A program made the position numbers and the translations under genes. A stretch of DNA of 64,000 nucleotides, from contig OZ287706.1 of the NCBI GenBank assembly GCA_965649825.1, forward strand, positions 806,001 to 870,000, in the 5' to 3' direction. Positions 1 through 64,000 of this stretch are shown piece after piece. This stretch comes from Penicillus capitatus. Taxonomy: Eukaryota > Plantae > Chlorophyta. Numbering within the stretch: position 1 is the first letter of the stretch; each line of letters begins with the position of its first letter. The notes beneath the pieces were generated by a model, which made no database searches, was not told where the DNA came from, and saw only the letters and a program-made list of their open reading frames with translations.

Positions 1-1403
1 GAAGGGCGATTCACATTTCGTGCTCTCGTGCATTATTCAGTATCATCGACCGCCGATCGGTCGATGGACACGTCAAATAGCTCGATAGATAACCACACTG
101 ACGTGAAACATCGACAACGCGTGTAAGATTGTCGTCGATCGGTCAAAACCGATCGATCGATTGATTTCGATTTATCGCACATTCTGTTTCCATGAATGCA
201 CCGTCGCCGATCGTCGTACCATCGATGGCGAGAAACATCAAAGATCGATTCGCCAGTGAAAGCCAATCGATCACACACCAGCTGGACTAATCGATGCGAT
301 GCGATCGGCCTATCAGTATGACCGATGCAGTACGATCGGATCTTACAATAAGACTCAAATTCTTTCAAAAGTTGCGGTGTTTACCTGGATTGTGCCGTTC
401 TACGGCAATCTTATGTCCCGAAATAGACTTTGCCGATCGCGAAACGAAACTGCGATCGATCAGACTACTTTCTTGTGCACTGGATCGCCGCCGATCCAGC
501 ATGCATCTCGATCGATCTAGTTAACACCTCATTTGAGGAAACGATTGCTTATCTTGAAATCTCACACCGAAAGTCTCTCCCAGTAAAATGCCTATCGCCG
601 GAATTGATCGAATGGTTGTCGATCGCACAAATGTTTAATTTTTGCAGCTTTCTTCTTTTAAAACGTTCCGACTTCTTTGACATGACTTTTCGAAGCTTCG
701 TCTTCGATATGCCGAAGGAGAATACCAAGGAAACGAGAGAGATCTTTTCGAGGTCTCTTCTGTTGAAGAAACATGCTCTCGCTAAGTATCTGTAGAACAA
801 ATTTGTTGCATCGATCGTTTTCCATCGGAGACAGCTGCCAAACTCGTTGATGTCGACCTTCAATTTGACTACTTGTATCGATCGATCGATTGCGACGTTA
901 GAAGAGATGGATTTTCGTATCTGGCGCGAACTTTCGCTTGTTCCATTCTGTAATGCATACGAACGTGAAGTGCTTGACAACACTCAATAAATGCAATAAT
1001 GCTATGTGACGATCGACACCATCGATCGAGAGTCGATTTGGTTCGCGACAATTGGTCTGTTCATCATGTCAATAGAAGACAAGATGTCCTCCGACAATTG
1101 GTACAGCCTTTATTTGCATCCGTCGACGTTTGAACTTCCAAAAAAGCGCTCTCGAAAAACGCGTATCGTGTAAAAGCGACCTTGGGCCAAAAGAGTCACA
1201 ACATCGACAGACTTCCACGTTAAATCTGCACAGGGAAACGCATGTATCCCAACCTTCCCACTTTGAGCCATGAACTGCGCATTCTCGTTGAATTCCTGAC
1301 GATATACCGAAAACCTACGACCATGAACCATTAACACACAGAATCTGATTCGCAAAAGTTAAAAAAAAGCTATGCTGCGCGGATCATCAAACAGGCATGA
1401 CGT

Positions 1404-2914
1404 TCAGGGATCGAGACGATGAGATTTTGTCCCTTCGACGACCTCTCTGATCTCCGGAACGAGCCACTCCAGTTCCTCTTCGGAGAAAACGGAGGAAAGC
1501 TGGTGTTCGATGTCATTTTCGCGCAACACGAGGATCCTGTGTACATTTCCCTGCAAGTCTGTGTGCGGCAGAATCTTAAAACACACGCCCACGGTCAACA
1601 TGTGCAACAGGAATGAGGCAAACTTACTCCGACGCCGACGAGATCCGCCGTTTTCCCCTTCGTTTGTTTGACAAACAGTTTGTCCAGACGCGTCGCGGTG
1701 GACATTGCTTTGCTGGCACCATCTCCTTTTCTGCTCCTCGTCCTCGTCGTCCGCGTAATGCTGTATTCGTCGGGAGTGATGGAGAGGTTCTCGTGGAGGA
1801 ATGCAGTGCGCACGGTGGTCTTCACCAACAAGAAGCCAACAAACCAGGGAAGCGTCGAGAACAGCAGCATCAAAAAAGAAACTGCAAAACAGGACGTTCT
1901 TGCACATGAAACAGGACGCAGATTGAGAGATTACTTGCGCTTGGCGTCAAGATGGCAGCGACAAGCGCTCCGCTGCACCACAAGATCAAGAAACTGAACC
2001 ACGTGACAATGAGGTATGTGAGACACAGTGTGGAGCCTGATCACAGTGCGCGATGTCGTGATCGTCTTTGTCAGGTGTCTTACGATTGAAGCATCCGACT
2101 GGAGGGATATCGATCTCCAATCGATCGTGTTCGCGCCTGAACACGATCGATCGTGATCCATCGGGGCCAAGCCGCTGCTCCAGATCTGCTCCCTGAACGA
2201 CGCGTGGGTCACTGTTCGATTCCTGACCCGTCATCTCATCCGTTGATTCCTGCCGCGATTCTTCTCCTTCCGATTCCTGCCGTGATTCTGCTTCTGCTTC
2301 ATCCGATTCCTGCAGTGAACTTTCTCCTTCAGAATCTTTCTCTTTTGTTTCGGACTTCTGCAAAGAGCCGCAGTGAAGACGAACGTCTCGATGGGATGAC
2401 AGAGCTCACCTCTGCAACATAGAGTCTCCTTCCGTCTCCGTGATCCGCTTCGAAGAGGTCTTCGTACTCTGAGAAATCTTGCGATGTCATGCTCAGAAAT
2501 CGCTGCAGGACGGACATCAATGGACGAGGGAGAGGGGCACGTGCATGACTTACAGCCTTCTGTTTGCCGTAATTCTTCGATGCAGTTTTGTCGCCTCGAT
2601 CGAACGAGGCTGCGATATGAACCAACATCTCTTGACCATCAGACAGCCGTTCGCACTAGACGCCGGTAAAGGACGACAAAACTATGAAAACGGCTTACTA
2701 GGTATGTCTCGCGTCCGTTGACTTCTTTCGCGGGTTCGCAGATTCTGTACTTTCCGTCTAGTACATCGTCGACACCAAGACTCGCTCGGTCGCCTTTGTC
2801 GTGGACGAAAGATATGGTTATCTCCTTCGTGCTTTTCGAGATGCTAACGGACATCGACTCAGCGCTGAACGTCCTTGCCAACGGCGGACGCGAGACGACG
2901 GGACCCGAAGACAT
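1404..2914 (-). CDS. Multi-exon membrane protein: kinase N-lobe remnant + acidic RQES repeats + C-terminal domain like that of cyanobacterial Ser/Thr kinases / At5g03900-like proteins
   Basis: Manual splicing (GTAAGC, GTAAGT, GTGAGC, GTAAGA donors) gives LDGKYRIC..GRETYL|CERLSDGQEMLVHI..YEDLFEAD..RLYVAE, then an acidic linker, then RLEIDIPPVG..LFSTLPWFVG..FSEEELEWLVPEIREVV. Family recognised from memory. Confidence 0.55.
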
Positions 2915-4149
2915 GAGCCGAGAAGCAAACGCGACAGCACCTCAATTGCTTAAGCATCATCAAGGCAGAGCATTTAAAAGACATACAGTCTTCCTTGCCG
3001 CGATCGGTGCTTTCTGCATGATCCTGTCGCCGTTTCTGTTTTTGGCTTCCGGTAAGGTCTTGACCAGGTATGTCTCTGAGTTGCAAGCACTGATCGATGT
3101 CTTATGCGAGTCGTGGGCGTGAGACACGCGGAAAGTCACTTGCAGTACTGTCATCTGTCCACGGGTCTCTCCATGTACTTCAACGTCGATGGCTGAGTCG
3201 ACGCCTTGTTTGTGGCAGCGTATCTACTGGACGTTCCACGCCACACGCGACGGCAGATCGCGTAGGACCATCAAAGAATACGGTACGACAGAATGATTTC
3301 TGTCGCCTCTCCCCTTCCAAACTTCGTCATCAAACACGGGACTCGCAGACGAATCCGAGTCTCTCGCACATCGAAGAACGAAAGGCTATCCAGTCTTCGC
3401 ATATATAACGAAGGGTTTCACGGGACAAGCTGATCGTGGAAACGCGGAACAGATCGGACCCACAAACTGCTACCGCCAACAGTCGTGTTCCTAGCAAACA
3501 CATATCAAGATAAAGGCGTGTATGGAGGAAGCGTCGCCAAATTGACAACTTGTCCCCAGGCGGATCATCACGTCACGAGGAAGTCGTAAGCGATCTGCGT
3601 GATCTACGTTCTGAACGATTCCCGCGGAAGACGTGGACAGCAACTGGCGAACGCTGTCGGTCAGCAAGCGCACTTCTCTGATCCTCTTATCCCGAAGTGA
3701 CTGCCGTTGCGTCTCGCATGGCCCGACGTTGTACTCGTGACGCATCTTTTATGAGTAACCGTTGTGATGTGACAATTAGCTCTGCGCCGTACCTCTCGCA
3801 GATTCCCGTCGGTTGGTTTTCTTCCTTCTGTGATCGCCGAGGTTGATCCATGTCTGCTTCAACCGTCGTTAAGAGGCACGATGAACCGCTGATCCTTGTG
3901 CTTAGTGCATTCACTGTTTGTCGATTTATTTGTTTTGACGCTGCACGTTTTGTGTGTCTCTGTCAATTGTCCTCGCTTCTGTCACTGTCTCCATTGTGCT
4001 AAATCCCAAACAGCTGCACATCAGTTCCGTTCGGGTGAGTGATTCCTTATGTCAGAGAAGGCCTACAGACGCTCTTCCATTGTCTCCATTGTTACAGAGG
4101 CTATTGAAATCACACCTGTCACTTATTGCGCGTGTCTAGTTTAGGTACG

Positions 4150-7100
4150 ATGATGACACGCGTGTTTCTTTGCGCGTGTGTTCTGTTTCTGCTCCAAGCA
4201 CTGAAGCCGTCTTTCTGCAGTCAAGGTACGTACGTACTGTCCCGTCTCGTCGACGAAGATGAATCCATTGTCCTCGCAGAGCATGGATTGCAAAGCCCAC
4301 CTTCCATCCCTCTCTTTCAGCAAAGCATGGTATGCTTCGATTTGCTCTTCGCTCAGTAAACGTCGTTGCACTCTTCCGATAGAGAAGTGCAGAATCCATA
4401 TCAGGCAAGTGCTCAGTCAGTATCACAATCAATGCATCATCCCTTTGTGCATTCAGGTACCGTCGAGAGCTTCGTTTTAGACAACAGAGCCGAAGCAAGA
4501 ATCGCCGTACGGCCAGGAAAGTATCTACACAGTGTATTAGGTGTCTTTGCGCAGGGTGGAAGTCCGGCACCGAGAGAGCGATTCCCATATATGTGTAGTC
4601 TGCGGCGGCGTGGCAGCGAAACGCATGCTTGCGGCGGCGTCCTTATCGATGAGCAGTGGATCCTTACGGCGGCGCATTGCCTGTGGAATAATGAGCAGAC
4701 TGGACTCGGACATTACGCTCTTGTTCGATGCGGCATCCACGAAATCGACACAAACAATCCGGAAACCGTAAGCGCCGACGCACCAGTCCGCAACCCGATG
4801 CACGATCGCGGGTTTTCGCGTCTTAGCTCTACCAGTCCAAAAAAGCATACTGGCCCACTGAATGGACGGGACACTTCAAGAAAGGGTCCGATATCGGACT
4901 CGTGCGTTTGGAGAGGAAAGCGCCTCTCGAGCGTCCTCTCATCGACAAAGCTCGCGATCGTTTACAGTTTGGGGATCTCATGGCGGCGATGGGTTGGGGC
5001 CTTACTGATAAAACGCGAGCAGCGAAGACGTTGCAGCTAGCCGCGAAGCTGCCGATCCTCGGCGCAGAGACCTGCGAGATCGTACTCGAAGAAGAACTCG
5101 ACGAGCACATGATCTGTGCCGGAGGAATCGGCATGGACACCTGTCGAGGTAAACAGGATAGATATCTCTCCCGATGACCGTGTCTACAAAGCGCCGCGCA
5201 TTTGTTTGTGCTTTAGGAGATTCGGGAGGTCCGTTGATTATTCCGCACCGACCGGAAAACGGTCTTTCGCAAGGAAGCCCTCAGCACGATATCCTGGTGG
5301 GCATTACCTCCTTCGGATCCCCTGAATGCGATGGAGAACTGCCTGCGGTGTACACACGTGTGGCCGATTACTGGAAATGGATCGAGGAAACGATAAAGAG
5401 CGAATCTGAGGTAAATACACTTGCCAATGGCAATCGCCTGGCAGCTCAGCGTGAGACGGCGATACGCACTTTTTCTCATCCTTTCCATCTCAGCCAGCGT
5501 CAAAACTCGATCGCGGTGTACTGTCGTGTAGATGCTTCAGTCTCTAGAACAGGAGAGTCGACAGGAACTTGCAGCCTCTCTCAGAACCCAGAAGGTGTCT
5601 GCACGACAGGAACAGTGTCATGTCGGATGATGCATTAACCGTTCCGCAGCCTCACTGTTAATCGTGTTTGCAGAAGATGCTGATGGAATTTGAAAACGAT
5701 CAAAACTGGAGCGTTATCGCTCTGCTCAATTCGAATATCTCCTCCAATACCATCTGCTATGATGAAAGCTTCAAGCATACGCCTTTGGTCAAGGGCTCGA
5801 CATTGCTTCACTGGGCGGCAGCGTTCGATGCGATAGACAGTGCCAAGGTGATGCTGTCACCAGATTTGTGTGTCTGTTTGCGCGACATCCTATTGGTTCG
5901 CAGATTCTCGTCGAGAACGGTGCAGAGATCAGCCGACAGAACAGAGACCTTCTGACTCCTCTGCACGTCGCTGCGGCGTACGGATCCCAATCAGCAACAA
6001 AGGCGAGTCGTGTGACACTCCATCGTTTCTCGCGAGAGAAGAATGCCATCGAAACGTGCGTCGATGACAGAAGAAGCGAATCTTTCGTCGACAATGCGCA
6101 AATGGCTTACCGACCAAACGCCTCAGCCGAATCACTTTCGCTAATCCTCTTCGACATGCTAAATCGATACTTCTGTGCACTCTGCAGTTTCTTCTGAATT
6201 CGAAAGCCGAGGTGAATGTCGTCGATATCGATGGACAGACGCCTTTGAGCTTAGCGTCGAAGAACGGCCATCGAAAGATTGTCGAGGTGAGCTTCCAGAT
6301 CGATTCGTCGTTTGGTATCGAGGCAACGATAGATACTCGTGGAACGAGGAGCAAATGTCAATACAACCGATCGGATTCGAGAAACTCCGTTACACAAAGC
6401 AGCGCGAACGGAACAGTCAGACGTCGCCAAGGCGAGCATTCGAGTTTCCAGTTCTCTTTTTGTCGATGACTGTCCAGTAAGTAGGTGCTGATCGAGGCCG
6501 GTGCTGATGTGAACGCAAGGGATCGCAGCGAGTGGACTGCTTTGCACATTGCAGCCGAGAGTGGACAAATGCAGATCGCGGAAGTACCTCCTCCGTTCCA
6601 TCGTTTTCACCCTTCCCATCACTTGGCCATTAGCTTCTTGCCGAGAACGGAGCCGATTTGGATGCGCGCGACGATGAGGGACAGACGCCTCTTCTGATCG
6701 CAGCGAAGACTGGACAACTGAGAATTGCGAAGGCACGTGCACTGAGCGGCGATCTTAATCCCGAAGGTGTCTGTTCAGGTGCTGATCGAAAAGGGAGCGA
6801 ATGTGGAAGGTGTGGATAATACGGGATGGACGCCGCTGTTAATGGCAACGAACAGTGGTCGCTTTGAGATCACAAAGGTGAACATCGATCGGCGAAGCGT
6901 CTGTTCCCGTCCACTGCATGTTCGATGTAGCTCCTCGTCGAAGAGAACGCGAACAAGGAACGATCGGATAGCATCGATGGCTGGACGGCATTGTCGGTGG
7001 CGGCGCGAAACGGAGATCTAAAAACCGTTAAGGTTTGGCCGATCGATCACCTGCGATGATTGTCATGGACATTATGACAGTGGCTGTTGGATCGTGATGC

Positions 7101-10100
7101 AAACGCGAGCGCAACAGACAAACACGGGGAAACACCATTGCACAAAGCGGCCAAAAGAGGAGAGACTACAGTCGTGACGGTATGTCTTGCACCTTTCGAT
7201 CGAGATCGATACAAGGAATGAGATTCCGGACAGGCACTGATCGAAAACGGGGCAGGTGTCTCTGTCGCTAATTTTCAAGGGAAAACGGCGTTGCATCTCG
7301 CCTCTTTCAAAGGAAAGAGTGCGACAGTTAAGGTGCGAGCTTGTCATGTCTCTTCCTTTCGGCGTCTTTGTCAGCGTCGTTGTCAAGGTTCTTCTGGATT
7401 GCGGCGTCGATGTCAATGCCGTCGATAACTATGGAAACGTGCCTTTGCACGATGCGGCATGGCAAGGTCATCTGCACGTCGTCGAGGTATGTCCTGTCCT
7501 GTCCTGTCCGATCTCTTTCCTAACGATCAAACGGGTAGATCCTTCTTTCTCAAGGAGCATCCGTCGATGCCAATGCGATCGATGGCGAGACGCCACTTCA
7601 AAGGGCGGCTTATGGCCGGTACATCAATATCTTGCAGGTAAACGACAGGTCGTCCTCGTTCATGAAAGCAGCCTTCAAAGCTGCTTAGACTCTCTTGGCG
7701 CATGGAGCAGATGTCAATCATGTCAAACAGAATGGATGGACAGTGCTTCATCATGCAGCACGGTACGGCTACACAGAGATCGCTACGGTGAGCTGCCTCT
7801 CACGTTTCTCTGTTATCCTTCTGCCGTATCATTTTTTAGCTTCTCATGGAACACGGAGCAGATCTAGACATTCGCTTGAGCGATGGATCAACTCCGCTTT
7901 ACCTGGCAACTTTCTTTAATTTCACAGAGATTGCTATGGTGAACCAACCATCTCATATCTATTCTTCGATAAGATGTATGGCATCATTTCACAGAGACTC
8001 ATCGATCTCGGGGCAAACGTCAATGTTGCGTCGAATACAGGACGGACATCACTGTTGGTGGCTACTTATGCCGGACATGTAGAACTCGCCAAGGTCGATT
8101 GTACATTGAGTTTGAGACCGCCCTGGAATTCGTGCTGTTTCAGGCGCTGATGGATCACGGAGCAAATGTTAACCATGTCGACAACGACGGATGGGCTCCT
8201 CTTCTTTCTGCCGCGCGCTATGGCCGAACAGAAATCGCCATGGCGAATTCTTCATCTATTCCGAGTTTCTGTCTGACATCGTATCGTTGCCTAGGCTCTC
8301 ATCGACCACAACGCAGATGTCGACGCTGTTCATAAGGAAGGATGGACGTCACTCTTGGCAGCATCCCGTTATAACCACACGGAGATCGCTATGGCAAGCT
8401 CCATATCAGTCCTGACTTATCCGATCCGTTTATATTATCATCTCAGGCTTTGCTCAATCATGGAGCGTTTGTCGATGCGATTGACAAAGAAGGATTCACT
8501 CCGCTTCATCAAGTCGCGAAACTCGGCCACCCAGAGATGGCTACGGTGAACTCCGATCCTCGGCAACAGTCCATTAATTCGTACTGTTCCATAGGCTCTC
8601 ATCGATCGTGGTGCAGATGTCAATGCCGCCAACAAGAATGGAAGCACTCCGCTTCTTCTAGCCGTGGGACTCGGTGACGCGCAGACCGTTATGGTATATT
8701 TCAGATATGCTCCACTGTTAACAAGCTCTGTAACTCCACAGGTTCTCATGAATCATGGGGCAAATGTGGATGCTGTTGACAACGATGGGTACACCCCACT
8801 TCTTCTAGCAGCTCGCTACAATAATACAAACATTGCAGTGGTAAGTCTACACAAGGTCTGAGTGTTTAAAATGCCAATATCCTTCTTTAGATTCTCATCG
8901 ACCATGATGCAGATGTCGACGCTGTTCATAAGGAAGGATGGACGGCACTTTTGGCGGCATCCAACCTGAACAACACAAAGATGGCAATCGTGGGCTCCAT
9001 ATCCGTTCTTGCTTCTCTGACGGCTGCTTGCAGGCTCTCATGAATCATGGGGCAAATGTGGATGCTGTTGACGACAATGGGTACACTCCACTTCTTTTGG
9101 CAGTGGGAAGAAGTCACACAGCAATTGCTCTGGTCCCGTTAAAATGCCTCGTACACATCCTATAATTTATCTCTTCCATAGGCACTGATCGGTCACGGAG
9201 CGAATGTCAATGTTGCTGATAAGAATGGAAGCACTCCACTTCTCCTAGCGACGGGACTCGGTTATACGCAGATCTCTACGGTATATCGCAGATTCGCTCC
9301 ACTGTTCACAAGCTCTGTACCTCCACAGGCTCTCATCGACAATGGGGCGAATGTAAATGTCGTCGACAACAATGGATACACTCCACTTCTTTTAGCAGTG
9401 GGACTGAATCACATACCAATCGCTATGGTGAATGACAGACACAGCTTCTGCACATGTACGTGGTTATCGATACCGCTTGCTCCCTTAGGCTCTCATGGAT
9501 CACGGAGCGAATGTCAATGACGTCGATAGAGATGGATTGGCATTGCTCCTTTTGGCGGTGGGAAGGAGTCACACAGCAATCGCACTGGTCCGTTTGCATG
9601 CTCCCGTACACGCACGTCCTATTGTTTATCTGTTCTATAGGCACTGATCGATCACGAGGCAAATGTTAATGTTGTTGACAACAATGGGTACACTCCACTT
9701 CTTTTGGCAGTGGGAAGCAGTCAGACAGCAATTGCTCTGGTCCCGTTTAAATGCCTCGTACAGATCCTATAATTTATCTTTTCCGTAGGCACTGATCGGT
9801 CACGGGGCGAACGTCAATGTTGCTGATAAGAATGGGTACACTCCACTTCTTTTGGCAGTGGGAAGCAGTCAGGCAGCAATCGCACTGGTCCGTCTGAACG
9901 ATTCATACACATTCTGTTGTTCACTCATTCCACAGGCTCTCATCGATCATGGGGCAACTGTCAATGACGTCGATAGAGATGGATACACTCCGCTCCTTCT
10001 GGCAGTAGAATTTGGCCTCACGACAGTCGCTGCAGTAGACACCGATTCTCCACATTTTTTCTATCATTCTCGGTGTTCGTAGGCTCTGATCGATCATGGA

Positions 10101-10514
10101 GCGTATGTTGAGGTTGTTGACAACTACGGATACACACCCCTCTTTCTAGCAACACACCTCGGACATATAAAGATTGCGCGAGTAGACCCCATTTTTGATC
10201 CGCGCTGCCTTGATTTCACATGGCTATTCAGGCACTCATTCACCATGGAGCAGACGTCAACCGCGCCGGCAATGATGGATGGACTCCGCTTCACGTTGCA
10301 TCGTACAACGGCCGTCTAATCATTGCAAAGGTAAGTGAGTTGTCTCCTGTGCGTGAAAAGTTACTCTTTGTCTCAGGATCTAATTGCTGCGGGTGCGGCG
10401 ATCGCACGCCGGACGGTGTATGGACAAATCCCTCGAGATTTTGTTTGCGCTGCACCTGATCGTGATTGCTCAGATGACACTCGAACATCTCTCATCCAGT
10501 TATTGACTCCATGA
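4150..10514 (+). CDS. Signal peptide + trypsin-like (S1) serine protease, probably fused to a long ankyrin-repeat array
   Basis: Hydrophobic leader; RIA|GG activation site; TAAHC, GSDIGLVRL and GDSGGP triad motifs; WGL and CAG motifs; then about 29 ankyrin exons ending ..SLIQLLTP* at 10514. The in-frame link at 5410-5680 needs short introns and is inferred. Confidence 0.75.
5903..10330 (+). repeat. Array of about 29 ankyrin-repeat exons, each 99 nt (one is 102 nt), phase 0, separated mostly by about 50-nt introns
   Basis: Each exon reads xLxxxGAxVNxxDxxGxTPLxxAxxxGxxxIAx between an AG and a GT/GC; period about 150 nt (e.g. exons at 6485, 6633, 6779, 7081, 7234 ... 10084, 10232). Confidence 0.9.
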
Positions 10515-11337
10515 ACACCTTCTGTGCTGTTCCAGGACGAAGTGTCACTTCGTGCTGTACCTGTTCGAAAGATCTTGCTGATTAACGCTCGGTGGCCGTT
10601 GGTGGCCGTTGGTGTCCGTATTCAAGACATCATTTCCTCGGACGAATAGGAACACGGTTTCATCGATCTGACAATGGCTCGGTTATCTGGGTCTTATTCG
10701 CACGCTCTAATCGTCGCGATGCATAATCTCTGTCTCATCAGGGACTTGCTTATCTGGATATTGTCTGAGCGTCTCGAAGATCGCATGACGATTTCATTTG
10801 TCTCCGACTTGGACACGAAAGGTGAGTATAAACGTCTGCTTATCTCCGATCATCGTCCTGACGCGTGTGGAATGAAATTTGTGACCGGTAAGCTTTCTCC
10901 CCATCATCGTTTTGTTAAAACAGCTGGAATACCCTAGCGAACATCGTTCAATACGTAAAGGAGCGTTCTAGATCGTAGCGATCGGGGAATCCATCAGATC
11001 CAATCATGCGATCGACATAACAAGTTCCAAGTAAGATCACCGACAGTTGATGATAAGGCAATGGCTTCTTCTTCTGGGATTTGCGTCGACGATTTCGTGT
11101 ATTTATCAAAAGCGTTACTTCTAATCGAATGATCTCTACTGAACTGCCATGGTTCAAAGCTCCGGTCGTTCTTCGCGATCCTTTATCTAAAAAGATGCGG
11201 CAATCGGAAGATCGAATCATTGTTCGATTGCGCGAAAACCGCATCTGTGACGAAAGATATCGATCGTCGATCATGATAATCGCACAGCCGCTTCGCTAAG
11301 AGAATGTTATCTTTTCATTGCATAACCTGTTCGTTTA

Positions 11338-14304
11338 TCACATAAAGACATCTAGATCTAATTCGTAGTTAAACTTCTGACGGATGTCGTCTTGAATCGA
11401 TCGGACAAACTCTCGACAGCAGGTACCAAAGGAAACAGGATATCGATCGCCGACTCTGCGAATCGCTTTCAGCGTTAAGCTCGCGATTCCCATCTGCATC
11501 TCATCAACGCCGTCAATCCATTCCTTCACTCGACAGAGCATGTCCGACGCAGAATCTGTCTTCCCTTTTACGCGTTCAGGCGGCCATTTCAGAACTTCGT
11601 CCCTTTCTTTGAGCCATGCGACCAGCTTGGCGGCGACGAAAGATGGAATTCGCGATTCACACCCGCGGCAGATTAGTTCTTCGATCGATGCGACATCTAC
11701 AAGCGCTCGGACTCACGGAGATCGGCATCCCTCAGGTGACGCGACTTGAAATGACAGGATGCTTCTTGCTCTCCGCCGCCTCCGTCACCGTCTTCTGTCT
11801 CTTCGTGTCCCGCGTGTCGTTACCCGCCACAAAGAGATTGTTACGTTCCAGTGGGATCGTCTCAATGATCTCCCGTCTCAACTCGACCGGCAAAGCTTCC
11901 AGCACACTCTCATCCACCTACTCAAATCACGCACGATAAGAACGACGTCGGGACAAGACGTCAGACATCGGCCAGGACAAGACCATCTGGTTGAACGACT
12001 CTGACGGAGCGCAGAACGATCGGAGCATGCGATCTGCTGCCCTTCGACTTTGCTTTCCGTTTCTTTCCACGATCGATCGGAACGGCGGATTGAGGTCGGA
12101 GATCCGACTTCGTGCCCTGGTCGACGGGCTTGAGCTCAGGCAACAATCTCTGCGATGCATCTCTTTCGCTGTCGAGTTTCGAAATCTGACAACGGCACAG
12201 AAAATCGAGTCCATCGTTGCCCCCTGTGAACACAGCTCACCCCAATGCCGAGACCTCGAATGTCAGCGACAGGAATCTCCATGCGCAGAAACAGTTGCCA
12301 GACATGCTGCAACAGAATCTCTGGACGGTCTGTGTACTGATCCAAGGTGTGACTGCGACTGTAGTGGTCACACGCTCCGCATCCCAGAAACTTTCGCGGA
12401 CACACTGGCGCGTCTTCCTGTCGTACTCGCACCTGTCACATCGCGATACATCCACAACGTTCGGTGTTTTGTCACGCACCTTCAGCGAGACGCATCGTCC
12501 TTTGAGACGCAGAAAAGACATTCGGTGCAGCACTTCGGCCAGAATCTCCTGTAGATAGCTCCGCACATCTTCGACCCTGTGGATTCGGATACCCCAGTTG
12601 CATTCGGCGCAAACGGACTTACGCGTCTGCCAGGAACCCCACGTCGCGTGAGCCGATCCTGCCGCCACGACTTCACACCTTCGGCAGTTGGACGGCCGCT
12701 GCGTCAATCCCATGTGATGCTCTCCACATCATCCTTCCTGTCTTTTCGCCGAACGCATCGATCAGCCACTTCTCGGATCTCTCCATCACCTGCGCCGTCG
12801 TTTCGATTCCTTCTGCTCGGAGCTTCTCTGTCAGCGACCATCCGATGCCTAGGTGCTCGATCATCGACAGGCGAATCACGCGATGTGACAGCAATGCCTG
12901 GAATGTCGTGAAGGGGGACTTCGCAGAGGAAGGCCGAAATCTCGGCGCTCAGAACGCGATACTGCCCGTCGGGTTTGGCCTTGGACGTCGCCATCTTGGC
13001 CAGGAGCTTGTTCGGTCCAATTCCGGCACTGGCTGGGCACCGCGTCGTGTCGTAGATCTCGCATCGGATGCGCCGTGCCAACTCTTCAGGGTCTCCCAGT
13101 CCCGTCACATCAAGGTACGCTTCGTCACACGATACTGGCTCGACACGCGCACTGTAACTCGACAGAATTCCGTACACCTAACAGACGTCCGTTCGGTCGC
13201 ACTGTCGAACGGAACGCGCTCTGAGTGCCTGTTCTGAAATTTCGTGATACTGCTGGAACTGATAGGGGACGACTTTCAGTGCCGGGCACTTCTCCAGGGC
13301 AGACGAGATGAAGGATCCAGCACGAATTCCGAATCGACGAGCCGGGTAGTTTGCACACGAGATCTCTGCTGTGCCGTTCCTGTTGCTGGAATGGCACACC
13401 ACGAAAGGAACGTCTCTCAGTTCCGGCCGCGTCAGCAAAGCCACGGACGCGAAGAAACAGTCCATGTCGATGTGCACGATCTGTCTGTCTCCTGTCAATA
13501 AGGCCGTGCAGCATTTGGTCGGGGTTTCCGAGAGGCACCTGTTTTGGCGGGTTTGGGCCCCCGGTTCCTCTGCTGTTGCAGGAAGCCTTCGATGCGCAGC
13601 TTCCAGGTGCCGATGAAATGAAGCCTCGAATGTTCAAAGTAGCTACGGATGAAAGCGCTCGGCGTCAGATCAGCATTCTTAAAATAGGCTGTCTCTTTTT
13701 CGGCATCTCCCTCCGGAGGCATGTCCACTGTCATCTCTGCTTCCTCTTGCGGATCGTCATGGCTCATTAGAAACGCATCGAGGCGTCGATCCCGGGGATC
13801 CTGGATCTGCTCGAGGGCAAAGTCCTCCACGGGCAGCACCTCTCCTGCATCGATCGACGCAGTGATCCACTCCGGCCGCACGACCGGAACCGGATTCCTG
13901 CAGCGATGCGATCCCCCCAGTCAGACAGCGTTTACGATAGAGCACGGGCACTTTTCTTTTCGGAGCTGGCGGATCTTAGCGAGTGGCAATTGACTGCAGA
14001 TGAGGTGTGTGACAGGAGGACGGTTGTCGTAGATCTCGAATCCTCCTCCATGTAAGGCCATCAGATGTCTGAGCTCCTGTTGCGATGGCACGGTGTGTCC
14101 ATTGACGAAGATCGTGATGCCGGTGAACAGCGATGTCTTTTCCTGTCCTCCTTCGAGATGGAACCGTTCCAGTTCTTCATTCCGAAACTGCCTTCGGAAC
14201 TTGGCGTTTTTGTTGTCGAAGTAGCGGGACCAACTGCCACCGTGGCCCGCAGATGGCTCGGCTTCGCGCTTGCGCGAGGGCTTTCGTACGGTATTTGCAT
14301 CCAT
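11338..14304 (-). CDS. REV1: DNA repair protein REV1 (Y-family polymerase)
   Basis: N-terminal BRCT (FTGITIFVNGHT..HLIC), IVHIDMDCFFASV, SCDEAYLDVT, ASAGIGPNKLLAKMAT, UBM-like VLEALPVELRREI and a C-terminal REV1 domain; multi-exon. Confidence 0.95.
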
Positions 14305-14629
14305 CGACAGCCAGAAGACGAAATGCTGCGACGTCGCGGAGGACAGGCCTCGGCCCGAAGGTCAATGCAGTTGATTTCGTTGAGGTTTGTCTCAAAAACC
14401 TGTTGCATGTACCGATCCTGTCTCGTCTTTTGGATCTAACGGATCATCTGACTGCCATTTCCTAAACGTCGCCTCTCTGGGTATTTCTCCATCGGCCAAT
14501 CCATCAAACGTATACAATCAATCATGAATACGTGGCCCTTGTGAAGGGACCCTTCGTTCCGATACGCCATTGGCAGTCCACAAACGCCGTTGCTTGACGC
14601 GATTGATCCCAAAGAGGCAAGGAGCCGCC

Positions 14630-14637
14630 TATATATA
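14630..14637 (+). promoter_or_regulatory. Candidate TATA box upstream of lectin gene 1
   Basis: TATATATA about 45-50 nt upstream of the ATG at 14682. Confidence 0.35.
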
Positions 14638-14681
14638 CGTCGTTCGTTAACTGCTCTTCTGAGGACCTGTGGTTTCTAGCC

Positions 14682-15947
14682 ATGCGTACCAACCTCATTT
14701 GCAGCCCGTGTCTGGCGTGTGTCTGCGCCGTTCTGTTCTTTGCAGTTGTATCGTTCGGTTACACGGAACATGAGGCAGTCACACGGAACGACCTCCTCCT
14801 CGCCAAGGCTTTGAAAAACGGAGAATTCTGCTGTCCTTGCGTTTTGGAGAAAGCCGAGGTGGATCGTCGAACCACTCGCGAAAACTGCTGCCCCTGCGCT
14901 CTTGAACAACGTCTGAAGAAGATTCCGCTCGCACCTCTTCATCGTGCCCGTGCCGTGTACAGCAACGAGGCGAAAGACCCGGCAGTGAAGTCCTGCGAAC
15001 TCATCACCGGCGATCTTCTCTCGTCTCTGCCGAACTGCGTTTCTTTCAAAAGAGGACAAGTGGACTGCTTCTACGTCAACTATGAAACGCAGACGGTCAT
15101 CCACAAGACGATAAAGGACGGTACACCGCAGGAATCAGTCGATAATCAAGCAAAAGTACGCGATGAAGTGATTCCTGTGGCCAAGTCTAGCAACAAATTC
15201 ACCCTCATGACCTTGAACCAGTCGAACCATTTGATGACCAGAATGATCAGAGGCGGTGAATGGACGGAATGGGAGACGATCGAGAATGCCATGGCACTGG
15301 AAGTGCCGTCTGTCTTTATGCGTGGCAGCGGAGGTGTTACCTGCTTCTACCGATCAGTAGACAATTCGCTTTGGTATGTGGACCGTTCGCGCTATGGCAA
15401 ATGGGAACCACCAAAGAAGCTCCAGCTGGAGGGTTTGGTATCACCTCCGACATGCACCGAACGCGGGGATGGCGATGCCGAAGACTGTTTCGCCTTGGCA
15501 TCCGACAACTCTGTGTCGCATGAGATGTGGGTTTTCGGGGGAGAATGGAAAGTACAGCCGGGAGCGGGTGGAATGGGAAAACAGCGCATCTCTGTGACAA
15601 GCTGGGACTACGATCGTGCCGACATCTTCGTCCTTGGCGTCGGCAATCAGCTCATGCACCGAGCCTTTGTGGAAGAGGAGTGGGAGGAATGGGAGGATCT
15701 CGGCGGCAGCTTCGTGTCTGCTCCGGAATGCATTGCAATCGAAGACGAGGCGATACACTGTTTTCTGATCGGTGTCGATCGTACTCTCATGCGCAAGTCG
15801 TTCGTCGACAATTCTTGGTCGGACTGGTTCTCCTCTTCCTATGCCATGATCGAAAAGCCATCATGCGTGGTGACAGGAGGAACGACAATTGCGTGTTACT
15901 CACGCGGATACACCGGACACATGGTCGAGATCGTTTACGAACTCTAA
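14682..15947 (+). CDS. Secreted PLL/DUF346-like beta-propeller (lectin-like) protein, copy 1, intronless
   Basis: 421-aa ORF with signal peptide, two CCPC motifs and blade repeats such as ISVTSWDYDRADIFVLGVGNQLMHR..WEEWEDLGGSFVSAP. Confidence 0.75.
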   Translation: MRTNLICSPCLACVCAVLFFAVVSFGYTEHEAVTRNDLLLAKALKNGEFCCPCVLEKAEVDRRTTRENCCPCALEQRLKKIPLAPLHRARAVYSNEAKDPAVKSCELITGDLLSSLPNCVSFKRGQVDCFYVNYETQTVIHKTIKDGTPQESVDNQAKVRDEVIPVAKSSNKFTLMTLNQSNHLMTRMIRGGEWTEWETIENAMALEVPSVFMRGSGGVTCFYRSVDNSLWYVDRSRYGKWEPPKKLQLEGLVSPPTCTERGDGDAEDCFALASDNSVSHEMWVFGGEWKVQPGAGGMGKQRISVTSWDYDRADIFVLGVGNQLMHRAFVEEEWEEWEDLGGSFVSAPECIAIEDEAIHCFLIGVDRTLMRKSFVDNSWSDWFSSSYAMIEKPSCVVTGGTTIACYSRGYTGHMVEIVYEL

Positions 15948-16076
15948 GTTTTCGATCCATTACGTGCGCGTTTTGTTTTTTTGATTAAGAGATGGGTTTA
16001 TAAGCACTTTGCTGTGCGGGTGTTTGCGGGTGATGTTGTTTGAACAGACGCAAGTCTTTCAAATCGATTCAAGTGT

Positions 16077-17358
16077 TTACAGACGTTCTATCCAGTCCCA
16101 GATCTCTTCGGCCAGTCGCTGTAGATCGCGCGATCGCATGATCTCTGGGAGGATGTCTTGACGGAGAAAAGAGACGGGCTCCCCTCCCAGCATCTCTCCG
16201 TTTCGTCCCTGCAGTAGATCCATGCAGATCTTTCGGAGCTTCGTCTCCTCGTCCTTGGTGACGGAATGGCATCGTGTGGCACGAGAGGTCAGGAAACGGA
16301 CGTAAGCCAACGTCCACTTGCGATAGTCTGTTGGGAACTTCAGCTCGATCGCGTTCATGATTCCCTGTTCCAGATGATGCTTCACATCTGCCTGACTGGC
16401 ATGCAAGGATAATGCATCGAGTTCAATATCGCTCGTCTCATCTAGTCGACAAACAAATCGTTCGCTGTCTTTGAGAATGATCACTGTGATGGCTTACCTG
16501 TATCCATCTGCGCTGCTTGATGACCGGTCTGTCTCTGTGATGGATCTGAAATGAGGGTCCATGCTTCGAGGGAAGTATTGTAGAGATAAGCATGCCCGTC
16601 CGAAAGCATGGCAATTGGCAAGGAGTTGGAGCTGAAGTGGATGGTTGACACTGCACACACAACCACCTTCATTCGGTGAAGGATGATGCTAAGAAAAGAC
16701 CGCACGTTGGGCTTCCTTGCAGAGCGAGCAGACAGAGGCGCGATAGATCGACGGCCTCTTTGAACGGCTCCGAGATCTGTTGGATGCACATCCAGTCCGA
16801 GGTCCGCCAAATGAAGACTCGTTTGGCATCGGCCTGACTCGCGAGGAACTGACCGAGTGGATCCCATGCCACGCCCTTGACCATATTCTTGTGGCCGGTA
16901 ATGATGTGACAGGTCTCTCCCCCTTCGACATCCCAGATGATGATCGCCCCGTCCAGACTGCAACTGGCGAGCATATGTCGACGTGTGGTGGTGCCCCATG
17001 CGACTTCCGAGACGTCGAGCTTCTGCTGATGCCACTTGCGAAATGGGCGCCACGAAGGTTCGTTGAAAGGCACCCATGCGGCAACACTGACAACGCCGTC
17101 CGACCCTCCCGAGGCCAAGAGACGGCCAGTGTGATTGAATCGAACGGAGTTCACAGGCTTCTCGTGAACTTTGATCTCGGCGAGCAGCGAAGTGTCGTTG
17201 GAAGAGGAGAGCGCTTTGGCGAAGCTCCAGACGTTAACGACGCCATCGTCACCGCCGGTCGCAAATGCATTTCCGCGGGGCGAGATATCGATAGAGAAGA
17301 TCGGAACGACGTTTTCCTTCTCCAAGTGCACCGCCCATGTCAACGGCTTAGTAATCAT
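16077..17358 (-). CDS. HIRA: HIRA-like histone chaperone, internally shortened
   Basis: N-terminus PIFSIDISPRGNAFATGGDD, HEKPVNSVRF, VKGVAWDPLGQFLASQADAK; C-terminal Hira-domain motifs LSDGHAYLYN..W, HLEQ..A..LKFPTDYRKWTLAYVRFL, LRKICMDLL. Total span is only about 1.3 kb. Confidence 0.8.
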
Positions 17359-18553
17359 TCTTGTAGCAGATTGACGTAACGCGCACGACAACCAGGAGAG
17401 AATGGAAACGCCGACGAACGCAGACTACTACACGAACTGGGAAGGCAAAGGTGAAGAGCTGCTAGCTGTCTCGCTGAGGTGAGAAGGCGTCGTGCAGGAT
17501 TGGTGAAGCCGGCGCCGCCTCCGGAAGTGCGAGACTGGCCGCAACCCGTCGGACTGACACCGCACGAAGAATACATGATTCATCCTTCGGTCAACAAAGT
17601 CTCCCTGGGGCTCGGCTGGGACGAGTGAGCGCGTGTGATGCCGAATGTTCGAGAGGGATACCGGGTTTCGCTGTAGAGGAGTGGATGTGGATGCCTCTGC
17701 AGCCCTCATTGGTTCCCAGCACGACGTGGTGGACCTCGTCTGGTGGCACAATCTCAAGAGCACATGCAAAAGTGTCAAGCATTCGGGCGATGACACGACA
17801 GGCGAAGGGGGTGGCGATGATGAGATCATCACAGTCGACATAACAGACATTCCGTTGAGGGTGCACCACATCCTCTTCGCCGTCTGCATCTACAGTGACG
17901 GATTCTCCTTCGATCAAGTCCGTCTGCAGCGTCCTATGTGTCCTCTGCACGTCCTTTTCTCTGTGTAGCTGCGCAGAGCGTATGTGAGAATGATGCACGG
18001 GAAGCCAAAGTACAAGGGACACATCATGTGCCAGTTTGAGCTGAACCAGCTGGTCGGTCGAGCGATGTTGATGGGAGTGATGACGAGGAAAGGTGCTTAC
18101 TGGAGCTTCAAGGCACTCGGTATTCCTGCTACGGGCCAGACCATCCAGGACGTCGTACAGGTAAGTGTCTCATTCCTTGTACCTACACGACGGCACCGCC
18201 ATATGTGTTTTTCAGAATCCTGCAAACTTGGAGTTCCTGCAGTCGAGCATCTCCTTTCCGCCACTGCTAAGGAACGTGAGTGTCCGTGTGACGCAGGGGG
18301 CAGAGTTGGCTGCAAAGGATGCCGCCAGATTCGGAAGAGAGGCATCATCTGACCCTTACTTCACTCTGAAGTTTAAGAAGAGTGTTGGTTTTCTGCAGTG
18401 CTATTCGACGATGGGGCAGATTTGGCGCTGAAAAACAGGCCAAAATCGTCAGCGCAGCAGCGGGGTTACGCTATTAGTTGTTAGCAACGCAAAGCGACTT
18501 GATCGACACTGTGAAGAACTCCCTCTAGTTACACCACCCTCCACGTCTCTTTC

Positions 18554-18622
18554 GCCTCGTGGTGTAGCGGTTGGCACACTTGGGGATTTCCCAAGAGGCG
18601 TGGGTTCGAATCCCATCGAGGT
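18554..18622 (+). other. tRNA-like head of the SINE (not a functional tRNA)
   Basis: Cloverleaf folds: GCCTCG/CGAGGT acceptor, GTG/CAC D stem, CTTGG/CCAAG anticodon stem, GTGGG-TTCGAAT-CCCAT T arm. The anticodon loop GGATTTC lacks U33 and purine 37. Confidence 0.75.
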
Positions 18623-18925
18623 CCCGTGCGTCACTCGGGTGATAGTGACAGGTCGGAGGGTTAATCGGCATCTCGCCGCGACGTAATTGGACAAATGCTC
18701 GGAGATTGAAATCTAGACCCCTAGCCGCGGGTTGGAGGGTCACGTCTGGGGAGGTCGACGACGCAAGACTGTCGAGAACGAGACGCCGGAAGACGAGCGA
18801 TTTAATGAACGATGGATGGGTGATAGATGAAAATCGATGAACACTTGAACGGTTAACTAGCGGTGAATGTCGGGTTGTAAAATGCCTCTTGCGAATGCGA
18901 CTGTAAACAAACCACGATTGACACA
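18555..18925 (+). mobile_element. tRNA-derived SINE nested in the solo LTR
   Basis: 13-bp TSD CACGTCTCTTTCG (18542-18554 and 18926-18938); tRNA-like head with A box TGGTGTAGCGGTTGG and B box GGTTCGAATCC; short CA tail; empty site in the related LTR near 52.0 kb. Confidence 0.85.
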
Positions 18926-20385
18926 CACGTCTCTTTCGACCTCTTCGGCATGGACGACCCGTATCTCTCTTTCGCCGCCTTAGTCGGGGAGTGGAAGACT
19001 AAAGTCGCCGGAGTCTTGGCCGGGAGATGGAGGGGCGTCGTGGCTAGATTCATCTTCGTGTTGGCTCATCTCACCAAGCGCAGCGGAAGTCTTGAAGTCA
19101 GATAATGATGGGAAAGAGCTTGGAGGCCGCACCGACAATTTTGCAGAAAGGAGACGACTTGTTACAATCGATGATAGATAGCAAATGTTTGTAAGACAGA
19201 AACGGGGTTTATGCGATGTCCAAAAGATAACAGAAACTCAGGTGTCAAACGAGAGATGATTTATGTGTCCAGACCCTTGCTTAAATACCCAGTCCCTGAA
19301 GTGACGATAGGAAAAACAGATGAACTTCAAGAGTGAGTTCACAATGAGATTCACAATCAGACTAGGAAGTTCAGCATGAAATTCTAGAAGCTTCCCAAGA
19401 ACTTCGCAGGAACTCGCTCCTAGTCAGCATGACTTGTCCGCGACTCAGCGGCGACGGCTCCGTTGCGCAGCCAAGAACGCGAAAAGGCATAAACGACAGA
19501 AGATGCAATCCATTATGTTGTCGTCTCATCACGTTCCCTCAGAATTGCGCCCTTTCTTCACAGACACAATTGGCCCGTAACACCGGAAACTTTAAACCCA
19601 AACTTGCTCCCAAAGTTTTTACTTTGTATGCCTATGTACTATGTTCTTCTTGCGTTTTTTCTTAGTTACGCACACAAGATTCATGTTTTCTGTCGCTTCT
19701 TGGCGACATCTTGATTTCATGCCGTCGCCTTATTGCGCCGCCACATCTTTAGGCTTCTACCACACGCTGCGTCTTCTTCTCAGCGCGTTGACTGTCATTT
19801 CATCACGTCAACTGACTGCCACGGGTTTCTCGTTATTAATGTAATCCAGACTGATCATTCAGGGTTACAGCACTCCTCGTCGCCTCAGACTTCTGGCTCA
19901 AAACTCGACGTCGCCTGCACCTCGCAGGTCATTTGCTGCTCCAAACTCGATGTCGCCGCGAACTTAGCAGCTATCGAATTCCGCCAGCTTCTGAGATTTC
20001 TGGCCAGCGGCTAAGTACCCGCAGATGATAGTGACGTTTTTCCTAGCATTCTGACAATGCACGTCATCCAGACTCGAACCCTGGATATCTGCTCGATCAC
20101 GAGTTCCGCGTCCTACTGCAGACCCGTCTCTCACCCTGCTTTGGTCACTTCGTGACCCTCTCCAGCGCTCTCTTAACCGTCGCTGAATACTTTTTCGTCC
20201 TTTAAGCAATCGGTCTTGACGGCCTTCGAACCGTCGCCAAAAACTTCTTCGCCTGATTACTTAGCGCACCAACAAAGAGAACATTCAAATCAAACTTCGT
20301 CAAGAGGTCGCTGAATCCGACGTGGAATGAAACTGCTTTTAATTTGGGACGCATAAGCGAATCGGAACCGAAGGCTTTGAAGATT

Positions 20386-22061
20386 ATAAAGTAGGTCTTT
20401 CTTACAGCCCTTTTTAATGTTAAACATCAAAGGCGCATCTGTTCTGTATAATGCCGACGATCAGCAGGGCAGCAGATCAGCGTTGGCCAAGCAGGAAAGG
20501 ATGGAAGATGTGAACCTCTGGTGCTATAGACAAACCGATTACTCTCTACTTGTTATCCGGTGTTTCCGCGAGGCGCACTCGTGAAACGAACAAATGGGCG
20601 TATCGGGAGGACCATGTAATCCAGAATCGCGTACGGAGTCTTGCACTCTTCATGAAGCTTCTCGTAGAGTGTCTTCGAGATGAAGACTTTCAGGTTTTTG
20701 CTTGGTAGCCATTCGGGGAGAGGCTGTCCTGCGAGATCTCGTTTCCTGCGATTCAGTCGGTGTGGGGCCGCGAGGTGCGACTCTTGGAGATCGGTAACTG
20801 AGAGGTTCCATCGGCTGCATTTTGTGTTGCGATGGCTTCGATGGTATCTTCAGGGTCAATATCTGTGTCGACGCTGCCGATGACTATCGGGATCTTGTCT
20901 TTGGTGGGCGAGACGTACGGATTGTTGACTGTGAACGTCCCGATATCGTCCAGCTCCAGATCCCATCTGGCACCGGCGCATTCCAGGCAGCGATCAAGGA
21001 CCTGCTCAAATTTCTGGATCAGTTGTGCCCTAATCTGCACGTAGTATCTTCCGCCGTGGTCTGTCCGGATGTCTTCGACGTATTCCTTTAAGTTCTGGAT
21101 CTTTAGCGTTTGTTCCAGGCTGATGCCAAGCTGGCGAAAGGACGGGCGCTCTCCTTTCAGGGTTACTGGGCAGAGCTGGAAGCTGCGTTCGTCACAGCGA
21201 ATTTCGGCCTTGATTGCGTTGGTTTGCTCCCGGATCTCTCGTGCCTGGGTGGTTCGTTGACGCTGGGCGAGGGTCGTGATCTGGGGCTGCTCTGAGGGCA
21301 GGGACTGACGGGCAGCGTCGCGGTACGAGCGGTTGACTTCTCGAACGGTGTCGGCCGCAGAAGGTGGTGTCACGTGGGCCATTGGAGCTGGGGGTGTTGT
21401 AGCGAACGAGACCATGGACTTGTGAAATCCAAGACAGGTTCCTATCTCCTCAAGACGAGTGGCGATTCCCAGGAGCGTTTCTCGGTTTTCGGGTGGAACG
21501 GATCCAGTGGCGCATGCCAGATGAGCCTGCGTAGTGGCGAGGTCTTGGGCGAGTGCTTCCAGGAGATCTGAAGGGGTAACTTTTTCCTTGTATCGGCAGA
21601 TCTGTGAGAGACAGGAAGACTTAGCGTGCGGATCATAGGTGGGACCTTCTGGGGCAAGTAGGAGCGAGTCTCTAGCGCTCTCGTGGTGTCGGACGAGTCG
21701 GAGCTGCACGGCATCTCGCCTTTCATGGGCTGCCAGGTAGGCTCGGATTCTCAGGATGAGCTGTGCGGCGTCCATGGAAGCAGCGTCCTGTGTGGAACAC
21801 GCCCGGACTGCGGTGTTCACGAGTATGAGCTCAGCCTTGCTCATGTTTTCCAGAACCTCTGGCGCGACCGGCGCAGGTCGCGCCGGTATCGGACCGTGTT
21901 TGCGGCCTGAGCAACCGCCGTGCGCACTGGGTCCGAGGCGGTGTTAGGACCGCTAGACTGAGAGCCTGACGGTTGCATCGTTCGTTTTCGCGTTAGCGGG
22001 CACCGTCGTTCAGCAAGGGTTTTTAAAACAGCGGAACGAAAGTGTCGACGAGAGAATTTTT
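20386..22061 (-). mobile_element. ORF1-only non-LTR-derived element (1.68 kb)
   Basis: 15-bp TSD AAGGCTTTGAAGATT at 20371-20385 and 22062-22076; contains a single gag/ORF1-like ORF; no RT, no poly-A, no TIRs. Confidence 0.75.
20753..21844 (-). CDS. LINE ORF1/gag-like protein, frameshifted near 20810
   Basis: Intronless 363-aa ORF with IPIVIGSVDTDIDPEDTIEAI; continues in another frame as RWNLSV..RLNRRK..ILDYMVLPIRPFV, resembling pre-zinc-knuckle ORF1 segments. Confidence 0.55.
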   Translation of the reverse strand: MSKAELILVNTAVRACSTQDAASMDAAQLILRIRAYLAAHERRDAVQLRLVRHHESARDSLLLAPEGPTYDPHAKSSCLSQICRYKEKVTPSDLLEALAQDLATTQAHLACATGSVPPENRETLLGIATRLEEIGTCLGFHKSMVSFATTPPAPMAHVTPPSAADTVREVNRSYRDAARQSLPSEQPQITTLAQRQRTTQAREIREQTNAIKAEIRCDERSFQLCPVTLKGERPSFRQLGISLEQTLKIQNLKEYVEDIRTDHGGRYYVQIRAQLIQKFEQVLDRCLECAGARWDLELDDIGTFTVNNPYVSPTKDKIPIVIGSVDTDIDPEDTIEAIATQNAADGTSQLPISKSRTSRPHTD

Positions 22062-22405
22062 AAGGCTTTGAAGATTGAAGTGTACGATCGCGATCCTATC
22101 TCGAGGGACGATTTCATGGGAGCCGTTCGGATTCCTGCAAGTGCCCTGTGCAACACCGGCCCAGGAACACACTATTTTTGGTTTGATTTGGGTCCTGGAA
22201 AGAAAGAAGATCGACAGACCACCGTCTCGGGGAGGATTCTGGTGTCCGTGACGGCAGAGGATTCATGAATTCTGTCGTGCGACACCACATTCGTCCGTCG
22301 ACTCCCCACGCAAACGACACTCATTAAAGTCTTTTATTTTCTGCTTTTACGGGCGATCGACGTCTGTGCTCATGGTCATTGTCGTAACGAATAGATATTT
22401 TGTGA

Positions 22406-24672
<2,267 letters not shown>

Positions 24673-25009
24673 TAGGGGCGATTCCTGGGGAACCAAATCC
24701 CATCGACCACGATGGCATTGCCCAAGGGATACCATGGCATCTGTCCGATAATTCAAGAGGGACGTTAGCAAAACAATACCGGGATGTCTGCAAACACGCG
24801 AGAGGTGTCTGTCTCCTGTCCTTGCTCGCCCTTTGCGAAGTTCTGGAGCTGCGGACCTTATTCATGAAAAGTTCCTCGAGATCCTGGCACAGAACATTCT
24901 CGATAACGGATAGCGACGGTTGGGCACGCGCCGTCAGCATAAAAGGCGGCGGCACATGCAATGCGCAGCCTTTTTGTTTTCTTGCACGCGTTTTGTCGCC
25001 AGCGCAAAA

Positions 25010-26945
25010 ATGATGTGGCGTCCGACAGAGCAATGGGCCGTTCCTGCGTTGCTCGCCCTTCTTCTCTTTGTTACGCACCTGTCCCACGTCGACGGCACGA
25101 CGTGTTCGACTGAGGGCTCTCTCGTCGACTGCGGTAAACGACTGCTTGTCTACCGCCGTGGCTCAGAGCGCATCCAGGACACTATGGAATCACAAAGGAA
25201 GAATGTGAAGGGAAACAACAGTGCTGCTGGAATTCCAACGTTCCTCCGGGTTCTCCATGGTGTTTCTATCCAAACGAAGAATACAAGTACTGCTCGGATA
25301 CGGCAGAGCGTTCGGACTGCGGTAGACCGTTGATGCACTTGGTCTGTGGTGAGACGATGTTGCCTCTCAGGACACTTTGGAATTACCGAAAAGGAATGCG
25401 TCGACCGCGAATGCTGCTGGAACGAGAAGCCGGGCGAACCCTATTGCTTTTTCTACAATACGAACATGGACCCGCGACGCTGTCCAACGGATGAGTCTCG
25501 CGAAGATTGCGGTGCGTTTGGTTTTTCGTGACGGCGGTGATGTAGCCGTTCTTCATTGTGCTGTAGGTTACACCGGTATCCAGCAAGATGAGTGCACGAG
25601 AAGAGGATGCTGTTGGTCTCCGCTTTCTGACGGGTCCAAAAAACCGTGGTGCTTTTTCAAGAATTATGGGAAGAGTGACTACGACGCATGCTGCCCAGCA
25701 AGTTATCGGATGGACTGCGGTAAGACGCAGGAGTCTGCCACGGGTCTTTGACATGTTCTCTGTGCCGAACAGGCTATGGGGGCATTGACGAAAGGGAGTG
25801 CCTGGGAAGAGGCTGCTGTTGGGATCTGAACCAGAAGTCGGGTGTTCCGTGGTGCTACCACAAGAACTGCAAAAATCCTTCTCTGGAGAAGTGTTCGGCA
25901 AAGCTCCCGCGCATAGAGTGTGGCAATTACATGACACAGCAGTCGGAGTGCACGAGAAGAGGATGCTGTTGGTCTCCGCTTTCTGACGGGTCCAAAAAAC
26001 CGTGGTGCTTTTTCAAGAATTATGGGAAGAGTGACTACGACGCATGCTGCCCAGCAAGTTATCGGATGGACTGCGGTAAGACGCAGGAGTCTGCCACGGG
26101 TCTTTGACATGTTCTCTGTGCCGAACAGGCTATGGGGGCATTGACGAAAGGGAGTGCCTGGGAAGAGGCTGCTGTTGGGATCTGAACCAGAAGTCGGGTG
26201 TTCCGTGGTGCTACCACAAGAACTGCAAAAATCCTTCTCTGGAGAAGTGTTCGGCAAAGCTCCCGCGCATAGAGTGTGGCAATTACATGACACAGCAGTC
26301 GGAGTGCACGAGAAGAGGATGCTGTTGGTCTCCGCTTTCTGACGGGTCCAAAAAACCGTGGTGCTTTTTCAAGAATTATGGGAAGAGTGACTACGACGCA
26401 TGCTGCCCAGCAAGTTATCGGATGGACTGCGGTAAGACGCAGGAGTCTGCCACGGGTCTTTGACATGTTCTCTGTGCCGAACAGGCTATGGGGGCATTGA
26501 CGAAAGGGAGTGCCTGGGAAGAGGCTGCTGTTGGGATCTGAACCAGAAGTCGGGTGTTCCGTGGTGCTACCACAAGAACTGCAAAAATCCTTCTCTGGAG
26601 AAGTGTTCGGCAAAGCTCCCGCGCATAGAGTGTGGCAATTACATGACACAGCAGTCGGAGTGCACGAGAAGAGGATGCTGTTGGTCTCCGCTTTCTGACG
26701 GGTCCAAAAAACCGTGGTGCTTTTTCAAGAACAGTGATGACTGTGGACACGTCGAGTCGAAGGAGAAGCCAGAGCCATCTCCGTACGAGAAGGCTAAGAT
26801 CGAGGAGAAGCCAGAGCCATCTCCGTACGAGAAGGCTAAGATCGAGGAGAAGCCAGAGCCATCTCCGTACGAGAAGGCTAAGATCGAGGAGAAGCCAGAG
26901 CCATCCCCTTATGAGACGACTGCGACAGTGGGACCAATAGAATAA
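25010..26945 (+). CDS. Secreted multi-trefoil (P-type) domain protein, copy 1 (about 9 trefoil domains)
   Basis: Signal peptide; repeated CG|YxGIxxxECxxRGCCWxPxxxxxPWCF motifs, with introns often falling in DCG|; ends after EEKPEPSPYEKAKI repeats at TAA 26943-26945. Confidence 0.85.
25590..26731 (+). repeat. Tandem duplication, 356-bp unit x about 3.2, including the intron
   Basis: Identical ORFs recur at 25748, 26104 and 26460 (period 356); each unit holds two trefoil domains plus one intron. Confidence 0.95.
26760..26915 (+). repeat. 42-bp coding repeat (EEKPEPSPYEKAKI) x about 3.7
   Basis: gaggagaagccagagccatctccgtacgagaaggctaagatc repeated. Confidence 0.9.
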
Positions 26946-27660
26946 GTGGAACGCGGACAGCCACAGGATGACGTTGTGGGTGGAGATTACGTCGAGGAGC
27001 TCCTAGAAGAATATAGACTTGCGGTGCCCTCAAAGACGTCAGCTGACGCGTTCGATTCCGCAGACGAGGATGCGGTGTTTATTCCTGTAAGTAGCACGGA
27101 ATCATCCGTCCATCATCATATTGGAGGAGGACAGGCAAAGTCGGGTAAAAAAGAAGAGACAAGAGAATCGGTTGGAGGTGCAAGTGCAGTGATCGTCGAC
27201 GAGGAAGACGATATTCTGGATGAAGTCGTGTCGTCCGCTACTGCCAAGAAGACAGAAACGATGAAAGAGTACGCTGTAATGGCACATGGAGATGAAACAG
27301 CAAAACGACGTGGACGTCATTCCGGAGGCGTCACGAAGAAGGTTGGCTCAGAGAAATGCTTGGGATGCGAGAGCAAAGAAAAAGCAAAAGAATCCCTGGA
27401 AGAGCAATTCGTTGTGAATCCAAAGAGTCGGTGACGTCTTCGGAGACTGAAATTCATGAAGTCGAGGTTCCTTCGGCGAAAAAAGATGAAACTTCTTGCG
27501 GTGAAGATTACTGTAAGTATATGAGGGTAGCACGAAGATGACGAAAGAGGAGAGTTTTGGTTCGCAAAAAAACTGAAAGTGAGAAGGAAGCCGAATCTGT
27601 CTCTGGCGAATCCGGTGCTGACGCTAAACTTGAAACGGAGTCCGAGACGACGAAGACGAC
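26946..27660 (+). pseudogene. Decayed acidic mucin-like tail of trefoil gene 1
   Basis: Near-identical to the reverse complement of about 63090-63800, but follows an in-frame TAA, has frameshifting indels near 27414 and 27520, and homology stops abruptly at about 27660. Confidence 0.8.
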
Positions 27661-28220
27661 CGTTGATCCAAAGTGACGTTAATGAACGTGTCACATCAGC
27701 CGGTAAAAGGCTCGATCGGACCGATCGTATTGTGTAGTCAAAGACATCGCCGAACGAACACACAGCGAAAACAAATGTAAAATCTTAAAAAGCGTTCTCT
27801 ACAGATTGTCAAAGGAAAGCTTCACGTATTACAGAGCAAAAGGTATGCACGTGTTTACGTTTATGTCTTTGTATGCCACAGGTGACATGACACGTCGTAT
27901 AAGCGCCCCTTCAGAGACAGAAAGAACCCTTGGACAACAAAACAGTCACATCATGACGGTCCTGTTCTTCTGACATAGATGCTCTCCCATCTTAACATTA
28001 ATGGTCCTTCCCACATATTGTAATCAGGATTTACGTTTTGTTATATGGTTTCGGAGTAAATTAACACAATGTGCGCGTTGTTTTTACGAATCGCCAACGA
28101 GAAGAAGCTTCTATGAGCACCTGTATGTTTTCATCTTTGGAAAGCCGCCGTCATATGCAAAGAACGGTTTGCATGAGCTTTGCGGGAATCTTCAGATCAT
28201 TTTGATCATATGCGTACGTA

Positions 28221-29245
28221 TTGCTTTCAGCGATGAATGCGATGTTGCGCCGTATCACAGACTCTCCTGAGTTTGTGGGAACTCTTCTCGCGTTTCTGAT
28301 GGTTATGTTGGCTGTTACCATCGCGTACTGCGCGCTTCCTCGATTATTCGATGTCGAACTTTTCAAGTCTTTCTGGGAAAGGAAGAAAAGGCGAATTTCG
28401 AAGGCAACCAGGTCATCAACGAAAAAGGGAGATCAAACATCTTCATCCGAGGGCCGCGATGGCATCCTGTTCAAATCCATCACGATACGAAACGCATCTG
28501 TGGTGGATCGTCTTCAAGCATTAATAGATGCCTATTTGGACCTACTGATACGACGGATTTTAGTGCGAAAGAAAGAGAACGTAAACGTGTGTTTTTAAAG
28601 GTTGAGTCTGATACAAATGCTCCAATTCATATGTTAGCCTGTATGACGCTACTTTTACGTCATGCTGACGTCATGCGACGCTCTGATGGCAGCTTGATGT
28701 GACTTCTTTTCTCATAGCTTCTCCTCTTCTTTCATTACACTACCGAGACGAATAATTTGAAGGTCGATCTAGTGCTCAAGGTTCTGGCCGATGAAACTGG
28801 ATATTCATCGATTCCCAAAGATGTCGGAGGATGGACAACTGAAAAGAGTCAGAAAATCTTAAAATAGTGTGGTCAAGTCTATTTTGGCCATCGAGGCACA
28901 GCAGGGTTCAAGTCTTAGTCCCAGAGAAATCCTCGGAAAAGCTGTGGTTGAAGGCCGTGGATTGAACACCTGCAGCTTTTGGAGAAGGCGACGAACATCT
29001 TCCAAAATCTAGAACCAAAAATTAGCGAGACTGAAGCGATGGAGGTCGTTATCCCGAGATTAGGGATGCAGTTCGTGGTGGCGCTTTGGCAAAATCGACG
29101 TTCGCTGAACGCGACCCGACGGGTGAGTGTTTTCCTCGACACAACTAAATTTTCCGCCTTTTTGCTAGTGTTGGTGTTTGCTTTTCGATGTGAAAGTATG
29201 TGCTGTCCGCAGCCGGCACTGAAATACGCTGTAAACCGAGGTTGA
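28221..29245 (+). pseudogene. Hypothetical membrane-anchored gene fragments, probably decayed
   Basis: ORF with one hydrophobic segment followed by KKRR, and further broken frames with splice-like signals; no family recognised. Confidence 0.25.
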
Positions 29246-29399
29246 AGTTTTTTGTAAAAATCAGAAATGCATCGACAACCCTAGAAACATTGATTTTGTA
29301 CATAAGGACTGCGACGCCTTCGAACTCTTTAAAGAGACGCTTTTTCGTATCGAAGTGATTCCTCAACCGACATGAGGTGAAAACCGACGAGACTCTATC

Positions 29400-30525
29400 G
29401 CAACCACACCATGACCCTCGAAACACGACGACCGTTTTACGAAAAGCCACGTCATTGGCCACGGCCATCCACTCAACACCAAATCTTCGTTTACGCCAAT
29501 GAACAAACACCATGCTTTCCGACGAAGCCGTTTAGTATAACGGCGCAGTGCATTCATTGTGTCGCCAAGATGGCCATGATAATCGGACTGTCTTGTTCGG
29601 CTGGGGTCGGTTGCGTCAAGGGAACAGCCGGTCGTGTCAGAAGGGCCGTGTATACGTCGGAGGACGCGTTTCCATAGCGCTGAGACGCGGATGAGTCATC
29701 TGTTGTCAGCGAACAGCTGTCCACCTTCGTGCAGCTACCACGGAGACGCGTTGATGTTGACAGTGGACGCGTATAAAATCCGAACAGTGATTGTTACAAC
29801 AGTCTCTGTAACCAGTATGCCTTCGTCGTTAGCGCGTTTCAGCGCCAAACACGACACTGTCTAGGCAGTCAAGTCAAGGGGCAGGGATAAGAGGATAGAT
29901 TTGCCGTTATTGAAACGCCTTTGAACGTTTGTAATAGTTTGCCTTTGTCGGAGTTCTCTGCCATTCTGGCTGATAACGATCGCGAGCGGGACATTCGCCA
30001 CGCCCTTGTTCCTTATCCCCCTCTGTATCTGTCGTGCGTGGTGCGCGGTGAGGCAGACGCCGTCGGCACGCATGCGATTCCGAGGCAGAGAAAAAAGAAC
30101 AAACGCTCCGTTAATGATAAATGATGTTCTTCTGATTGTCAATTTTAGTTTTCTGCTGGCAGGCCGTCAGATCAATCCATCAGTATCCTACGTTTCAGGA
30201 GAGCCTCGATCGGTTTCGTCAAGGCGAACGAGAGGAGATTCATCGACGGGGCGCAGAGCAGGTGTTTCATAACGCTGAACTTTACAACACTCGTCGAAGT
30301 TCGGAAGACGGAAACGCCGAATTAGTGCCCGTCCTCCCAGAGGATATTCCATCCCTAGACCCGCAAGAGCAACAAGTTGAGGGAGAAGAAAGACCTGATC
30401 TCTCGCAGGAAGTCAACGAAGTACATCCACATCAGTCGGACGACAATCATCAGCCAGACGACGACACATTGTGTAACAGCCAGCGCAAAGCAATCCGGTA
30501 CAATCTCAGGGAGAAATCCATGTGA
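29400..30525 (+). mobile_element. Possible degraded gypsy-type integrase remnant
   Basis: Fragments WP..CIHC, LMLTVDAY..SVTS..LARFSAKH, AELYNTRR and terminal RYNLR lie in integrase-like order across broken frames. Confidence 0.35.
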
Positions 30526-32428
30526 AGAGTGAGCCTCGGTGCTTCCGCCTTCGTTGTCGGATGGACGCGCGGGAAAGGTTCGTCGCAATAGTATATCTTG
30601 AACTATGGCGCATACAAGATTCGCGATTGTTTAAATACTCGGAATTCCACATGACGTGATGCCTCTCATCATGGGCGTCGTACACGATGTCATGCTTTGT
30701 GTCATGTTCGCCTCAAGCCTGACAAGCCCCGCAGGAACGTCACAATCCGCGGCGGTTCCAAACGAATCGCGCTGCAGCAGAACGCGACAGCGTCGTCAAT
30801 GCAGCCTAAAAATTGTTCCTACAAGCCTCTGTCCTTCACAAACCATCGACATACATACGCAACAGCAATATCCCAAAAGTGCTTAAGTGATCTTATCCTG
30901 TAGAGAGTGCTTTTGAGAAGTGTGACCGTCTGTTCGAAGTCTACTACATGTCCGTCCAAGCAGACCACTTTCTCGACTGTTGCAACCAGCAGATGCCCTT
31001 GCAGGAGGAATCACACCCGGGTGTTGGCGACTGAGAGAGGAGTCACGCAAGAACAAGCGGAGGAACCCGAAAAGCGCACGGAGATCAGACTTAATGCCAG
31101 ACTCGCAGTGTTTTGACACGTATGTTCTTTTTGATGCCGATGTTGCTGTAAGAAGTTTCGATTGCGTCGGCAGACCCGTCTGATTCTTTGCCATCTGTAG
31201 TCCACTGGAGATCGAGCATTAAGAAAACGGGTCCCTCTGCTTTTGCATCAAGAGGCCACTCGCTTTGCGACGTCTTTTCAATCATCGTCAAGTTGGCAGA
31301 GCTGACCAAAGATGCTGTTCAGCGGGGGCACTTTATGCAGTTGGTTTCGTCCATGGTTTCGGAAAACCGAATTCAGCGGCGGAAGTCACCGATGCAGAAG
31401 GCTTATCGGATTCCGGCCAAGTTCTTACGAAAGAGGCACTGGAGAAGAGAGTCGTGTGAAGGCAAGGATGATATTAAGTGACTTTGTCGGATGATGAGTG
31501 CCTTTTAAGAATTGATTAATTCAGTCTGATGACAGCCGCGCCGGCCCTAACAAATCGCAATAAAGCTAGGCGCAAAAGAATGGATGCTTAGGAAACTGAC
31601 CCATCATCGCCTTACTCAAGAATCTCAAGATGTGTGCAGACCTCAGTTCACCAGCCTTACGCTCGCTCCCTTCTTTTGCGAAGAGATTGGAGTCGACAAA
31701 ATAAGTGCTTCTTACTCTATTTCCTAACAAAGACACCAATCGTTCTCTAACAAATCATCTACCAGATCCTACTCTGAATTTCCCATGTTGTACAATTTGT
31801 TTTGTAGATGTTTAAGGTTCATGTCTTCTTCTCATAACGTTTAACGAATAGGAAACAAGAACGATTGAATCCTTTTCTCTCTAACAGCGATCAATAAATT
31901 CGCGCAATGGCCACATAGCAGAGCAATCGTCAACATGTCTACAGCCACATCTGTATCGTCATCGTTGACGATCGATCATCATATATCGATCGATGAACTG
32001 TACAATACAACAGCATTGCTGAATTGCTTTGTCATCGCATCCGACGGACTCTGGAAACAACTATGTAATACTGAGTAGCAGTCGTCCGTTGTCGTCTGCA
32101 TATCACATAAACGCTGCATGTACCGATACAACTCTCGTTTTCTTATTCCCGCGCTTCCTTCGGATCTCTCGTTGGAGGACAAGTTTGATTGGCGGCATTT
32201 GTGACCAATTGGCAGGTATTACCATGAATTCCACTAAAAACAATGGCATGTATACAGCAGAGAATCTTCAGTGCACCACCAGCTCTTCTCTTTTCAACAC
32301 GGTCGGTGTCAAAATCACTAGATCGTAAGTCCGCATGATGCGACGTGGCACAATCGAGTGGATCTTAAGCGCTGTCTGGATCTTATCCTCGCTCTTCCTT
32401 TTTCCTTCCTACCCTTTCAGTTCCATCC

Positions 32429-33630
32429 ATGGCGACACGACGCCCTCCTCGTCTTTCCCTGTTTCCGATCGGTCTCATACTGACAACGATCGCTCTACAT
32501 ACCCTCGCAGAGCCAACGTGTACTGTCGACCGATATCTCAACGAATGCGGTAGGCCACGTCTCGCTGTTGCCCGAGACTTAACAGCGACGCTATACCAGG
32601 ATACTTTGGCATTCAACAAGCCGAATGCGAAAGTAGAGGTTGCTGCTGGAATCCGCATGTTCCACAGGGACAACCTTGGTGCTTCTACAAGAATGGCGGC
32701 TACAAGTACTTCGCACCAGAGCTACCTCGTGTCGACTGCGGTAAGCACAGAAAGCTTATTTTCTTGGAACGAGGAATGGAATGCTCAGGTTATTATGGCA
32801 TTCAGAAAGGGGAATGCGAGGATCGTGGATGCATGTTTGCGCCTGCGACTGGAGAACCCTGGTGCTTCTTCCCCAACACCAACACCGATCCAGACACGTG
32901 TCCTTCCCGTCGCGTCGAGTGCGGTAAGCGGGCAGCGAAAGAGCGCCGCCTTTCTAACCGTCCCCTCCTTCCCGCAGGTTTTGTTGGAATCGATCAGGAC
33001 GGGTGTGAAAGCAGAGGGTGTTGTTGGTATCCTCTGGAACCGGGATCTGCAGAGCCCTGGTGTTTCAACAGCATTTACTCCGAACCTGCCACTGTCGCCG
33101 AGGCATCACCCGAAGAATCAACAGAGACGACACCACTACCCGTAGCATCAACAGAAGAGACGCCAGTCGTGGAGTTGCCACCCGAGCTCGAAGGAATAAT
33201 GGTTCCAGAAGAGGAGGAAGAAGGATTGGGTGTTCATACCCAACCAGAAGAAAGCCCTGCAACAGTAGTGGGCGAACAGACAGGAGAGCCGGCAACGGAG
33301 GCATCGGCTGAAGCGCCTGCCATGGCCGAGAGCGTGACTGTGTTGCCGAATGAGCATCTGCAGGACGAGACCTCTCAATCCATGGAATTTAATTTCGACA
33401 TCGATGCGTTGGAGAAGGACGTTCCGAAGTCGGCTTATTCCCAAAACCATCAGGATGGTTTTCGCGTACCCTGTGATACGGAAGCACTAACAGAACACGA
33501 GTGTCTGGCGATTGTGGAATGCCATTGGGTTCCGGAAGTGACGTCTGGATTCGGTGCTTGTATGAAGCGCCTTTCCGATCCAGGACGTCGCAGCATGGGA
33601 AAATTCTTCAAACCCAGAACCATTTACTAG
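32429..33630 (+). CDS. Secreted trefoil-domain protein, copy 2 (3 trefoils + acidic stalk + Cys-containing tail)
   Basis: Signal peptide MATRRPPRLSLFPIGLILTTIALHTLA; GYFGIQQAECESRGCCW..PWCF, YYGIQKGECEDRGC..PWCF, FVGIDQDGCESRGCCWYP..PWCF. Confidence 0.85.
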
Positions 33631-33986
33631 ACCTCGGGCGATTGCAGAACATGGAGATTGTGCCCTAAGGCAACAGAATCCAAATCTTCCACGCAATCTT
33701 TGCCACCAATGTTCAATTCATCTTTTTTTTTCTTGCTCAGCGGCAGGTCTCTGACCAATGGGTCGATGAAGCGCAGCGATGAATCGATCTTAATATTCGA
33801 GGCAAGAGACACCCAGAATCTATGTAACCGACAATCCGATATTTGCCCGATTTCGCTTCTCATGCGTTTTTTCATGCCATGCGGATCACTCCTCGGTCGA
33901 CGCGCGGGTTTCACTGCGGACAACGACGTGTCGAGATTCGTCGACTAAGCCGTTTCCTTCACATGTGTGTAACAGCGCGTCATCAG

Positions 33987-35189
33987 ATGGCAGCGATGAG
34001 CATTTCCGTCAAAGCGCCGTATGGCGCCATCGGTTCAGGAAACCTTCCGGCTTTGCGACAGGTCTCGTTGCGTCGTCTCTACGCGCTAAAGGATCGTTTT
34101 CTTTGATAGGCCCTAGCTCAAGACGAGACGCTCCATAACATCACTAGTGCGGACGACGGTAGTTCAGGATTTCGTGCCGACGTCGTGCATTCGGCACTGA
34201 AGACGTCCCGAATGGGCCATCTTCTACTGCACGCGTCAGAGTTGCCGTCGACGCAGGACACGCTGAAACGGCATCAATCTGTTCTCCTCGACGGGACGCT
34301 CTGCCTTGCGATGAGACAATTGTCTGGTCGAGGTGGGTCGCCTCACACATCGATGCGTGTAAGATGGCGTCGACCTTCACAGGTCGAAGGGACAACCAGT
34401 GGAAGTCGCCCGTCGGATGTCTCATGTTCAGTGTCTACACGCGATTTGAATTCGACCCTACACTCTCCCCTTTTCTAAACTACATCGTGTGCCTTGCTAT
34501 CGCCCGAGCCATCGAAAAGCTTTCCTTCAAGAAACTTTCCGTTTGATGCCATTTTCGATCGAGGACGACGGTTAAAAGGCGGTTGTAGGGTCATTGTGTG
34601 AGGGTCGATATCAAGTGGCCGAATGATATATACTATCAAGGGCTCAAAATCGGCGGCATACTCCTGCAGTCATCTCTGCGGGGAAAAGAATTCCAACTCA
34701 TCACAGGCAAGAGCTATTATGCACGTCACATCACTCTATTACTCTCGCTTTCAGGCATCGGTCTCAATGTTCTGAACGAGCGTCCGACGACCTGTCTCTC
34801 GAGCATCTTTAAAGAACACGTCATGCGACACGGTCTGGAAGAAATGGACGATCCACTGACCCTCGAAGACACCCTGGCTGAGATCCTGAACGAACTGGAG
34901 CCTCTCTTCGATGTAAGGATTGCAACAAAGAAGGGTATCCCTCGAAGAGCTTCGTGTATTCTAGCATTTCGCTGAAAATGGTTTTGACGAGGCGACGCAG
35001 AACGACTATCTGGAGCGCTGGATCCACAGTGATCAGACTCTCCAGATCGAATCGTCGTCAGTCACTATCAAAGGCATTGCGCAAAGTGGCTTCCTCCTAG
35101 CTCAGACGGAAACGGGCGAGACGATCGAGCTTTTTCCAGACGGCAATTCGATCGACATGCTCCAAGGACTCATCATGAAGCGAACCTAA
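33987..35189 (+). CDS. Biotin-protein ligase (holocarboxylase synthetase)
   Basis: ELPSTQ, QLSGRG|RRDNQWKSPVGCLMFS, IKWPNDIY, KIGGIL, GIGLNV, ELFPDGNSIDM; start codon uncertain. Confidence 0.9.
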
Positions 35190-35329
35190 TCGGCGAACGA
35201 GGAAAAAACGACTGCGATGTGACAGATCACTAACCAACCGCAAGCTGATGTCACGGTCGCGTAAGGCGTTACCCATCAAGGCGTAAACATTTAAACACTC
35301 CCTCGTGACACGATCGTCCTTCTATTCAG

Positions 35330-36535
35330 ATGCTCGGGCACCGGCTTCAAACAGCGACCCCCTGTAACGTGGCTGTGCCACGTCTTCGTCTTCTTCGATG
35401 CTCTGCGAAGCAGGCCACATCGGATGTCCGTCGTCAACCAAGAAGCGAAAACGTCTCTGGCGCTTTCTTCGTCGATCACACTTGCATTGGTAACGACACC
35501 AAGGGTCCATTCGCCTGTAAGCGCCATCGCCCACCCACCCATCTCTAGACTGCGACACCTGTCGGTGGATGTCGCCTTCGGTGTTCACGCGCGTCGGCGA
35601 CATGTCGGCCGTGACGCGGCAGCCCGGAAGCGATGCTGAACGTCAAGCCAGTCTCCAAGCACTGCTTTCATGCCCAACGTCTGTCGGCATGTGGATGGAT
35701 CGATCTGTCATGTATTTTGTCGTACAGGTCGTCGATTCATGTGAACAAGCTTGAGAAGGGCGAACTAAAAGACATCCATGCGTCGTTTCCTTTGCCATTG
35801 GCGCACTCGGCAGATATCTTCTGTTGCGGTTATGCGGCGGAGAACACGTTTGCAGCGACGTCATACGTTATCAAGAGCCCCGGAGGCAATGTCTTGGTCG
35901 ACTGCCCCCGTTTTGTACCGACGCTAGTCAAACGTCTTGACGAAATGGGCGGTATTCAATACATCTTTCTCACACACATGTCACTCTTTGTGTCGTTTGG
36001 CGCAATCTGAATGCGATTCTGTGTAGTGATGACGTGTGGGATCATGCGAAATGGGCGAAGCATTACGGCGCGACGCGCATCATCCATGAAGCTGAGGTGA
36101 ATCACCAAACGAGCGATTGTGAGACGCAGCTGGTCGGGGAGGGACCGTGGCTGGTGGGAGAGAATGGAGATCAAAATGAGATGGAGATTCTACACACACC
36201 CGGTCATACGCTTGGCAGTATCACGCTGTGGCACAAACCCTCGAGGACCATGTTTACAGGTTTGTCTCTTGACGGACAGATCGATGATCGAGTACGATAG
36301 AGCGATGTTGGGTGGCACAGGTGATCATGTATCTTATTCGGCCAGAGTGGGAGGCCTGAGTATCTTTCCGAGATACAATCACCATAGCAAGGCAGTTCAG
36401 ATGGAGAGTGTACGCAAGCTTTTGGATTACGATTTCTTGCATGTGCTTCCGGGTCACGGACGTCGCATCTCGTTTGAGAATGCGGCTGAAAGAGATGCTC
36501 GATTTCATGCCTTTCTGGACAGTCAGCCTGTATAG
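35330..36535 (+). CDS. Ferredoxin-like (Fe-S) + metallo-beta-lactamase fold hydrolase, probably plastid-targeted
   Basis: Transit-like leader; FFVDHTCIG|CDTCRW..LLSCPT; NVLVDCPR, IFLTH|SDDVWDH, HTPGHT, FTG|DH, VLPGHG. Confidence 0.85.
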
Positions 36536-36849
36536 CAGGAAGTGTGTCTCGTTGTTGGTACTGGATATCATGAACGTGCATGGACGAAACCATCTCTGCC
36601 AAAAACTATGATCGAGGGATCTTGCGTCGTTCGTTCGATCGCTCTTCTATGGAGAAAGCTCTGCATTGTTGCTAATCCGATGTTCCCGCGAATCGATGAG
36701 ATGCGCTTAGCAAGATGGTAGAATATGTTTTATCGGAGATCGTCTTCAGGCAAAGCAATATTCATTCCAAGCACACACCAGACTCTTCCATTGCTACAGA
36801 TTCGATGGACAAACCATGGAGGGCTTGAAAATCAGCTGGATTAGAATGA

Positions 36850-38188
36850 TCATGGTGGCAGATCCATGATAGAAATTTGCAATGCTATTTGGCCAGTGAT
36901 AAAACGATCGTGGAGATCCTCTTTCCGAGAAGATCCCAAAAAGAACCAACGGAGATGCTGTCCCGGTCCAAAACGGTACAGATCCCTTGCCCGAATCAAA
37001 ATTTGGCCCATGAAATCATCGTTCCTAACGAAATGGTGATGGAACACATCAATCCTGAGGCTTTCCGTCTCATTACCTGATAGATTTCCCAGATCGAACA
37101 TGAGCTCAGTGTTCCATTTCGGTGCCAGTGTTCTTCTTTTCCGCAAGGATCGTATCTTCTTGCCCATGAAAGTCACGACAAAATAGGGATGGGTGAAACG
37201 CGTTTTAAGGATCGACGAATGCTGTTTTGCTGCCAATCCCGTCCCTTGCAGCACTCGAATGTGTACGCGTCGTTGAAGGGAAACGGCTGAGGATTCGTGT
37301 CGGAAGCACATCAGATTTGTGGGATTCTACAAAGCAGAGACATCAGCGAGGCGATCGATTGGTGTATTGACTTCTTTCTACCTTTAGAATGGAATCAAGG
37401 GTGTGTCCGGTACAGGGTATGCCCAGACTGCGATAGTGCCAGTTGCTGCTTTCGTGTGAAAGCAACACGATGAAAGCGGCATGACCCGTGAGTCGGTTCA
37501 GTTCAAAACTCCAGATCTTATCGATCAGATCGACAGAATCGCGACCATGAAAGCTGAGATGCGCGATTCCATCTTTGATCTACAATCGACCGTCTGATGC
37601 GTTTCCGATCGGAAGTGGAAAAAACGAACTTGTGAAAGCGAAGTTTTTCCATCGGAGATGTGAATGACAAAAGCAATATACCAGATGTGATGATGAATCG
37701 ATGACAGTTTCATGTAAATTCTCTCGCCCGCCTTGCCGTTTCTTTGCCGTTTTCCCTCTGCTTGGTGATGTACATCTCCATACACACTGTTGCGATGCGC
37801 CACGCTGATTGATTCTTTAAAACTGTAATTGCGACGAAACATCACGGCGGAGAGATGCACATCCGGATCGCTGAAAGAGAGAGTCTTGTCATGGATGAAG
37901 GATGGCGGCACTGACTGACCTCTGATGAGATAGACAAACGCATACGTCTTCTACAGACAAAGGAATGGCATTCGGCATCCATTTGGACCTCTCCCACTCT
38001 GCATCGCATATCATGTGCTGCTCTGCTCGACCGTTTTTGCAATGAACTGTACACCAAGCTTTAGTGGGAAGCACGATTTGACGAACATGGATCGTCACTT
38101 GAGATCTGTCCCGTGCGAGATGAAGTCGAGGGGCATCGGAATGGATTTGCGCGATAGAGGTGTGACATCTTGTGTCCTTTCGCGGCAT
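36850..38188 (-). CDS. TerD-like + C2 domain protein, copy 2 (degenerate TerD)
   Basis: IPLSVEDVCVCLS, DVHLSAVMF, GERIYMKLSSIHHHIWYIAFVI; C2 exon RVHIRVLQGTGLAAK..HPYFVV..TLAPKWN..DVFHHHFVRNDDFMG. Confidence 0.7.
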
Positions 38189-39547
38189 CTGATTTGAACC
38201 GTGTTCTCTCGACAAGGACTTGGTTAATGGATCGGCGATGCATTGTCGGGCGGAGAGTCAAAAAACAATGCACAGGTTTGCGACATGCGTGCCGGAATAT
38301 AACGGATGTCCGTCACTCTCACTTACGTTTACGTGATAAGATGTCATCATGACGATGCGATAAGTAACTTTTGGACATGGTTGTTCAATAGATGGTGCAC
38401 ATGTAGCAACTGTCCAAACACATTGAGCGTGAATAAATCGATCTTCCGAACGCGAAACATGTAAGGAACGAAGGAATCTTCGGTGACTGTCATATCGTCT
38501 GCAGGTGAGACAAATTCGATTGTCAAAGATAGCTCTGCACGTGCGAATGGGGATGCTCGCTCGCTAGAGAATGCAAGAAGATATAGTGATAGTTTCCGGC
38601 TGCTAGACTTTACTTGGTTATCGCGGTACCTGAACTGCCGTCTGTTCGATTGGTGAACGTGTTGTGAAGTTGATGTAGGAATGGCAATAGGCGTAGTAGA
38701 CTGCTTCAAGCTAGAAAGGAAAAGCCAGAACGCCTTGCATGATGGATGGAGGCACATGTGTCCTATAGAAATCGAGAAATCGTCGGCGGTGGAAGATGGG
38801 CTGAACACTGACGAACGGATGCCGCATGAAGAATGCATGATGATACGCCCCGCATCTCGAAAAAAGATGCTGACCATGACCCGCTTAACAAAGTGTCGGA
38901 GAGAGTATCCGGATCCAGCCGAGGGGGAATGGATGGATGCAACTTCTGCCGTTCTATTTTGATTCCGACACCAGATGGCGACGGCGAATAGGGAATGATA
39001 GAACAGATTCAAAAGTAAACGCCTGCAATCGTGTGATGCACCTTGAAGCTGTCGTTTCTTCCTCCATCTCACGCATCAAGACCGTCCTCGCTACGAGCTC
39101 CGCGTTTGAATTCCATGGCTTTTGCGTGGAGCTACGATAAGCATCAGAAAGACAAATTAACAACTGTATACGACTCACACAGATCCTGGGAACTTGATCT
39201 CATGCTTAGTGTCTAATACTGACTGACATTAAAGACATTCTTGACATCAAGTGAAACCCAGATAGGCTTGAAGGTGAAAAATGAGAAAATGTCCGCTTGG
39301 CAGCTGCCCAAAAAAGAACATCCGGACATCAGACTCAACCTAGGAATAATGAGTAGAATGTGAAGGCCAAGGAGGTGCTGGTGTGGTTTTGTTAAACACA
39401 TTAATGCTGACAACAATGGATCAGACAACAAATAAGACATGAGAATAATTGATTCCTTCTGGACAAATCTGACAGCAAAAAAAAAACTCAAAGCAGGTAC
39501 ATTTCGGGCAGACTCGAGAACAGAAAGAGTGAGATTCTAGTAGGATG

Positions 39548-40804
39548 CTAAAACTTGTAGATGATCTCCACCATGTGGCCGGTGTATCCGCGAGAGTAGC
39601 ATGCGATCATTGCTCTGTTGACCACCACGCAGGAAGGCTTTTCGATAAGAGACTGGGCCGAAGAAACCCACTCGGACCACGAGTCGCCATCAAAAGACTT
39701 GTGCATGAGGGCACGATCTGCTCCGATCAGGAAACAGTGCAAACTCTCTTCCATTGCCAGACACTCTGGAGAGGAAATAAAATTGCCACCAAGATCTTCC
39801 CAGTCCTCCCACTTCTCTTCAATCATAACCCTGTGCATCAGCTGATTGTTTTTGCCAAGTACGAACACGTCGAGGCGATCCGAGTCCAGGCTTGTCACGG
39901 AGATACGGTTTTTGCCCATTCCACCCAGCGTCTTCTCTGAATTGCCCACTCCGCCAAAGAGCCACTGCTGACTTGTGACCTGATTGTCAGCATCCAGCAC
40001 AAAACACTCGTCAGCATCGCCATCTTCACGTTCAAGGCATGTCGGTGCTGTTGCCATTGATTCCATGTGAAGATGTTTTGGTGTATCCCAACCACCATAG
40101 CGTGAGCTCTCGACGGACCACAGTGAGTTGTGCATGTCTCTGTAGAAGCACGTCACCCTGCCACTGCGGCGCATGAACGTCGAAGGCACCTCCAGAGCAA
40201 CGGCATTCGCAATCGGCACCCAATCAGACCATCCATCACCCTTTGCCATCCGACCCATCAAATGATTAGACTGGTTCAGAGCCACAAGCATGAACTTTCG
40301 CGCGGAGACGCCCACGGCGACGACCTCATCTCGAACTTTTCCTACGGTATCTACAGATTTCTGCGGCTCTCCATTCATGATGGTCTTCTGATATACTGTC
40401 TGCGTTTCGGCATTAACATAAAAACAGTCCACCCGGTTTCTCTTGTAAGAGACGCACGACGGAGGTGACGAGAGAATATCGCCAACGATAAGCTTGCACG
40501 AGACCACAGAGTTGTCTTCCGCTACGTTGAGAAATGCGGGGCGGGCGCGAGTCAGGGGCATGTACGCATTCGTCAGCGACATAGACTCGAGAGTACACGG
40601 GCAACATTCGACTTCGTCAAGCATTCTGCTCATTTTTCGCGGCTTTCCCGTGCAAGGACAACAGAGCCCATGTAAATCCGGCACTTTGAAAACGTCGATC
40701 TTCCATTCGTCGGCGATATCGATTCCGTGAACGAAGGAAAAAACGAGAAAAAGAAGTAAAACGGTGTTTCTGCCTGGAGATAAAACGTTTCGCGAGGGAC
40801 TCAT
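39548..40804 (-). CDS. Secreted PLL/DUF346-like beta-propeller protein, copy 2, intronless
   Basis: Aligns by eye along its whole length with copy 1 (CCPC x2, SSPPSCVSYK, WEDWEDLGG, CYSRGYTGHMVEI). Confidence 0.75.
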   Translation of the reverse strand: MSPSRNVLSPGRNTVLLLFLVFSFVHGIDIADEWKIDVFKVPDLHGLCCPCTGKPRKMSRMLDEVECCPCTLESMSLTNAYMPLTRARPAFLNVAEDNSVVSCKLIVGDILSSPPSCVSYKRNRVDCFYVNAETQTVYQKTIMNGEPQKSVDTVGKVRDEVVAVGVSARKFMLVALNQSNHLMGRMAKGDGWSDWVPIANAVALEVPSTFMRRSGRVTCFYRDMHNSLWSVESSRYGGWDTPKHLHMESMATAPTCLEREDGDADECFVLDADNQVTSQQWLFGGVGNSEKTLGGMGKNRISVTSLDSDRLDVFVLGKNNQLMHRVMIEEKWEDWEDLGGNFISSPECLAMEESLHCFLIGADRALMHKSFDGDSWSEWVSSAQSLIEKPSCVVVNRAMIACYSRGYTGHMVEIIYKF

Positions 40805-41099
40805 CTTTGCTTTGTGTATAAGTCGAGAGGTGTATGGTTCGTGAATTGAATCTTGACCGAACGCGAAAACGAATTGAGATTGAAACGCTACGACCGGTCC
40901 GTCTTCTGATTGGTTATTAAGGGATCCATCTAGACACGGCACGTATTGTTCCGTCTGCGTCCGGCCCCGGAAAAAGTACTCCCGAAACCGTTTTAGGAGG
41001 TCGCGGGGGTTTACGTAGCTACGGCGTCATGATTTCTTCGCAATGGAAGGCTTCGGAAAACGGCGTCGAAAGGAAAGTAGCAGTTTCAAGGCAGTTGCA

Positions 41100-41595
41100 C
41101 AAATACCCGTCGGAACCTTTCCTGTCGAACTTCAACCGCGTTAAAGCCTATCTTCCGTTGAGGACGCGTCCGAGGCACGACGCCTCCATTACGTGAAGAG
41201 CCAATGGATTCTCCAAACTGTCATCCTAATGAAAATTCTGTGAAACACGATACCATTGGGTGCCGGTGACACTGTGCTTGGAATCGAAGAGCATAGATAC
41301 ACTACTAAGCACATAAACGAAAGACAGAGAAGTCCAATGCAAAACGCGTGTTGTTTCCTAGAAATGCATATTGGTGCAGGTATCCAATTCCAGACATGCA
41401 GCCGAAGCGGGTTTTGCATAATATCTGGAGACTGTCTGGCTCTCTGCGGCGAAGCCTGTCGTTGAGCCGACGCAAAATTTCGGAAGCAGGCATCGACTGG
41501 ATCAATACGGAGAGGCCAATCGTGTCTGGGGGAGACTCAGAGTGGAAGCGTGTGTCTGTACGGTAAACAACAGTAACAGCTACGGGAGGTGCCAT
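41100..41595 (-). pseudogene. Decayed CMGC-type protein kinase fragment
   Basis: Motif remnants in kinase order across a frameshift: VLIQSMP..MSGIGYLH, RVLH, VTGTQWYRVS, ASCLGRVLNGR*; contains stops. Confidence 0.4.
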
Positions 41596-44500
41596 CAGTG
41601 GATTCTGCTCTCATGTACCTCGAAAGTAGATTCTCTGCCTGCCTCTTGTATATCGTTCTTATCGAATGTCTGCATGACGTCCAATCTATCGACAACGGAC
41701 TCGGATTTGGGCAAATAGGATGGGCTACAACAATTTAGAGGCGGCAGTGAATTCAAGCATTCGGATGGAGATGTCACACGTGTCCACGCACACCCTTGAG
41801 TACTACTCTGTTTGATCGTCATATAAAATTCCTCGTCATCTGGCGCGACAAGGCGCTTTCTCGATCGTCTCTCCAACTTGTCCACACAACGAAAGTCATC
41901 ATACGAAGCTCGATCAAACTACATCCCATGATACGTCGTCTCCTCAGTTGATCTTAAAGCGGCTTGATCCACTCACTGAAGTTTGGGCATAGATCTCAGA
42001 GTACGTTAGACACCCAAATATGCGGTGCAATTGCGTTGTCTACGTCGTCACTGGCTAACGCTGTCATTATTGAGCAAGGTACGGCGTCAAATGGAACCGA
42101 GCGCACTCTGTCGCCAAGATTTGGTTTGGCGATGGGACTGCCTTGTTTCTGATGGGTCCACATTCTGGGGGTGCTGGTTGAATCACCTGAGGCCCTTGTC
42201 TCTGGTTCTTATGCTAGGGTGATTCACCTGCCTAGTCGAGTCGCGTCACCATGCGGGTATTTAAGGGCAACACTGAACCATTGGACCTTGCTCCAACAGT
42301 TGTAAAGTCTTCCGCTGATTGTCTGTTTTCGTCCGACCCGACCGCCGACACACTCAATGCCGGATCGCAGAAATACGAGCCTTGTCTTCGCGTTCTGAGT
42401 TTTCGGAAACACGAGCTTCGAATAAGTTGCTGAAGTGTGGTGTCACGAGTTTTAGCGTTTAAGATCTCTTATAATGCCGTCATTGGCTTAATTTACGACA
42501 TGCACTAAGACGGCCCAGAATTGCCTTCATAGGATCAACAAACAATCCAAAAGCCAATTTCTACTCCGTGAGTAAAACGCAGTGCTTCCATCGTCTCTTC
42601 GTTGCCTCTATCTAAACCGAACAAACAGTCCTTAAGCTTGAAATCGTGGTACACGAAAGAATCCTGATGCGCTGCCCATAACCGAAAAAATCGACCGATC
42701 ATCTGATATCTTGCAAGTCGTCTCTATCGTACCAGGTTGCACGCTTTGCAGACTGCGCTGGGTACGTGATTAGGAGGATTTGAAAACTCCTAGATCAATT
42801 GTGATGTGGACCTCTTCACTGAGTTTCCGCATCCAAAGCATGGGAGAGAGAACTCCTCGTTTTGTTCACTGACATATGGGCGACGATTCCGGACTTGCAC
42901 ATCATTTCTAAGCTTTCCAATGCTTTCGTTCGATTTGTGCCCTTCAACGGATAGATGTGACCATGGTTGGTTTTAAGAATCTCAAACACAGGCATTACAC
43001 ATATAATTTGTTTTGCTTCCATAAAAAGGGACTTGCTGTCGGAACTCGGCATAAAACGGGGGGCCTCGAAGTTCTCCGAATAACGCTGTAAACTCCCTCA
43101 TGGTGTGGGACCATGGGAGTCGCATCGGCGACGAGGAAGGATAAGGGGACGTCGTTATATGGTAGACGAGGTTGAAGAGACGTTTCAACAAATGAATAAC
43201 CAAGACGCTACGAGGGATTGTGGTTGGAACTTCTTAGTTTGAGACTATTCACAGCGCAGCTCACCGATGGCAGATGCGAAGCGCGCTCGATCGAATGACA
43301 ACGCCTAGCTTAGCGCTCAGCTAAAAACGGCTACAAGCCAACTATGGAGATTGTCTCCTCGTACATAACCTTGAATCTATCTGCCTTCCCTTTGGGAGCC
43401 GCTAGAACCTTCATTCTCGAAACAAGGTCATAATCTCGCGCAAAATATTGTACACTAAGAGCTTCACTCTCTTCTTAACCGAGATTAAAGGCGACCTGTT
43501 GGGATCGTGTAAACAACGTTAATAACTTGGAGTCGAAAGAAACTCGCGACGACGACGCAAACGAACGCTCAGACGATAGCAGAGGAATACGAGATATTCT
43601 ACACGGGAAATGTCGCCCTTAAATACACAGGTGGTAAAGGTTTCCTAACCTTGGGTTCTAACAGTTGTGAACTTATGCGCGAGGTCACCCTACCATATTC
43701 TTATCGTTATGTGGAAGTTGCGACGAGGTTCTTCATCCGTCGCACTCCATGGCTCGGAGGCTCCTGGATGGTTATTAGGCACGCGCAACAGTAGTTATGG
43801 CTGTCGGCGGCGATTCGCACGCTATCTTCCAACACTACCTACCATAAAACTCCAGTTAACTGCAAGATCGACATTAGACCCCTAAGTACGTCGCCTTCGA
43901 TCATGAAGAACTATCAGTCACAAAAAGATATCACCATCGGTCTCGTTTCACCGGTTCCTGGAATCCCACGCTTTCGATAGTGGGGAAAACCGTTTGGATT
44001 CTTCTCCTCTTACGTGTCGTCGCCAGAACCTGTGCTCGACCATCTTTCACAGCGCTTCATCTTCTACAGCTATGAATGCTTTCGAAGCCACGTCCAGAGT
44101 CTTGCAGAGACCGGTCTCTGTCAACTTAGTATTATCCAGTCGTGCCTATGAATCTTCTGGTTCTTGAATTGGAGGAGCGTGTCCTGAGTTTGTTCCCCTC
44201 CACGAGCTGCCCGTGCTAAGGCGTCTACGGATTTTGTCCTCGTTCTTCCATTCTTTTCTGCAGTGGATTTTTTCTTTAAGTCTTTTTCTCAAGGTAGGAA
44301 GTGGGGGTGGTGAGAACAGCTCTAAGAAAACGATTGACGGCATTCTAACATTCTACTATTTGGATGTTTTACGAGAACTGTTCGTTGTCTGGCCATTAGA
44401 GAAGGCTCTGGTTTCCTTCGCTGTTTCCAAATAAGCGCTGCCAGTTTTTACTGACTTCTCCATTCGCTGGTTCGATGTCGTAGGGGATCTGTTTGTTGTA

Positions 44501-45492
44501 TCTACTATGATCACATGATCTCCATCGCAAACCTGGCTCCCAATAGCATTCATCTATTCGACGAGCTTTGCTGAGCACGTATCATCCCTTGCTTGTCTTT
44601 TGACGTTGTTGCTTTTAGTATCTTCTACGATTATTAGCCTCTTCCCTTTTGAGCCACCACCAGTGCGTTCTTTGAGCATGCCTCCAAGAACTCGCGATTG
44701 AACCCATTGAATCATTGTACTCAGCGAATTAATTTCTGAAACTAGGAAATGGAACTCGGAATGCACTCGATAATGAAGAGAACGTAGAAAACATCACTAA
44801 AGAGTAGTTGGATCACCTACCTGTTTGCAAAACAATGGCACAGAAGGATGACTGGTCTTCTCAAGGAAAGAGACATGTAGACTTTCGATTCAAAAAGTTA
44901 GTTGATTGTGTGTTTGTCAGATTCTGCTCCCGCGCCAATTCGGAAGGAATTGGAGCTAACAGCTGATCTTCTTCAAAGAACATAGACTATGCATGCACTC
45001 GGGTTTTTCCTTGTCAGACCGAAACGGAATGAGTTGTGTCTGAAATCGACCATGATGTCCCTTCCTTCGCCTCACGGGCCATAAGGCTTTTACCAGCTGT
45101 GCCAGTATGAATTCTTATTCCTCGCAGACCACCATGAGCAACTCTGTTAAATCAATACTAAACATCTGTTTGCGTCATCTTTCGTTACCTGAATTCGAGC
45201 TTTTTGTTGCTCCGATCCCGAAAGCGGATGTATCCAACGAGGATGATATGTTGACATTGTTGTTCACTCATCTATTGTTGTTCGCGCGCTCTGTACGAGA
45301 TCATTCGACACATTCAGAACACCGCAACTAACAATGGGTTTTGTATGATTACAAGAGCAATACAGGCGAACTCCCAGCCAGTTCGTTGAAAAGAAAGAAT
45401 GCATGCCGACTTCACACGCAACCAATAAGAGATAGATGATAACAGCGATAATGGATGGACAAATGTATGTGACAGAAGTGATCGATGTGTAC

Positions 45493-46767
45493 TCAGACAC
45501 TGTACACCATTTCAATCATGTGACCGGTATATCCGCGTGCGTAACATACGATCGTTTCATCACCCGACGCCACACACGATGGCTTTTCAATCTGGGCATA
45601 CGAAGAAGAGGCCCATTCCGACCAGGACGATCCATCAAACGCCTTGTGCATGAGTGTGCGATCCACGCCAATCAGAAAGCAGTGGATCGCCTCCTCTCTG
45701 ACAGCGACGCATTCTGGAGCGGAAACAAAGTTACCGCCAAGATCTTCCCATTCCTCCCATTCCTCTTCTACCAATGCTCGATGCATGAGCTGACTGTTTG
45801 CGCCGAGAACGAAGATGTCGACGCGGTCGTAGCTCCAGCTCACGACAGAGATGCGTTGTTTGCCCAGTCCGTCGAGTCTAGGCTGCAGTATCCACTCTCC
45901 TCCAAAAATCCACTGCTGATGTGCGATGGAATTATCATCTGCCAGTACAAAACACTCCTCGATGTCATCGTCTCCGCGTTCCAGACACGTCGGAGGCGAT
46001 GTCATGAATTCCATCTCGAGCTTCTTTGGAAGACTCCAAACGCCGAATCGCGATCGATCCACATACCACAACGTATTGTCCAGCGTTCTATAGAAACAGG
46101 TCACGCCTCCACTGGTACGCATGAACACAGCTGGCACTTCTAGCGCTGTGACATCTTGGACAGCAATCCAATCGGTCCATCTGCCTCCTCGCATCATTTT
46201 GCTGATCAAATGATTGGACTGGTTTAACGCAACGAGCGTAGATTTGTTCTCGGAGACACCCACCGAAACCACTTCGTCACGGATCTTTCCTTTCAGGTCG
46301 ACGGAGTTCTGTGGTCTATTATCATCTGTCATCGTTTTTTGATGGATCGTTTGCGTCTCGGCGTTCACGTAAAAACAGTCGATGCGTCCTTTTTTGTAAG
46401 AGACGCACGACGGCGGTGACAAGAGAAGGTCGCCGGCGATGAGGCTGCACGACTTCGCGGACATATCTTCTTTCGCGTTGCGGTAATGGCCGTGGAGAAA
46501 AGGCACCAGAGGAATTCTGCCGTGTTCCGACACGAACGGACACGGACAACAGTCTTCGGCACCGAGTCCTCTTTCCGAATCGTCTCTGGACTCCGGAAAG
46601 CAAGAACAGCAGTGTCTCTGCGTCGTTGAGCCATGTCCAGTCGGTGTCTCTGTTTCATAGAAGGCAATCTTCGACGAGTCGGCGGCGAGTGCGGAGACGA
46701 GTGTGCAGAGGAAGAAGACGGCGACCATCATTTGGTTGTCTCCGGGGCGTGTGGGCCTCGTCCACAT
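45493..46767 (-). CDS. Secreted PLL/DUF346-like beta-propeller protein, copy 3, intronless
   Basis: Signal peptide, CCSC..CCPC, and the same blade repeats and C-terminus (CYARGYTGHMIEMVY). Confidence 0.75.
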   Translation of the reverse strand: MWTRPTRPGDNQMMVAVFFLCTLVSALAADSSKIAFYETETPTGHGSTTQRHCCSCFPESRDDSERGLGAEDCCPCPFVSEHGRIPLVPFLHGHYRNAKEDMSAKSCSLIAGDLLLSPPSCVSYKKGRIDCFYVNAETQTIHQKTMTDDNRPQNSVDLKGKIRDEVVSVGVSENKSTLVALNQSNHLISKMMRGGRWTDWIAVQDVTALEVPAVFMRTSGGVTCFYRTLDNTLWYVDRSRFGVWSLPKKLEMEFMTSPPTCLERGDDDIEECFVLADDNSIAHQQWIFGGEWILQPRLDGLGKQRISVVSWSYDRVDIFVLGANSQLMHRALVEEEWEEWEDLGGNFVSAPECVAVREEAIHCFLIGVDRTLMHKAFDGSSWSEWASSSYAQIEKPSCVASGDETIVCYARGYTGHMIEMVYSV

Positions 46768-47728
46768 CTTTGAACAGGTACTTACGTCGTCCAAAATGCA
46801 AATCCGCCCCGTTGGCGAATCTATTTACTACGTCCTTCGGAACGGTTCGATGCCAATTGGCTACGGTCGAACGTGGTATTTCGTCTGAACTCGATGCTCC
46901 CGCGGCCCGCGGCCTGAGAGCACGTTATTGAATACGGTGCCGCACTTTCGGTAAACGCGGACGGAAGCGCGGTAGAAACTGGGTTTCGCGATGCCTCTTC
47001 TTCACTTTACGATGTGAAACTTTGGTTGTTGCTTAACTGCGATGTAGGCTCTGCTCTTCTCAAACGCACGTACTTGCATCAGTTTCACGCTGAGATTCTT
47101 CTATTGGTCGCTATGTTAGCTGCAGGGGATGGCACTGATGGCAGCCCATAGCGAGGCTGGTCGGAAGCTCTCCTTATCCGTCGCTATTGCTTGATTGCCG
47201 GAGGGCCTAAGAACCTGTTTCGGGAGAAAGCAACTTCTTAAGTGTGGAAAAAGTGACATGTAGCGTATCTGTGCTGTATGGGATCGAGATGAGGAATGCG
47301 ATACTCGTTTTGCTGTAAGCTCTAGATGGTCTCTGTCAAAGTGTGAGAAGGTGTGTGACATCGGGAATCTCTTTGATGACCGAGCGTCGATGATATCAAG
47401 CATTGTCTTATTAAAAACCTTCTGTCAAACGATTGTTTTGCTTTCTAGAGAACCTTATCGCTTGCTGCGCACGTCTCGTACGCGACACTTTGTTATCGCA
47501 ATCATTGCGAGGGATCAGTTGTGGACACTTACGTTAAGAAGAAGCAGAAAACAGAGTTCTCGTTCTCTTACAAAAAACTCCGTTTGAAGATCTGGTCATC
47601 TTGTCATGTCGTACATTTTATCTGTCTCTATCCGTCATATCAACGATTTTACAGGAGGGTCGAAGACTCGTGCCGCGCCGAGTGATAAAGAACGTATCGT
47701 CATCAACCGCAGATCCACTCCGAAATTC

Positions 47729-48956
47729 ATGCAAAGAGCGATACCCGTGCAAAACTCCGCACGCGTCGCCTTCGTGACGCTTGTTCCACCCCTGTCTACG
47801 GGGCAACGACATCGCATAGCGTTATCGCAGTGGACTGGCCGCACTCACCCTCATCCTGCCAAACATTGTTATAGTATCTCGGAGTCGAGCGCGTCGGATC
47901 AGCTCGGGACGACGCCGGAAATGGAGGACACGACGCTTGGGGAACTGTTAATTGTGGGTCCTGGCGTTCTCGGCTGTTTCTTGGCAAAGCTTTGGATTGA
48001 AGGCGGAGGAAAGGTGACTGGACGCACCAACACCGTCAGCAACCATGCACGGTTCCCTTCGGCGATCTGTCAATCCTTCTGTCACTTGTGTGTACAGGCT
48101 AATGTCGATGGGCATTTCCCCCGAAACCTACGAATCGAAGACAACCTCGATGTTCTCTCATGTTGTCTACTGTGCGCCACCGAGTGGTGCTCCAGACTAC
48201 GCCGCTTCCGTTGCAGAGGCTGTTGCTTGTTGGGACGGAACAGGGTCTTTCATCTTTACATCTTCGACGGGAGTCTTCTCGCGAACGGAAGATATCACGG
48301 AAGACACGCCGACCATCGCACTGGGAGAGAATCCACGCATCGACCGACTGCTAAGAGCAGAGCAAACCGCCTTGGAAGTGAGTAGGGATGACCCATGGGT
48401 CAAGCAAGCCGTACTGTGTCTAGGCAGGAGGAAATGTAGTGCGCTTTGCTGGACTCTATCATTCGCTAAGGGGTCCGCACAGCGCTGTCATTTCCAAGGG
48501 AACCTGTAGCCGTCCGCCAAACTACCCTCTGTGTCTAATTCACTACCAAGATGCCGCTGCACTGGTATTCCAGGTCGCGGTGTTCTATCCGGCATCCAGG
48601 GCCTCTGAGTTTCGAGTGGTGTGCAAGGTGCTGTTGCGGGGGAAGGGATTTAGAAAGGAGATCTTTTTAGCGGTCGACAAGGAGACCATCTCCTTTCAGG
48701 TAACCGGATCATCCATCTTCTGTGGCCGTTGACGGCATAAATGCATCAGGACCTCGTCAATAAAGCGTTGGCTTCTGGGTTGTTCGATGGAGAGGTTCAG
48801 TTTGAAGCAGATCCCCTCGACCCAGTCCCTCGGCGAAGAATGGACAACACCAAGACGATCGAACGTCTGCAGGGTGCATGGTCACCCAAGTATTCATTTT
48901 CTTCACTCATGCATTCCGGAGGAGACGATTGGTACAAGACATCTGGTCTATGGTAG
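47729..48956 (+). CDS. Atypical SDR / NAD(P)-binding Rossmann-fold protein, probably plastid-targeted
   Basis: LLIVGPGVLG, VVYCAPPSG, WDGTGSFIFTSSTGVF, RLLRAE, VRFAGLY..RGPH, LIHYQDAA; multi-exon. Confidence 0.8.
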
Positions 48957-49448
48957 ACACTCTCTTGGTCATGTGCTTGCTTCATCCATGTCTTTTCCTA
49001 TCTTGGCGATTGCGGTCGTCGCAGTTTTGCAAAACGTCACATCACTTTAGCCTTTCTGTCAACAAGACTTCTTTTCTTGTGCCGTCAAAAGCGACATGGC
49101 AAAACCACGGCTTTCAAAGAAAGTCATCTATTCTGACGATGATATGACAGCTGTGTCATTTATCTTACCGCTTTGACGATGTACAGATTCAACCACTCAG
49201 GAACGCGTCCGTCCGATTCCAAGAATCAAAGAAGTGCTATCTCCTTCGCAGATCATTTCAAACGTTCAAAGAAAAGGAACACAACAGAACAGTAAGAATC
49301 CTGTCCGCGATCATGCATCCCGCATGACGATTCCTACACTATCGACACCGTGATCCCACTAATCCCCTTGACGGAGAAAACATTGCTTGCGCTTTTGATG
49401 GACTAGAAACGTCGACGTCCTTTCTGACAGTTCTCTTCCGCACTCCAT

Positions 49449-49949
49449 TTACTCATTCGTGTTATTCCAAATGCTCTTCTCGCTGACACCGGGATTTGTT
49501 AGCTCATACATAGGACCCTTCTCATGCATTCCGAGTCTGGTGTACGCCTCCTTAGCCGCCTTATTGCCATGATCCACGTAGAGCTTCAATGCAATGGCGC
49601 CTCGGCTTTTGGCCATCTCCCGAACATGACGAAACAACATCGTGTAGTAGCCATTTCTACGGTGTTCCGGTCTGACATAGACGCTCTGTATCCACCAAGC
49701 AGAGGCGTTGCGTTGAGGGACCCACTCTTGGTTGACCATGAGCTGTCCGACGATTTCCAGATTCTTCACAGCGACAAAGTACGTGCTGCCCAACGACGGA
49801 TTTATCAACGCATTTCGAACGCCGTTCGACGCTATATCGGGATCCAAAACGAGTGACTCCGTTTCTACTGCCATCGCAAGGTTGTGTTCTGCGATGATTG
49901 GCGCATCGTCTAGAACACCCTCGCGAACGTAAACATCTTCGACTGACAT
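49449..49949 (-). CDS. GNAT family N-acetyltransferase, copy 1, intronless
   Basis: VGQLMVNQEW..WWIQSVYVRPEHRRNGYY..LKLYVDHGN..AY..LGM. Confidence 0.9.
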   Translation of the reverse strand: MSVEDVYVREGVLDDAPIIAEHNLAMAVETESLVLDPDIASNGVRNALINPSLGSTYFVAVKNLEIVGQLMVNQEWVPQRNASAWWIQSVYVRPEHRRNGYYTMLFRHVREMAKSRGAIALKLYVDHGNKAAKEAYTRLGMHEKGPMYELTNPGVSEKSIWNNTNE

Positions 49950-50306
49950 CGTGGAAATTCGCTGAAGATGCACAAGCAAAGGAGTCGGTCATGCGTAAAA
50001 GCCCTTGATGTGACGTAGTGCTCGAACCAACAACCTTTTGCCGGCCCGCAAACAATCGACTCCACCTCACACAATTGGTGTTAAACTCTGCGTAACACGA
50101 TGCGTTCACTAGTTCTCTACACGTACTCAAGCACTCACAGCTTTCCGGCTCGTTCCCTAAGCGAAATGTCGTCCCGATCGATCAAACTCTTCTCCAATTG
50201 ACGAAGTTATTTCAACTAGAGATTCACTGCGATCTTGAAAATACGTCTGTCTGTGGTCAGACGGCACAAATCGTTGCCAGAAACTAACCCACTTTTTCAT
50301 TGCCTG

Positions 50307-51302
50307 TGTTGGCAGTCGGCGCGGCCTGGAGGTGGTCGACGGATGCCCCGCGGCGTTCTGCGCGTAGATACGAGACGCGCAAGACCAGAACCAATTGATT
50401 AATATTCATTGTCCTGTTCACAAATCTATGCTCATCCACAGTTACTATCCACATGCTTCCCTGTGCACTCCGATCGGTAACTCTAATCGGCCAGCCAAAC
50501 CACTGGAAAGCATGTCTTGTTCCGTCGCTTGGATACCAGTGACAAGGAAGAATCTGATTATCACGATCCTCGTCTGCAGATGTGCAGATTCCAGCGCATC
50601 TTCTCCCGTGTCCACGGTTCGCCGACGCTTTTGCATGGTTGTCGGTCTTCAGTTCGACGATGGATGGCGCATTTTTCGCCAGACGGAGCAATCACCTCGC
50701 GCGGTACGTCATCCTCTGTCACCGCATGGTGTGTCCGTTCAGGCGTCCCATCGTCGGCCCCTTGGCTGGAGTTCCCCTGGCATGTCCGCGACGACACGTC
50801 AGCGCCACGCGACCTCCACTGCGCATCCACGACTGCGCATGGAGTCGCCAGACTGCGACACCTCAGCCAGGCCGACGCGACCCCGCAAGACAGCACTACC
50901 GGCTGATGCGACCCGCGACAGACCTCCAACACAGCCCGTGCCGTCATTTATGCACAGGGGGGGGAACAAAGAGCGACGCTTCAGCAATACAATCTTCGTC
51001 TTCGGCAAACTCCAGAGGACAACAAATGTAATCGACAGTGTTTTTTCAACCCTCGGCAGTTATCCGTCGCCTCCAGGACTCCGACTGAGAGCTTCGTCTT
51101 GACGAGCATTGCGTTCAGCGGAAGCATTAGGAGCACCTCGCGCTCCGAAACCATCTGTTGGCAGTCGGCGCGGCCTGGAGGTGGTCGACGGATGCCCCGC
51201 GGCGTTCTGCGCGTAGATACGAGACGCGCAAGACCAGAACCAATTGATTAATATTCATTGTCCTGTTCACAAATCTATGCTCATCCACAGTTACTATCCA
51301 CA
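50307..51302 (-). mobile_element. TRIM (miniature LTR retrotransposon), 996 bp
   Basis: Two 147-bp LTRs (50307-50453 and 51156-51302), identical by eye, TG..CA; TSD GCCTG on both sides; PBS-like TGGTTTCGGAGC 2 nt from the 5' LTR on -; weak PPT AGGGAAGCA; no intact pol. Confidence 0.92.
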
Positions 51303-51340
51303 GCCTGCGTCAGAACCTGAACGATACGAGACATAGTGTC

Positions 51341-51805
51341 TTATCCTTCATGGCCCGTCTCAAATATTCGTCCACTCTTATATAGGCCGAGTTGCGAGTA
51401 GGTCGCCCTCGCTGTTACATTGCTGTGGTTGACAATGAGCTTCAGTGCTGCGATGCCTCTCTCCTTCGCTGTACGACGCGCATGGTAATAGAGTGCGCGA
51501 AAGTATCCTTTTCTCCGATGATCGGGATGGACATATGCACTCTGGACGTTCCACTCAAACGCATTCCTCCATGGAATCCACTCTGGCTTCACCAGAAGCT
51601 GTCCAACGCATTCATCTCCGTACGAGGCTAGAAAGTAAGTGCCGAAGGCGGGATTCGCCAGAATCTTCGTCGCAGCCGCTTCGGTTTTCGCGACGTCGAG
51701 CGTCACCGACTCCGATTCGAACGCAATTGCCCGCACGTGCTTGGCGACGACGCGTGCATCCGCGACTACTGCTGGACGGATGTGAAGCGCTGCTCGGTTG
51801 GACAT
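51341..51805 (-). CDS. GNAT family N-acetyltransferase, copy 2, intronless
   Basis: VGQLLVKPEWIPWRNAFEWNVQSAYVHPDHRRKGYF..LKLIVNHSN; paralog of 49449-49949. Confidence 0.9.
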   Translation of the reverse strand: MSNRAALHIRPAVVADARVVAKHVRAIAFESESVTLDVAKTEAAATKILANPAFGTYFLASYGDECVGQLLVKPEWIPWRNAFEWNVQSAYVHPDHRRKGYFRALYYHARRTAKERGIAALKLIVNHSNVTARATYSQLGLYKSGRIFETGHEG

Positions 51806-51974
51806 GGTAAAGGACACGCACGTTGTCGTACTGTCGGATCCGTCACGTTCACTTAATCTCCCCTTATCATCCTCATAAATGCACTCTTATTCTATCTGGG
51901 CTTTGTGACAGAACCGCAACCGGAGGCTTTCTAGGCGAGAAGAGTGTACGACCATCACGCACGATGATCCCGCG

Positions 51975-52620
51975 GGGACCTGTGAAGAACTCACTCCAGC
52001 AGCCTGACCCTCCACGTCCCTTACGATGTCGTCTGCATGGACACGTATGTCTCCCTCGCTACCCATGCGAGGGAGATGCGGGGAGAAGAGTTGGCGCCCG
52101 AATCGTCTCCGGGATGACTCATCTCACAAGCACAGCGAAAGTCTTGAGGTAAGATGAAAGTAAGCGAGCAAAGATAACGGAGGCCATGTAAAAGGTTCAG
52201 CCAAGAGACAGCTTGTTACAGCGACAGACAGCAGATGTTTCTCGAACAACAGATCGTGTGCGATCCACAGACACAAGTGTGAACTCAGATGTCAAACGGA
52301 AGACGTTTTACGCGTCCGACCCATCGCTTGTATACTCCTCCAATGATTGGATCGAAGGGACAAGTTAGGAAAAACCGTGAAGTGCAAGAGTGAGTTCCCA
52401 ATGAGATTCTAGAAGGGTTTCAAGAACTTTAATGTGAAAATCGCCAACAATTTATAGTCCTTGTCATCACGACCTACTCGCAGCACGCATGCTCAGCTAC
52501 GGTAACGTCGCGAAGCCAGGGGCGCAAAAACGACAAGTGACAAACAAACGCCACCAATTACATTGACGTCCCATCAACGTTCCGTTAGAATGGCGCCATA
52601 TTTTGACAGGACCTCTTGGA
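51975..52620 (+). mobile_element. Older, diverged relative of the 18.4-kb solo LTR; boundaries unresolved
   Basis: Colinear shared blocks: ctgtgaagaactc..accctccacgtc..gcatggac; ctcatctcac.aagc.cagcg.aagtcttga; aactcag.tgtcaaacg; caagagtgagttc.caatgagatt; catca.cgttcc.t.agaat.gcgcc. Confidence 0.75.
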
Positions 52621-53560
52621 TTTTAACAGGTACCTTCTGCTATGCTGATGCAACAAGCACAGGTTTCCGGTTGGACTCGGTTTCGGCGAGAAAAGAACAG
52701 ACGTGTCACTCTTTTCGGTTCGACATCGACCGTCGCTGTTCAAAACGTATGAATGAACGGACAAACCCGCATCGAGAGTTCTGGCAATGTCTATACATAG
52801 ACATTATGTATACGTCGAGGTAGGATGCTACAAACACTGATAATTACAGACGAGGTAGAGTTCAATACAGGGGCGTGTATGAGTATCTAGGTGTTGATGT
52901 GACCTAGAAGGGGACAGTTGTCCAGATGGTACGACAGCGAAGCTAACAGCTGTCCCCTACGACAGTATATCTGCATCACTCACGAACGATCGGATTTACA
53001 TTCTTACCTGCATAAACTTAGTCAAAAGGGAGACTTCGTGTGCACCGGGATGATCTGCTGTTTCGATATCGTCATCAGTAGAGACGTGTATCGATTGATA
53101 TCCAGATTTTAATTTCGCAACGAGAGGTTTGTGGGTGATCATGTCAGTGCAACGATGCCAGACGTTCGGATGGCATCTCAGCTTTTAGTCACAAGATCGA
53201 TCGTTGCCTGAGATGTTCCGACCTTTAAAAGCAATTCGCTCTGAACAGTATAGATGCTAAGATGCTTTGAATCACCAAGGCCGTTTGCCATTGTTTCGAT
53301 GTTGACAATACAAGTGACTCTTAGTTCTGAGAATAATAACACACACATTCTTACACTCTCTAGGCGGAAAGCCATTGTCCGACAATTCACAACTCCGGTA
53401 AAAAGGAGGTCACACACAGGTCATCGTAATGATTATGGAGACTGCAGCAAGGATGAGGGTGTTCTATCAAAAAGCCTTGTGGTATTGTTTCTTGGCTAGC
53501 CGTGGGTTAACATCAATAAAATCAACGATCAGAAGTAGAGGAGTTTGATAAAGTCTCCGA

Positions 53561-54813
53561 CTAGATGAGCCATTCCACTTCCAACTGAATCTGCCCGGCA
53601 TGTCGCTCGCCGTCTTCTGAGTCTGGGGCATTCACATTGAACCACGAGTTATAATTTTCCTCTGCAGCAACCCAAAGCGTGCGTTCTGAAACTGAGAGGC
53701 TGCCCATGGGATCATCAGGTGTCAAATGATCCCTGTCGATCAGTTTTATGGTTAGCTGGTCCATTCCATTTGCATCTAAAGGTCCCAGGTCAAAGAAAGT
53801 CTCCTTCTCCCACTTCGGCGTCAACGTTCTTGTTTTGACAGATGACGAATAGCTTAGTCCCCGAAAACGCATTTGGTAGTACGGATCCGACGTGCCCCTC
53901 CTTCCGATTTTGTTGTCTTTCGGGAGAAGTTCCTGTCCCTCTACCACCCGAGCACGTGCATGATTAGCCCTAGAGGACGTCGATCCAAGAGATGGGGGTG
54001 CTTCAACGTCGTCCTGCAGGGAAGGCAGATGTTAGAACAGCACTCTAGCAGGAAATCTCTACAGTTGAATTCGGCTCTGTGAGGTTTTCATTGCCAGATT
54101 TAGTCAGTGGACGATAATACCAACCATCTGTTGTACTCATCATCATCACGATCCACGCATCATTTCTTTTTAGGGGTTTAGACGTAGAATCCCAGAGACA
54201 CCCTGTCTGCTGATATTCTTCTCCATTCAGTTCCAGATGCACTTCCACAGGTGGAATCTAAGACCAACAGATCGAGAAGATCCTTGTTAAAGGAGACAGA
54301 CGTCTGTGAGTGTTTCAAATGGGGGCTGGCATTTTATGGAGAATAAGATGAATTGAGGATTGGATAAAGCAGCAGGCATTCTGAGATGAATTGTCTGAAC
54401 TGCGTTTCGGTCTTGGTCTTGCTCTTCCTGTGTACACGAGTTACTTTCCCATAAGGTCGTGTTTCCCTTTTTGCCTAAAAGGGCTTTCATCGTTTTGCCG
54501 TCCTTCATGAACATTCTAGCCGGAAAGGGCGCTTCCCCGACGCTGTGACACAGCCGTTAGCATTGCCCGTAGCTCTTATTCGCGCACTTGTTGTCCGGGC
54601 CTTTACATTTCAGACTCAGGCACACCTCTCGTACACTGTTATCCATGCGACGCCATCCCGTGTCCTGTCTTGGTGGCCTTGGTACGTCGTGTTCGTTTCC
54701 TATAGGTCCACACATTACTCACTGTCGACAAGGATACCTAACGGCCGACCAAATCGACGGTTTTTAATTCTGTTCGCACGGGGAAATGGTTCCGTATCAA
54801 AGTCGTCTTCCAT
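53561..54813 (-). CDS. TerD-like + C2 domain protein, copy 3 (highly degenerate TerD)
   Basis: MDNSVREVCLSL matches the family N-terminal motif; QFILFSI; WIVMMMSTTDGWYYRPL; C2 exon VVEGQELLPKD..SDPYYQM..TLTPKWE..IDRDHLTPDDPMG. Confidence 0.7.
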
Positions 54814-55690
54814 AGTGCTATCGGCTATATCCCAAATCTGCGCTTCTCTGGTTCCAATTCTTCGCGTCGCAGCAATTGATGTAAATAGATGATAGTCTCT
54901 GCTTAAATCTAAGAGCAGATGCCATCCACCATCAGCCTAATTGACTTCATCAAACTACATGACCCATAGAATTAACTTCTGAGTAACCGCAAAGGTTGAA
55001 GCTGCTGCCGTGAACAGGCAGGGAATCGATGGAGAAGCTCTGAAACTCGAGAGTTTACCGTCTGTGTCCAGAATGTCTTGAAACCTTCGACCGTTTTGAA
55101 ACTGGGATGAGCTACACTCTTCATGCACGATTGGTGCATGCCGGAAGTTACTGAAACGCTGTCCAGTAGTTGGTTGCTCGTTGTCGACGCATGCATCATC
55201 TCAGCAGCAGTGCGAGACGACGAGTGTGTCTTCTATGCGCGAATGCACCTTCACAGAAACGTCGTTGGAGATTCGGCGTACGATTCGCATTGCAAACAAC
55301 AACGGGACTCTTAAAGTCGGCGCAACATCGAGCTTCCTGCTTCGTTCGCCTTTGATGCGAACGAGAGAACAGTTTTTGGCATACCATCGACGTTGCCGTA
55401 CGATGAATCCATAACAGACAAAACTGCCCTGCAAAAATGTGGTGTCTCTGAAGAATCATTAAATCGCTGCAACACGCAAAAAGGCGAAACGATCCTTTAT
55501 GGTGCAAAACCAGCTGAGAGATCGAAGGAAAAGTAAAAGATGCAACACACACTGCAAGTTGACCGATGAATCGCTCTTGCTGAAAGGCAAGACGCATTCG
55601 TGTCGGCGTTGGGCAAAGTATAAAAGAGCAACACTGCGTGATAACGCATCGCCAGTGCCGATTTGGAAGAGAGGGATGCGGATGCCACTC

Positions 55691-57547
55691 TCAGGTTTCC
55701 AGAACAGATGCCGCCTTATAGGCAGAGTATTCAGAGTCTCCGGACTCTGCCTCACACTGAGGAAGTGGCGGACAGGTGTGTTCCATGCTTCTTCGACGCC
55801 TCCTACGATTTGCAAAGTCGCCCAGCTCGGTGAACGCTTCGAAGTCGAATTCGAGCGCTTCAGACTGAGAGTAAGGCTCTGGGCAATCTTCGATCGTCTG
55901 CGGCTCTTCTGTGTTCTGTGCGCATGCTGGATGGTCGTCTGGTGGTGGGCCAGCCCATCCATAGAGCTCTCCCATGTAACTCTGTCTGTTCAAATGAGCC
56001 ATCAGATGAAAATCTGCCTTCTTCTGAAAGACAAGGATAAAATCTGAGCCGCCAAAGAGGAATGTTCCCAGTTCGTCGCCTTTGTTCACGTGATCTCCCA
56101 CTTCAACAGTAAAATTGATTCCTGCCACCTGTGCCATTCCGATAGGCATCGCCACAACGTAACCGATCTTCGGATTGTCCGCTTCGATGGTGATCAGACC
56201 TATTTAAGGGACATAATTCGAAGAATTGCATGATCTGCTGGGAATACCTCTCTGTTGGACGAAGTGATATCCAGCCTCGTCCTCTGCATATGGCATGATA
56301 ATGTGTTGTCCAGTTGTCGTGACGTTGAGGTAGAACTGTCCGGCGATCACTCTTCGCTCGACGATCTTTCCAGAAACCGGGGAATGCCAGCGATGATAAT
56401 TGTAGGTGCTCAAGAAGGAATGCGTGAATTTGCCACCTGCGAAGCAATCTCTGTAGTGACTAAGGAACAACAGCTCTTGAATGGACCACAGGGCTCCCTT
56501 CACATTGATGACTTCGTGTGGATCGCCAGTATCGATCACTGTCGTACTGCTGATGTTGTATGAGGCGACAAAAGTCGAATCTGCCGGAAACACAATGGCG
56601 TCTGGCTCACACGTGCAGTTGATCGGTCGAACGCCAGGTTTCAGATGTCGAGCAAAGTACTCATTGAAAGTTCGGTAACCGCCTTCGGGTACGATATAGT
56701 CATTCCAGCAGAACAGCACGTCTGTTTTGAACGTCTCGACGCATAACGCCGAGTGGTTTGTGTCTAAGTACGTGCCCCATGCAACCGCATATTCCCTGGT
56801 CCATGCGGACAAAAATGACAACTGCTGTTGCGTGGTTCCACACATAGTCGTGCCGGGAACGACTGGACTTTGTAGTTCCATAAGGCTGGTCATGTTGAGC
56901 ACAAGATAGAAAGTACTCAGTGCGTTGTATACGTTTCTTGTGTTGCCGCTTTGGTATGGGGGTGTCATGAGCAGCTGATCCGCATATCTGAGGAAAGTCT
57001 CCGTCGAGTTGATACACTTGGCCGTCTTCACGTTCAGCGAAATCAGCTCTTCGATGGCATCATCGAATGCAACTCGGAGGGTGTCGTTTGCCAGGAGTTC
57101 GTCTGCGAGTTTCTGCACAACGGGCTGGTACACCTCCTACGATCACCACCGATCATCATGGCGTCGACGCGCCGCCGGCTAAGTCATTATTACCTTTGGC
57201 GGCGTCACGCATGTACAGTCTTTCTGAAAGATACGGTGACCGAGTCCACATAGACAATCGTCGTCTTTTTCGTCTTTCGTCTTTTCGCGCTCAGGGAGAG
57301 GGAGGATGACGCAGTGCGGCCTCTCGGCTGGGTAGAAGAAAACGCAAGCGGGATCGCAAATGTCTTCTTCGACTCTCCTCGCGTATTTTCCTTTCGCCAG
57401 ATGCGGTCTGCGGATCTCCTTAGGGACCTTGTCAATATGGCCGTATGCGGAAAGGCCTTTAATCTTGTTTTCCGTTTCGTCGGCCTTGACGTATGATATG
57501 GCTGCCGTTAAGAACAGCACACAGGTTATCCATTTGCTGTTAACCAT
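55691..57547 (-). CDS. Signal-peptide-bearing phosphatidylserine decarboxylase-like proenzyme
   Basis: Signal peptide; YRTFNEYFARHLKPGVRP, VFPADS, FLSTYNYHRWHSPVSG, IGMAQV, KGDELGTFLFGGSD (self-cleavage Ser); many N-x-S/T sequons. Confidence 0.85.
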
Positions 57548-58480
57548 GGTTGAAAGGCCAAGTGCCAGCGAAGGGTAACGAAACCACAGACGCGCGAAGA
57601 ACTTTCAGAGCCAGCAGTTAGCGCCGGCATTTATCAGATCCGAGCGATGCGACGTTTTGAGATCGAGAATCTCGAGCTGCTACTACAAGAATTCTTATGG
57701 TATGATCAGGGAAATTCGTAGCGCATGGATAAGTTCGAAAAGGAAAGAGAGCCCGAGGACTGAAATTCTTCTCCGAAATAGACGATCCCAGGAGACAAAA
57801 CACAAGTCTGCATTCGAACGAGCATCACCGACCTCCCATCTGGATTGAATGGATATCGAATTGAGAAGACCGGGCTTGGTATGAGCAGCAAACCAATTCA
57901 GCGCCGTCTGAATGTTCACTGGCGAAGCTTCAGCGGATACCGATTTCGAACAAGTATCGGGGATATCGACGAGACAAGCAACAAATCAGAATGTACGCCT
58001 TCTTCGAGCTGGAGAGAGCTTTCGCGCCGAAGAAAGCGATCGCCGACAAACACACTATTCAGTTTGGAGGGAGCTGATGACAAAGGAGTACCTCTGTCAT
58101 GCATTCACATCCAAACCGTGTCCTGTTCTTATTCGATATACCTTTCCAATCTCTTCGAATGATCATTTGTGTACTGTCGTACTCTGAGTTTTTGCACTGT
58201 ATCTTGATCTTGTAGCTTGTATTTGTGAGGATGCACATTCTCTGAATCCACTTTAGCATTCTTCTTTACGACGCAAGGTCATTTGTGTCGTCGGTCCACT
58301 CGCGCAAAGGTTTGATGAATATGGCACGCAATCGAGCTCCACATGTCAGCAGAGAAAAGATAGATGATTTCTTCTTGCGCCCGACTCGGCCGCCGTTTCG
58401 CAATGACTGTGGACAAATCGTATACGAGACGGTGCTGTGTTCGGTAGAATCAGAGGCAAAATGAAGCAATCATTCTAATT

Positions 58481-58675
58481 CAATATGTCCTGTACGAGGG
58501 TAGAACCCTCGAGATTCCGAGAAAGGGAGCAATGGAGTTGCTAACAGGACGCTCAACTTGCAGAAGTGCTCAAAATATCCACAGAAGAGTCATCACTGAA
58601 GACGCAATATGTCCTGTGCGAGGGTAGAACCCTCGAGATTCCGAGAAAGGGAGCAATGGAGTTGCTAACAGGACG
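58481..58675. repeat. 71-bp direct repeat x2 (58481-58551, 58605-58675) with internal inverted repeats
   Basis: Copies differ at one base; each contains GTCCTGT..ACAGGAC, CGAGGGT-AGA-ACCCTCG and AGCAA-TGGAG-TTGCT. Confidence 0.85.
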
Positions 58676-59067
58676 ACCCTCACAACGTCGCACTTAAAGA
58701 AAGGCAACTCACACCAACTGAGCATAGCCAATTGAACAATTTCAAGCGGCACATAGAATTCTTCAAGCGCATTTCCAAACGACGTGCCAGATTCCAGCCC
58801 TTGCTGAGCACTCTGCCAGTGACAGGGCCGCAAAATGCCGTTCATCATCGTCAGGTCTCCAAATATCAACATCTGTTCAGCACGCAACCATTACATCTTG
58901 TGTAGTCGCCCTTTGTCGCAAGGCATAAGATATGTGACCCTCTTTGTGGCCACGTCTCTTTGACACACACAGTTTTTCCGCATTTCTGGGATGCGTTGTT
59001 CGTTTGTTCGTCATCACGTTGCTTCATCTTTATGTCCGATGCGTGTTGATGAGCATTTCTTCGCATC

Positions 59068-61487
59068 ATGTCCAGTCGACAGCGGCGTCAGTTTGAACGA
59101 CAAAAAGATTTCCTCGCAGGGTCACCCGACAGCGATGAAGCGACAGACGATTCTGCCAAGAATTCCTCTCCTATCACTGCGCCTTCCACCAATCCCTACG
59201 AGCTCTTGGGGGAACTCGTAGAAAACGGCTCGGCCTCTGAACACGTATGTACAGATGCATTTCAGCCACATGACAGCCGACGATGGCACAACCGTATCTC
59301 TGACTAGGAAACAGAGGATGTCGTGCATCATCATCCTCCAGAAGAAGAGACGAGTCAACGACATGAGACTGATACTGGGAGAAAGAAGAAAAGAAAAGGC
59401 AAGAAGAAAAAGAAAGCCGCTGTCGACGAGGATGCCGAGTTGGATCGTCTGGTACACGAGATCGAAAATGCCAAAGCAAGAAGACAGTTTCCAGTGAAGG
59501 CGACTGACATGTGATGGTCAGGTTTCGCAACCGGCAACAGATGCCACAGCCGCCCAGCCGTCCGCCGCATCGAGCAAGGACGCCAGAGATGCGATCTTCA
59601 CTCTTTCGCTCAAATCTCTAAAAGGCGACGAAGAGGTGGGGGCTTATATCTGCTGTTTCGAGAATGCGATGTTCGGCAATGTGGCTTAGCTGAATCGGAT
59701 GTTCGGAGCACATGTCGTGGCAGGTGTCGAGGCAGAACTGCAGAGAAAGCGACGACAGGAAGAAGGACGGAGAGGACTGGGCGATGTACGACGACGATTT
59801 ATGCGTCGTTTCCTTCTGACAGATCCTCAACCGGAATGGAGTGCCAGAGAGTCAGAACTCTCCATGATCTTCAAAGGCATCACAAAGCACAGCCATGCCA
59901 GAATCTCAATGCTCAGGGGACGACGTTGTAGGTGGAGAGCTTTTTGAGTACGTACCCAGTGAGGCCTACGCAAAAACACACGATCTTTTCGTGGAATGCC
60001 AAGACGTGGGAGATCCCAATGTACTGAGCGCATTCATTGCAAAACATCCATTTCATGTGGAGGCATTGTTGGCAATGCACGATGTCTTAAGCGCCACAGG
60101 TTCCCACCTGCATGCAGACGAGTGCCTCAACAGGTCTGTGCCGTCAGCGACCGGCATCTAACAGCCCTTCTCTTTTCGCAGAGCTTTGTTCGCACTGGAG
60201 GCTGTTTGGCACAGAAGCTTCTCTCCAACTTCAGGAAAATGTCACCTCAGCTTCGAGGTCTTCTTCCTCAGAGCATGACATTGTGGCCTTCAGCAGCTTT
60301 GTTGAAGGTGGAGTCCAATCGCCATCTGTTTCGGGCGCTGTTCATGCACGTACAGCGATTGAGCAGAAGAGGATGTCTGAAGACAGCATTCGAATGTTGC
60401 AAATTTCTGTTGAGTCTAGACACCACAGATCCTCTCGGAACACTCTGCATGATCGACTACCTTGCTATTCGAGCTGGTGCTTGCTTCCTCTGACACTGCT
60501 GCCTCAATGAGATTATCTGGTGCCTGTATCTTCAGGTCAGTTTGGATTCGTGCAGAGACTTGTCGAAGCCATTCCGGATGGTCCTTCCCTTGCAGTGCGC
60601 CCCGGTTTTGCTTTCTCCTTTGCCCTGTGCCACTTCAAACAAGGAAAACGTAAGACAGCACGAGTGATATGCCCATTGGAAGAACGCCTGTTCTTGGCAG
60701 ACGAAGAATCGATGGACAGTCTCGTCCAAGCTGTGCTGATGTACCCCTTGGCATTGAATCGTCTGATAGGGAAGCTGAAACAGAGCGGTACACGACTGGA
60801 TCAACAATGGCAGACAATCTTGCAGCATCCTTTCTTTGCCAAAGCGACAGAAGACCGAAGCGCCTCGTTGGGTCATCTGGTGAGCAATGGACGGCCTTAG
60901 GTATCTCGTGGCATGCTTGAGTTTTCTTTGCAGATCAATCTGTTTGTGGAAAGGCATCACACACTGTACAAATCTCAAGACATCTTGAATTGGCTGGTCG
61001 ACGGAGTGAAGATGGCGCATGATTGTGTTCTGAAGCGTTCGATGTTCCAAGGTGTCACCGTTGAGGACTGGACTTGCGTAAGGACAGCAGCTTTTCCTCC
61101 GGACGATCAGAATCATTTTGGGTACATACATCATTCTTATCGTTATCCTATCACGCGATGTTGTGTCCTGCAGTCATCTGCATCTGTACGATTTCTCGGA
61201 TGATATCAGCAGATTGCCGGAAGATGTTCTCCGCGGAGATGGGGCCGAGGATGCCAGAGCGGATCTCGAGAGACGAATGGCACAGGAGATTGAACAGCAC
61301 GGTCATGTCCACGATCGAGATGGCGCAGAAGCATCACCTGTTCTGTGCTGTAGGGGGGATCGATGGAATCGTGCATTTGAGGCAAGATGATCTCAGAAAT
61401 GCGAATCCATTGATCGTGTTTCTGAGGTCATTGCTTCCGTGGGTACAAACGGACGAAAGAAATCCACACCCTCCAAATGATGCTTAA
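59068..61487 (+). CDS. TCF25: TCF25 / Rqc1 (ribosome quality control) homolog
   Basis: MSSRQRR, KHPFHVEALL, NRHLFRALF..LSRRGCLKTAFECCKFLLSLD..DPLG..IDYLAIRA, C-terminal NPLIVFLRSLLPW. Confidence 0.92.
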
Positions 61488-62032
61488 ATGCTGTTGACAT
61501 GTAATGCTGATTTCGAAGGATCTACGGCAACATCTGCATCTCCTAGCTGACATCCCCAAATCCGCGACGCCGCTGGCGACGATCGCTCCGCAGCCTAAAC
61601 AGGAAGGAAAGCATACACGATGGCGAGAAAAGAACAACAGACGCAGAATAGAAGCGAAGGGTTGTCGCACTTTCCCGATCTAGTACTTTAAAAATTGCTA
61701 CTTGGAGACTCGCCTCGTTCTCTTGATATAAGTATGCAATCGAATCTGGCACATAATGCTCTCAGGCCTTATTTCCTTCCCAGCTGTTGACATCTCAGGT
61801 GCGTTTGACCATGTGCAAAGCAGCCATACGCGCGTAGTGGATGAGGATTCGATGACGTATCGAAGTGCTGCGATGTAGTGAAACTAGAGACTTAATAATG
61901 AAGTTCATGCTCTCCCTGTGGGAAAGACAGAAGCGTCATTGTTGGAAATTGAATCATCTAGCAAGAGATAAAAACCGACAACTTTAATGATTGTTGTTCA
62001 AGGCATTTCGTGCATCCGCATCCGAGCCTTCT

Positions 62033-64000
62033 TCAGATCCACTTCTTCTTCTTGTAGCAGAAAGATTCGTTTCCGTCTTCGGCCATGTGCCAGCAACAGT
62101 CGCTGTTGAAGCAGTCCTCTTCCGTGATGTCGTCCTCCCCACACTTCTCTTTCTTGATAACGGCGCAGTGCAGCACGTGCATCATGGCTTCCTTTTCAGA
62201 TCCAGAGTAGGTGGCCATCATTGTCGTCTTCTTAATTGTGTGTGTCTCCTTTCCAATAGAAGATGCATCACCCTTTCCGCCATGACTTGCAGCTTCTGGT
62301 TCTTCCTTCTCTGAAGTGCCTTCCTCCGTTACCGTCTTGCTCGTCGTCGACTGCACAGTCGTCGTCTCAGACGAGGAACCGCCGGCTTCAGATTCGACCT
62401 CCTTCTCCGAGCTGCCTATCGCGACACCTTCCTTCTTGCCGACAACCTCGGCGCCTTCCTCCGTTACCGTCTTGCTCGTCGTCGACTGCACGGTCGTCGT
62501 CGTCGTCTCAGACGAAGAACCGCCGGCTTCAGATTCGACCTCCTTCTCCGAGCTGCCTTTCGCGACGCCTTCCTCCGTTACCGTCTTGCTCGTCGTCGAG
62601 TGCTTTGCAGTTGTGGATTTGGAAGCGTCTCCGCTAGAAGTCGAGGACTTAACCTCCGTTCCTTCTTTTGCGCTGACTGTTTCAACACCTTCCAAAACTT
62701 CAGAAGCTACGCCCTCGATCTCAGCTTTCTTTTCAGTACTGCTGCTGCTGCCTTCTTCAACCCCCTTCGCTTCTTCCGAACCTTCTTCTGTTGTCTCGCC
62801 CTCTGTGCTGCTGCTGATCGTTGTTTTCTTCGTTGTGGTCGTTTCAGAAGAATAGTCGTGCTCATGCAATCCACCATGTTTAGAATGGCCACCAGCTGCA
62901 CTGGATTCGTCTTCAGTTTTTACGTCGACAACCTCCGCAGTCTTTTCAGTCTCAGACGTGCTCGTCGTGGAATGCTCCGTCGAGTCTCCACCGATCTCCC
63001 CCTTGGTCACTTTTTCGGAACTGCCTTCTACGACGTCTTCTTTCTCCGCGACGACTTTTCCGGCTTTTTCCGTCGCCGTCTTGCTCGCCGTCTTTGTCGT
63101 CTCGGACTCCGTTTCAAGTTTCGCGTCAGCACCGGATTCGCCCGAGACAGATTCGGCTTCCTTCTCACTTTCAGTTTTATGCGAACCAACACTCTCCTCT
63201 TTCGTCGTCTTCGTGCTGACCTCATACTTACAGTAATCTTCACCGCAAGAAGTTTCATCTTTTTTCGCCGAAGAAACCTCGACTTCATGAATTTCAGTCT
63301 CCGAAGACGTCACCGACTCTTTGGATTCATCCTCGATAACTTCAACTCCAACGAATTGCTCCTCCAGGGTTTCTTTTGCTTTTTCTTTGCTCTCGCATCC
63401 CAAGCATTTCTCTGAGCCAACCTTCTTCGTGACGCCTCCGGAATGACGTCCACGTCGTATTGCTGTTTCGTCTCCATGTGCCTTTGCAGCGTACTCTTTC
63501 GTCGCTTCTGTCTTCTTGGCAGTAGCGGACGACACGACTTCATCCAGAATATCGTCTTCCTCGTCGACGATCACTGCACTTGCACCTCCAACCGATTCTC
63601 TTGTCTCTTCTTTCTCTTTACGCGATTTTGCCTGTCCTCCTTCGATCTGATGATGGACGGATGGTTCCGTGCTACTTACAGGAATAAACTCCGCATCATC
63701 GTCTGTGGAATCAAACGCGTCAGCTGACGTCTCTGAGGGCACCGCAACTCTATATTCTTCTAGGAGCTCCTCGACGTAATCTCCACCCACAACGTCATCC
63801 TCTGGCTTCTCCTCCACCTTGGTCTTCTCGTACGGAGATGGCTCTGGCTTCTCCTCCACCTTGGTCTTCTCGTGCGGAGATGGCTCTGGCTTCTCCTCCA
63901 CCTTGGTCTTCTCGTACGGAGATGGCTCTGGCTTCTCCTCCACCTTGGTCTTCTCGTGCGGAGATGGCTCTGGCTTCTCCTCCACCTTGGTCTTCTCGTG
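62033..64000 (-). CDS. Trefoil/mucin-like protein copy 3, C-terminal part (gene continues beyond the window)
   Basis: 650-aa open frame: EEKPEPSP(H/Y)EKTKV repeats, long E/S/T/K-rich region, terminal trefoil-like CG..ITEEDC...CCW.....FCY. Confidence 0.85.
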   Translation of the reverse strand, partial: HEKTKVEEKPEPSPHEKTKVEEKPEPSPYEKTKVEEKPEPSPHEKTKVEEKPEPSPYEKTKVEEKPEDDVVGGDYVEELLEEYRVAVPSETSADAFDSTDDDAEFIPVSSTEPSVHHQIEGGQAKSRKEKEETRESVGGASAVIVDEEDDILDEVVSSATAKKTEATKEYAAKAHGDETAIRRGRHSGGVTKKVGSEKCLGCESKEKAKETLEEQFVGVEVIEDESKESVTSSETEIHEVEVSSAKKDETSCGEDYCKYEVSTKTTKEESVGSHKTESEKEAESVSGESGADAKLETESETTKTASKTATEKAGKVVAEKEDVVEGSSEKVTKGEIGGDSTEHSTTSTSETEKTAEVVDVKTEDESSAAGGHSKHGGLHEHDYSSETTTTKKTTISSSTEGETTEEGSEEAKGVEEGSSSSTEKKAEIEGVASEVLEGVETVSAKEGTEVKSSTSSGDASKSTTAKHSTTSKTVTEEGVAKGSSEKEVESEAGGSSSETTTTTVQSTTSKTVTEEGAEVVGKKEGVAIGSSEKEVESEAGGSSSETTTVQSTTSKTVTEEGTSEKEEPEAASHGGKGDASSIGKETHTIKKTTMMATYSGSEKEAMMHVLHCAVIKKEKCGEDDITEEDCFNSDCCWHMAEDGNESFCYKKKKWI
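62330..62600 (-). repeat. Internal Thr/Ser-rich coding repeats (STTSKTVTEEG..GSSEKEVESEAGGSSSETTT)
   Basis: Two to three near-identical blocks visible in both DNA and protein. Confidence 0.75.
63800..64000 (-). repeat. 42-bp coding repeat (EEKPEPSP[H/Y]EKTKV), running off the window end
   Basis: ctggcttctcctccaccttggtcttctcgt recurs every 42 nt. Confidence 0.9.

What the first reader, a model, noticed from the sequence alone, without database searches (positions are those of the whole stretch)
4150..10514. Trypsin-like protease + about 29 ankyrin repeats, each on its own 99-nt phase-0 exon
Seen: strict one-repeat-per-exon architecture, so any exon can be skipped, duplicated or swapped without a frameshift, downstream of a protease with a complete catalytic triad and a signal peptide. 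Established: the same logic (one repeat per symmetric exon) was proposed to diversify candidate immune receptors (LRR-ROCO, NB-ARC-TPR) in Ectocarpus. Ankyrin repeats are usually cytosolic, so a secretory protease-ANK fusion would be unusual. Inference: a modular, re-targetable protease whose binding surface varies by exon shuffling or alternative splicing.
Basis: partly seen in the sequence, partly recalled or inferred. Interest (0 to 1): 0.8.

Follow-up and report, generated by a model that had tools for sequence, protein, structure and literature searches.

The report
Secreted trypsin-like protease with 30-ankyrin tail
An uncultured marine eukaryote carries a gene for a probably secreted trypsin-like protease joined to about 30 ankyrin repeats, each on its own 99-base exon; the gene family is real but undescribed, and here its repeat array has grown, and still changes, one exon-plus-intron unit at a time.

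Summary
On the + strand, 4150-10514 fits a 37-exon gene: a signal-like N-terminus, an S1A trypsin domain (His/Asp/Ser triad, Asp189), an N-cap ankyrin exon, 29 one-repeat exons (28 of 99 nt, one of 102 nt), and a last exon with a Cys-containing tail. From the junction on, all boundaries are phase 0. Introns are mostly 43-68 nt, and five use GC donors.

The protease-ANK fusion cannot be shown directly because there is no RNA. It is well supported by relatives. Signal peptide + trypsin + ANK + the same tail recurs in Bryopsis, Ostreobium and Caulerpa proteins and in spliced transcript contigs. A paralog on another contig of the same metagenome has the same junction intron.

Those relatives have 4-8 repeats and the paralog has 6 repeat exons, so this array is an expansion. 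It grew by duplication of 148-nt exon+intron units. An inverted 96-98% copy on the same contig differs by exactly one such unit (an R25/R26 hybrid). A syntenic related genome lacks the gene altogether.

I found no sign of positive selection (dN/dS 0.12-0.64). Alternative splicing could not be tested. Verdict: a new variant of mosaic serine proteases, of moderate interest.

The parts
4150..4225 (+). Exon 1: start codon and signal-peptide-like N-terminus (MMTRVFLCACVLFLLQALKPSFCSQ)
   Evidence: The best 12-aa Kyte-Doolittle mean is 2.71, similar to the N-termini of relatives. The donor is AAG|GTACGT.
4280..4329 (+). Exon 2 (pro-region; low-confidence model)
   Evidence: The flanking introns are 54 and 53 nt, and the phases are consistent.
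4383..4456 (+). Exon 3 (pro-region; low-confidence model)
   Evidence: An alternative acceptor for the next exon at 4533 is also in frame.
4500..4767 (+). Exon 4: start of the S1A protease domain. Holds the motif ERFPYMCSLRRRG and catalytic His57 (codon 4675-4677)
4836..5148 (+). Exon 5: catalytic Asp102 (4890-4892) and specificity-pocket Asp189 (5136-5138)
   Evidence: tblastn is 100% over 4836-5150.
5217..5410 (+). Exon 6: GDSGGP with catalytic Ser195 (5222-5224), a family-specific loop, and the end of the protease domain (WKWIEETIKSESE)
   Evidence: The donor is GAG|GTAAAT, phase 0.
5411..5673 (+). Protease-ANK junction intron (263 nt, phase 0 to phase 0). A weaker in-phase alternative donor lies at 5597
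   Evidence: Without splicing, the frame stops at 5636-5638, only 38 nt before the first ATG of the ANK frame (5677). The paralog L005 has a 191-nt intron at the same position.
5674..5847 (+). First ANK exon (174 nt): N-terminal cap plus half a repeat. Carries the family motif LLHWAAAFDAIDSAK
   Evidence: It is homologous to P0001 residues ~340-400 and to L005 11225-11401.
5904..6002 (+). Repeat exon R1 (99 nt, GC donor)
6188..6286 (+). Repeat exon R2 (99 nt), preceded by a 185-nt intron
6333..6431 (+). Repeat exon R3 (99 nt, GC donor)
6485..6583 (+). Repeat exon R4 (99 nt)
6634..6732 (+). Repeat exon R5 (99 nt, GC donor)
6779..6877 (+). Repeat exon R6 (99 nt)
6931..7032 (+). Repeat exon R7 (102 nt, the only one that is not 99 nt)
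7081..7179 (+). Repeat exon R8 (99 nt)
7234..7332 (+). Repeat exon R9 (99 nt)
7388..7486 (+). Repeat exon R10 (99 nt)
7539..7637 (+). Repeat exon R11 (99 nt). Last of the old, divergent block R1-R11
   Evidence: R1-R11 share about 40-55% nt identity with the other repeats; R7, scored ungapped, gives 23-43%.
7689..7787 (+). Repeat exon R12 (99 nt). Start of the more homogeneous block R12-R28
7840..7938 (+). Repeat exon R13 (99 nt)
7995..8093 (+). Repeat exon R14 (99 nt)
8144..8242 (+). Repeat exon R15 (99 nt, GC donor)
8295..8393 (+). Repeat exon R16 (99 nt, GC donor). 79% identical to R20
8447..8545 (+). Repeat exon R17 (99 nt)
8595..8693 (+). Repeat exon R18 (99 nt). Its flanking introns are about 87% identical to those of R22
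8742..8840 (+). Repeat exon R19 (99 nt)
8891..8989 (+). Repeat exon R20 (99 nt)
9034..9132 (+). Repeat exon R21 (99 nt). 87% identical to R25; the downstream introns are 91% identical
9182..9280 (+). Repeat exon R22 (99 nt)
9329..9427 (+). Repeat exon R23 (99 nt)
9489..9587 (+). Repeat exon R24 (99 nt). First unit that is also present in the second, inverted copy on the same contig
   Evidence: 93/99 identical to L087 4967-5065.
9641..9739 (+). Repeat exon R25 (99 nt). Donates the 5' 34 nt and the upstream intron of the hybrid unit in the second copy
9789..9887 (+). Repeat exon R26 (99 nt, 88% identical to R25). Donates the 3' 65 nt and the downstream intron of the hybrid unit
9936..10034 (+). 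Repeat exon R27 (99 nt)
   Evidence: 99/99 in L087.
10083..10181 (+). Repeat exon R28 (99 nt)
   Evidence: 99/99 in L087.
10232..10330 (+). Repeat exon R29 (99 nt)
   Evidence: It is 99/99 in L087, but there its acceptor AG has become AA.
10377..10514 (+). Last exon: half repeat (C-cap), the conserved tail IPRDFVCAAPDRDCSDDTRTSLIQLLTP, and the TGA stop
   Evidence: The tail motif [TS]PxDxxC...C......LL is shared with Bryopsis, Ostreobium, L005 and transcript contigs.
3655..11298 (.). Interval holding the whole gene. It has no counterpart at the syntenic site of a related genome (L088)
   Evidence: The flanks align at 75-84%. The L088 interval is 3.35 kb of integrase-like debris, with 0 tblastn hits to the protein.
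9470..27658 (.). Copy A of a 96-98% identical inverted segmental duplication. Its left edge lies in the intron before R24
   Evidence: Copy B is L087, mostly beyond the window end; window 62328-64000 is its tip.

Best explanation
Window 4150-10514 is one gene. Its product enters the secretory pathway through an N-terminal signal peptide.

The protein has three parts:
- an S1A (chymotrypsin-fold) serine endopeptidase with a basic-residue (trypsin-type) pocket;
- a long ankyrin solenoid of about 31 repeats, joined directly to the protease;
- a short Cys-containing cap.

It belongs to an undescribed family (signal peptide - trypsin - linker - ANK - Cys tail). The named members of that family are all in siphonous green algae (Bryopsidales).

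The most likely working principle is that of other mosaic serine proteases. The catalytic domain cuts after Arg or Lys. The non-catalytic module decides where or on what, by binding a partner, a substrate or a surface. The solenoid here would give a very long, multi-site binding or tethering surface.

The array reached about 30 repeats through repeated unequal homologous recombination between 148-nt units, each made of a 99-nt exon plus an intron of about 49 nt. Each unit is a multiple of 3 in coding length and is flanked by phase-0 introns, so every gain or loss keeps the reading frame and the 33-residue structural period. That process is still active.

Shown: the gene anatomy, the domain identities, the family, the duplication history, the one-unit difference between copies, and the presence/absence between related genomes.

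Inferred: splicing across the junction, secretion, activity, and the binding role of the solenoid.
For: Anatomy and domains.

One gene rather than two:
- The protease, the N-cap exon and the tail each match the same family. In that family all three lie in one open reading frame: P0001 is an uninterrupted ORF on a 1952-nt contig.
- L089 is an RNA-type contig that aligns to nine exon blocks of the Bryopsis gene with the introns removed.
- Annotated Ostreobium and Caulerpa proteins have the same layout.
- The paralog L005 has a strong donor right after the last protease codon and an acceptor before AAG ATG, at the same positions.
- Without splicing, only 38 nt separate the protease stop from the ANK ATG.

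Secretory route:
- Hydrophobic N-termini occur across the family.
- All three conserved S1A disulfide pairs are present. This is read from the protein sequence using the standard chymotrypsin Cys positions (my knowledge); one search shows the alignment of the domain to factor D.
- Two Cys are conserved in the tail.
- In Ostreobium, about 40% of an expanded S1 family is predicted to be secreted (preprint 10.1101/2020.07.21.211367).

Two modules: the AlphaFold model of P0001 gives a confident protease (about 80) and ANK+tail (over 90), a disordered linker and pTM 0.49.

Modularity: the same protease clade is fused to a PLL beta-propeller in P0008/P0009.

Expansion by unit duplication:
- TRF finds a 148-nt period.
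- Identity rises from 40-55% in R1-R11 to 55-88% in R12-R28.
- The introns were co-duplicated (91% and 87% identity).
- Breakpoints lie inside exons.
- The paralog has 6 repeat exons. Relatives have 4-8 repeats, in 1-3 exons.

Ongoing change: copy B carries an R25/R26 hybrid, which is exactly one unit fewer.

Functional constraint: there is no stop or frameshift in 37 exons, and dN/dS is 0.12-0.64.
Against: - There is no RNA from this organism, so the junction splice, the five GC donors and exons 2-4 are all predictions.
- The junction intron (263 nt) is five times the typical length.
- The first ANK exon begins K-M in both this gene and L005, so an internal start cannot be excluded.
- The usual activation N-terminus (Ile16-Val-Gly-Gly) reads Ala-Gln-Gly-Gly here and varies across the family. 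The protein may not be activated like classical trypsinogens, or may be weakly active.
- Ankyrin repeats are rarely extracellular. No signal-peptide predictor was available.
- No binding partner is known.
- The organism is unidentified.
- The second copy could be a fold-back assembly of two haplotypes rather than a true duplication. The one-unit difference would stand either way.
Confidence: 0.6

Rival explanations
1. Two adjacent genes. A secreted trypsin-like protease ends at the in-frame stop 5636-5638. A separate, cytosolic ankyrin-repeat protein starts at ATG 5677. The in-frame junction would be coincidental.
For: - The protease frame stays open past 5410 and reaches a stop.
- The first ANK exon starts K-M here and in L005.
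- Phase compatibility alone has a 1-in-3 chance.
- The junction intron is unusually long.
Against: - A 38-nt gap leaves no room for a 3' end plus a promoter.
- Strong donor and acceptor sites sit exactly at the ends of homology in both paralogs.
- The N-cap and the tail are those of a family that is always fused to this protease clade, including in spliced transcripts.
- No ANK-only member carrying this tail turned up, although that was not searched for specifically.
Confidence: 0.12
2. The array is a diversity generator: exon skipping, alternative splicing or somatic recombination yields many isoforms with different binding surfaces. [quoted passage not shown]
For: - All 29 repeat exons are symmetric phase 0-0, so any subset can be spliced in frame.
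- Unit number differs between two near-identical copies.
- The gene is present or absent between related genomes.
- The Ectocarpus precedent exists.
- The neighbourhood is rich in secreted lectin-like and trefoil proteins. A NACHT ORF lies near the paralog.
Against: - No transcript data exist.
- dN/dS is below 1 in all 13 young pairs.
- The entropy pattern is the generic ANK one.
- The N-terminal 11 repeats are old and individually distinct, which fits a fixed multi-site scaffold better.
- Symmetric exons are an automatic by-product of unit duplication and need not be selected for.
Confidence: 0.15
3. The solenoid is mainly mechanical: a rigid or elastic spacer or tether that holds the protease at a set distance from a wall or membrane anchor. 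The precedent is the 29-repeat ANK helix of TRP-N/NOMPC channels. It would not be a variable recognition surface.
For: - The array length is about one superhelical turn. 29 repeats is cited as the optimum for NOMPC in PMC5100051.
- The protease is joined directly to the N-cap with almost no linker in my model.
- A conserved Cys tail could serve as an anchoring point.
Against: - Relatives work with 4-8 repeats and long disordered linkers.
- The number of units is not conserved, even between the two copies.
- No anchor motif or transmembrane segment was seen.
Confidence: 0.1
4. A runaway, effectively neutral repeat expansion in a dispensable or decaying gene, with no specific function for the extra repeats.
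For: - The gene is absent at the syntenic site of a related genome.
- The second copy is a 5'-truncated fragment with a broken acceptor, next to a retroelement.
Against: - All 37 exons are intact over 4.2 kb of coding sequence.
- All splice sites are preserved.
- dN/dS is well below 1.
- The old repeats R1-R11 have been kept despite deep divergence.
Confidence: 0.05

Closest known systems
Uncharacterised 'Peptidase S1 domain-containing proteins' with C-terminal ankyrin repeats in Bryopsidales. Examples: Bryopsis sp. KO-2023 BSKO_04377; Ostreobium quekettii CAD7695175 and CAD7703444; Caulerpa lentillifera g5115.t1
   Same: - They have a signal-like N-terminus.
- The S1A clade is the same (GRFPYMxSLR motif, Asp189, an inserted loop after GDSGGPL; 32-46% identity against 28-34% to other trypsins).
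- The N-cap motif LLHWAA is shared.
- The C-terminal Cys tail is the same.
   Different: - They carry 4-8 repeats, encoded in one exon (Ostreobium) or three exons (Bryopsis) and separated from the protease by long disordered linkers.
- This gene has about 31 repeats, one per exon, with almost no linker and tiny introns.
- The source organism is not shown to be a green alga.
Animal mosaic S1A proteases: complement factor D, C1r/C1s, kallikreins, factor XI, CLIP-domain proteases
   Same: - The catalytic fold is the same, and these are the best solved-structure matches (factor D 1e-24).
- They are secreted.
- Non-catalytic modules set their specificity.
   Different: - Their modules (CUB, Sushi, apple, CLIP) are N-terminal. 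Here the module is C-terminal and made of ankyrin repeats.
- The canonical Ile16 activation N-terminus is not conserved here.
HtrA/DegP-type proteases (trypsin-fold protease with C-terminal PDZ domains)
   Same: The working logic is the same: a protease followed by a C-terminal protein-binding module that recruits or gates substrates (my knowledge, not tested).
   Different: They belong to a different subfamily (S1C) and use a different binding fold. They work as oligomeric cages. There is no repeat array.
[quoted passage not shown] 2012, PMC3341825)
   Same: Each repeat is encoded by its own exon, and the number and order of repeat exons is variable.
   Different: - Those are intracellular GTPase or NB-ARC signalling proteins with LRR or TPR repeats.
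- They show diversifying selection and exchange of exons between paralogs. Neither was found here.
Long ankyrin solenoids of animals: ankyrin-R/B/G (24 repeats) and TRP-N/NOMPC (29 repeats)
   Same: They are very long uninterrupted ANK arrays of about one superhelical turn (PMC5100051). From memory, many repeats in the human ANK1-3 genes lie on 99-bp exons; I did not check this here.
   Different: Those arrays are cytosolic, are attached to spectrin-binding or channel domains, and have a strongly conserved repeat number.

Membership tests
Peptidase family S1A (chymotrypsin/trypsin; Pfam PF00089) | Profile match above the curated threshold over the whole domain | tested here: met
   151.1 bits against a 20.6-bit cut-off; profile positions 2-220 of 220.
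Peptidase family S1A (chymotrypsin/trypsin; Pfam PF00089) | Catalytic triad His57/Asp102/Ser195 with the GDSGGP oxyanion-hole motif | tested here: met
   The motifs are TAAHC, DIGLV and GDSGGP, aligned residue for residue with complement factor D.
Peptidase family S1A (chymotrypsin/trypsin; Pfam PF00089) | Trypsin-type S1 pocket (Asp189, Gly216, small residue at 226) | tested here: met
   Asp189 aligns with Asp189 of factor D. S-F-G occupies 214-216. Position 226 is Ala rather than Gly (read from the sequence).
Peptidase family S1A (chymotrypsin/trypsin; Pfam PF00089) | Zymogen activation N-terminus Ile/Val16-x-Gly-Gly after a cleavage site | tested here: not met
   The sequence is ...GVFAQGG, so positions 16-17 are Ala-Gln. 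P0001 has R|ISGG, but other family members also deviate. This is a feature of the classical zymogens rather than of the fold.
Ankyrin repeat (Pfam clan Ank) | 33-residue period with the TPLH / GADVN signature, and profile matches | tested here: met
   (Ank_2 at 1.6e-204; 22 Ank stretches). One search gives the column profile: L2, A7, G16, T18, L20 and A23 are nearly invariant.
Signal peptide-trypsin-ANK-Cys-tail family (Bryopsidales type; unnamed) | Protease of the GRFPYMxSLR clade | tested here: met
   The top hits are all ANK-fused members, at 39-46% identity.
Signal peptide-trypsin-ANK-Cys-tail family (Bryopsidales type; unnamed) | N-cap motif (LLHWAA..D...SAK) and C-terminal tail ([TS]PxDxxC...C......LL) | tested here: met
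Signal peptide-trypsin-ANK-Cys-tail family (Bryopsidales type; unnamed) | All parts on a single mRNA | not testable with these tools
   No RNA exists for this organism. It is shown for relatives only.
Exon-shuffled repeat receptors (Ectocarpus ROCO / NB-ARC-TPR type) | One repeat per exon, with symmetric phases | tested here: met
   29 of 29 repeat exons are phase 0-0.
Exon-shuffled repeat receptors (Ectocarpus ROCO / NB-ARC-TPR type) | Turnover of repeat exons between copies or paralogs | tested here: met
   a one-unit difference with a hybrid exon; 6 against 29 repeat exons in the paralog. I saw only in-array duplication and deletion, not exchange between genes.
Exon-shuffled repeat receptors (Ectocarpus ROCO / NB-ARC-TPR type) | Diversifying selection on the repeat surface | tested here: not met
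   dN/dS is 0.12-0.64 in 13 pairs. Power is low (99-nt units, possible gene conversion).
Exon-shuffled repeat receptors (Ectocarpus ROCO / NB-ARC-TPR type) | Signalling domain (ROC-COR or NB-ARC) attached to the repeats | tested here: not met
   only the Trypsin and Ank families are found.

The most novel reading that the evidence does not exclude
The gene is part of a non-self recognition or surface-defence system of a marine protist or alga. A secreted protease would be aimed by a fast-changing ankyrin solenoid. New specificities would arise by recombination among, or selective splicing of, one-repeat exons. Sister proteases would be aimed by lectin-like beta-propellers. This would be an extracellular, protease-based counterpart of the exon-shuffled receptors proposed for brown algae.
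Probability: 0.15. Interest if true: 0.8.

Novelty: new variant of a known kind. Interest (0 to 1): 0.55.

Why it matters
- It documents a conserved but undescribed protein architecture: a secretory trypsin-like protease carrying ankyrin repeats. Ankyrin repeats are normally a cytosolic fold. I found no mention of the fusion in the papers I could search.
- It gives an unusually clean natural example of how a repeat protein grows. The unit of change is one exon plus one intron. An actual unequal-crossover product is preserved next to its parent, and a 6-repeat paralog and 4-8-repeat relatives serve as baselines.
- If the solenoid aims the protease, the family offers a simple system for asking how binding modules retarget a protease. 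It may also bear on wound or defence biology in giant-celled green algae and their relatives.

Tried and rejected
- **Organism identity.** A HIRA-like ORF gave only 36-39% hits, mostly unnamed, so this was uninformative. An exact ORF look-up showed that the window is ENA metagenome assembly ERZ25074695, contig ctg340479_41x_l. Genes there were called prokaryote-style, which is why the spliced protein is absent from the protein database.
- **Metagenome scans.** The window protein found nothing. The family alignment returned only generic, mostly bacterial-looking trypsins, because the scan patterns were universal S1 motifs. P0088 proved to be bacterial.
- **Other copies in the window.** There are none.
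- **Hidden exons.** I found no ANK-like frame in the 185-nt intron or the 263-nt junction intron.
- **Positive selection.** Nei-Gojobori estimates on the young pairs are all below 1. In R18/R22 the exon is less similar (74%) than its introns (87%). I attribute this to gene conversion of exons by other units rather than to selection; this is unproven.
- **Intron retention.** Three 48-nt introns (8694-8741, 9281-9328, 9888-9935) are in frame and free of stops. They are related copies, and the chance expectation per intron is about 0.46, so I do not read them as coding.
- **One-repeat-per-exon as an ancestral trait of the family.** Rejected for Bryopsis and Ostreobium.
- **Structure.** The model of P0001 gave no confident inter-domain geometry (pTM 0.49). 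I did not run fold searches.
- **Exact look-up of a GNAT ORF.** Nothing was on record.

Full report
**What is in the sequence**

The window is eukaryotic DNA with about 50% G+C. Three-frame translation of 4100-10600 shows a trypsin-like domain split by short introns. A long run of ankyrin repeats follows, changing frame every ~150 nt.

I searched for AG...GT/GC-bounded open segments and assembled them by hand. This gave a 37-exon model:
- six exons for a 325-aa N-terminal part (4150-4225, 4280-4329, 4383-4456, 4500-4767, 4836-5148, 5217-5410);
- a 174-nt exon (5674-5847);
- 29 exons that each hold one 33-residue ankyrin period, 28 of exactly 99 nt and one of 102 nt at 6931-7032;
- a 138-nt last exon (10377-10514) ending in TGA.

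From 5410 onward every boundary is phase 0. All 36 introns end in AG; 31 begin with GT and 5 with GC. The median intron length is 51.5 nt, and 34 of the 36 lie between 43 and 68 nt. The exceptions are the junction intron (263 nt) and the intron after R1 (185 nt).

**The domains**

The N-terminal part matches Pfam Trypsin at 5e-44 over the full profile. The C-terminal part matches the Ank families at up to 1e-204.

The best solved-structure relatives of the protease are complement factor D, chymotrypsin, kallikreins and factor XI, at E about 1e-24. That alignment places His57, Asp102, Ser195 and Asp189 correctly (codons). The three disulfide pairs typical of secreted S1A enzymes are present in the sequence. 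This reading uses the standard chymotrypsin Cys positions from my own knowledge.

The N-terminus is a short basic stretch followed by 14 hydrophobic residues. No signal-peptide predictor was available, so 'signal peptide' is a reading by eye.

One departure from the classical enzymes stands out. The activation N-terminus reads Ala-Gln-Gly-Gly instead of Ile-Val-Gly-Gly.

**Is it one gene?**

This is the weak point of the finding, and no RNA exists for this organism.

The protein database does not hold the spliced product. The window comes from an ENA metagenome assembly (ERZ25074695, contig ctg340479_41x_l, 954 kb), where genes were called as in bacteria.

The evidence is therefore comparative, and it is consistent.
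- The best database matches to the protease are themselves trypsin-ANK fusions.
- The named matches all come from siphonous green algae: Bryopsis sp. KO-2023, Ostreobium quekettii and Caulerpa lentillifera.
- These proteins share three things with the window gene: the protease clade; the motif of the first ANK exon (LLHWAA..D...SAK); and a C-terminal tail, [TS]PxDxxC...C......LL, after the last repeat.
- P0001, the closest at 46%, is an uninterrupted 578-codon ORF with both UTRs on a 1952-nt contig.
- L089 is an RNA-type contig that aligns to nine exon blocks of the intron-containing Bryopsis gene. So a single spliced mRNA spans signal peptide, protease, repeats and tail in a relative.
- A second contig of the same metagenome (L005) carries a paralog with a signal-like start, the protease, and a strong donor right after the last protease codon. 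A 191-nt intron and an acceptor before AAG ATG follow, the same arrangement as here.
- If the window held two genes, only 38 nt would separate the protease stop (5636-5638) from the first ATG of the ANK frame (5677).

I put the fusion at about 0.8. A weaker in-phase donor at 5597 would add a 62-residue linker without changing this conclusion.

**How the array arose**

Relatives have 4-8 repeats. In Ostreobium the whole ANK region is one 726-nt exon. In Bryopsis it is three exons. One repeat per exon is therefore not an old trait of the family.

The trait is shared with the L005 paralog. That gene has a 177-nt first exon, six repeat exons (99, 99, 90, 99, 99, 99 nt) and a 135-nt last exon, all phase 0. 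The window gene is thus an expansion from a short one-repeat-per-exon ancestor.

Within the array:
- R1-R11 are about as different from each other as unrelated ANK repeats (about 40-55% nt).
- R12-R28 are 55-88% alike.
- Some neighbours share their introns as well: R21/R25 are 87% identical in the exon and 91% in the downstream intron, and the introns flanking R18 and R22 are 87% identical.
- TRF reports a 148-nt period at 9549-9891.
- The identity breakpoints fall inside exons, as expected from unequal crossing-over between misaligned units rather than from any exon-specific mechanism.

**Direct evidence of ongoing change**

A search with the neighbouring beta-propeller ORF led to two syntenic loci.

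The first, L087, is an inverted copy, 96-98% identical, about 55 kb away on the same contig.
- Its left edge lies in the intron before R24, so it carries only the 3' end of the gene.
- It holds an R24-like exon (93/99), then a single hybrid unit, then R27, R28, R29 and the tail.
- The hybrid unit has the upstream intron and first 34 nt of R25, and the last 65 nt and downstream intron of R26.
- The two copies therefore differ by exactly one 148-nt unit, with the crossover visible.
- Copy B lacks everything upstream and sits next to reverse-transcriptase and integrase ORFs. The acceptor of its R29 has mutated from AG to AA. It is probably a dead fragment.

The second, L088, comes from another assembly (ERZ26696514) and is syntenic at 75-84% on both sides. 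Where the window has the 7.6-kb interval holding the gene, L088 has 3.35 kb of integrase-like debris and no trypsin or ANK coding potential.

The gene is therefore present in one genome and absent in a related one, and its repeat number is not fixed.

If the inverted copy turned out to be a fold-back join of two haplotypes, the unit difference would become an allelic polymorphism. The point would stand.

**What it probably does**

The triad, the oxyanion motif and the basic pocket are intact. Nothing interrupts 4.2 kb of coding sequence. Young repeat pairs show dN/dS of 0.12-0.64. The gene is therefore under constraint.

The AlphaFold model of P0001 gives two confident modules on a disordered linker, with no fixed orientation.

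The same protease clade also occurs with a different C-terminal module, a PLL-type beta-propeller (P0008/P0009). Three free-standing, signal-bearing propeller genes of that kind lie in this window.

My reading is a secreted Arg/Lys-specific endopeptidase whose C-terminal module decides where it acts. Here the ankyrin solenoid would serve as a very long binding or tethering surface. The binding role is inference from what ankyrin repeats do elsewhere.

Where the protein acts, whether at the wall, in a vacuole or in the medium, is unknown. So is the process it serves, whether wound response, defence or feeding. The Ostreobium genome paper notes an expanded S1 family, about 40% of it predicted to be secreted, and suggests feeding on organic matrix. 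It does not mention the ANK fusion.

**What is not supported**

Nothing here shows alternative splicing. Symmetric exons follow automatically from unit duplication.

The variable columns are the usual ANK ones. Mean entropy is 2.7 bits at the canonical binding positions against 1.6 elsewhere, but the outer helix positions are also high.

I saw no exchange of repeat exons between genes. The comparison with the Ectocarpus receptors therefore holds for gene architecture and unit turnover. It does not hold for diversifying selection or for domain content.

**Novelty**

The family exists in public protein sets only as 'Peptidase S1 domain-containing protein' or 'hypothetical protein'. My literature searches found no description of it.

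The 30-repeat, one-repeat-per-exon version, with a preserved crossover product, is a new variant of mosaic serine proteases and a good case study in repeat-protein evolution.

The organism remains unidentified. A HIRA-like marker gave no close named relative. The ~50-nt introns differ from the 85-1300-nt introns of the Bryopsis and Ostreobium homologs. I would not assume that the source is a green alga.

Noticed in passing
window 14682-15947 (+), 39548-40942 (-), 45493-46794 (-): Three intronless paralogs (about 60% identical) encode signal-bearing proteins with a PLL-type beta-propeller (PF26607). In transcript-like contigs P0008/P0009, the same propeller, including its C-terminal ...CYSR...EI.YE ending, is fused behind the same trypsin clade.
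   Followed up: partly
window ~9470-27658 versus L087 (same contig, inverted; window 62328-64000 is its tip): A large inverted segmental duplication at 96-98% identity covers the DNA-polymerase IMS, PLL, HIRA, C2 and trefoil genes. It could also be an assembly fold-back of two haplotypes.
   Followed up: partly
window 18383-22061: This 3.7-kb segment holds a 363-aa ORF (20753-21844, minus strand, no Pfam hit). It is missing from both the inverted copy (L087) and the related genome (L088), so it is an insertion private to this copy, possibly a mobile element.
   Followed up: no
window 25590-26731, 26761-26916 and 63800-64000: Trefoil (P-type) domain genes carry a 356-nt tandem repeat (3.2 copies, 100% identical) and 42-nt repeats that encode EKPEPSPYEKAKIE-like units. 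Trefoil domains are best known from animal mucosal proteins.
   Followed up: no
window 6003, 6432, 6733, 8243, 8394 (intron starts): Five of the gene's 36 introns (14%) use GC rather than GT donors. That is far above the roughly 1% usual in most eukaryotes (from memory). The paralog on L005 shows none among the nine donors I examined.
   Followed up: no
L005 1593-3062: A NACHT-domain ORF lies a few kb from the trypsin-ANK paralog on the second contig of the same metagenome.
   Followed up: no
L088 3101-6451: At the site where the window has the protease-ANK gene, the related genome has integrase-like ORF fragments (retroelement debris). Whether the gene was gained here or lost there is open.
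   Followed up: partly
window 49449-49979 (-), 51341-51817 (-), 56204-57133 (-): Two GNAT acetyltransferase paralogs and a phosphatidylserine-decarboxylase-like ORF, all apparently intronless, lie downstream.
   Followed up: no

Follow-up and report, generated by a model that had tools for sequence, protein, structure and literature searches.

Large palindromes with gene conversion between their arms are known from the ampliconic regions of the human Y chromosome, and in plastids the single-copy region between the inverted repeats flip-flops. Among algal lectins, those with an established part in the aggregation of Bryopsis protoplasts fall into the F-type and H-type families. The DNA analyzed here, a stretch of 64,000 nucleotides from Penicillus capitatus (hereafter the window), had been predicted to hold three triplicated, mirror-oriented families (PLL-like lectin propellers, TerD-C2 proteins and trefoil proteins) forming a wound-sealing or surface-defence module built by inverted duplications. 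Our joint reading, which we hold with considerable confidence, is that the locus is a nuclear palindrome of ~70 kb with a two-layer history of duplication and a decaying arm in the window, and that the adjacency of the three families is historical rather than modular.

Architecture of the palindrome

Of this palindrome, the window holds the left arm and the spacer in full, but only 0.9 kb of the right arm, which begins at TFF3 and lies mostly past position 64000; the arms are ~16–18 kb each. The right arm was read from the near-identical public contig ctg340479 (contig A). The features of the window are the following.

4366–10316, + strand: trypsin-like serine protease exons (4366–5635; Pfam Trypsin 9e-37), then an ankyrin-repeat array (5662–10316; Ank 3e-21)
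9638–27658: palindrome left arm (blastn against inverted L001, the right arm of the same 954-kb contig)
11341–14361, − strand: Rev1-like Y-family DNA polymerase (Pfam BRCT, IMS, HhH, UBM)
14682–15947, + strand: PLL1, single exon; PLL-type seven-bladed propeller, signal-peptide-looking N-terminus, region with two CCPC motifs
16080–17424, − strand: HIRA remnant, WD40 region short of ~1.18 kb at 16741–16747
17402–22268, + strand: TerD-C2-1, multi-exon with 40–55-nt GT-AG introns; C2 exon broken by two insertions
18383–20274: insertion 1 in that C2 exon; 1,892 bp, TGTTGG...CCAACA ends, 5-bp target duplication AAGAG, solo-LTR-like
20386–22061: insertion 2 in that C2 exon; 1,676 bp, 15-bp target duplication AAGGCTTTGAAGATT
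22406–24400, + strand: CDK-like Ser/Thr protein kinase, multi-exon (Pfam Pkinase 4e-52 on joined exons; 3' limit approximate)
25010–27541, + strand: TFF1; signal-peptide-looking N-terminus, trefoil-pair repeats, PEPSPYEK repeats, acidic region
27659–63088: palindrome spacer, 35.4 kb, sequence without a second copy between the arms (self-blastn)
32429–33630, + strand: TFF2; signal-peptide-looking N-terminus, two trefoil domains, acidic/Pro-rich linker, Cys-containing C-terminus
36850–37950, − strand: TerD-C2-2; good C2 and degenerate TerD-like half, Ca2+-ligand residues replaced in both halves
39548–40942, − strand: PLL2; probable ATG 40804, orthologue P0005 carries PF26607
45493–46794, − strand: PLL3; probable ATG 46731, orthologues P0003 and P0004
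49449–51817, − strand: tandem GNAT acetyltransferase pair (49449–49979 and 51341–51817; Pfam), 45% amino acid identity to each other
53564–54031, − strand: C2-3; family HMM 7e-21 at positions 210–349 only, Pfam C2 5e-12
55694–57604, − strand: PS-decarboxylase-like (PSD-like) gene (Pfam PS_Dcarbxylase 3e-37); N-terminus MVNSKWITCVLFLTAAISYVKA signal-peptide-looking by eye
62033–64000, − strand: TFF3, 650-aa ORF; 5' end outside the window
63089–64000: inner end of the right arm; inverted match of 26761–27658 with 63981–63089 at 89%, remainder beyond the window

Genes of the left arm are ordered Rev1-like polymerase (−), PLL1 (+), HIRA remnant (−), TerD-C2-1 (+), kinase (+) and TFF1 (+), and the spacer contains TFF2, a biotin ligase gene, TerD-C2-2, PLL2, PLL3, the two GNAT genes, C2-3, the PSD-like gene, Tcf25 and the unique 3' part of TFF3. 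Family copies left of ~34 kb are all on the + strand and those to the right of it all on the − strand, exactly as had been claimed, and the protease and PS-decarboxylase-like genes said to share the window are both there. The Trypsin-Ank sequences flank the left arm on its outer side, and they likewise adjoin the left arm in contig ctg303784.

Self-blastn of the window, the comparison for inverted segmental homology proposed with the original prediction, found the inverted arm match listed above; homology of the TFF1 and TFF3 arms stops at 27658/63089, and the only other inverted matches are those of PLL1 with PLL2 and PLL3 (69–71% at the nucleotide level). When the window is compared with L001 by blastn, arm-to-arm identity is 97.4–98.7% over 9698–25653 and ~88% over 25679–27658. 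Contig A is collinear with the window through loci L009 and L003 (98.1–99.97%); the two differ by a few indels, of 243 bp, ~994 bp and a single 356-bp repeat unit. Positions 62328–64000 equal L001 21266–19594 at 100%, and the 4,607-bp gap between L001 and L003 is the exact window distance from 57721 to 62328. Beyond the window end, L001 continues with the kinase, TerD-C2, HIRA and PLL (P0001) genes and then IMS, so that the right arm adds a fourth PLL gene to the locus, along with an intact TerD-C2 and a HIRA that still holds the ~1.18 kb lost from the window copy. Window PLL1 (P0068) and its right-arm counterpart (P0001, 94% amino acid identity) lie on one contig of 954,164 bp.

Neither the right arm (L001) nor the sister species (L002, L010, L011) has insertion 1, which contains a tRNA-like sequence (18553–18625). 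Insertion 2 is absent from L001 and L002, and its ORF (20753–21844, − strand) has no Pfam match. The ~1.18 kb missing from the HIRA remnant is present in L001, L002, L010 and L011; the HIRA ORF is 753 aa long in L002, L010 and L011, and the L001 gene was called as several ORFs, the largest of 544 aa.

The three gene families

The three PLL-like propellers are present as predicted; their protein identity is 55–62%, and they have orthologues with PF26607 (Beta-prop_PLL). PLL1–3 are under purifying selection, with omega between 0.12 and 0.34 (PLL1, 0.22 when compared with the sister species and 0.34 with the right-arm copy; PLL2, 0.12; PLL3, 0.34). The best 22 PDB matches of the PLL1 AlphaFold model are all Photorhabdus PLL/PHL lectins (TM 0.72–0.80, ~21% identity). 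Close relatives of the window PLLs were found only within this algal genus, and all those among 5.8 billion clustered proteins map to this single locus, in four contigs; this confinement is non-random and is explained by local duplication.

For the TerD-C2 family the prediction of three copies held for C2, where all three have a Pfam domain of one family, and clear TerD was found only in copy 1. The exons of TerD-C2-1 cover positions 9–352 of the family HMM, and with both insertions taken out it matches Pfam TerD (2e-29) and C2 (1e-18). TerD-C2-2 matches the C2 part of the family HMM at 4e-36 and the TerD parts weakly (4e-7 and 5e-6), and Pfam detects only C2, and no TerD, in it. The segment that holds TerD-C2-2 (34176–38249) has no blastn match in sister-species loci L004, L005 and L006, which cover the TFF2–PLL2 interval, and L012 gave no TerD-C2 HMM hit. 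Upstream of C2-3 the family HMM detects no TerD, even at E<=1000, in the window and two related genomes. Intact TerD-C2 (copy 1 without its insertions, and the right-arm copy) retains the GDDxTGEGxGDDE motif of TerD together with the SDPY and DxD...DD motifs of C2, and judging from its sequence is probably a Ca2+-dependent membrane-binding protein. Its closest named relatives with full-length TerD and C2 are from Bryopsis sp. KO-2023 (48–51%) and Ostreobium quekettii (47%); elsewhere the fusion is named in Bryopsis and Ostreobium only, and it also occurs in sequences from the environment, from transcriptomes and from EukProt, of which one is only 30% identical. A siphonous green alga of Bryopsidales type as the host fits these relatives.

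All three trefoil genes have Pfam Trefoil matches (TFF1, 3e-18; TFF2, 4e-17; TFF3, 1.6e-4, which at 21.9 bits is just over the cut-off), and similarity to animal TFFs is distant only, at 27–31%. TFF1 contains a 356-bp unit in 3.2 perfect copies (25590–26731; TRF). TFF3 combines PEPSP(H/Y)EK repeats and an acidic region with a mucin-like stretch of ~400 aa, rich in Ser/Thr/Glu, and carries a trefoil domain at its C-terminus; it is 88% identical in amino acids to the downstream part of TFF1. TFF1 is truncated and frameshifted relative to TFF3 and has frameshifting indels against the right arm. TFF2 has orthologues P0061 and P0062 and a dN/dS of 0.42.

The three families are lineage-restricted here, the PLL and trefoil/mucin-like proteins being secreted-looking and TerD-C2 cytosolic-looking; signal peptides of the PLL, TFF and PSD-like proteins were judged by eye. 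From their domains, PLL1–3 and the trefoil proteins probably work outside the cell, in wall, mucilage or surface defence, the former as a sugar-binding lectin and the latter as heavily glycosylated proteins.

Origin of the mirrored arrangement

The same palindrome is present in the sister species, with its spacer flipped: its arms, L010 and L011, are inverted, share 98.0% identity and have their PLL genes ~64 kb apart, and the spacer locus L012 (ctg303784, a 1.1-Mb contig) is reversed relative to the Trypsin-Ank flank when compared with the window. The GNAT pair is kept in that species, and window positions 55310–58362 (the PSD-like region) have no match in its locus L004. Since the spacer with PLL2, PLL3 and C2-3 is flipped there, the mirror orientation cannot count as conserved, and the mirrored strands follow from the palindrome architecture and the present orientation of the spacer. 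The idea of construction by inverted duplications survives in that an inverted duplication shapes the locus, but this duplication differs from the one pictured, the right arm being mostly outside the window.

Arms are 97–98% identical within a genome and ~83% between species (dS 0.089 between arms, 0.48–0.49 between species), an identity attributable to recent duplication or to arm-to-arm gene conversion. Among PLL1, PLL2 and PLL3, dS exceeds 1, and the C2 copies are 30–37% identical; old duplication and subsequent divergence separate PLL1 from PLL2/3, and the C2 copies from one another, and the locus is a dynamic region with local duplications. We infer an old layer, in which local duplication would have made PLL1/2/3 and the C2 copies, and a young layer, a large inverted duplication of the polymerase-PLL-HIRA-TerD-C2-kinase-TFF block. 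Recombination between the inverted arms would be a natural mechanism for the spacer flip, and the window-arm copy is decaying, through the HIRA deletion, the splitting of TerD-C2-1 by two mobile elements and the truncation of TFF1, its right-arm counterpart being intact.

It is unlikely that the palindrome arose recently and independently in each species rather than being ancestral and homogenized by gene conversion. Arms far closer within (98% at the nucleotide level) than between species (dS ~0.48), and outer boundaries that differ (window 9638, against ~11354 in ctg303784 coordinates), speak for separate events; however, both species duplicate the same block, with the same inversion, spacer genes and Trypsin-Ank flank, which makes two such events improbable. 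We are doubtful that PLL1/TerD-C2-1 (+) and TerD-C2-2/PLL2 (−) go back to a single PLL-TerD-C2 pair, duplicated in inverted form in an older, small event. PLL is upstream of TerD-C2 on the same strand, 1.3–1.5 kb away, in both pairs, but HIRA separates only the first pair, TerD-C2-2 and the biotin-ligase gene occupy a 4-kb segment missing from the sister species, the C2 copies are only ~35% identical, and PLL3 and C2-3 are in reverse relative order. That the inverted repeat is an assembly artefact is scarcely credible: inverted repeats and perfect tandem repeats (25590–26731) are hard to assemble, and the window and contig A disagree on the number of 356-bp units, but the arms differ by 2–3%, two insertions and a 1.18-kb deletion, and a second species, sampled independently, shows the structure again on a 1.1-Mb contig.

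The co-retained, co-regulated wound-sealing or surface-defence module, in which TerD-C2 would sense Ca2+ influx and PLLs would cross-link trefoil-mucins into a plug, draws support from PLL and TFF N-termini that resemble signal peptides, canonical acidic Ca2+ motifs in both domains of intact TerD-C2, purifying selection on the PLL genes and linkage of the three families in two species; in addition, Bryopsidales lectin sets are lineage-specific and O. quekettii is without the Bryopsis BPL lectins, which leaves room for another lectin type. We nevertheless find the module quite improbable, and that part of the original prediction was not supported, since TerD-C2-1 is split, TerD-C2-2 is without Ca2+ ligands and missing in the sister species, C2-3 is without TerD, TFF1 is truncated, and unrelated housekeeping genes (HIRA, Rev1-like polymerase, CDKL-like kinase, biotin ligase, Tcf25) lie among the families and have been duplicated along with them. 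The synteny looked for in related algae extends to the sister species, where the three families are together, but not to Bryopsis and Ostreobium, where neither PLL nor trefoil genes neighbour the TerD-C2 loci. Known aggregation lectins are not PLL-type, and no common upstream 7- or 8-mers were found, in what is a weak test. Adjacency of the three families would reflect duplication history rather than selection for a functional module. Retention of the PLL, TerD-C2 and TFF cluster in two species at dS ~0.5 is compatible with some selective linkage, and a shared function is conceivable.

Comparison with described systems

Like the Photorhabdus PLL/PHL lectins (PDB 5C9L, 5MXE, 6RFZ, 8Q83), the algal PLLs are predicted seven-bladed propellers with a repeated W..W..LGG blade motif; unlike them, they are encoded in a eukaryotic nuclear genome, have a signal-peptide-looking N-terminus and a low-confidence N-terminal region of ~100 aa with two CCPC motifs, and bind sugar by prediction only. 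They resemble Bryopsis BPL-1/bryohealin (F-type) and BPL-3/4 (H-type) in being secreted-looking, lineage-specific and expanded by local duplication, but differ from these aggregation lectins in fold and family, and their wound role is conjectural. Pfam matches and canonical acidic Ca2+ motifs place TerD-C2 with the bacterial TerD Ca2+-binding and eukaryotic C2 Ca2+/phospholipid-binding proteins; unlike in either, both domains are fused in one protein of ~355 aa, and window copies 2 and 3 are degenerate or without TerD. The trefoil proteins share with animal trefoil factors and trefoil-bearing mucins the Pfam Trefoil domain and its CG...GCCW/F...PWCF cysteine pattern, and with the mucins the joining, in TFF3, of trefoil domains to a long Ser/Thr-rich region; they differ from animal trefoil factors in their algal host, their PEPSPYEK repeats and the amplification of trefoil pairs as a 356-bp exon-plus-intron unit.

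Compared with human Y palindromes and plastid inverted repeats, this is an autosomal-type nuclear locus with one arm visibly decaying, for which gene conversion is a candidate process and spacer flipping is read from the comparison of two species. Like theirs, its arms (here ~16–18 kb) are inverted and more alike within the genome (here 97–98% identical) than between species (here ~83%), and, as in the plastid flip-flop, its spacer occurs in both orientations across the two species.

Three gene families in the window

The window is eukaryote-like, with about 50% G+C, short ORFs and GT-AG introns of 40-55 nt. Comparison of all of its stop-to-stop ORFs with each other, together with Pfam scans, recovered the three families named in the original prediction (PLL-type propellers, trefoil proteins and C2 proteins) as well as the trypsin-like protease (4366-5635) and the PS-decarboxylase-like gene (55694-57604) that it had placed among them; the strands are also as described there, with left copies on the plus strand and right copies on the minus strand, and as an observation it was mostly correct.

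Members of the three families in the window (coordinates, strand, description)
PLL1: 14682-15947, plus, PLL propeller gene, single exon
TerD-C2-1 (copy 1): 17402-22268, plus, family profile covers the whole protein
TFF1: about 25010-27541, plus, trefoil gene
TFF2: 32429-33630, plus, trefoil gene
TerD-C2-2 (copy 2): 36850-37950, minus, good C2 domain, weak TerD half (family HMM E about 1e-6)
PLL2: 39548-40942, minus, PLL propeller gene, single exon
PLL3: 45493-46794, minus, PLL propeller gene, single exon
C2-3 (copy 3): 53564-54031, minus, C2 domain alone
TFF3: 62033 to beyond 64000, minus, trefoil gene

The three PLL proteins are mutually 55-62% identical. A precomputed annotation places PF26607 (Beta-prop_PLL) on seven PLL proteins (P0001-P0007), which include 94-100% identical orthologues of PLL1, PLL2 and PLL3; our local Pfam scan did not return PF26607, even for P0001, and gave a sub-threshold DUF346 only. 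PLL1 was modelled with AlphaFold (AF2) from an alignment of 10 sequences; the model contains a confident propeller from residue ~100 on (pLDDT ~85), and confidence is low for the N-terminal 96 residues, where a signal-peptide-like stretch precedes two CCPC motifs. When this model was compared with the PDB by Foldseek, the best 22 matches were all Photorhabdus PLL/PHL/PLL2-5 lectins (E 7e-17 to 3e-14, target-normalised TM 0.72-0.80, about 21% identity), and the predicted fold is a seven-bladed propeller closest to the solved PLL/PHL structures. Close relatives are few: among 5.8 billion clustered proteins just seven word-sharing relatives of PLL1 were found, all from metagenome assemblies, and phmmer, run exhaustively on 1.84 billion cluster representatives, yielded 3,773 remote relatives, no more than two clusters being at 50% identity or above, both from this algal genus. 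The PLL genes are uninterrupted single ORFs, and TerD-C2-1 and the kinase gene are split by many short introns; the single ORFs, taken with the mostly non-algal remote relatives, invite the question whether these genes arose long ago by horizontal transfer or as a retro-copy.

All three TFF proteins score above the Pfam Trefoil (PF00088) cut-off of 21 bits (65.7, 62.2 and 21.9 bits for TFF1, TFF2 and TFF3), and the six-cysteine pattern CG..GCCW..PWC is visible in their sequences. TFF3 has ~400 aa rich in S/T/E and can be called mucin-like by composition; TFF1 is frameshifted and has neither this Ser/Thr-rich stretch nor the trefoil domain with which TFF3 ends. Signal-peptide-like N-termini suggest that PLL1-3 and the TFF proteins are probably extracellular. 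Within TFF1 (25590-26731) a 356-bp unit is repeated 3.2 times without a mismatch, one unit more than in a near-identical public contig (ctg340479 from ERZ25074695; 954,164 bp). As 356 is not divisible by 3 and the open frame changes from one unit to the next, each unit probably consists of an exon for two trefoil domains plus a short intron.

For the TerD-C2 family, a profile built from 12 full-length homologues was searched against the window. Pfam TerD (PF02342) is above cut-off in copy 1 (102.7 bits) and was not found in copy 2, and no TerD part was found upstream of C2-3 in the window, the public contig or the sister species by the family HMM with filters off at E up to 1000. The C2 domain (PF00168) is above cut-off in all three (67.5 bits in copy 1, 54-57 in copy 2 and 46 in copy 3). 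By eye, the acidic Ca2+-binding motif of TerD, GDxxTGEGxGDDE, reads SGDDTTGEGGGDDE in copy 1 and is lost in copy 2, where we read HHQAEGKRQRNGKAGE (GDDxTGEGxGDDE to QAEGKRQRNGKAGE); likewise, the Ca2+-ligand aspartates of C2 loops 1 and 3 are retained as SDPY and DRD...DD in copies 1 and 3, and copy 2 has THPY for SDPY and HHH...NDD for DRD...DD. Copy 2 thus appears, on inspection by eye, to have had the acidic Ca2+ ligands replaced in both domains. Intact TerD-C2 is without a signal peptide and its Ca2+ motifs are preserved, so that it could plausibly bind membranes in a Ca2+-dependent manner.

The only named full-length TerD-C2 relatives are from Bryopsis sp. KO-2023 (BSKO_12967 and BSKO_12968, 48-51%) and Ostreobium quekettii (47%); the query also matches unnamed EukProt, JGI and Logan sequences at up to 63% identity, and the next matches are bacterial TerD proteins, to the TerD half only. 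These relatives identify the host as a siphonous green alga of Bryopsidales type. A Blastocystis-like protist, considered as an alternative host, was rejected in view of the 40-55-nt GT-AG introns and of these Bryopsidales relatives. Our literature search found no paper connecting TerD, C2 and algae, and TerD, C2 domains and trefoil go unmentioned in the Bryopsis and Halimeda genome papers. For Bryopsis sp. KO-2023, a cell-biological toolbox is described in the genome paper.

Several other features of the window deserve mention. Downstream of the trypsin-like exons, and on their strand, come ~4.6 kb of ankyrin repeats (4366-10316 for the pair). The left arm of the sister species has this pair at its flank too, and the two may form a single gene with an unusual protease-ankyrin combination. 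The PS-decarboxylase-like gene has a signal-peptide-like N-terminus and a weak PSDC N-domain match, and it may encode, in place of a membrane-lipid enzyme, a decarboxylase that is secreted or specific to the lineage. The stretch that separates the two GNAT genes contains a perfect direct repeat of 147 bp (50307-50453 and 51156-51302), and ~994 bp here (50309-51303) is missing from the otherwise 99% identical public contig; this stretch looks like a recent local duplication. ORFs at 28-31 kb gave no match in the Pfam scan.

Palindromic organisation of the locus

The public contig carries segments that match the window in two ways. One of its loci (L009) aligns to window 22480-43882 without inversion (98.1-99.9%), and another (L003) matches 35241-57721. 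A third (L001) matches window 9.6-26 kb at 97-98%, and its far end is window 62328-64000 in reverse, at 100%. The gap between L003 and L001 is 4,607 bp, exactly the distance from window position 57721 to 62328, and this contig encodes both the window's PLL1 protein (P0068) and P0001, to which it is 94% identical. Together the L009 and L003 matches, the gap and the co-location of the two proteins indicate collinearity of the contig with the window in its entirety, and therefore that L001 repeats the polymerase-PLL-HIRA-TerD-C2-kinase-TFF block in inverted form; this second copy starts at TFF3 and extends ~15 kb past the window end. We had considered that L001 might be the left-arm orthologue in a close relative that differed by a 37-kb inversion; this was rejected, as L009 is collinear and L001 is the right arm on the same contig. 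As assembled, then, the locus is a palindrome with the following parts:

Left arm: 9638-27658
Spacer: 27659-63088
Right arm: from 63089 outward

It follows that the locus has four PLL, four C2-family and four trefoil genes. The idea of inverted duplications put forward in the original prediction holds in spirit, in that a palindrome exists, but the architecture is other than the one pictured; of the arms, a self dot-plot of the window shows the inner ends only (26761-27658 against 63981-63089, 89%).

A relative with ~70-84% nucleotide identity to the window (sample ERZ26696514, here the sister species) has a comparable arrangement. Its 1.1-Mb contig carries two PLL1-type genes on opposite strands ~64 kb apart, its arms are 98.0% identical over at least 14.6 kb, and the outer flank of its left arm is trypsin-ankyrin as in the window. 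Its spacer (L012) is reversed relative to that flank, and reads from the left arm GNATs (plus), PLL3 (plus), PLL2 (plus), TFF2 (minus) and PSME4 (plus); this difference in spacer orientation is seen between species only. Thus the pattern of left copies on plus and right copies on minus results from one arm plus the present spacer orientation, and is not a conserved design. In both genomes inverted arms flank a spacer and are more alike within the genome than orthologous arms are between genomes: dS is 0.089 between arms, as against 0.48-0.49 between species. These values point to an ancestral palindrome whose arms have been homogenised by gene conversion; parallel recent duplications in each species are compatible with the same values, and we regard them as the less probable explanation.

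Gene content of the spacer differs between the species. The 4-kb segment 34176-38249, with a biotin-protein-ligase-like gene (plus) and TerD-C2-2 (minus), is species-specific at this position and missing from the sister-species spacer locus, and was either inserted in the window's species or deleted in the sister species. Similarly, window 55310-58362 has no counterpart at the same position, and the PS-decarboxylase-like gene is missing from the sister-species locus.

Decay and constraint in the arms

Defects in the left arm were judged relative to the right arm and the sister species. Left-arm HIRA has a 1.18-kb deletion in its WD40 region (at 16741-16747); the right arm and every arm of the sister species still have the missing stretch, and in the window's species it survives in the right-arm copy only. 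The C2 exon of TerD-C2-1 is interrupted by two insertions:

Insertion 1: 1,892 bp, TGTTGG...CCAACA ends, 5-bp target duplication
Insertion 2: 1,676 bp, 15-bp target duplication

Insertion 1 contains a tRNA-like sequence at 18553-18625 (ARAGORN: tRNA-Asn, odd anticodon ATT), and its 19047-19352 is 68% identical to spacer 52100-52409 over ~310 bp; the two observations suggest a dispersed repeat family. The ORF of insertion 2 gave no Pfam match. The sister species shows a similar contrast: its left-arm TerD-C2 gene has the C2 part divided between two frames (L010 14666-15180), its right-arm gene has it in one ORF (L011 14397-15176), and decay of the left-arm copy may be under way independently in the two species. 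PLL1 is intact, with a dN/dS of 0.34 between arms, and dN/dS of PLL1-3 between species is 0.12-0.34, which indicates that the lectin-like genes are under constraint.

The wound-module question

The original prediction proposed that the PLL, TFF and TerD-C2 genes form a co-retained, possibly co-regulated module for wound sealing or extracellular defence, a hypothesis that the locus suggests at most faintly. Several observations speak against a dedicated module: housekeeping genes are interleaved and co-duplicated with the three families, degeneration affects four of the nine listed copies, TerD-C2-2 is missing in the sister species, and no 7- or 8-mer is common to at least five of seven upstream regions (a comparison of low power). 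Synteny in related algae, which such a module might have been expected to show, did not extend to the other families: the Bryopsis locus consists of two head-to-head TerD-C2 genes beside LSM and BTB-Kelch genes, the Ostreobium TerD-C2 locus has none of the other families, and neither has PLL, trefoil or HIRA genes within ±10 kb. In addition, the lectins for which aggregation of Bryopsis cytoplasm has been shown are, according to the Bryopsis literature, F-type and H-type and lineage-specific; the Halimeda genome paper likewise lists other families.

A joint reading can still be formulated, although we consider it very improbable. In the window's Ostreobium-like lineage, from which the Bryopsis BPL lectins may be absent, secreted PLL-type lectins and trefoil-mucin glycoproteins would form a lectin-glycoprotein gel when the cell ruptures, TerD-C2 proteins would serve as the cytosolic Ca2+ trigger for membrane resealing, and the palindrome would hold the dosage and sequence of these genes uniform via gene conversion. 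By itself the locus does not reveal a wound-healing gene cluster; it is a palindromic region, shaped by local duplication and restless in evolutionary terms, with new algal members of known protein families. Of these, the TerD-C2 fusion gives a specific, testable candidate for membrane events triggered by Ca2+ in giant coenocytic cells. The locus also documents a conserved nuclear palindrome in a green alga of siphonous type, whose arms are nearly identical and whose spacer is flipped between species, and hence a useful case in which to study gene conversion and the turnover of structure in algal genomes, themselves poorly known. Finally, PLL-type propellers, known mainly from bacteria, and trefoil-mucin-like proteins, known mainly from animals, both exist in this alga, each as a small, fast-evolving, secreted-looking family.

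What the first reader, a model, noticed from the sequence alone, without database searches (positions are those of the whole stretch)
14682..15947. Intronless, secreted, disulfide-adapted PLL/DUF346-like propeller lectin family with a CCPC-x14-19-CCPC leader
Seen: three paralogs (also 39548-40804 and 45493-46767) with no introns in an intron-dense region. The blades resemble the bacterial S-W-x3-R-x-D-x-F..G..N.L.H..W..W..LGG repeat, but several carry an added Cys pair (SCVSYKRGQVDC, TCTERGDGDAEDC, ECIAIEDEAIHC, SCVVTGGTTIAC), and a twin CC-x-C motif follows the signal peptide. Established: PLL-family lectins are bacterial 7-bladed fucose/O-methyl-sugar binders that oligomerise. Inference: a horizontally acquired lectin scaffold adapted to secretion, with Cys-rich N-termini for cross-linking or metal binding.
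Basis: partly seen in the sequence, partly recalled or inferred. Interest (0 to 1): 0.7.

Follow-up and report, generated by a model that had tools for sequence, protein, structure and literature searches.

The report
Secreted disulfide-stapled PLL-type propeller gene family
Three intron-free genes in an unidentified, intron-rich microbial eukaryote encode secreted seven-bladed propeller proteins related to the Photorhabdus PLL lectins, but their cysteine pairs also occur in bacterial relatives and most known sugar-binding residues are missing, so this is a moderately interesting variant of a known protein family.

Summary
Three intact, intronless ORFs (421, 418 and 424 aa) encode paralogs with an N-terminal hydrophobic leader, a twin CCxC motif and a seven-bladed propeller. 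Homology to the PLL/PHL lectins is real: phmmer against PDB gives E=5e-20, and the top 22 Foldseek hits to the AlphaFold model are all PLL-family structures.

- **Cys pairs are not eukaryotic additions.** One cross-strand Cys pair per blade is common in secreted DUF346 propellers of many bacterial phyla.
- **The repeat is not exclusive to bacteria.** It is already catalogued in fungi, Bigyra, Chlorophyta and some animals.
- **The acquisition is not recent.** The same genome carries at least 8 paralogs diverged to 25-30% identity. All are intronless, have host-like GC3 and are under purifying selection. A relative exists in EukProt. Any transfer from bacteria would be old, and it is unproven.
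- **Canonical sugar-binding residues are mostly lost.** About 1 of 7 hydrophobic sites and 0 of 7 polar sites are kept, so fucose binding cannot be assumed.

The twin CCxC leader is specific to this clade. Its role, as a covalent oligomerisation hinge or a metal site, is inference only. The source organism could not be named.

The parts
14682..15947 (+). Paralog A, complete intronless CDS (421 aa plus stop). Predicted signal peptide about aa 1-26, low-confidence leader aa 27-~100, seven-bladed propeller aa ~100-421.
   Evidence: ORF; hydrophobic N-terminus; phmmer to PLL2 6rfz E=5e-20; AF2 pLDDT above 85 for residues 100-421; Foldseek top hits all PLL family; dN/dS 0.22-0.34 against orthologs.
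14829..14897 (+). Twin CCxC motif of paralog A (CCPC aa 50-53, 15-residue spacer, CCPC aa 69-72).
   Evidence: Regex scan finds it only in these genes and their orthologs. It is conserved across paralogs although synonymous sites are saturated (dS 1.5-2.5). AF2 places the two motifs as short paired strands, but at pLDDT below 50.
14979..15944 (+). Propeller domain of A. N-terminal 'velcro' strand aa 102-108. Blades aa 109-156, 157-203, 204-251, 252-298, 299-343, 344-388, 389-421. Cross-strand Cys pairs C119/C129, C258/C269, C350/C360, C395/C405. Unpaired-looking C105 and C221.
   Evidence: DSSP strands, blade dissection, Cys positions.
14630..14637 (+). TATATATA box about 45-50 nt upstream of the ATG of paralog A.
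   Evidence: Read directly from the sequence. Function as a promoter element is inferred.
39548..40804 (-). Paralog B, complete intronless CDS (418 aa from the first ATG). Same architecture; twin CCPC with a 15-residue spacer.
45493..46767 (-). Paralog C, complete intronless CDS (424 aa; the true start may be the MM at aa 13-14). CCSC, 16-residue spacer, CCPC.
   Evidence: The version in the public record (P0003) differs at two residues.
9470..27658 (.). Left arm of a large inverted segmental duplication that contains paralog A with REV1, HIRA, a kinase and a trefoil mucin. The second copy (97-98.7% identical) carries A' (P0001).
   Evidence: blastn of L001 against the window; record coordinates.
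63089..64000 (.). Inner end of the right arm of the same inverted duplication. The arm continues beyond the window end to A' (P0001).
   Evidence: L001 19594-21266 equals window 64000-62328 at 100% identity, and L001 19520-20505 also matches window 26710-27658 at 88.8%.

Best explanation
These are three members (four counting the copy just outside the window) of a gene family of at least eight in one uncultured, intron-rich microbial eukaryote. Each encodes a protein with an N-terminal signal peptide, so it should enter the secretory pathway.

The body of the protein is a seven-bladed beta-propeller homologous to the Photorhabdus PLL/PHL lectins (Pfam DUF346 / Beta-prop_PLL; PropLec7A). It belongs to the subfamily whose blades are stapled by a cross-strand disulfide between strands A and B. 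That subfamily is widespread in secreted bacterial proteins, where the propeller is often fused to trypsin or M23 peptidases. That pattern fits a role as a binding or targeting module.

The most likely history is an old acquisition of such a stapled propeller from bacteria, followed by duplication and divergence inside the eukaryotic lineage. The genes stayed intronless, took on host composition and remained under purifying selection.

The most likely function is extracellular ligand binding, probably of glycans, but with altered and fewer sites than PLL/PHL. Only the pocket at blade 3 keeps both canonical tryptophans.

The window clade then gained a twin CCxC segment between signal peptide and propeller. 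I infer that it forms inter-chain disulfides that multimerise the propeller for avidity.

Shown: ORFs, paralogy, purifying selection, fold, homology, bacterial occurrence of the Cys pairs, loss of canonical residues.
Inferred: secretion, actual disulfide formation, glycan binding, hinge function, direction of transfer.
For: - **Homology and fold.** PDB phmmer finds only PLL-family chains, E 5e-20 to 2e-14. Orthologs and relatives carry a precomputed PF26607 Beta-prop_PLL hit. The AF2 model is confident over residues 100-421. Foldseek ranks 22 PLL/PHL/PLL2-5 entries first (E about 1e-17, TM 0.72-0.80), then other propeller lectins.
- **Family size and age.** P0023, P0120, P0168 and L005:15582-16931 lie on a 41x contig of the same sample as the window. 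P0022 and P0111 lie on 131-180x contigs of the sample that holds the A ortholog P0002. They are 24-32% identical to the window clade yet colinear blade for blade. EukProt member P0170 and the two tandem paralogs around P0164 add further eukaryotic copies.
- **Purifying selection.** dN/dS is 0.13-0.34.
- **Host-like composition.** GC3 is 0.585-0.614 against 0.52-0.70 in neighbouring exons.
- **Bacterial Cys-stapled relatives.**; fusions to trypsin or M23.
- **Signal peptide.** Hydrophobicity profile.
- **CCxC leader.** Conserved across saturated paralogs and unique to them.
Against: - No SignalP-type predictor, expression data or protein data were available.
C105 and C221 have no obvious partner.
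- Canonical PHL/PLL contact residues are mostly absent: the R-x-E of the polar site survives only as R-x-D in blade 5, and the LWH tryptophan survives only in blade 3. Glycan binding is therefore a weak inference.
- The leader is modelled at pLDDT below 50.
- The neighbour-joining tree that makes the eukaryote-like proteins one clade has no support values, and most comparison sequences lack taxonomy.
- The source organism was not identified. The HIRA query returned only three hits at 32-36% identity.
Confidence: 0.6

Rival explanations
1. One reading: a fairly recent bacterial-to-eukaryote transfer of a PLL fucose/O-methyl-sugar lectin, which then acquired disulfides as an adaptation to the eukaryotic secretory pathway.
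For: The genes are intronless in an intron-rich genome. The family is overwhelmingly represented by bacterial-looking proteins: 5342 hits at 50% clustering, and all named ones are bacterial.
Against: Cys pairs occur at the same strand positions in many bacterial phyla. The genome holds at least 8 paralogs diverged to 24-32% identity. GC3 matches the host. The next-best hit outside the eukaryote-like clade scores 165 bits against at least 329 bits within it, so no close bacterial donor exists. The fucose-site residues are not conserved.
Confidence: 0.1
2. The propeller is no longer a lectin. It is a disulfide-stabilised extracellular scaffold that binds proteins or other non-sugar ligands, for example as a partner or regulator of secreted proteases or as a cell-surface or matrix component.
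For: Most canonical sugar-contact residues are lost in all paralogs. There are recurrent fusions with trypsin, including the eukaryote-like P0039. A secreted trypsin and trefoil mucin-like genes sit in the same window. The PLL3 paper reports that hydrophobic pockets of PLL lectins can hold peptide termini (PMC6943638).
Against: The WxxW strand-D tryptophan pairs, which line the inter-blade pockets in PLL/PHL, are kept in blades 2, 5 and 6, and blade 3 keeps a full Trp pair. All structurally closest proteins are lectins.
Confidence: 0.25
3. The twin CCxC segment is a metal site (for example a Cu(I) or Zn thiolate cluster, as in the CCxC motif of the copper chaperone Cox17) rather than an inter-chain disulfide hinge.
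For: Six clustered, strictly conserved cysteines sit in a short, otherwise variable segment. The resemblance to CCxC copper motifs comes from my own background knowledge and was not tested here.
Against: The segment follows a signal peptide, so it would pass through the oxidising ER, where clustered thiols normally form disulfides (inference). No His, Met or other metal-ligand context is conserved.
Confidence: 0.12
4. The family is ancestrally eukaryotic in this lineage, or moved between eukaryotes, and is not the product of bacterial transfer. The similarity to bacterial stapled propellers reflects ancient common descent or transfer in the opposite direction.
For: Deep within-genome divergence, monophyly of the eukaryote-like proteins in the NJ tree, and no close bacterial relative. 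DUF346 is recorded in several eukaryotic groups.
Against: The eukaryotic distribution in the literature is patchy. Bacterial diversity and abundance of the repeat is far larger. All copies are intronless in a genome that otherwise splits genes densely.
Confidence: 0.15

Closest known systems
PLL family lectins of Photorhabdus (PLL, PLL2-5, PHL): PropLec7A, Pfam DUF346 PF03984 / Beta-prop_PLL PF26607, InterPro IPR007132
   Same: Seven-bladed propeller built from W-motif repeats of about 46 residues. Significant sequence homology (E=5e-20) and best structural match. WxxW..LGG strand-D motif and R-x-D/E-x-F strand B.
   Different: About 20% identity. Intra-blade Cys pairs are absent from PLL/PHL. 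Most fucose-site (Thr, two Trp) and polar-site (Arg, Glu, Gln, Trp) residues are replaced. The window proteins add a eukaryotic signal peptide and a 70-residue leader with twin CCxC. PLL/PHL oligomerise through single surface Cys residues (PMC12203525), not an N-terminal hinge.
Uncharacterised bacterial Cys-stapled DUF346 propellers (for example Povalibacter HKE93938.1, M23 peptidase fusion; Alteromonadaceae TVZ41865.1; Anaerolineales MDM8528209.1, trypsin fusion)
   Same: One Cys pair per blade at the same strand A / strand B positions (xPxC-V-x8-11-D-C-F), with N-terminal signal peptides.
   Different: Blades are near-identical repeats that keep R, T, Y/W and WW residues. The propeller is usually fused to a hydrolase or other domain. 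There is no CCxC leader. The eukaryotic proteins have seven individually diverged blades, with blade 5 always Cys-free.
Other propeller lectins: CV39L/BP39L (PropLec7C), AAL/AFL/AofleA (PropLec6A), tectonins (PropLec6B)
   Same: Beta-propeller lectin architecture with inter-blade sites. Weaker Foldseek matches, E 1e-10 to 1e-8.
   Different: No detectable sequence homology in the PDB phmmer search. Different blade number or motif.
N-terminal Cys-rich oligomerisation segments of collectins and ficolins, and immunoglobulin hinges (analogy only, from my own background knowledge)
   Same: A short Cys cluster placed N-terminal to a carbohydrate-recognition domain. In those proteins it makes inter-chain disulfides that raise avidity.
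   Different: No sequence relationship and no collagen or coiled-coil stalk. The analogy was not tested here.

Membership tests
PLL-type propeller (Pfam DUF346 / Beta-prop_PLL; PropLec7A) | Significant sequence similarity to family members or models | tested here: met
   phmmer against PDB: PLL2 E=5e-20, PLL3, PLL4, PLL5, PHL and PLL all hit, and nothing else. Orthologs carry a precomputed PF26607 hit. The older DUF346 repeat model alone is sub-threshold at 17.4 bits against 22.
PLL-type propeller (Pfam DUF346 / Beta-prop_PLL; PropLec7A) | Seven-bladed beta-propeller of four-stranded W-motifs | tested here: met
   AF2 model with 28 strands in seven blades, pLDDT above 85. Foldseek top 22 hits are PLL family, TM 0.72-0.80 normalised to target.
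PLL-type propeller (Pfam DUF346 / Beta-prop_PLL; PropLec7A) | Conserved hydrophobic (fucose / O-methyl sugar) site: Thr plus two Trp per blade | tested here: not met
   Alignment-based mapping: both Trp are kept only in blade 3 (W231, W241). Thr is replaced in all blades except Ser in blade 4 of A (site definition from PMC5584973).
PLL-type propeller (Pfam DUF346 / Beta-prop_PLL; PropLec7A) | Conserved polar (Gal/Glc) site: Arg, Glu, stacking Trp, Gln/Trp of the next blade | tested here: not met
   R-x-D occurs only in blade 5, where the stacking Trp is Ala or Val. No blade has the full set.
PLL-type propeller (Pfam DUF346 / Beta-prop_PLL; PropLec7A) | Carbohydrate binding and oligomerisation shown experimentally | not testable with these tools
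   Needs recombinant protein.
Horizontally transferred gene of bacterial origin | Eukaryotic sequences nested within a bacterial clade in a supported phylogeny | tested here: inconclusive
   The NJ tree groups all eukaryote-like proteins as one clade next to bacterial stapled propellers, without support values and with mostly unlabelled sequences. The score gap is 329 against 165 bits.
Horizontally transferred gene of bacterial origin | Patchy eukaryotic distribution against broad bacterial distribution | tested here: met
   5342 cluster representatives. Bacterial MAGs of at least six phyla or classes. The literature lists only Bigyra, Chlorophyta, Fungi and a few animal phyla.
Horizontally transferred gene of bacterial origin | Foreign composition or recent arrival | tested here: not met
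   GC and GC3 equal those of neighbouring host exons. There are deep paralog divergence and orthologs in several assemblies.
Secreted eukaryotic protein | Cleavable N-terminal signal peptide, with no transmembrane or retention signal | tested here: inconclusive
   Positive n-region and a 12-20 residue hydrophobic core in all three proteins. No dedicated predictor was available. The C-terminus ends in the last beta-strand.

The most novel reading that the evidence does not exclude
A protist has turned a bacterial disulfide-stapled PLL propeller into a collectin-like secreted recognition molecule. A twin CCxC hinge covalently multimerises the propeller. The family of at least 8 paralogs, with remodelled inter-blade pockets and a substitution-rich blade-1 loop between the two youngest copies, provides a repertoire of new ligand specificities for recognising prey, symbionts or pathogens.
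Probability: 0.2. Interest if true: 0.6.

Novelty: new variant of a known kind. Interest (0 to 1): 0.4.

Why it matters
No member of the Cys-stapled branch of the PLL/DUF346 propellers has been studied, whether bacterial or eukaryotic. All solved structures are the Cys-free Photorhabdus lectins.

This family offers three things:
- compact, probably very stable propellers with seven individually diverged blades;
- a natural test of how PLL-type pockets are remodelled;
- a candidate new oligomerisation device, the twin CCxC.

It also adds a multi-copy example to the short list of eukaryotic PLL-like proteins, and a case for studying old bacterial-to-protist gene flow. It does not overturn anything known.

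Tried and rejected
- **Naming the organism.** A HIRA exon query returned only three unnamed hits at 32-36% identity. The sample and run accessions are in no paper held. Rfam found only a tRNA. A Blastocystis idea was dropped, on my recollection that its introns are much shorter, because the introns here are 59 and 68 nt. An ascomycete idea was dropped because HIRA had no close hits and intron density is high. Identity remains unknown.
- **Scans of GTDB genomes.** The scan with the broad alignment A2 failed for lack of a conserved stretch. With A1 it found no relative. Only the bacterial query P0019 gave loci.
- **Profile search for homologs.** The search for homologous proteins with the profile recovered few relatives. 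The exhaustive representative search was the informative one.
- **Common origin of the trypsin genes.** I checked whether the window's trypsin and the trypsin of the P0039 fusion point to a transferred trypsin-propeller fusion. They are 33% identical, which is not decisive.
- **Disulfide geometry.** Cys-Cys distances could not be measured because the model file is not exposed. Pairing is inferred from the strand register.
- **C105-C221 as a fifth disulfide.** Considered unlikely: C105 lies in the velcro strand of blade 7 and C221 in strand B of blade 3.

Full report
**1. Observation**

The three ORFs are real and intact: 14682-15947(+) 421 aa, 39548-40804(-) 418 aa, and 45493-46767(-) 424 aa. 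Only one ORF in the 64-kb window is longer. The proteins are 55-58% identical to each other. Synonymous sites between paralogs are saturated (dS 1.5-2.5), while dN/dS is 0.13-0.20. Against the orthologs of A, dN/dS is 0.22-0.34. These are therefore functional genes.

Neighbouring genes are interrupted:
- The trypsin gene at about 4432-5635 has GT-AG introns of 59 and 68 nt.
- REV1, HIRA and, in a related locus, V-ATPase C appear as chains of short ORFs.

Each protein starts with a basic n-region and a hydrophobic core typical of a signal peptide.

The mature proteins share 16 conserved cysteines:
- six in a twin CCxC motif (spacer 15-16 residues; CCSC in the first motif of C);
- four blade pairs;
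- two singletons, C105 and C221.

**2. Fold and family**

A phmmer search of the PDB finds only the Photorhabdus lectins PLL2, PLL3, PLL4, PLL5, PHL and PLL (E 5e-20 to 2e-14). Orthologs and relatives carry a precomputed Pfam hit to PF26607 Beta-prop_PLL. The local, older library holds only the DUF346 repeat model, which scores below threshold.

AlphaFold2 on a 12-sequence alignment gives pLDDT above 85 for residues 100-421. The model has 28 strands in seven blades. An N-terminal strand (102-108) completes the last blade. Residues 1-92 fall below pLDDT 50. Foldseek against the PDB ranks 22 PLL-family entries first (E about 1e-17, TM 0.72-0.80, 20% identity). These are followed by CV39L/BP39L and the six-bladed fungal fucose lectins. 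The PLL-type fold is confirmed.

**3. The Cys pairs are inherited, not added**

An exhaustive profile search of 1.84 billion cluster representatives gives 5342 hits. Of the 148 hits outside the window's own clade, 46 have three or more blades with C-x(7-13)-C-[aromatic/aliphatic] at the same positions. That is 38 once the eukaryote-like proteins are excluded. A typical bacterial blade reads ...EPECVSWGxNRIDCFARGTDxAMYHRWWNGSSWGGWENLGG.

Named examples are bacterial:
- Povalibacter, an M23 peptidase fusion;
- Alteromonadaceae, annotated 'DUF346';
- Anaerolineales, a trypsin fusion.

A GTDB scan with one such protein finds relatives in Alpha-, Beta- and Gammaproteobacteria, Chitinophagaceae, Nitrospira and Chloroflexota MAGs.

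In the model, each pair lies in adjacent antiparallel strands A and B of one blade. The residue numbers sum to the same value as the hairpin partners. For example, C350+C360 equals 353+357. This is the geometry of a cross-strand staple.

**4. The eukaryotic family is larger and older than the window shows**

The window corresponds to ENA metagenome contig ERZ25074695:ctg340479_41x (954 kb).

Copies found:
- A second copy of A (P0001, 94% identical) lies about 55 kb downstream of A on that contig, just beyond the window end, in an inverted duplicate of the REV1-PLL-HIRA-kinase-trefoil segment. The arms are 97-98.7% identical at the nucleotide level.
- Another 41x contig of the same sample carries P0023, a neighbouring paralog (L005:15582-16931), P0120 and P0168.
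- In sample ERZ26696514, contigs at 131-180x carry orthologs of A, B and C, plus P0022 and P0111.

These further paralogs are only 24-32% identical to the window clade. They are nevertheless colinear blade by blade, with blade 5 always Cys-free and the same C-terminal E[KT]PSCV...C..R motif. All are single ORFs with signal-peptide-like starts, and their neighbours are split eukaryotic genes.

Other relatives:
- P0170 in EukProt;
- P0164, from a sequencing run, which has two tandem copies;
- a trypsin-propeller fusion, P0039.

None of these has the twin CCxC. The leader is therefore an innovation of the window clade.

GC and GC3 of the three genes match neighbouring exons. With a full-length propeller HMM, the family scores at least 329 bits and the best outsider 165 bits. 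No close bacterial donor is visible.

**5. Known distribution**

A 2024 review lists PropLec7A (IPR007132, the DUF346 repeat) in Archaea and Bacteria. Within Eukarya it lists Bigyra, Chlorophyta, Fungi and several animal phyla (PMC11186620). Fungal PLL homologs are discussed in PMC10481521. The statement that the family is bacterial is therefore incomplete. Eukaryotic members are catalogued but uncharacterised.

**6. Function**

The PHL and PLL papers define two kinds of site:
- a hydrophobic fucose / O-methyl-sugar site (Thr of RGTDN, Trp of LWH, first Trp of WxxW);
- a polar site (Arg and Glu of GRLEVF, Trp of IWQ, Gln/Trp of the next blade) (PMC5584973; PMC6943638).

I mapped these positions through the phmmer alignment and the family alignment:
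- the LWH tryptophan survives only in blade 3 (W231, with W241);
- the IWQ tryptophan survives only in blade 4;
- Arg-x-Asp survives only in blade 5;
- Thr is nowhere conserved.

The strand-D WxxW pairs persist in blades 2, 5 and 6. At most one canonical pocket is intact. Binding of some extracellular ligand is likely. All structural neighbours are lectins, and bacterial relatives use the propeller next to secreted hydrolases. Fucose specificity cannot be inferred, and a non-sugar ligand is a serious rival.

The two youngest copies, A and A', differ at 26 residues. Eight of these cluster in residues 143-157, a blade-1 loop. That may mark a variable contact surface; this is inference.

**7. The CCxC leader**

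Six cysteines in two CCxC motifs are conserved in an otherwise fast-evolving segment of about 70 residues. Behind a signal peptide, the simplest reading is disulfide formation. Possible arrangements are an intra-chain ladder between the two motifs (AF2 pairs them, at low confidence) or inter-chain bonds that multimerise the propeller. Multimerisation would raise avidity, as the single surface cysteines of PLL and PHL do (PMC12203525). A metal-thiolate site is the alternative. None of this could be tested here.

**8. Origin**

Evidence in favour of an old bacterial origin:
- the far larger bacterial diversity;
- the shared stapled-blade subtype;
- the recurrent trypsin fusion on both sides;
- the patchy eukaryotic record;
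- the absence of introns from every copy in an intron-dense genome.

Against a recent event: host-like composition, deep paralogy, and the lack of a close donor. The NJ tree is compatible with a single entry but has no support values, and most tips are unlabelled. The question stays open.

**9. Verdict**

The fold call is right. The story of disulfide adaptation after transfer is not supported. Lectin specificity is uncertain. The clade-specific twin CCxC leader and the size of the eukaryotic family are the new elements.

I rate this a new variant of a known kind, of moderate interest.

Noticed in passing
window 9470-27658 and 63089-64000 (continuing beyond the window; locus L001): A large inverted segmental duplication of about 18 kb with arms 97-98.7% identical, flanking a roughly 35-kb spacer that holds paralogs B and C. 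The arms differ by a 3.7-kb segment present only in the left arm (window 18382-22062) and a 1.2-kb segment present only in the right arm.
   Followed up: partly
window 25100-27000, 32554-33627, 62036-64000: Three secreted mucin-like genes with tandem Trefoil (P-type) domains. The repeat unit is about 356 bp at 25679-26731. They also carry 14-residue KPEPSPYEK(A/T)K(I/V)EE repeats. Trefoil domains are unusual outside animals (my own recollection).
   Followed up: partly
window 4432-5635 (+): A trypsin-like serine protease gene with two GT-AG introns (4768-4826 and 5149-5216). Its RFPYMCSL...TAAHC region resembles the protease half of P0039, a metagenomic trypsin-PLL-propeller fusion (33% identity).
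   Followed up: partly
window 18553-18624 (+): A single tRNA gene (Rfam 40.9 bits) lies inside the 3.7-kb segment that is missing from the other arm of the duplication.
   Followed up: no
window 35241-57721 compared with locus L008: The window is not identical to the public record of the same contig here. Identity is 98.7-99.97%, with a roughly 1-kb indel at 50306-51303 and a 237-bp indel at 42108-42345. The region around gene A is 100% identical. This looks like haplotype or strain variation, and paralog C differs from the record's copy (P0003) at two residues.
   Followed up: partly
window 49452-49988 (-) and 51344-51886 (-): Two paralogous GNAT acetyltransferase ORFs lie side by side. The indel against the public record falls between them.
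   Followed up: no
window 16672-17424 (-) (HIRA WD40 exon): A normally well-conserved HIRA exon found only three database hits, at 32-36% identity. Either the lineage is very poorly sampled or the word-indexed search has limited recall; it also missed the near-identical copy on the same contig.
   Followed up: partly
window aa 179-181 of paralog A (15216-15224) and the equivalent in B and C: The motif LNQSNHL in blade 2 is invariant in the window clade and contains an N-x-S sequon, a possible conserved N-glycosylation site.
   Followed up: no
loci L006 and L007 (11773-15360): Next to paralog P0111 lies a 1195-aa NACHT plus HEAT/PDS5-repeat protein, an NLR-like architecture, in the same unidentified eukaryote.
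   Followed up: no
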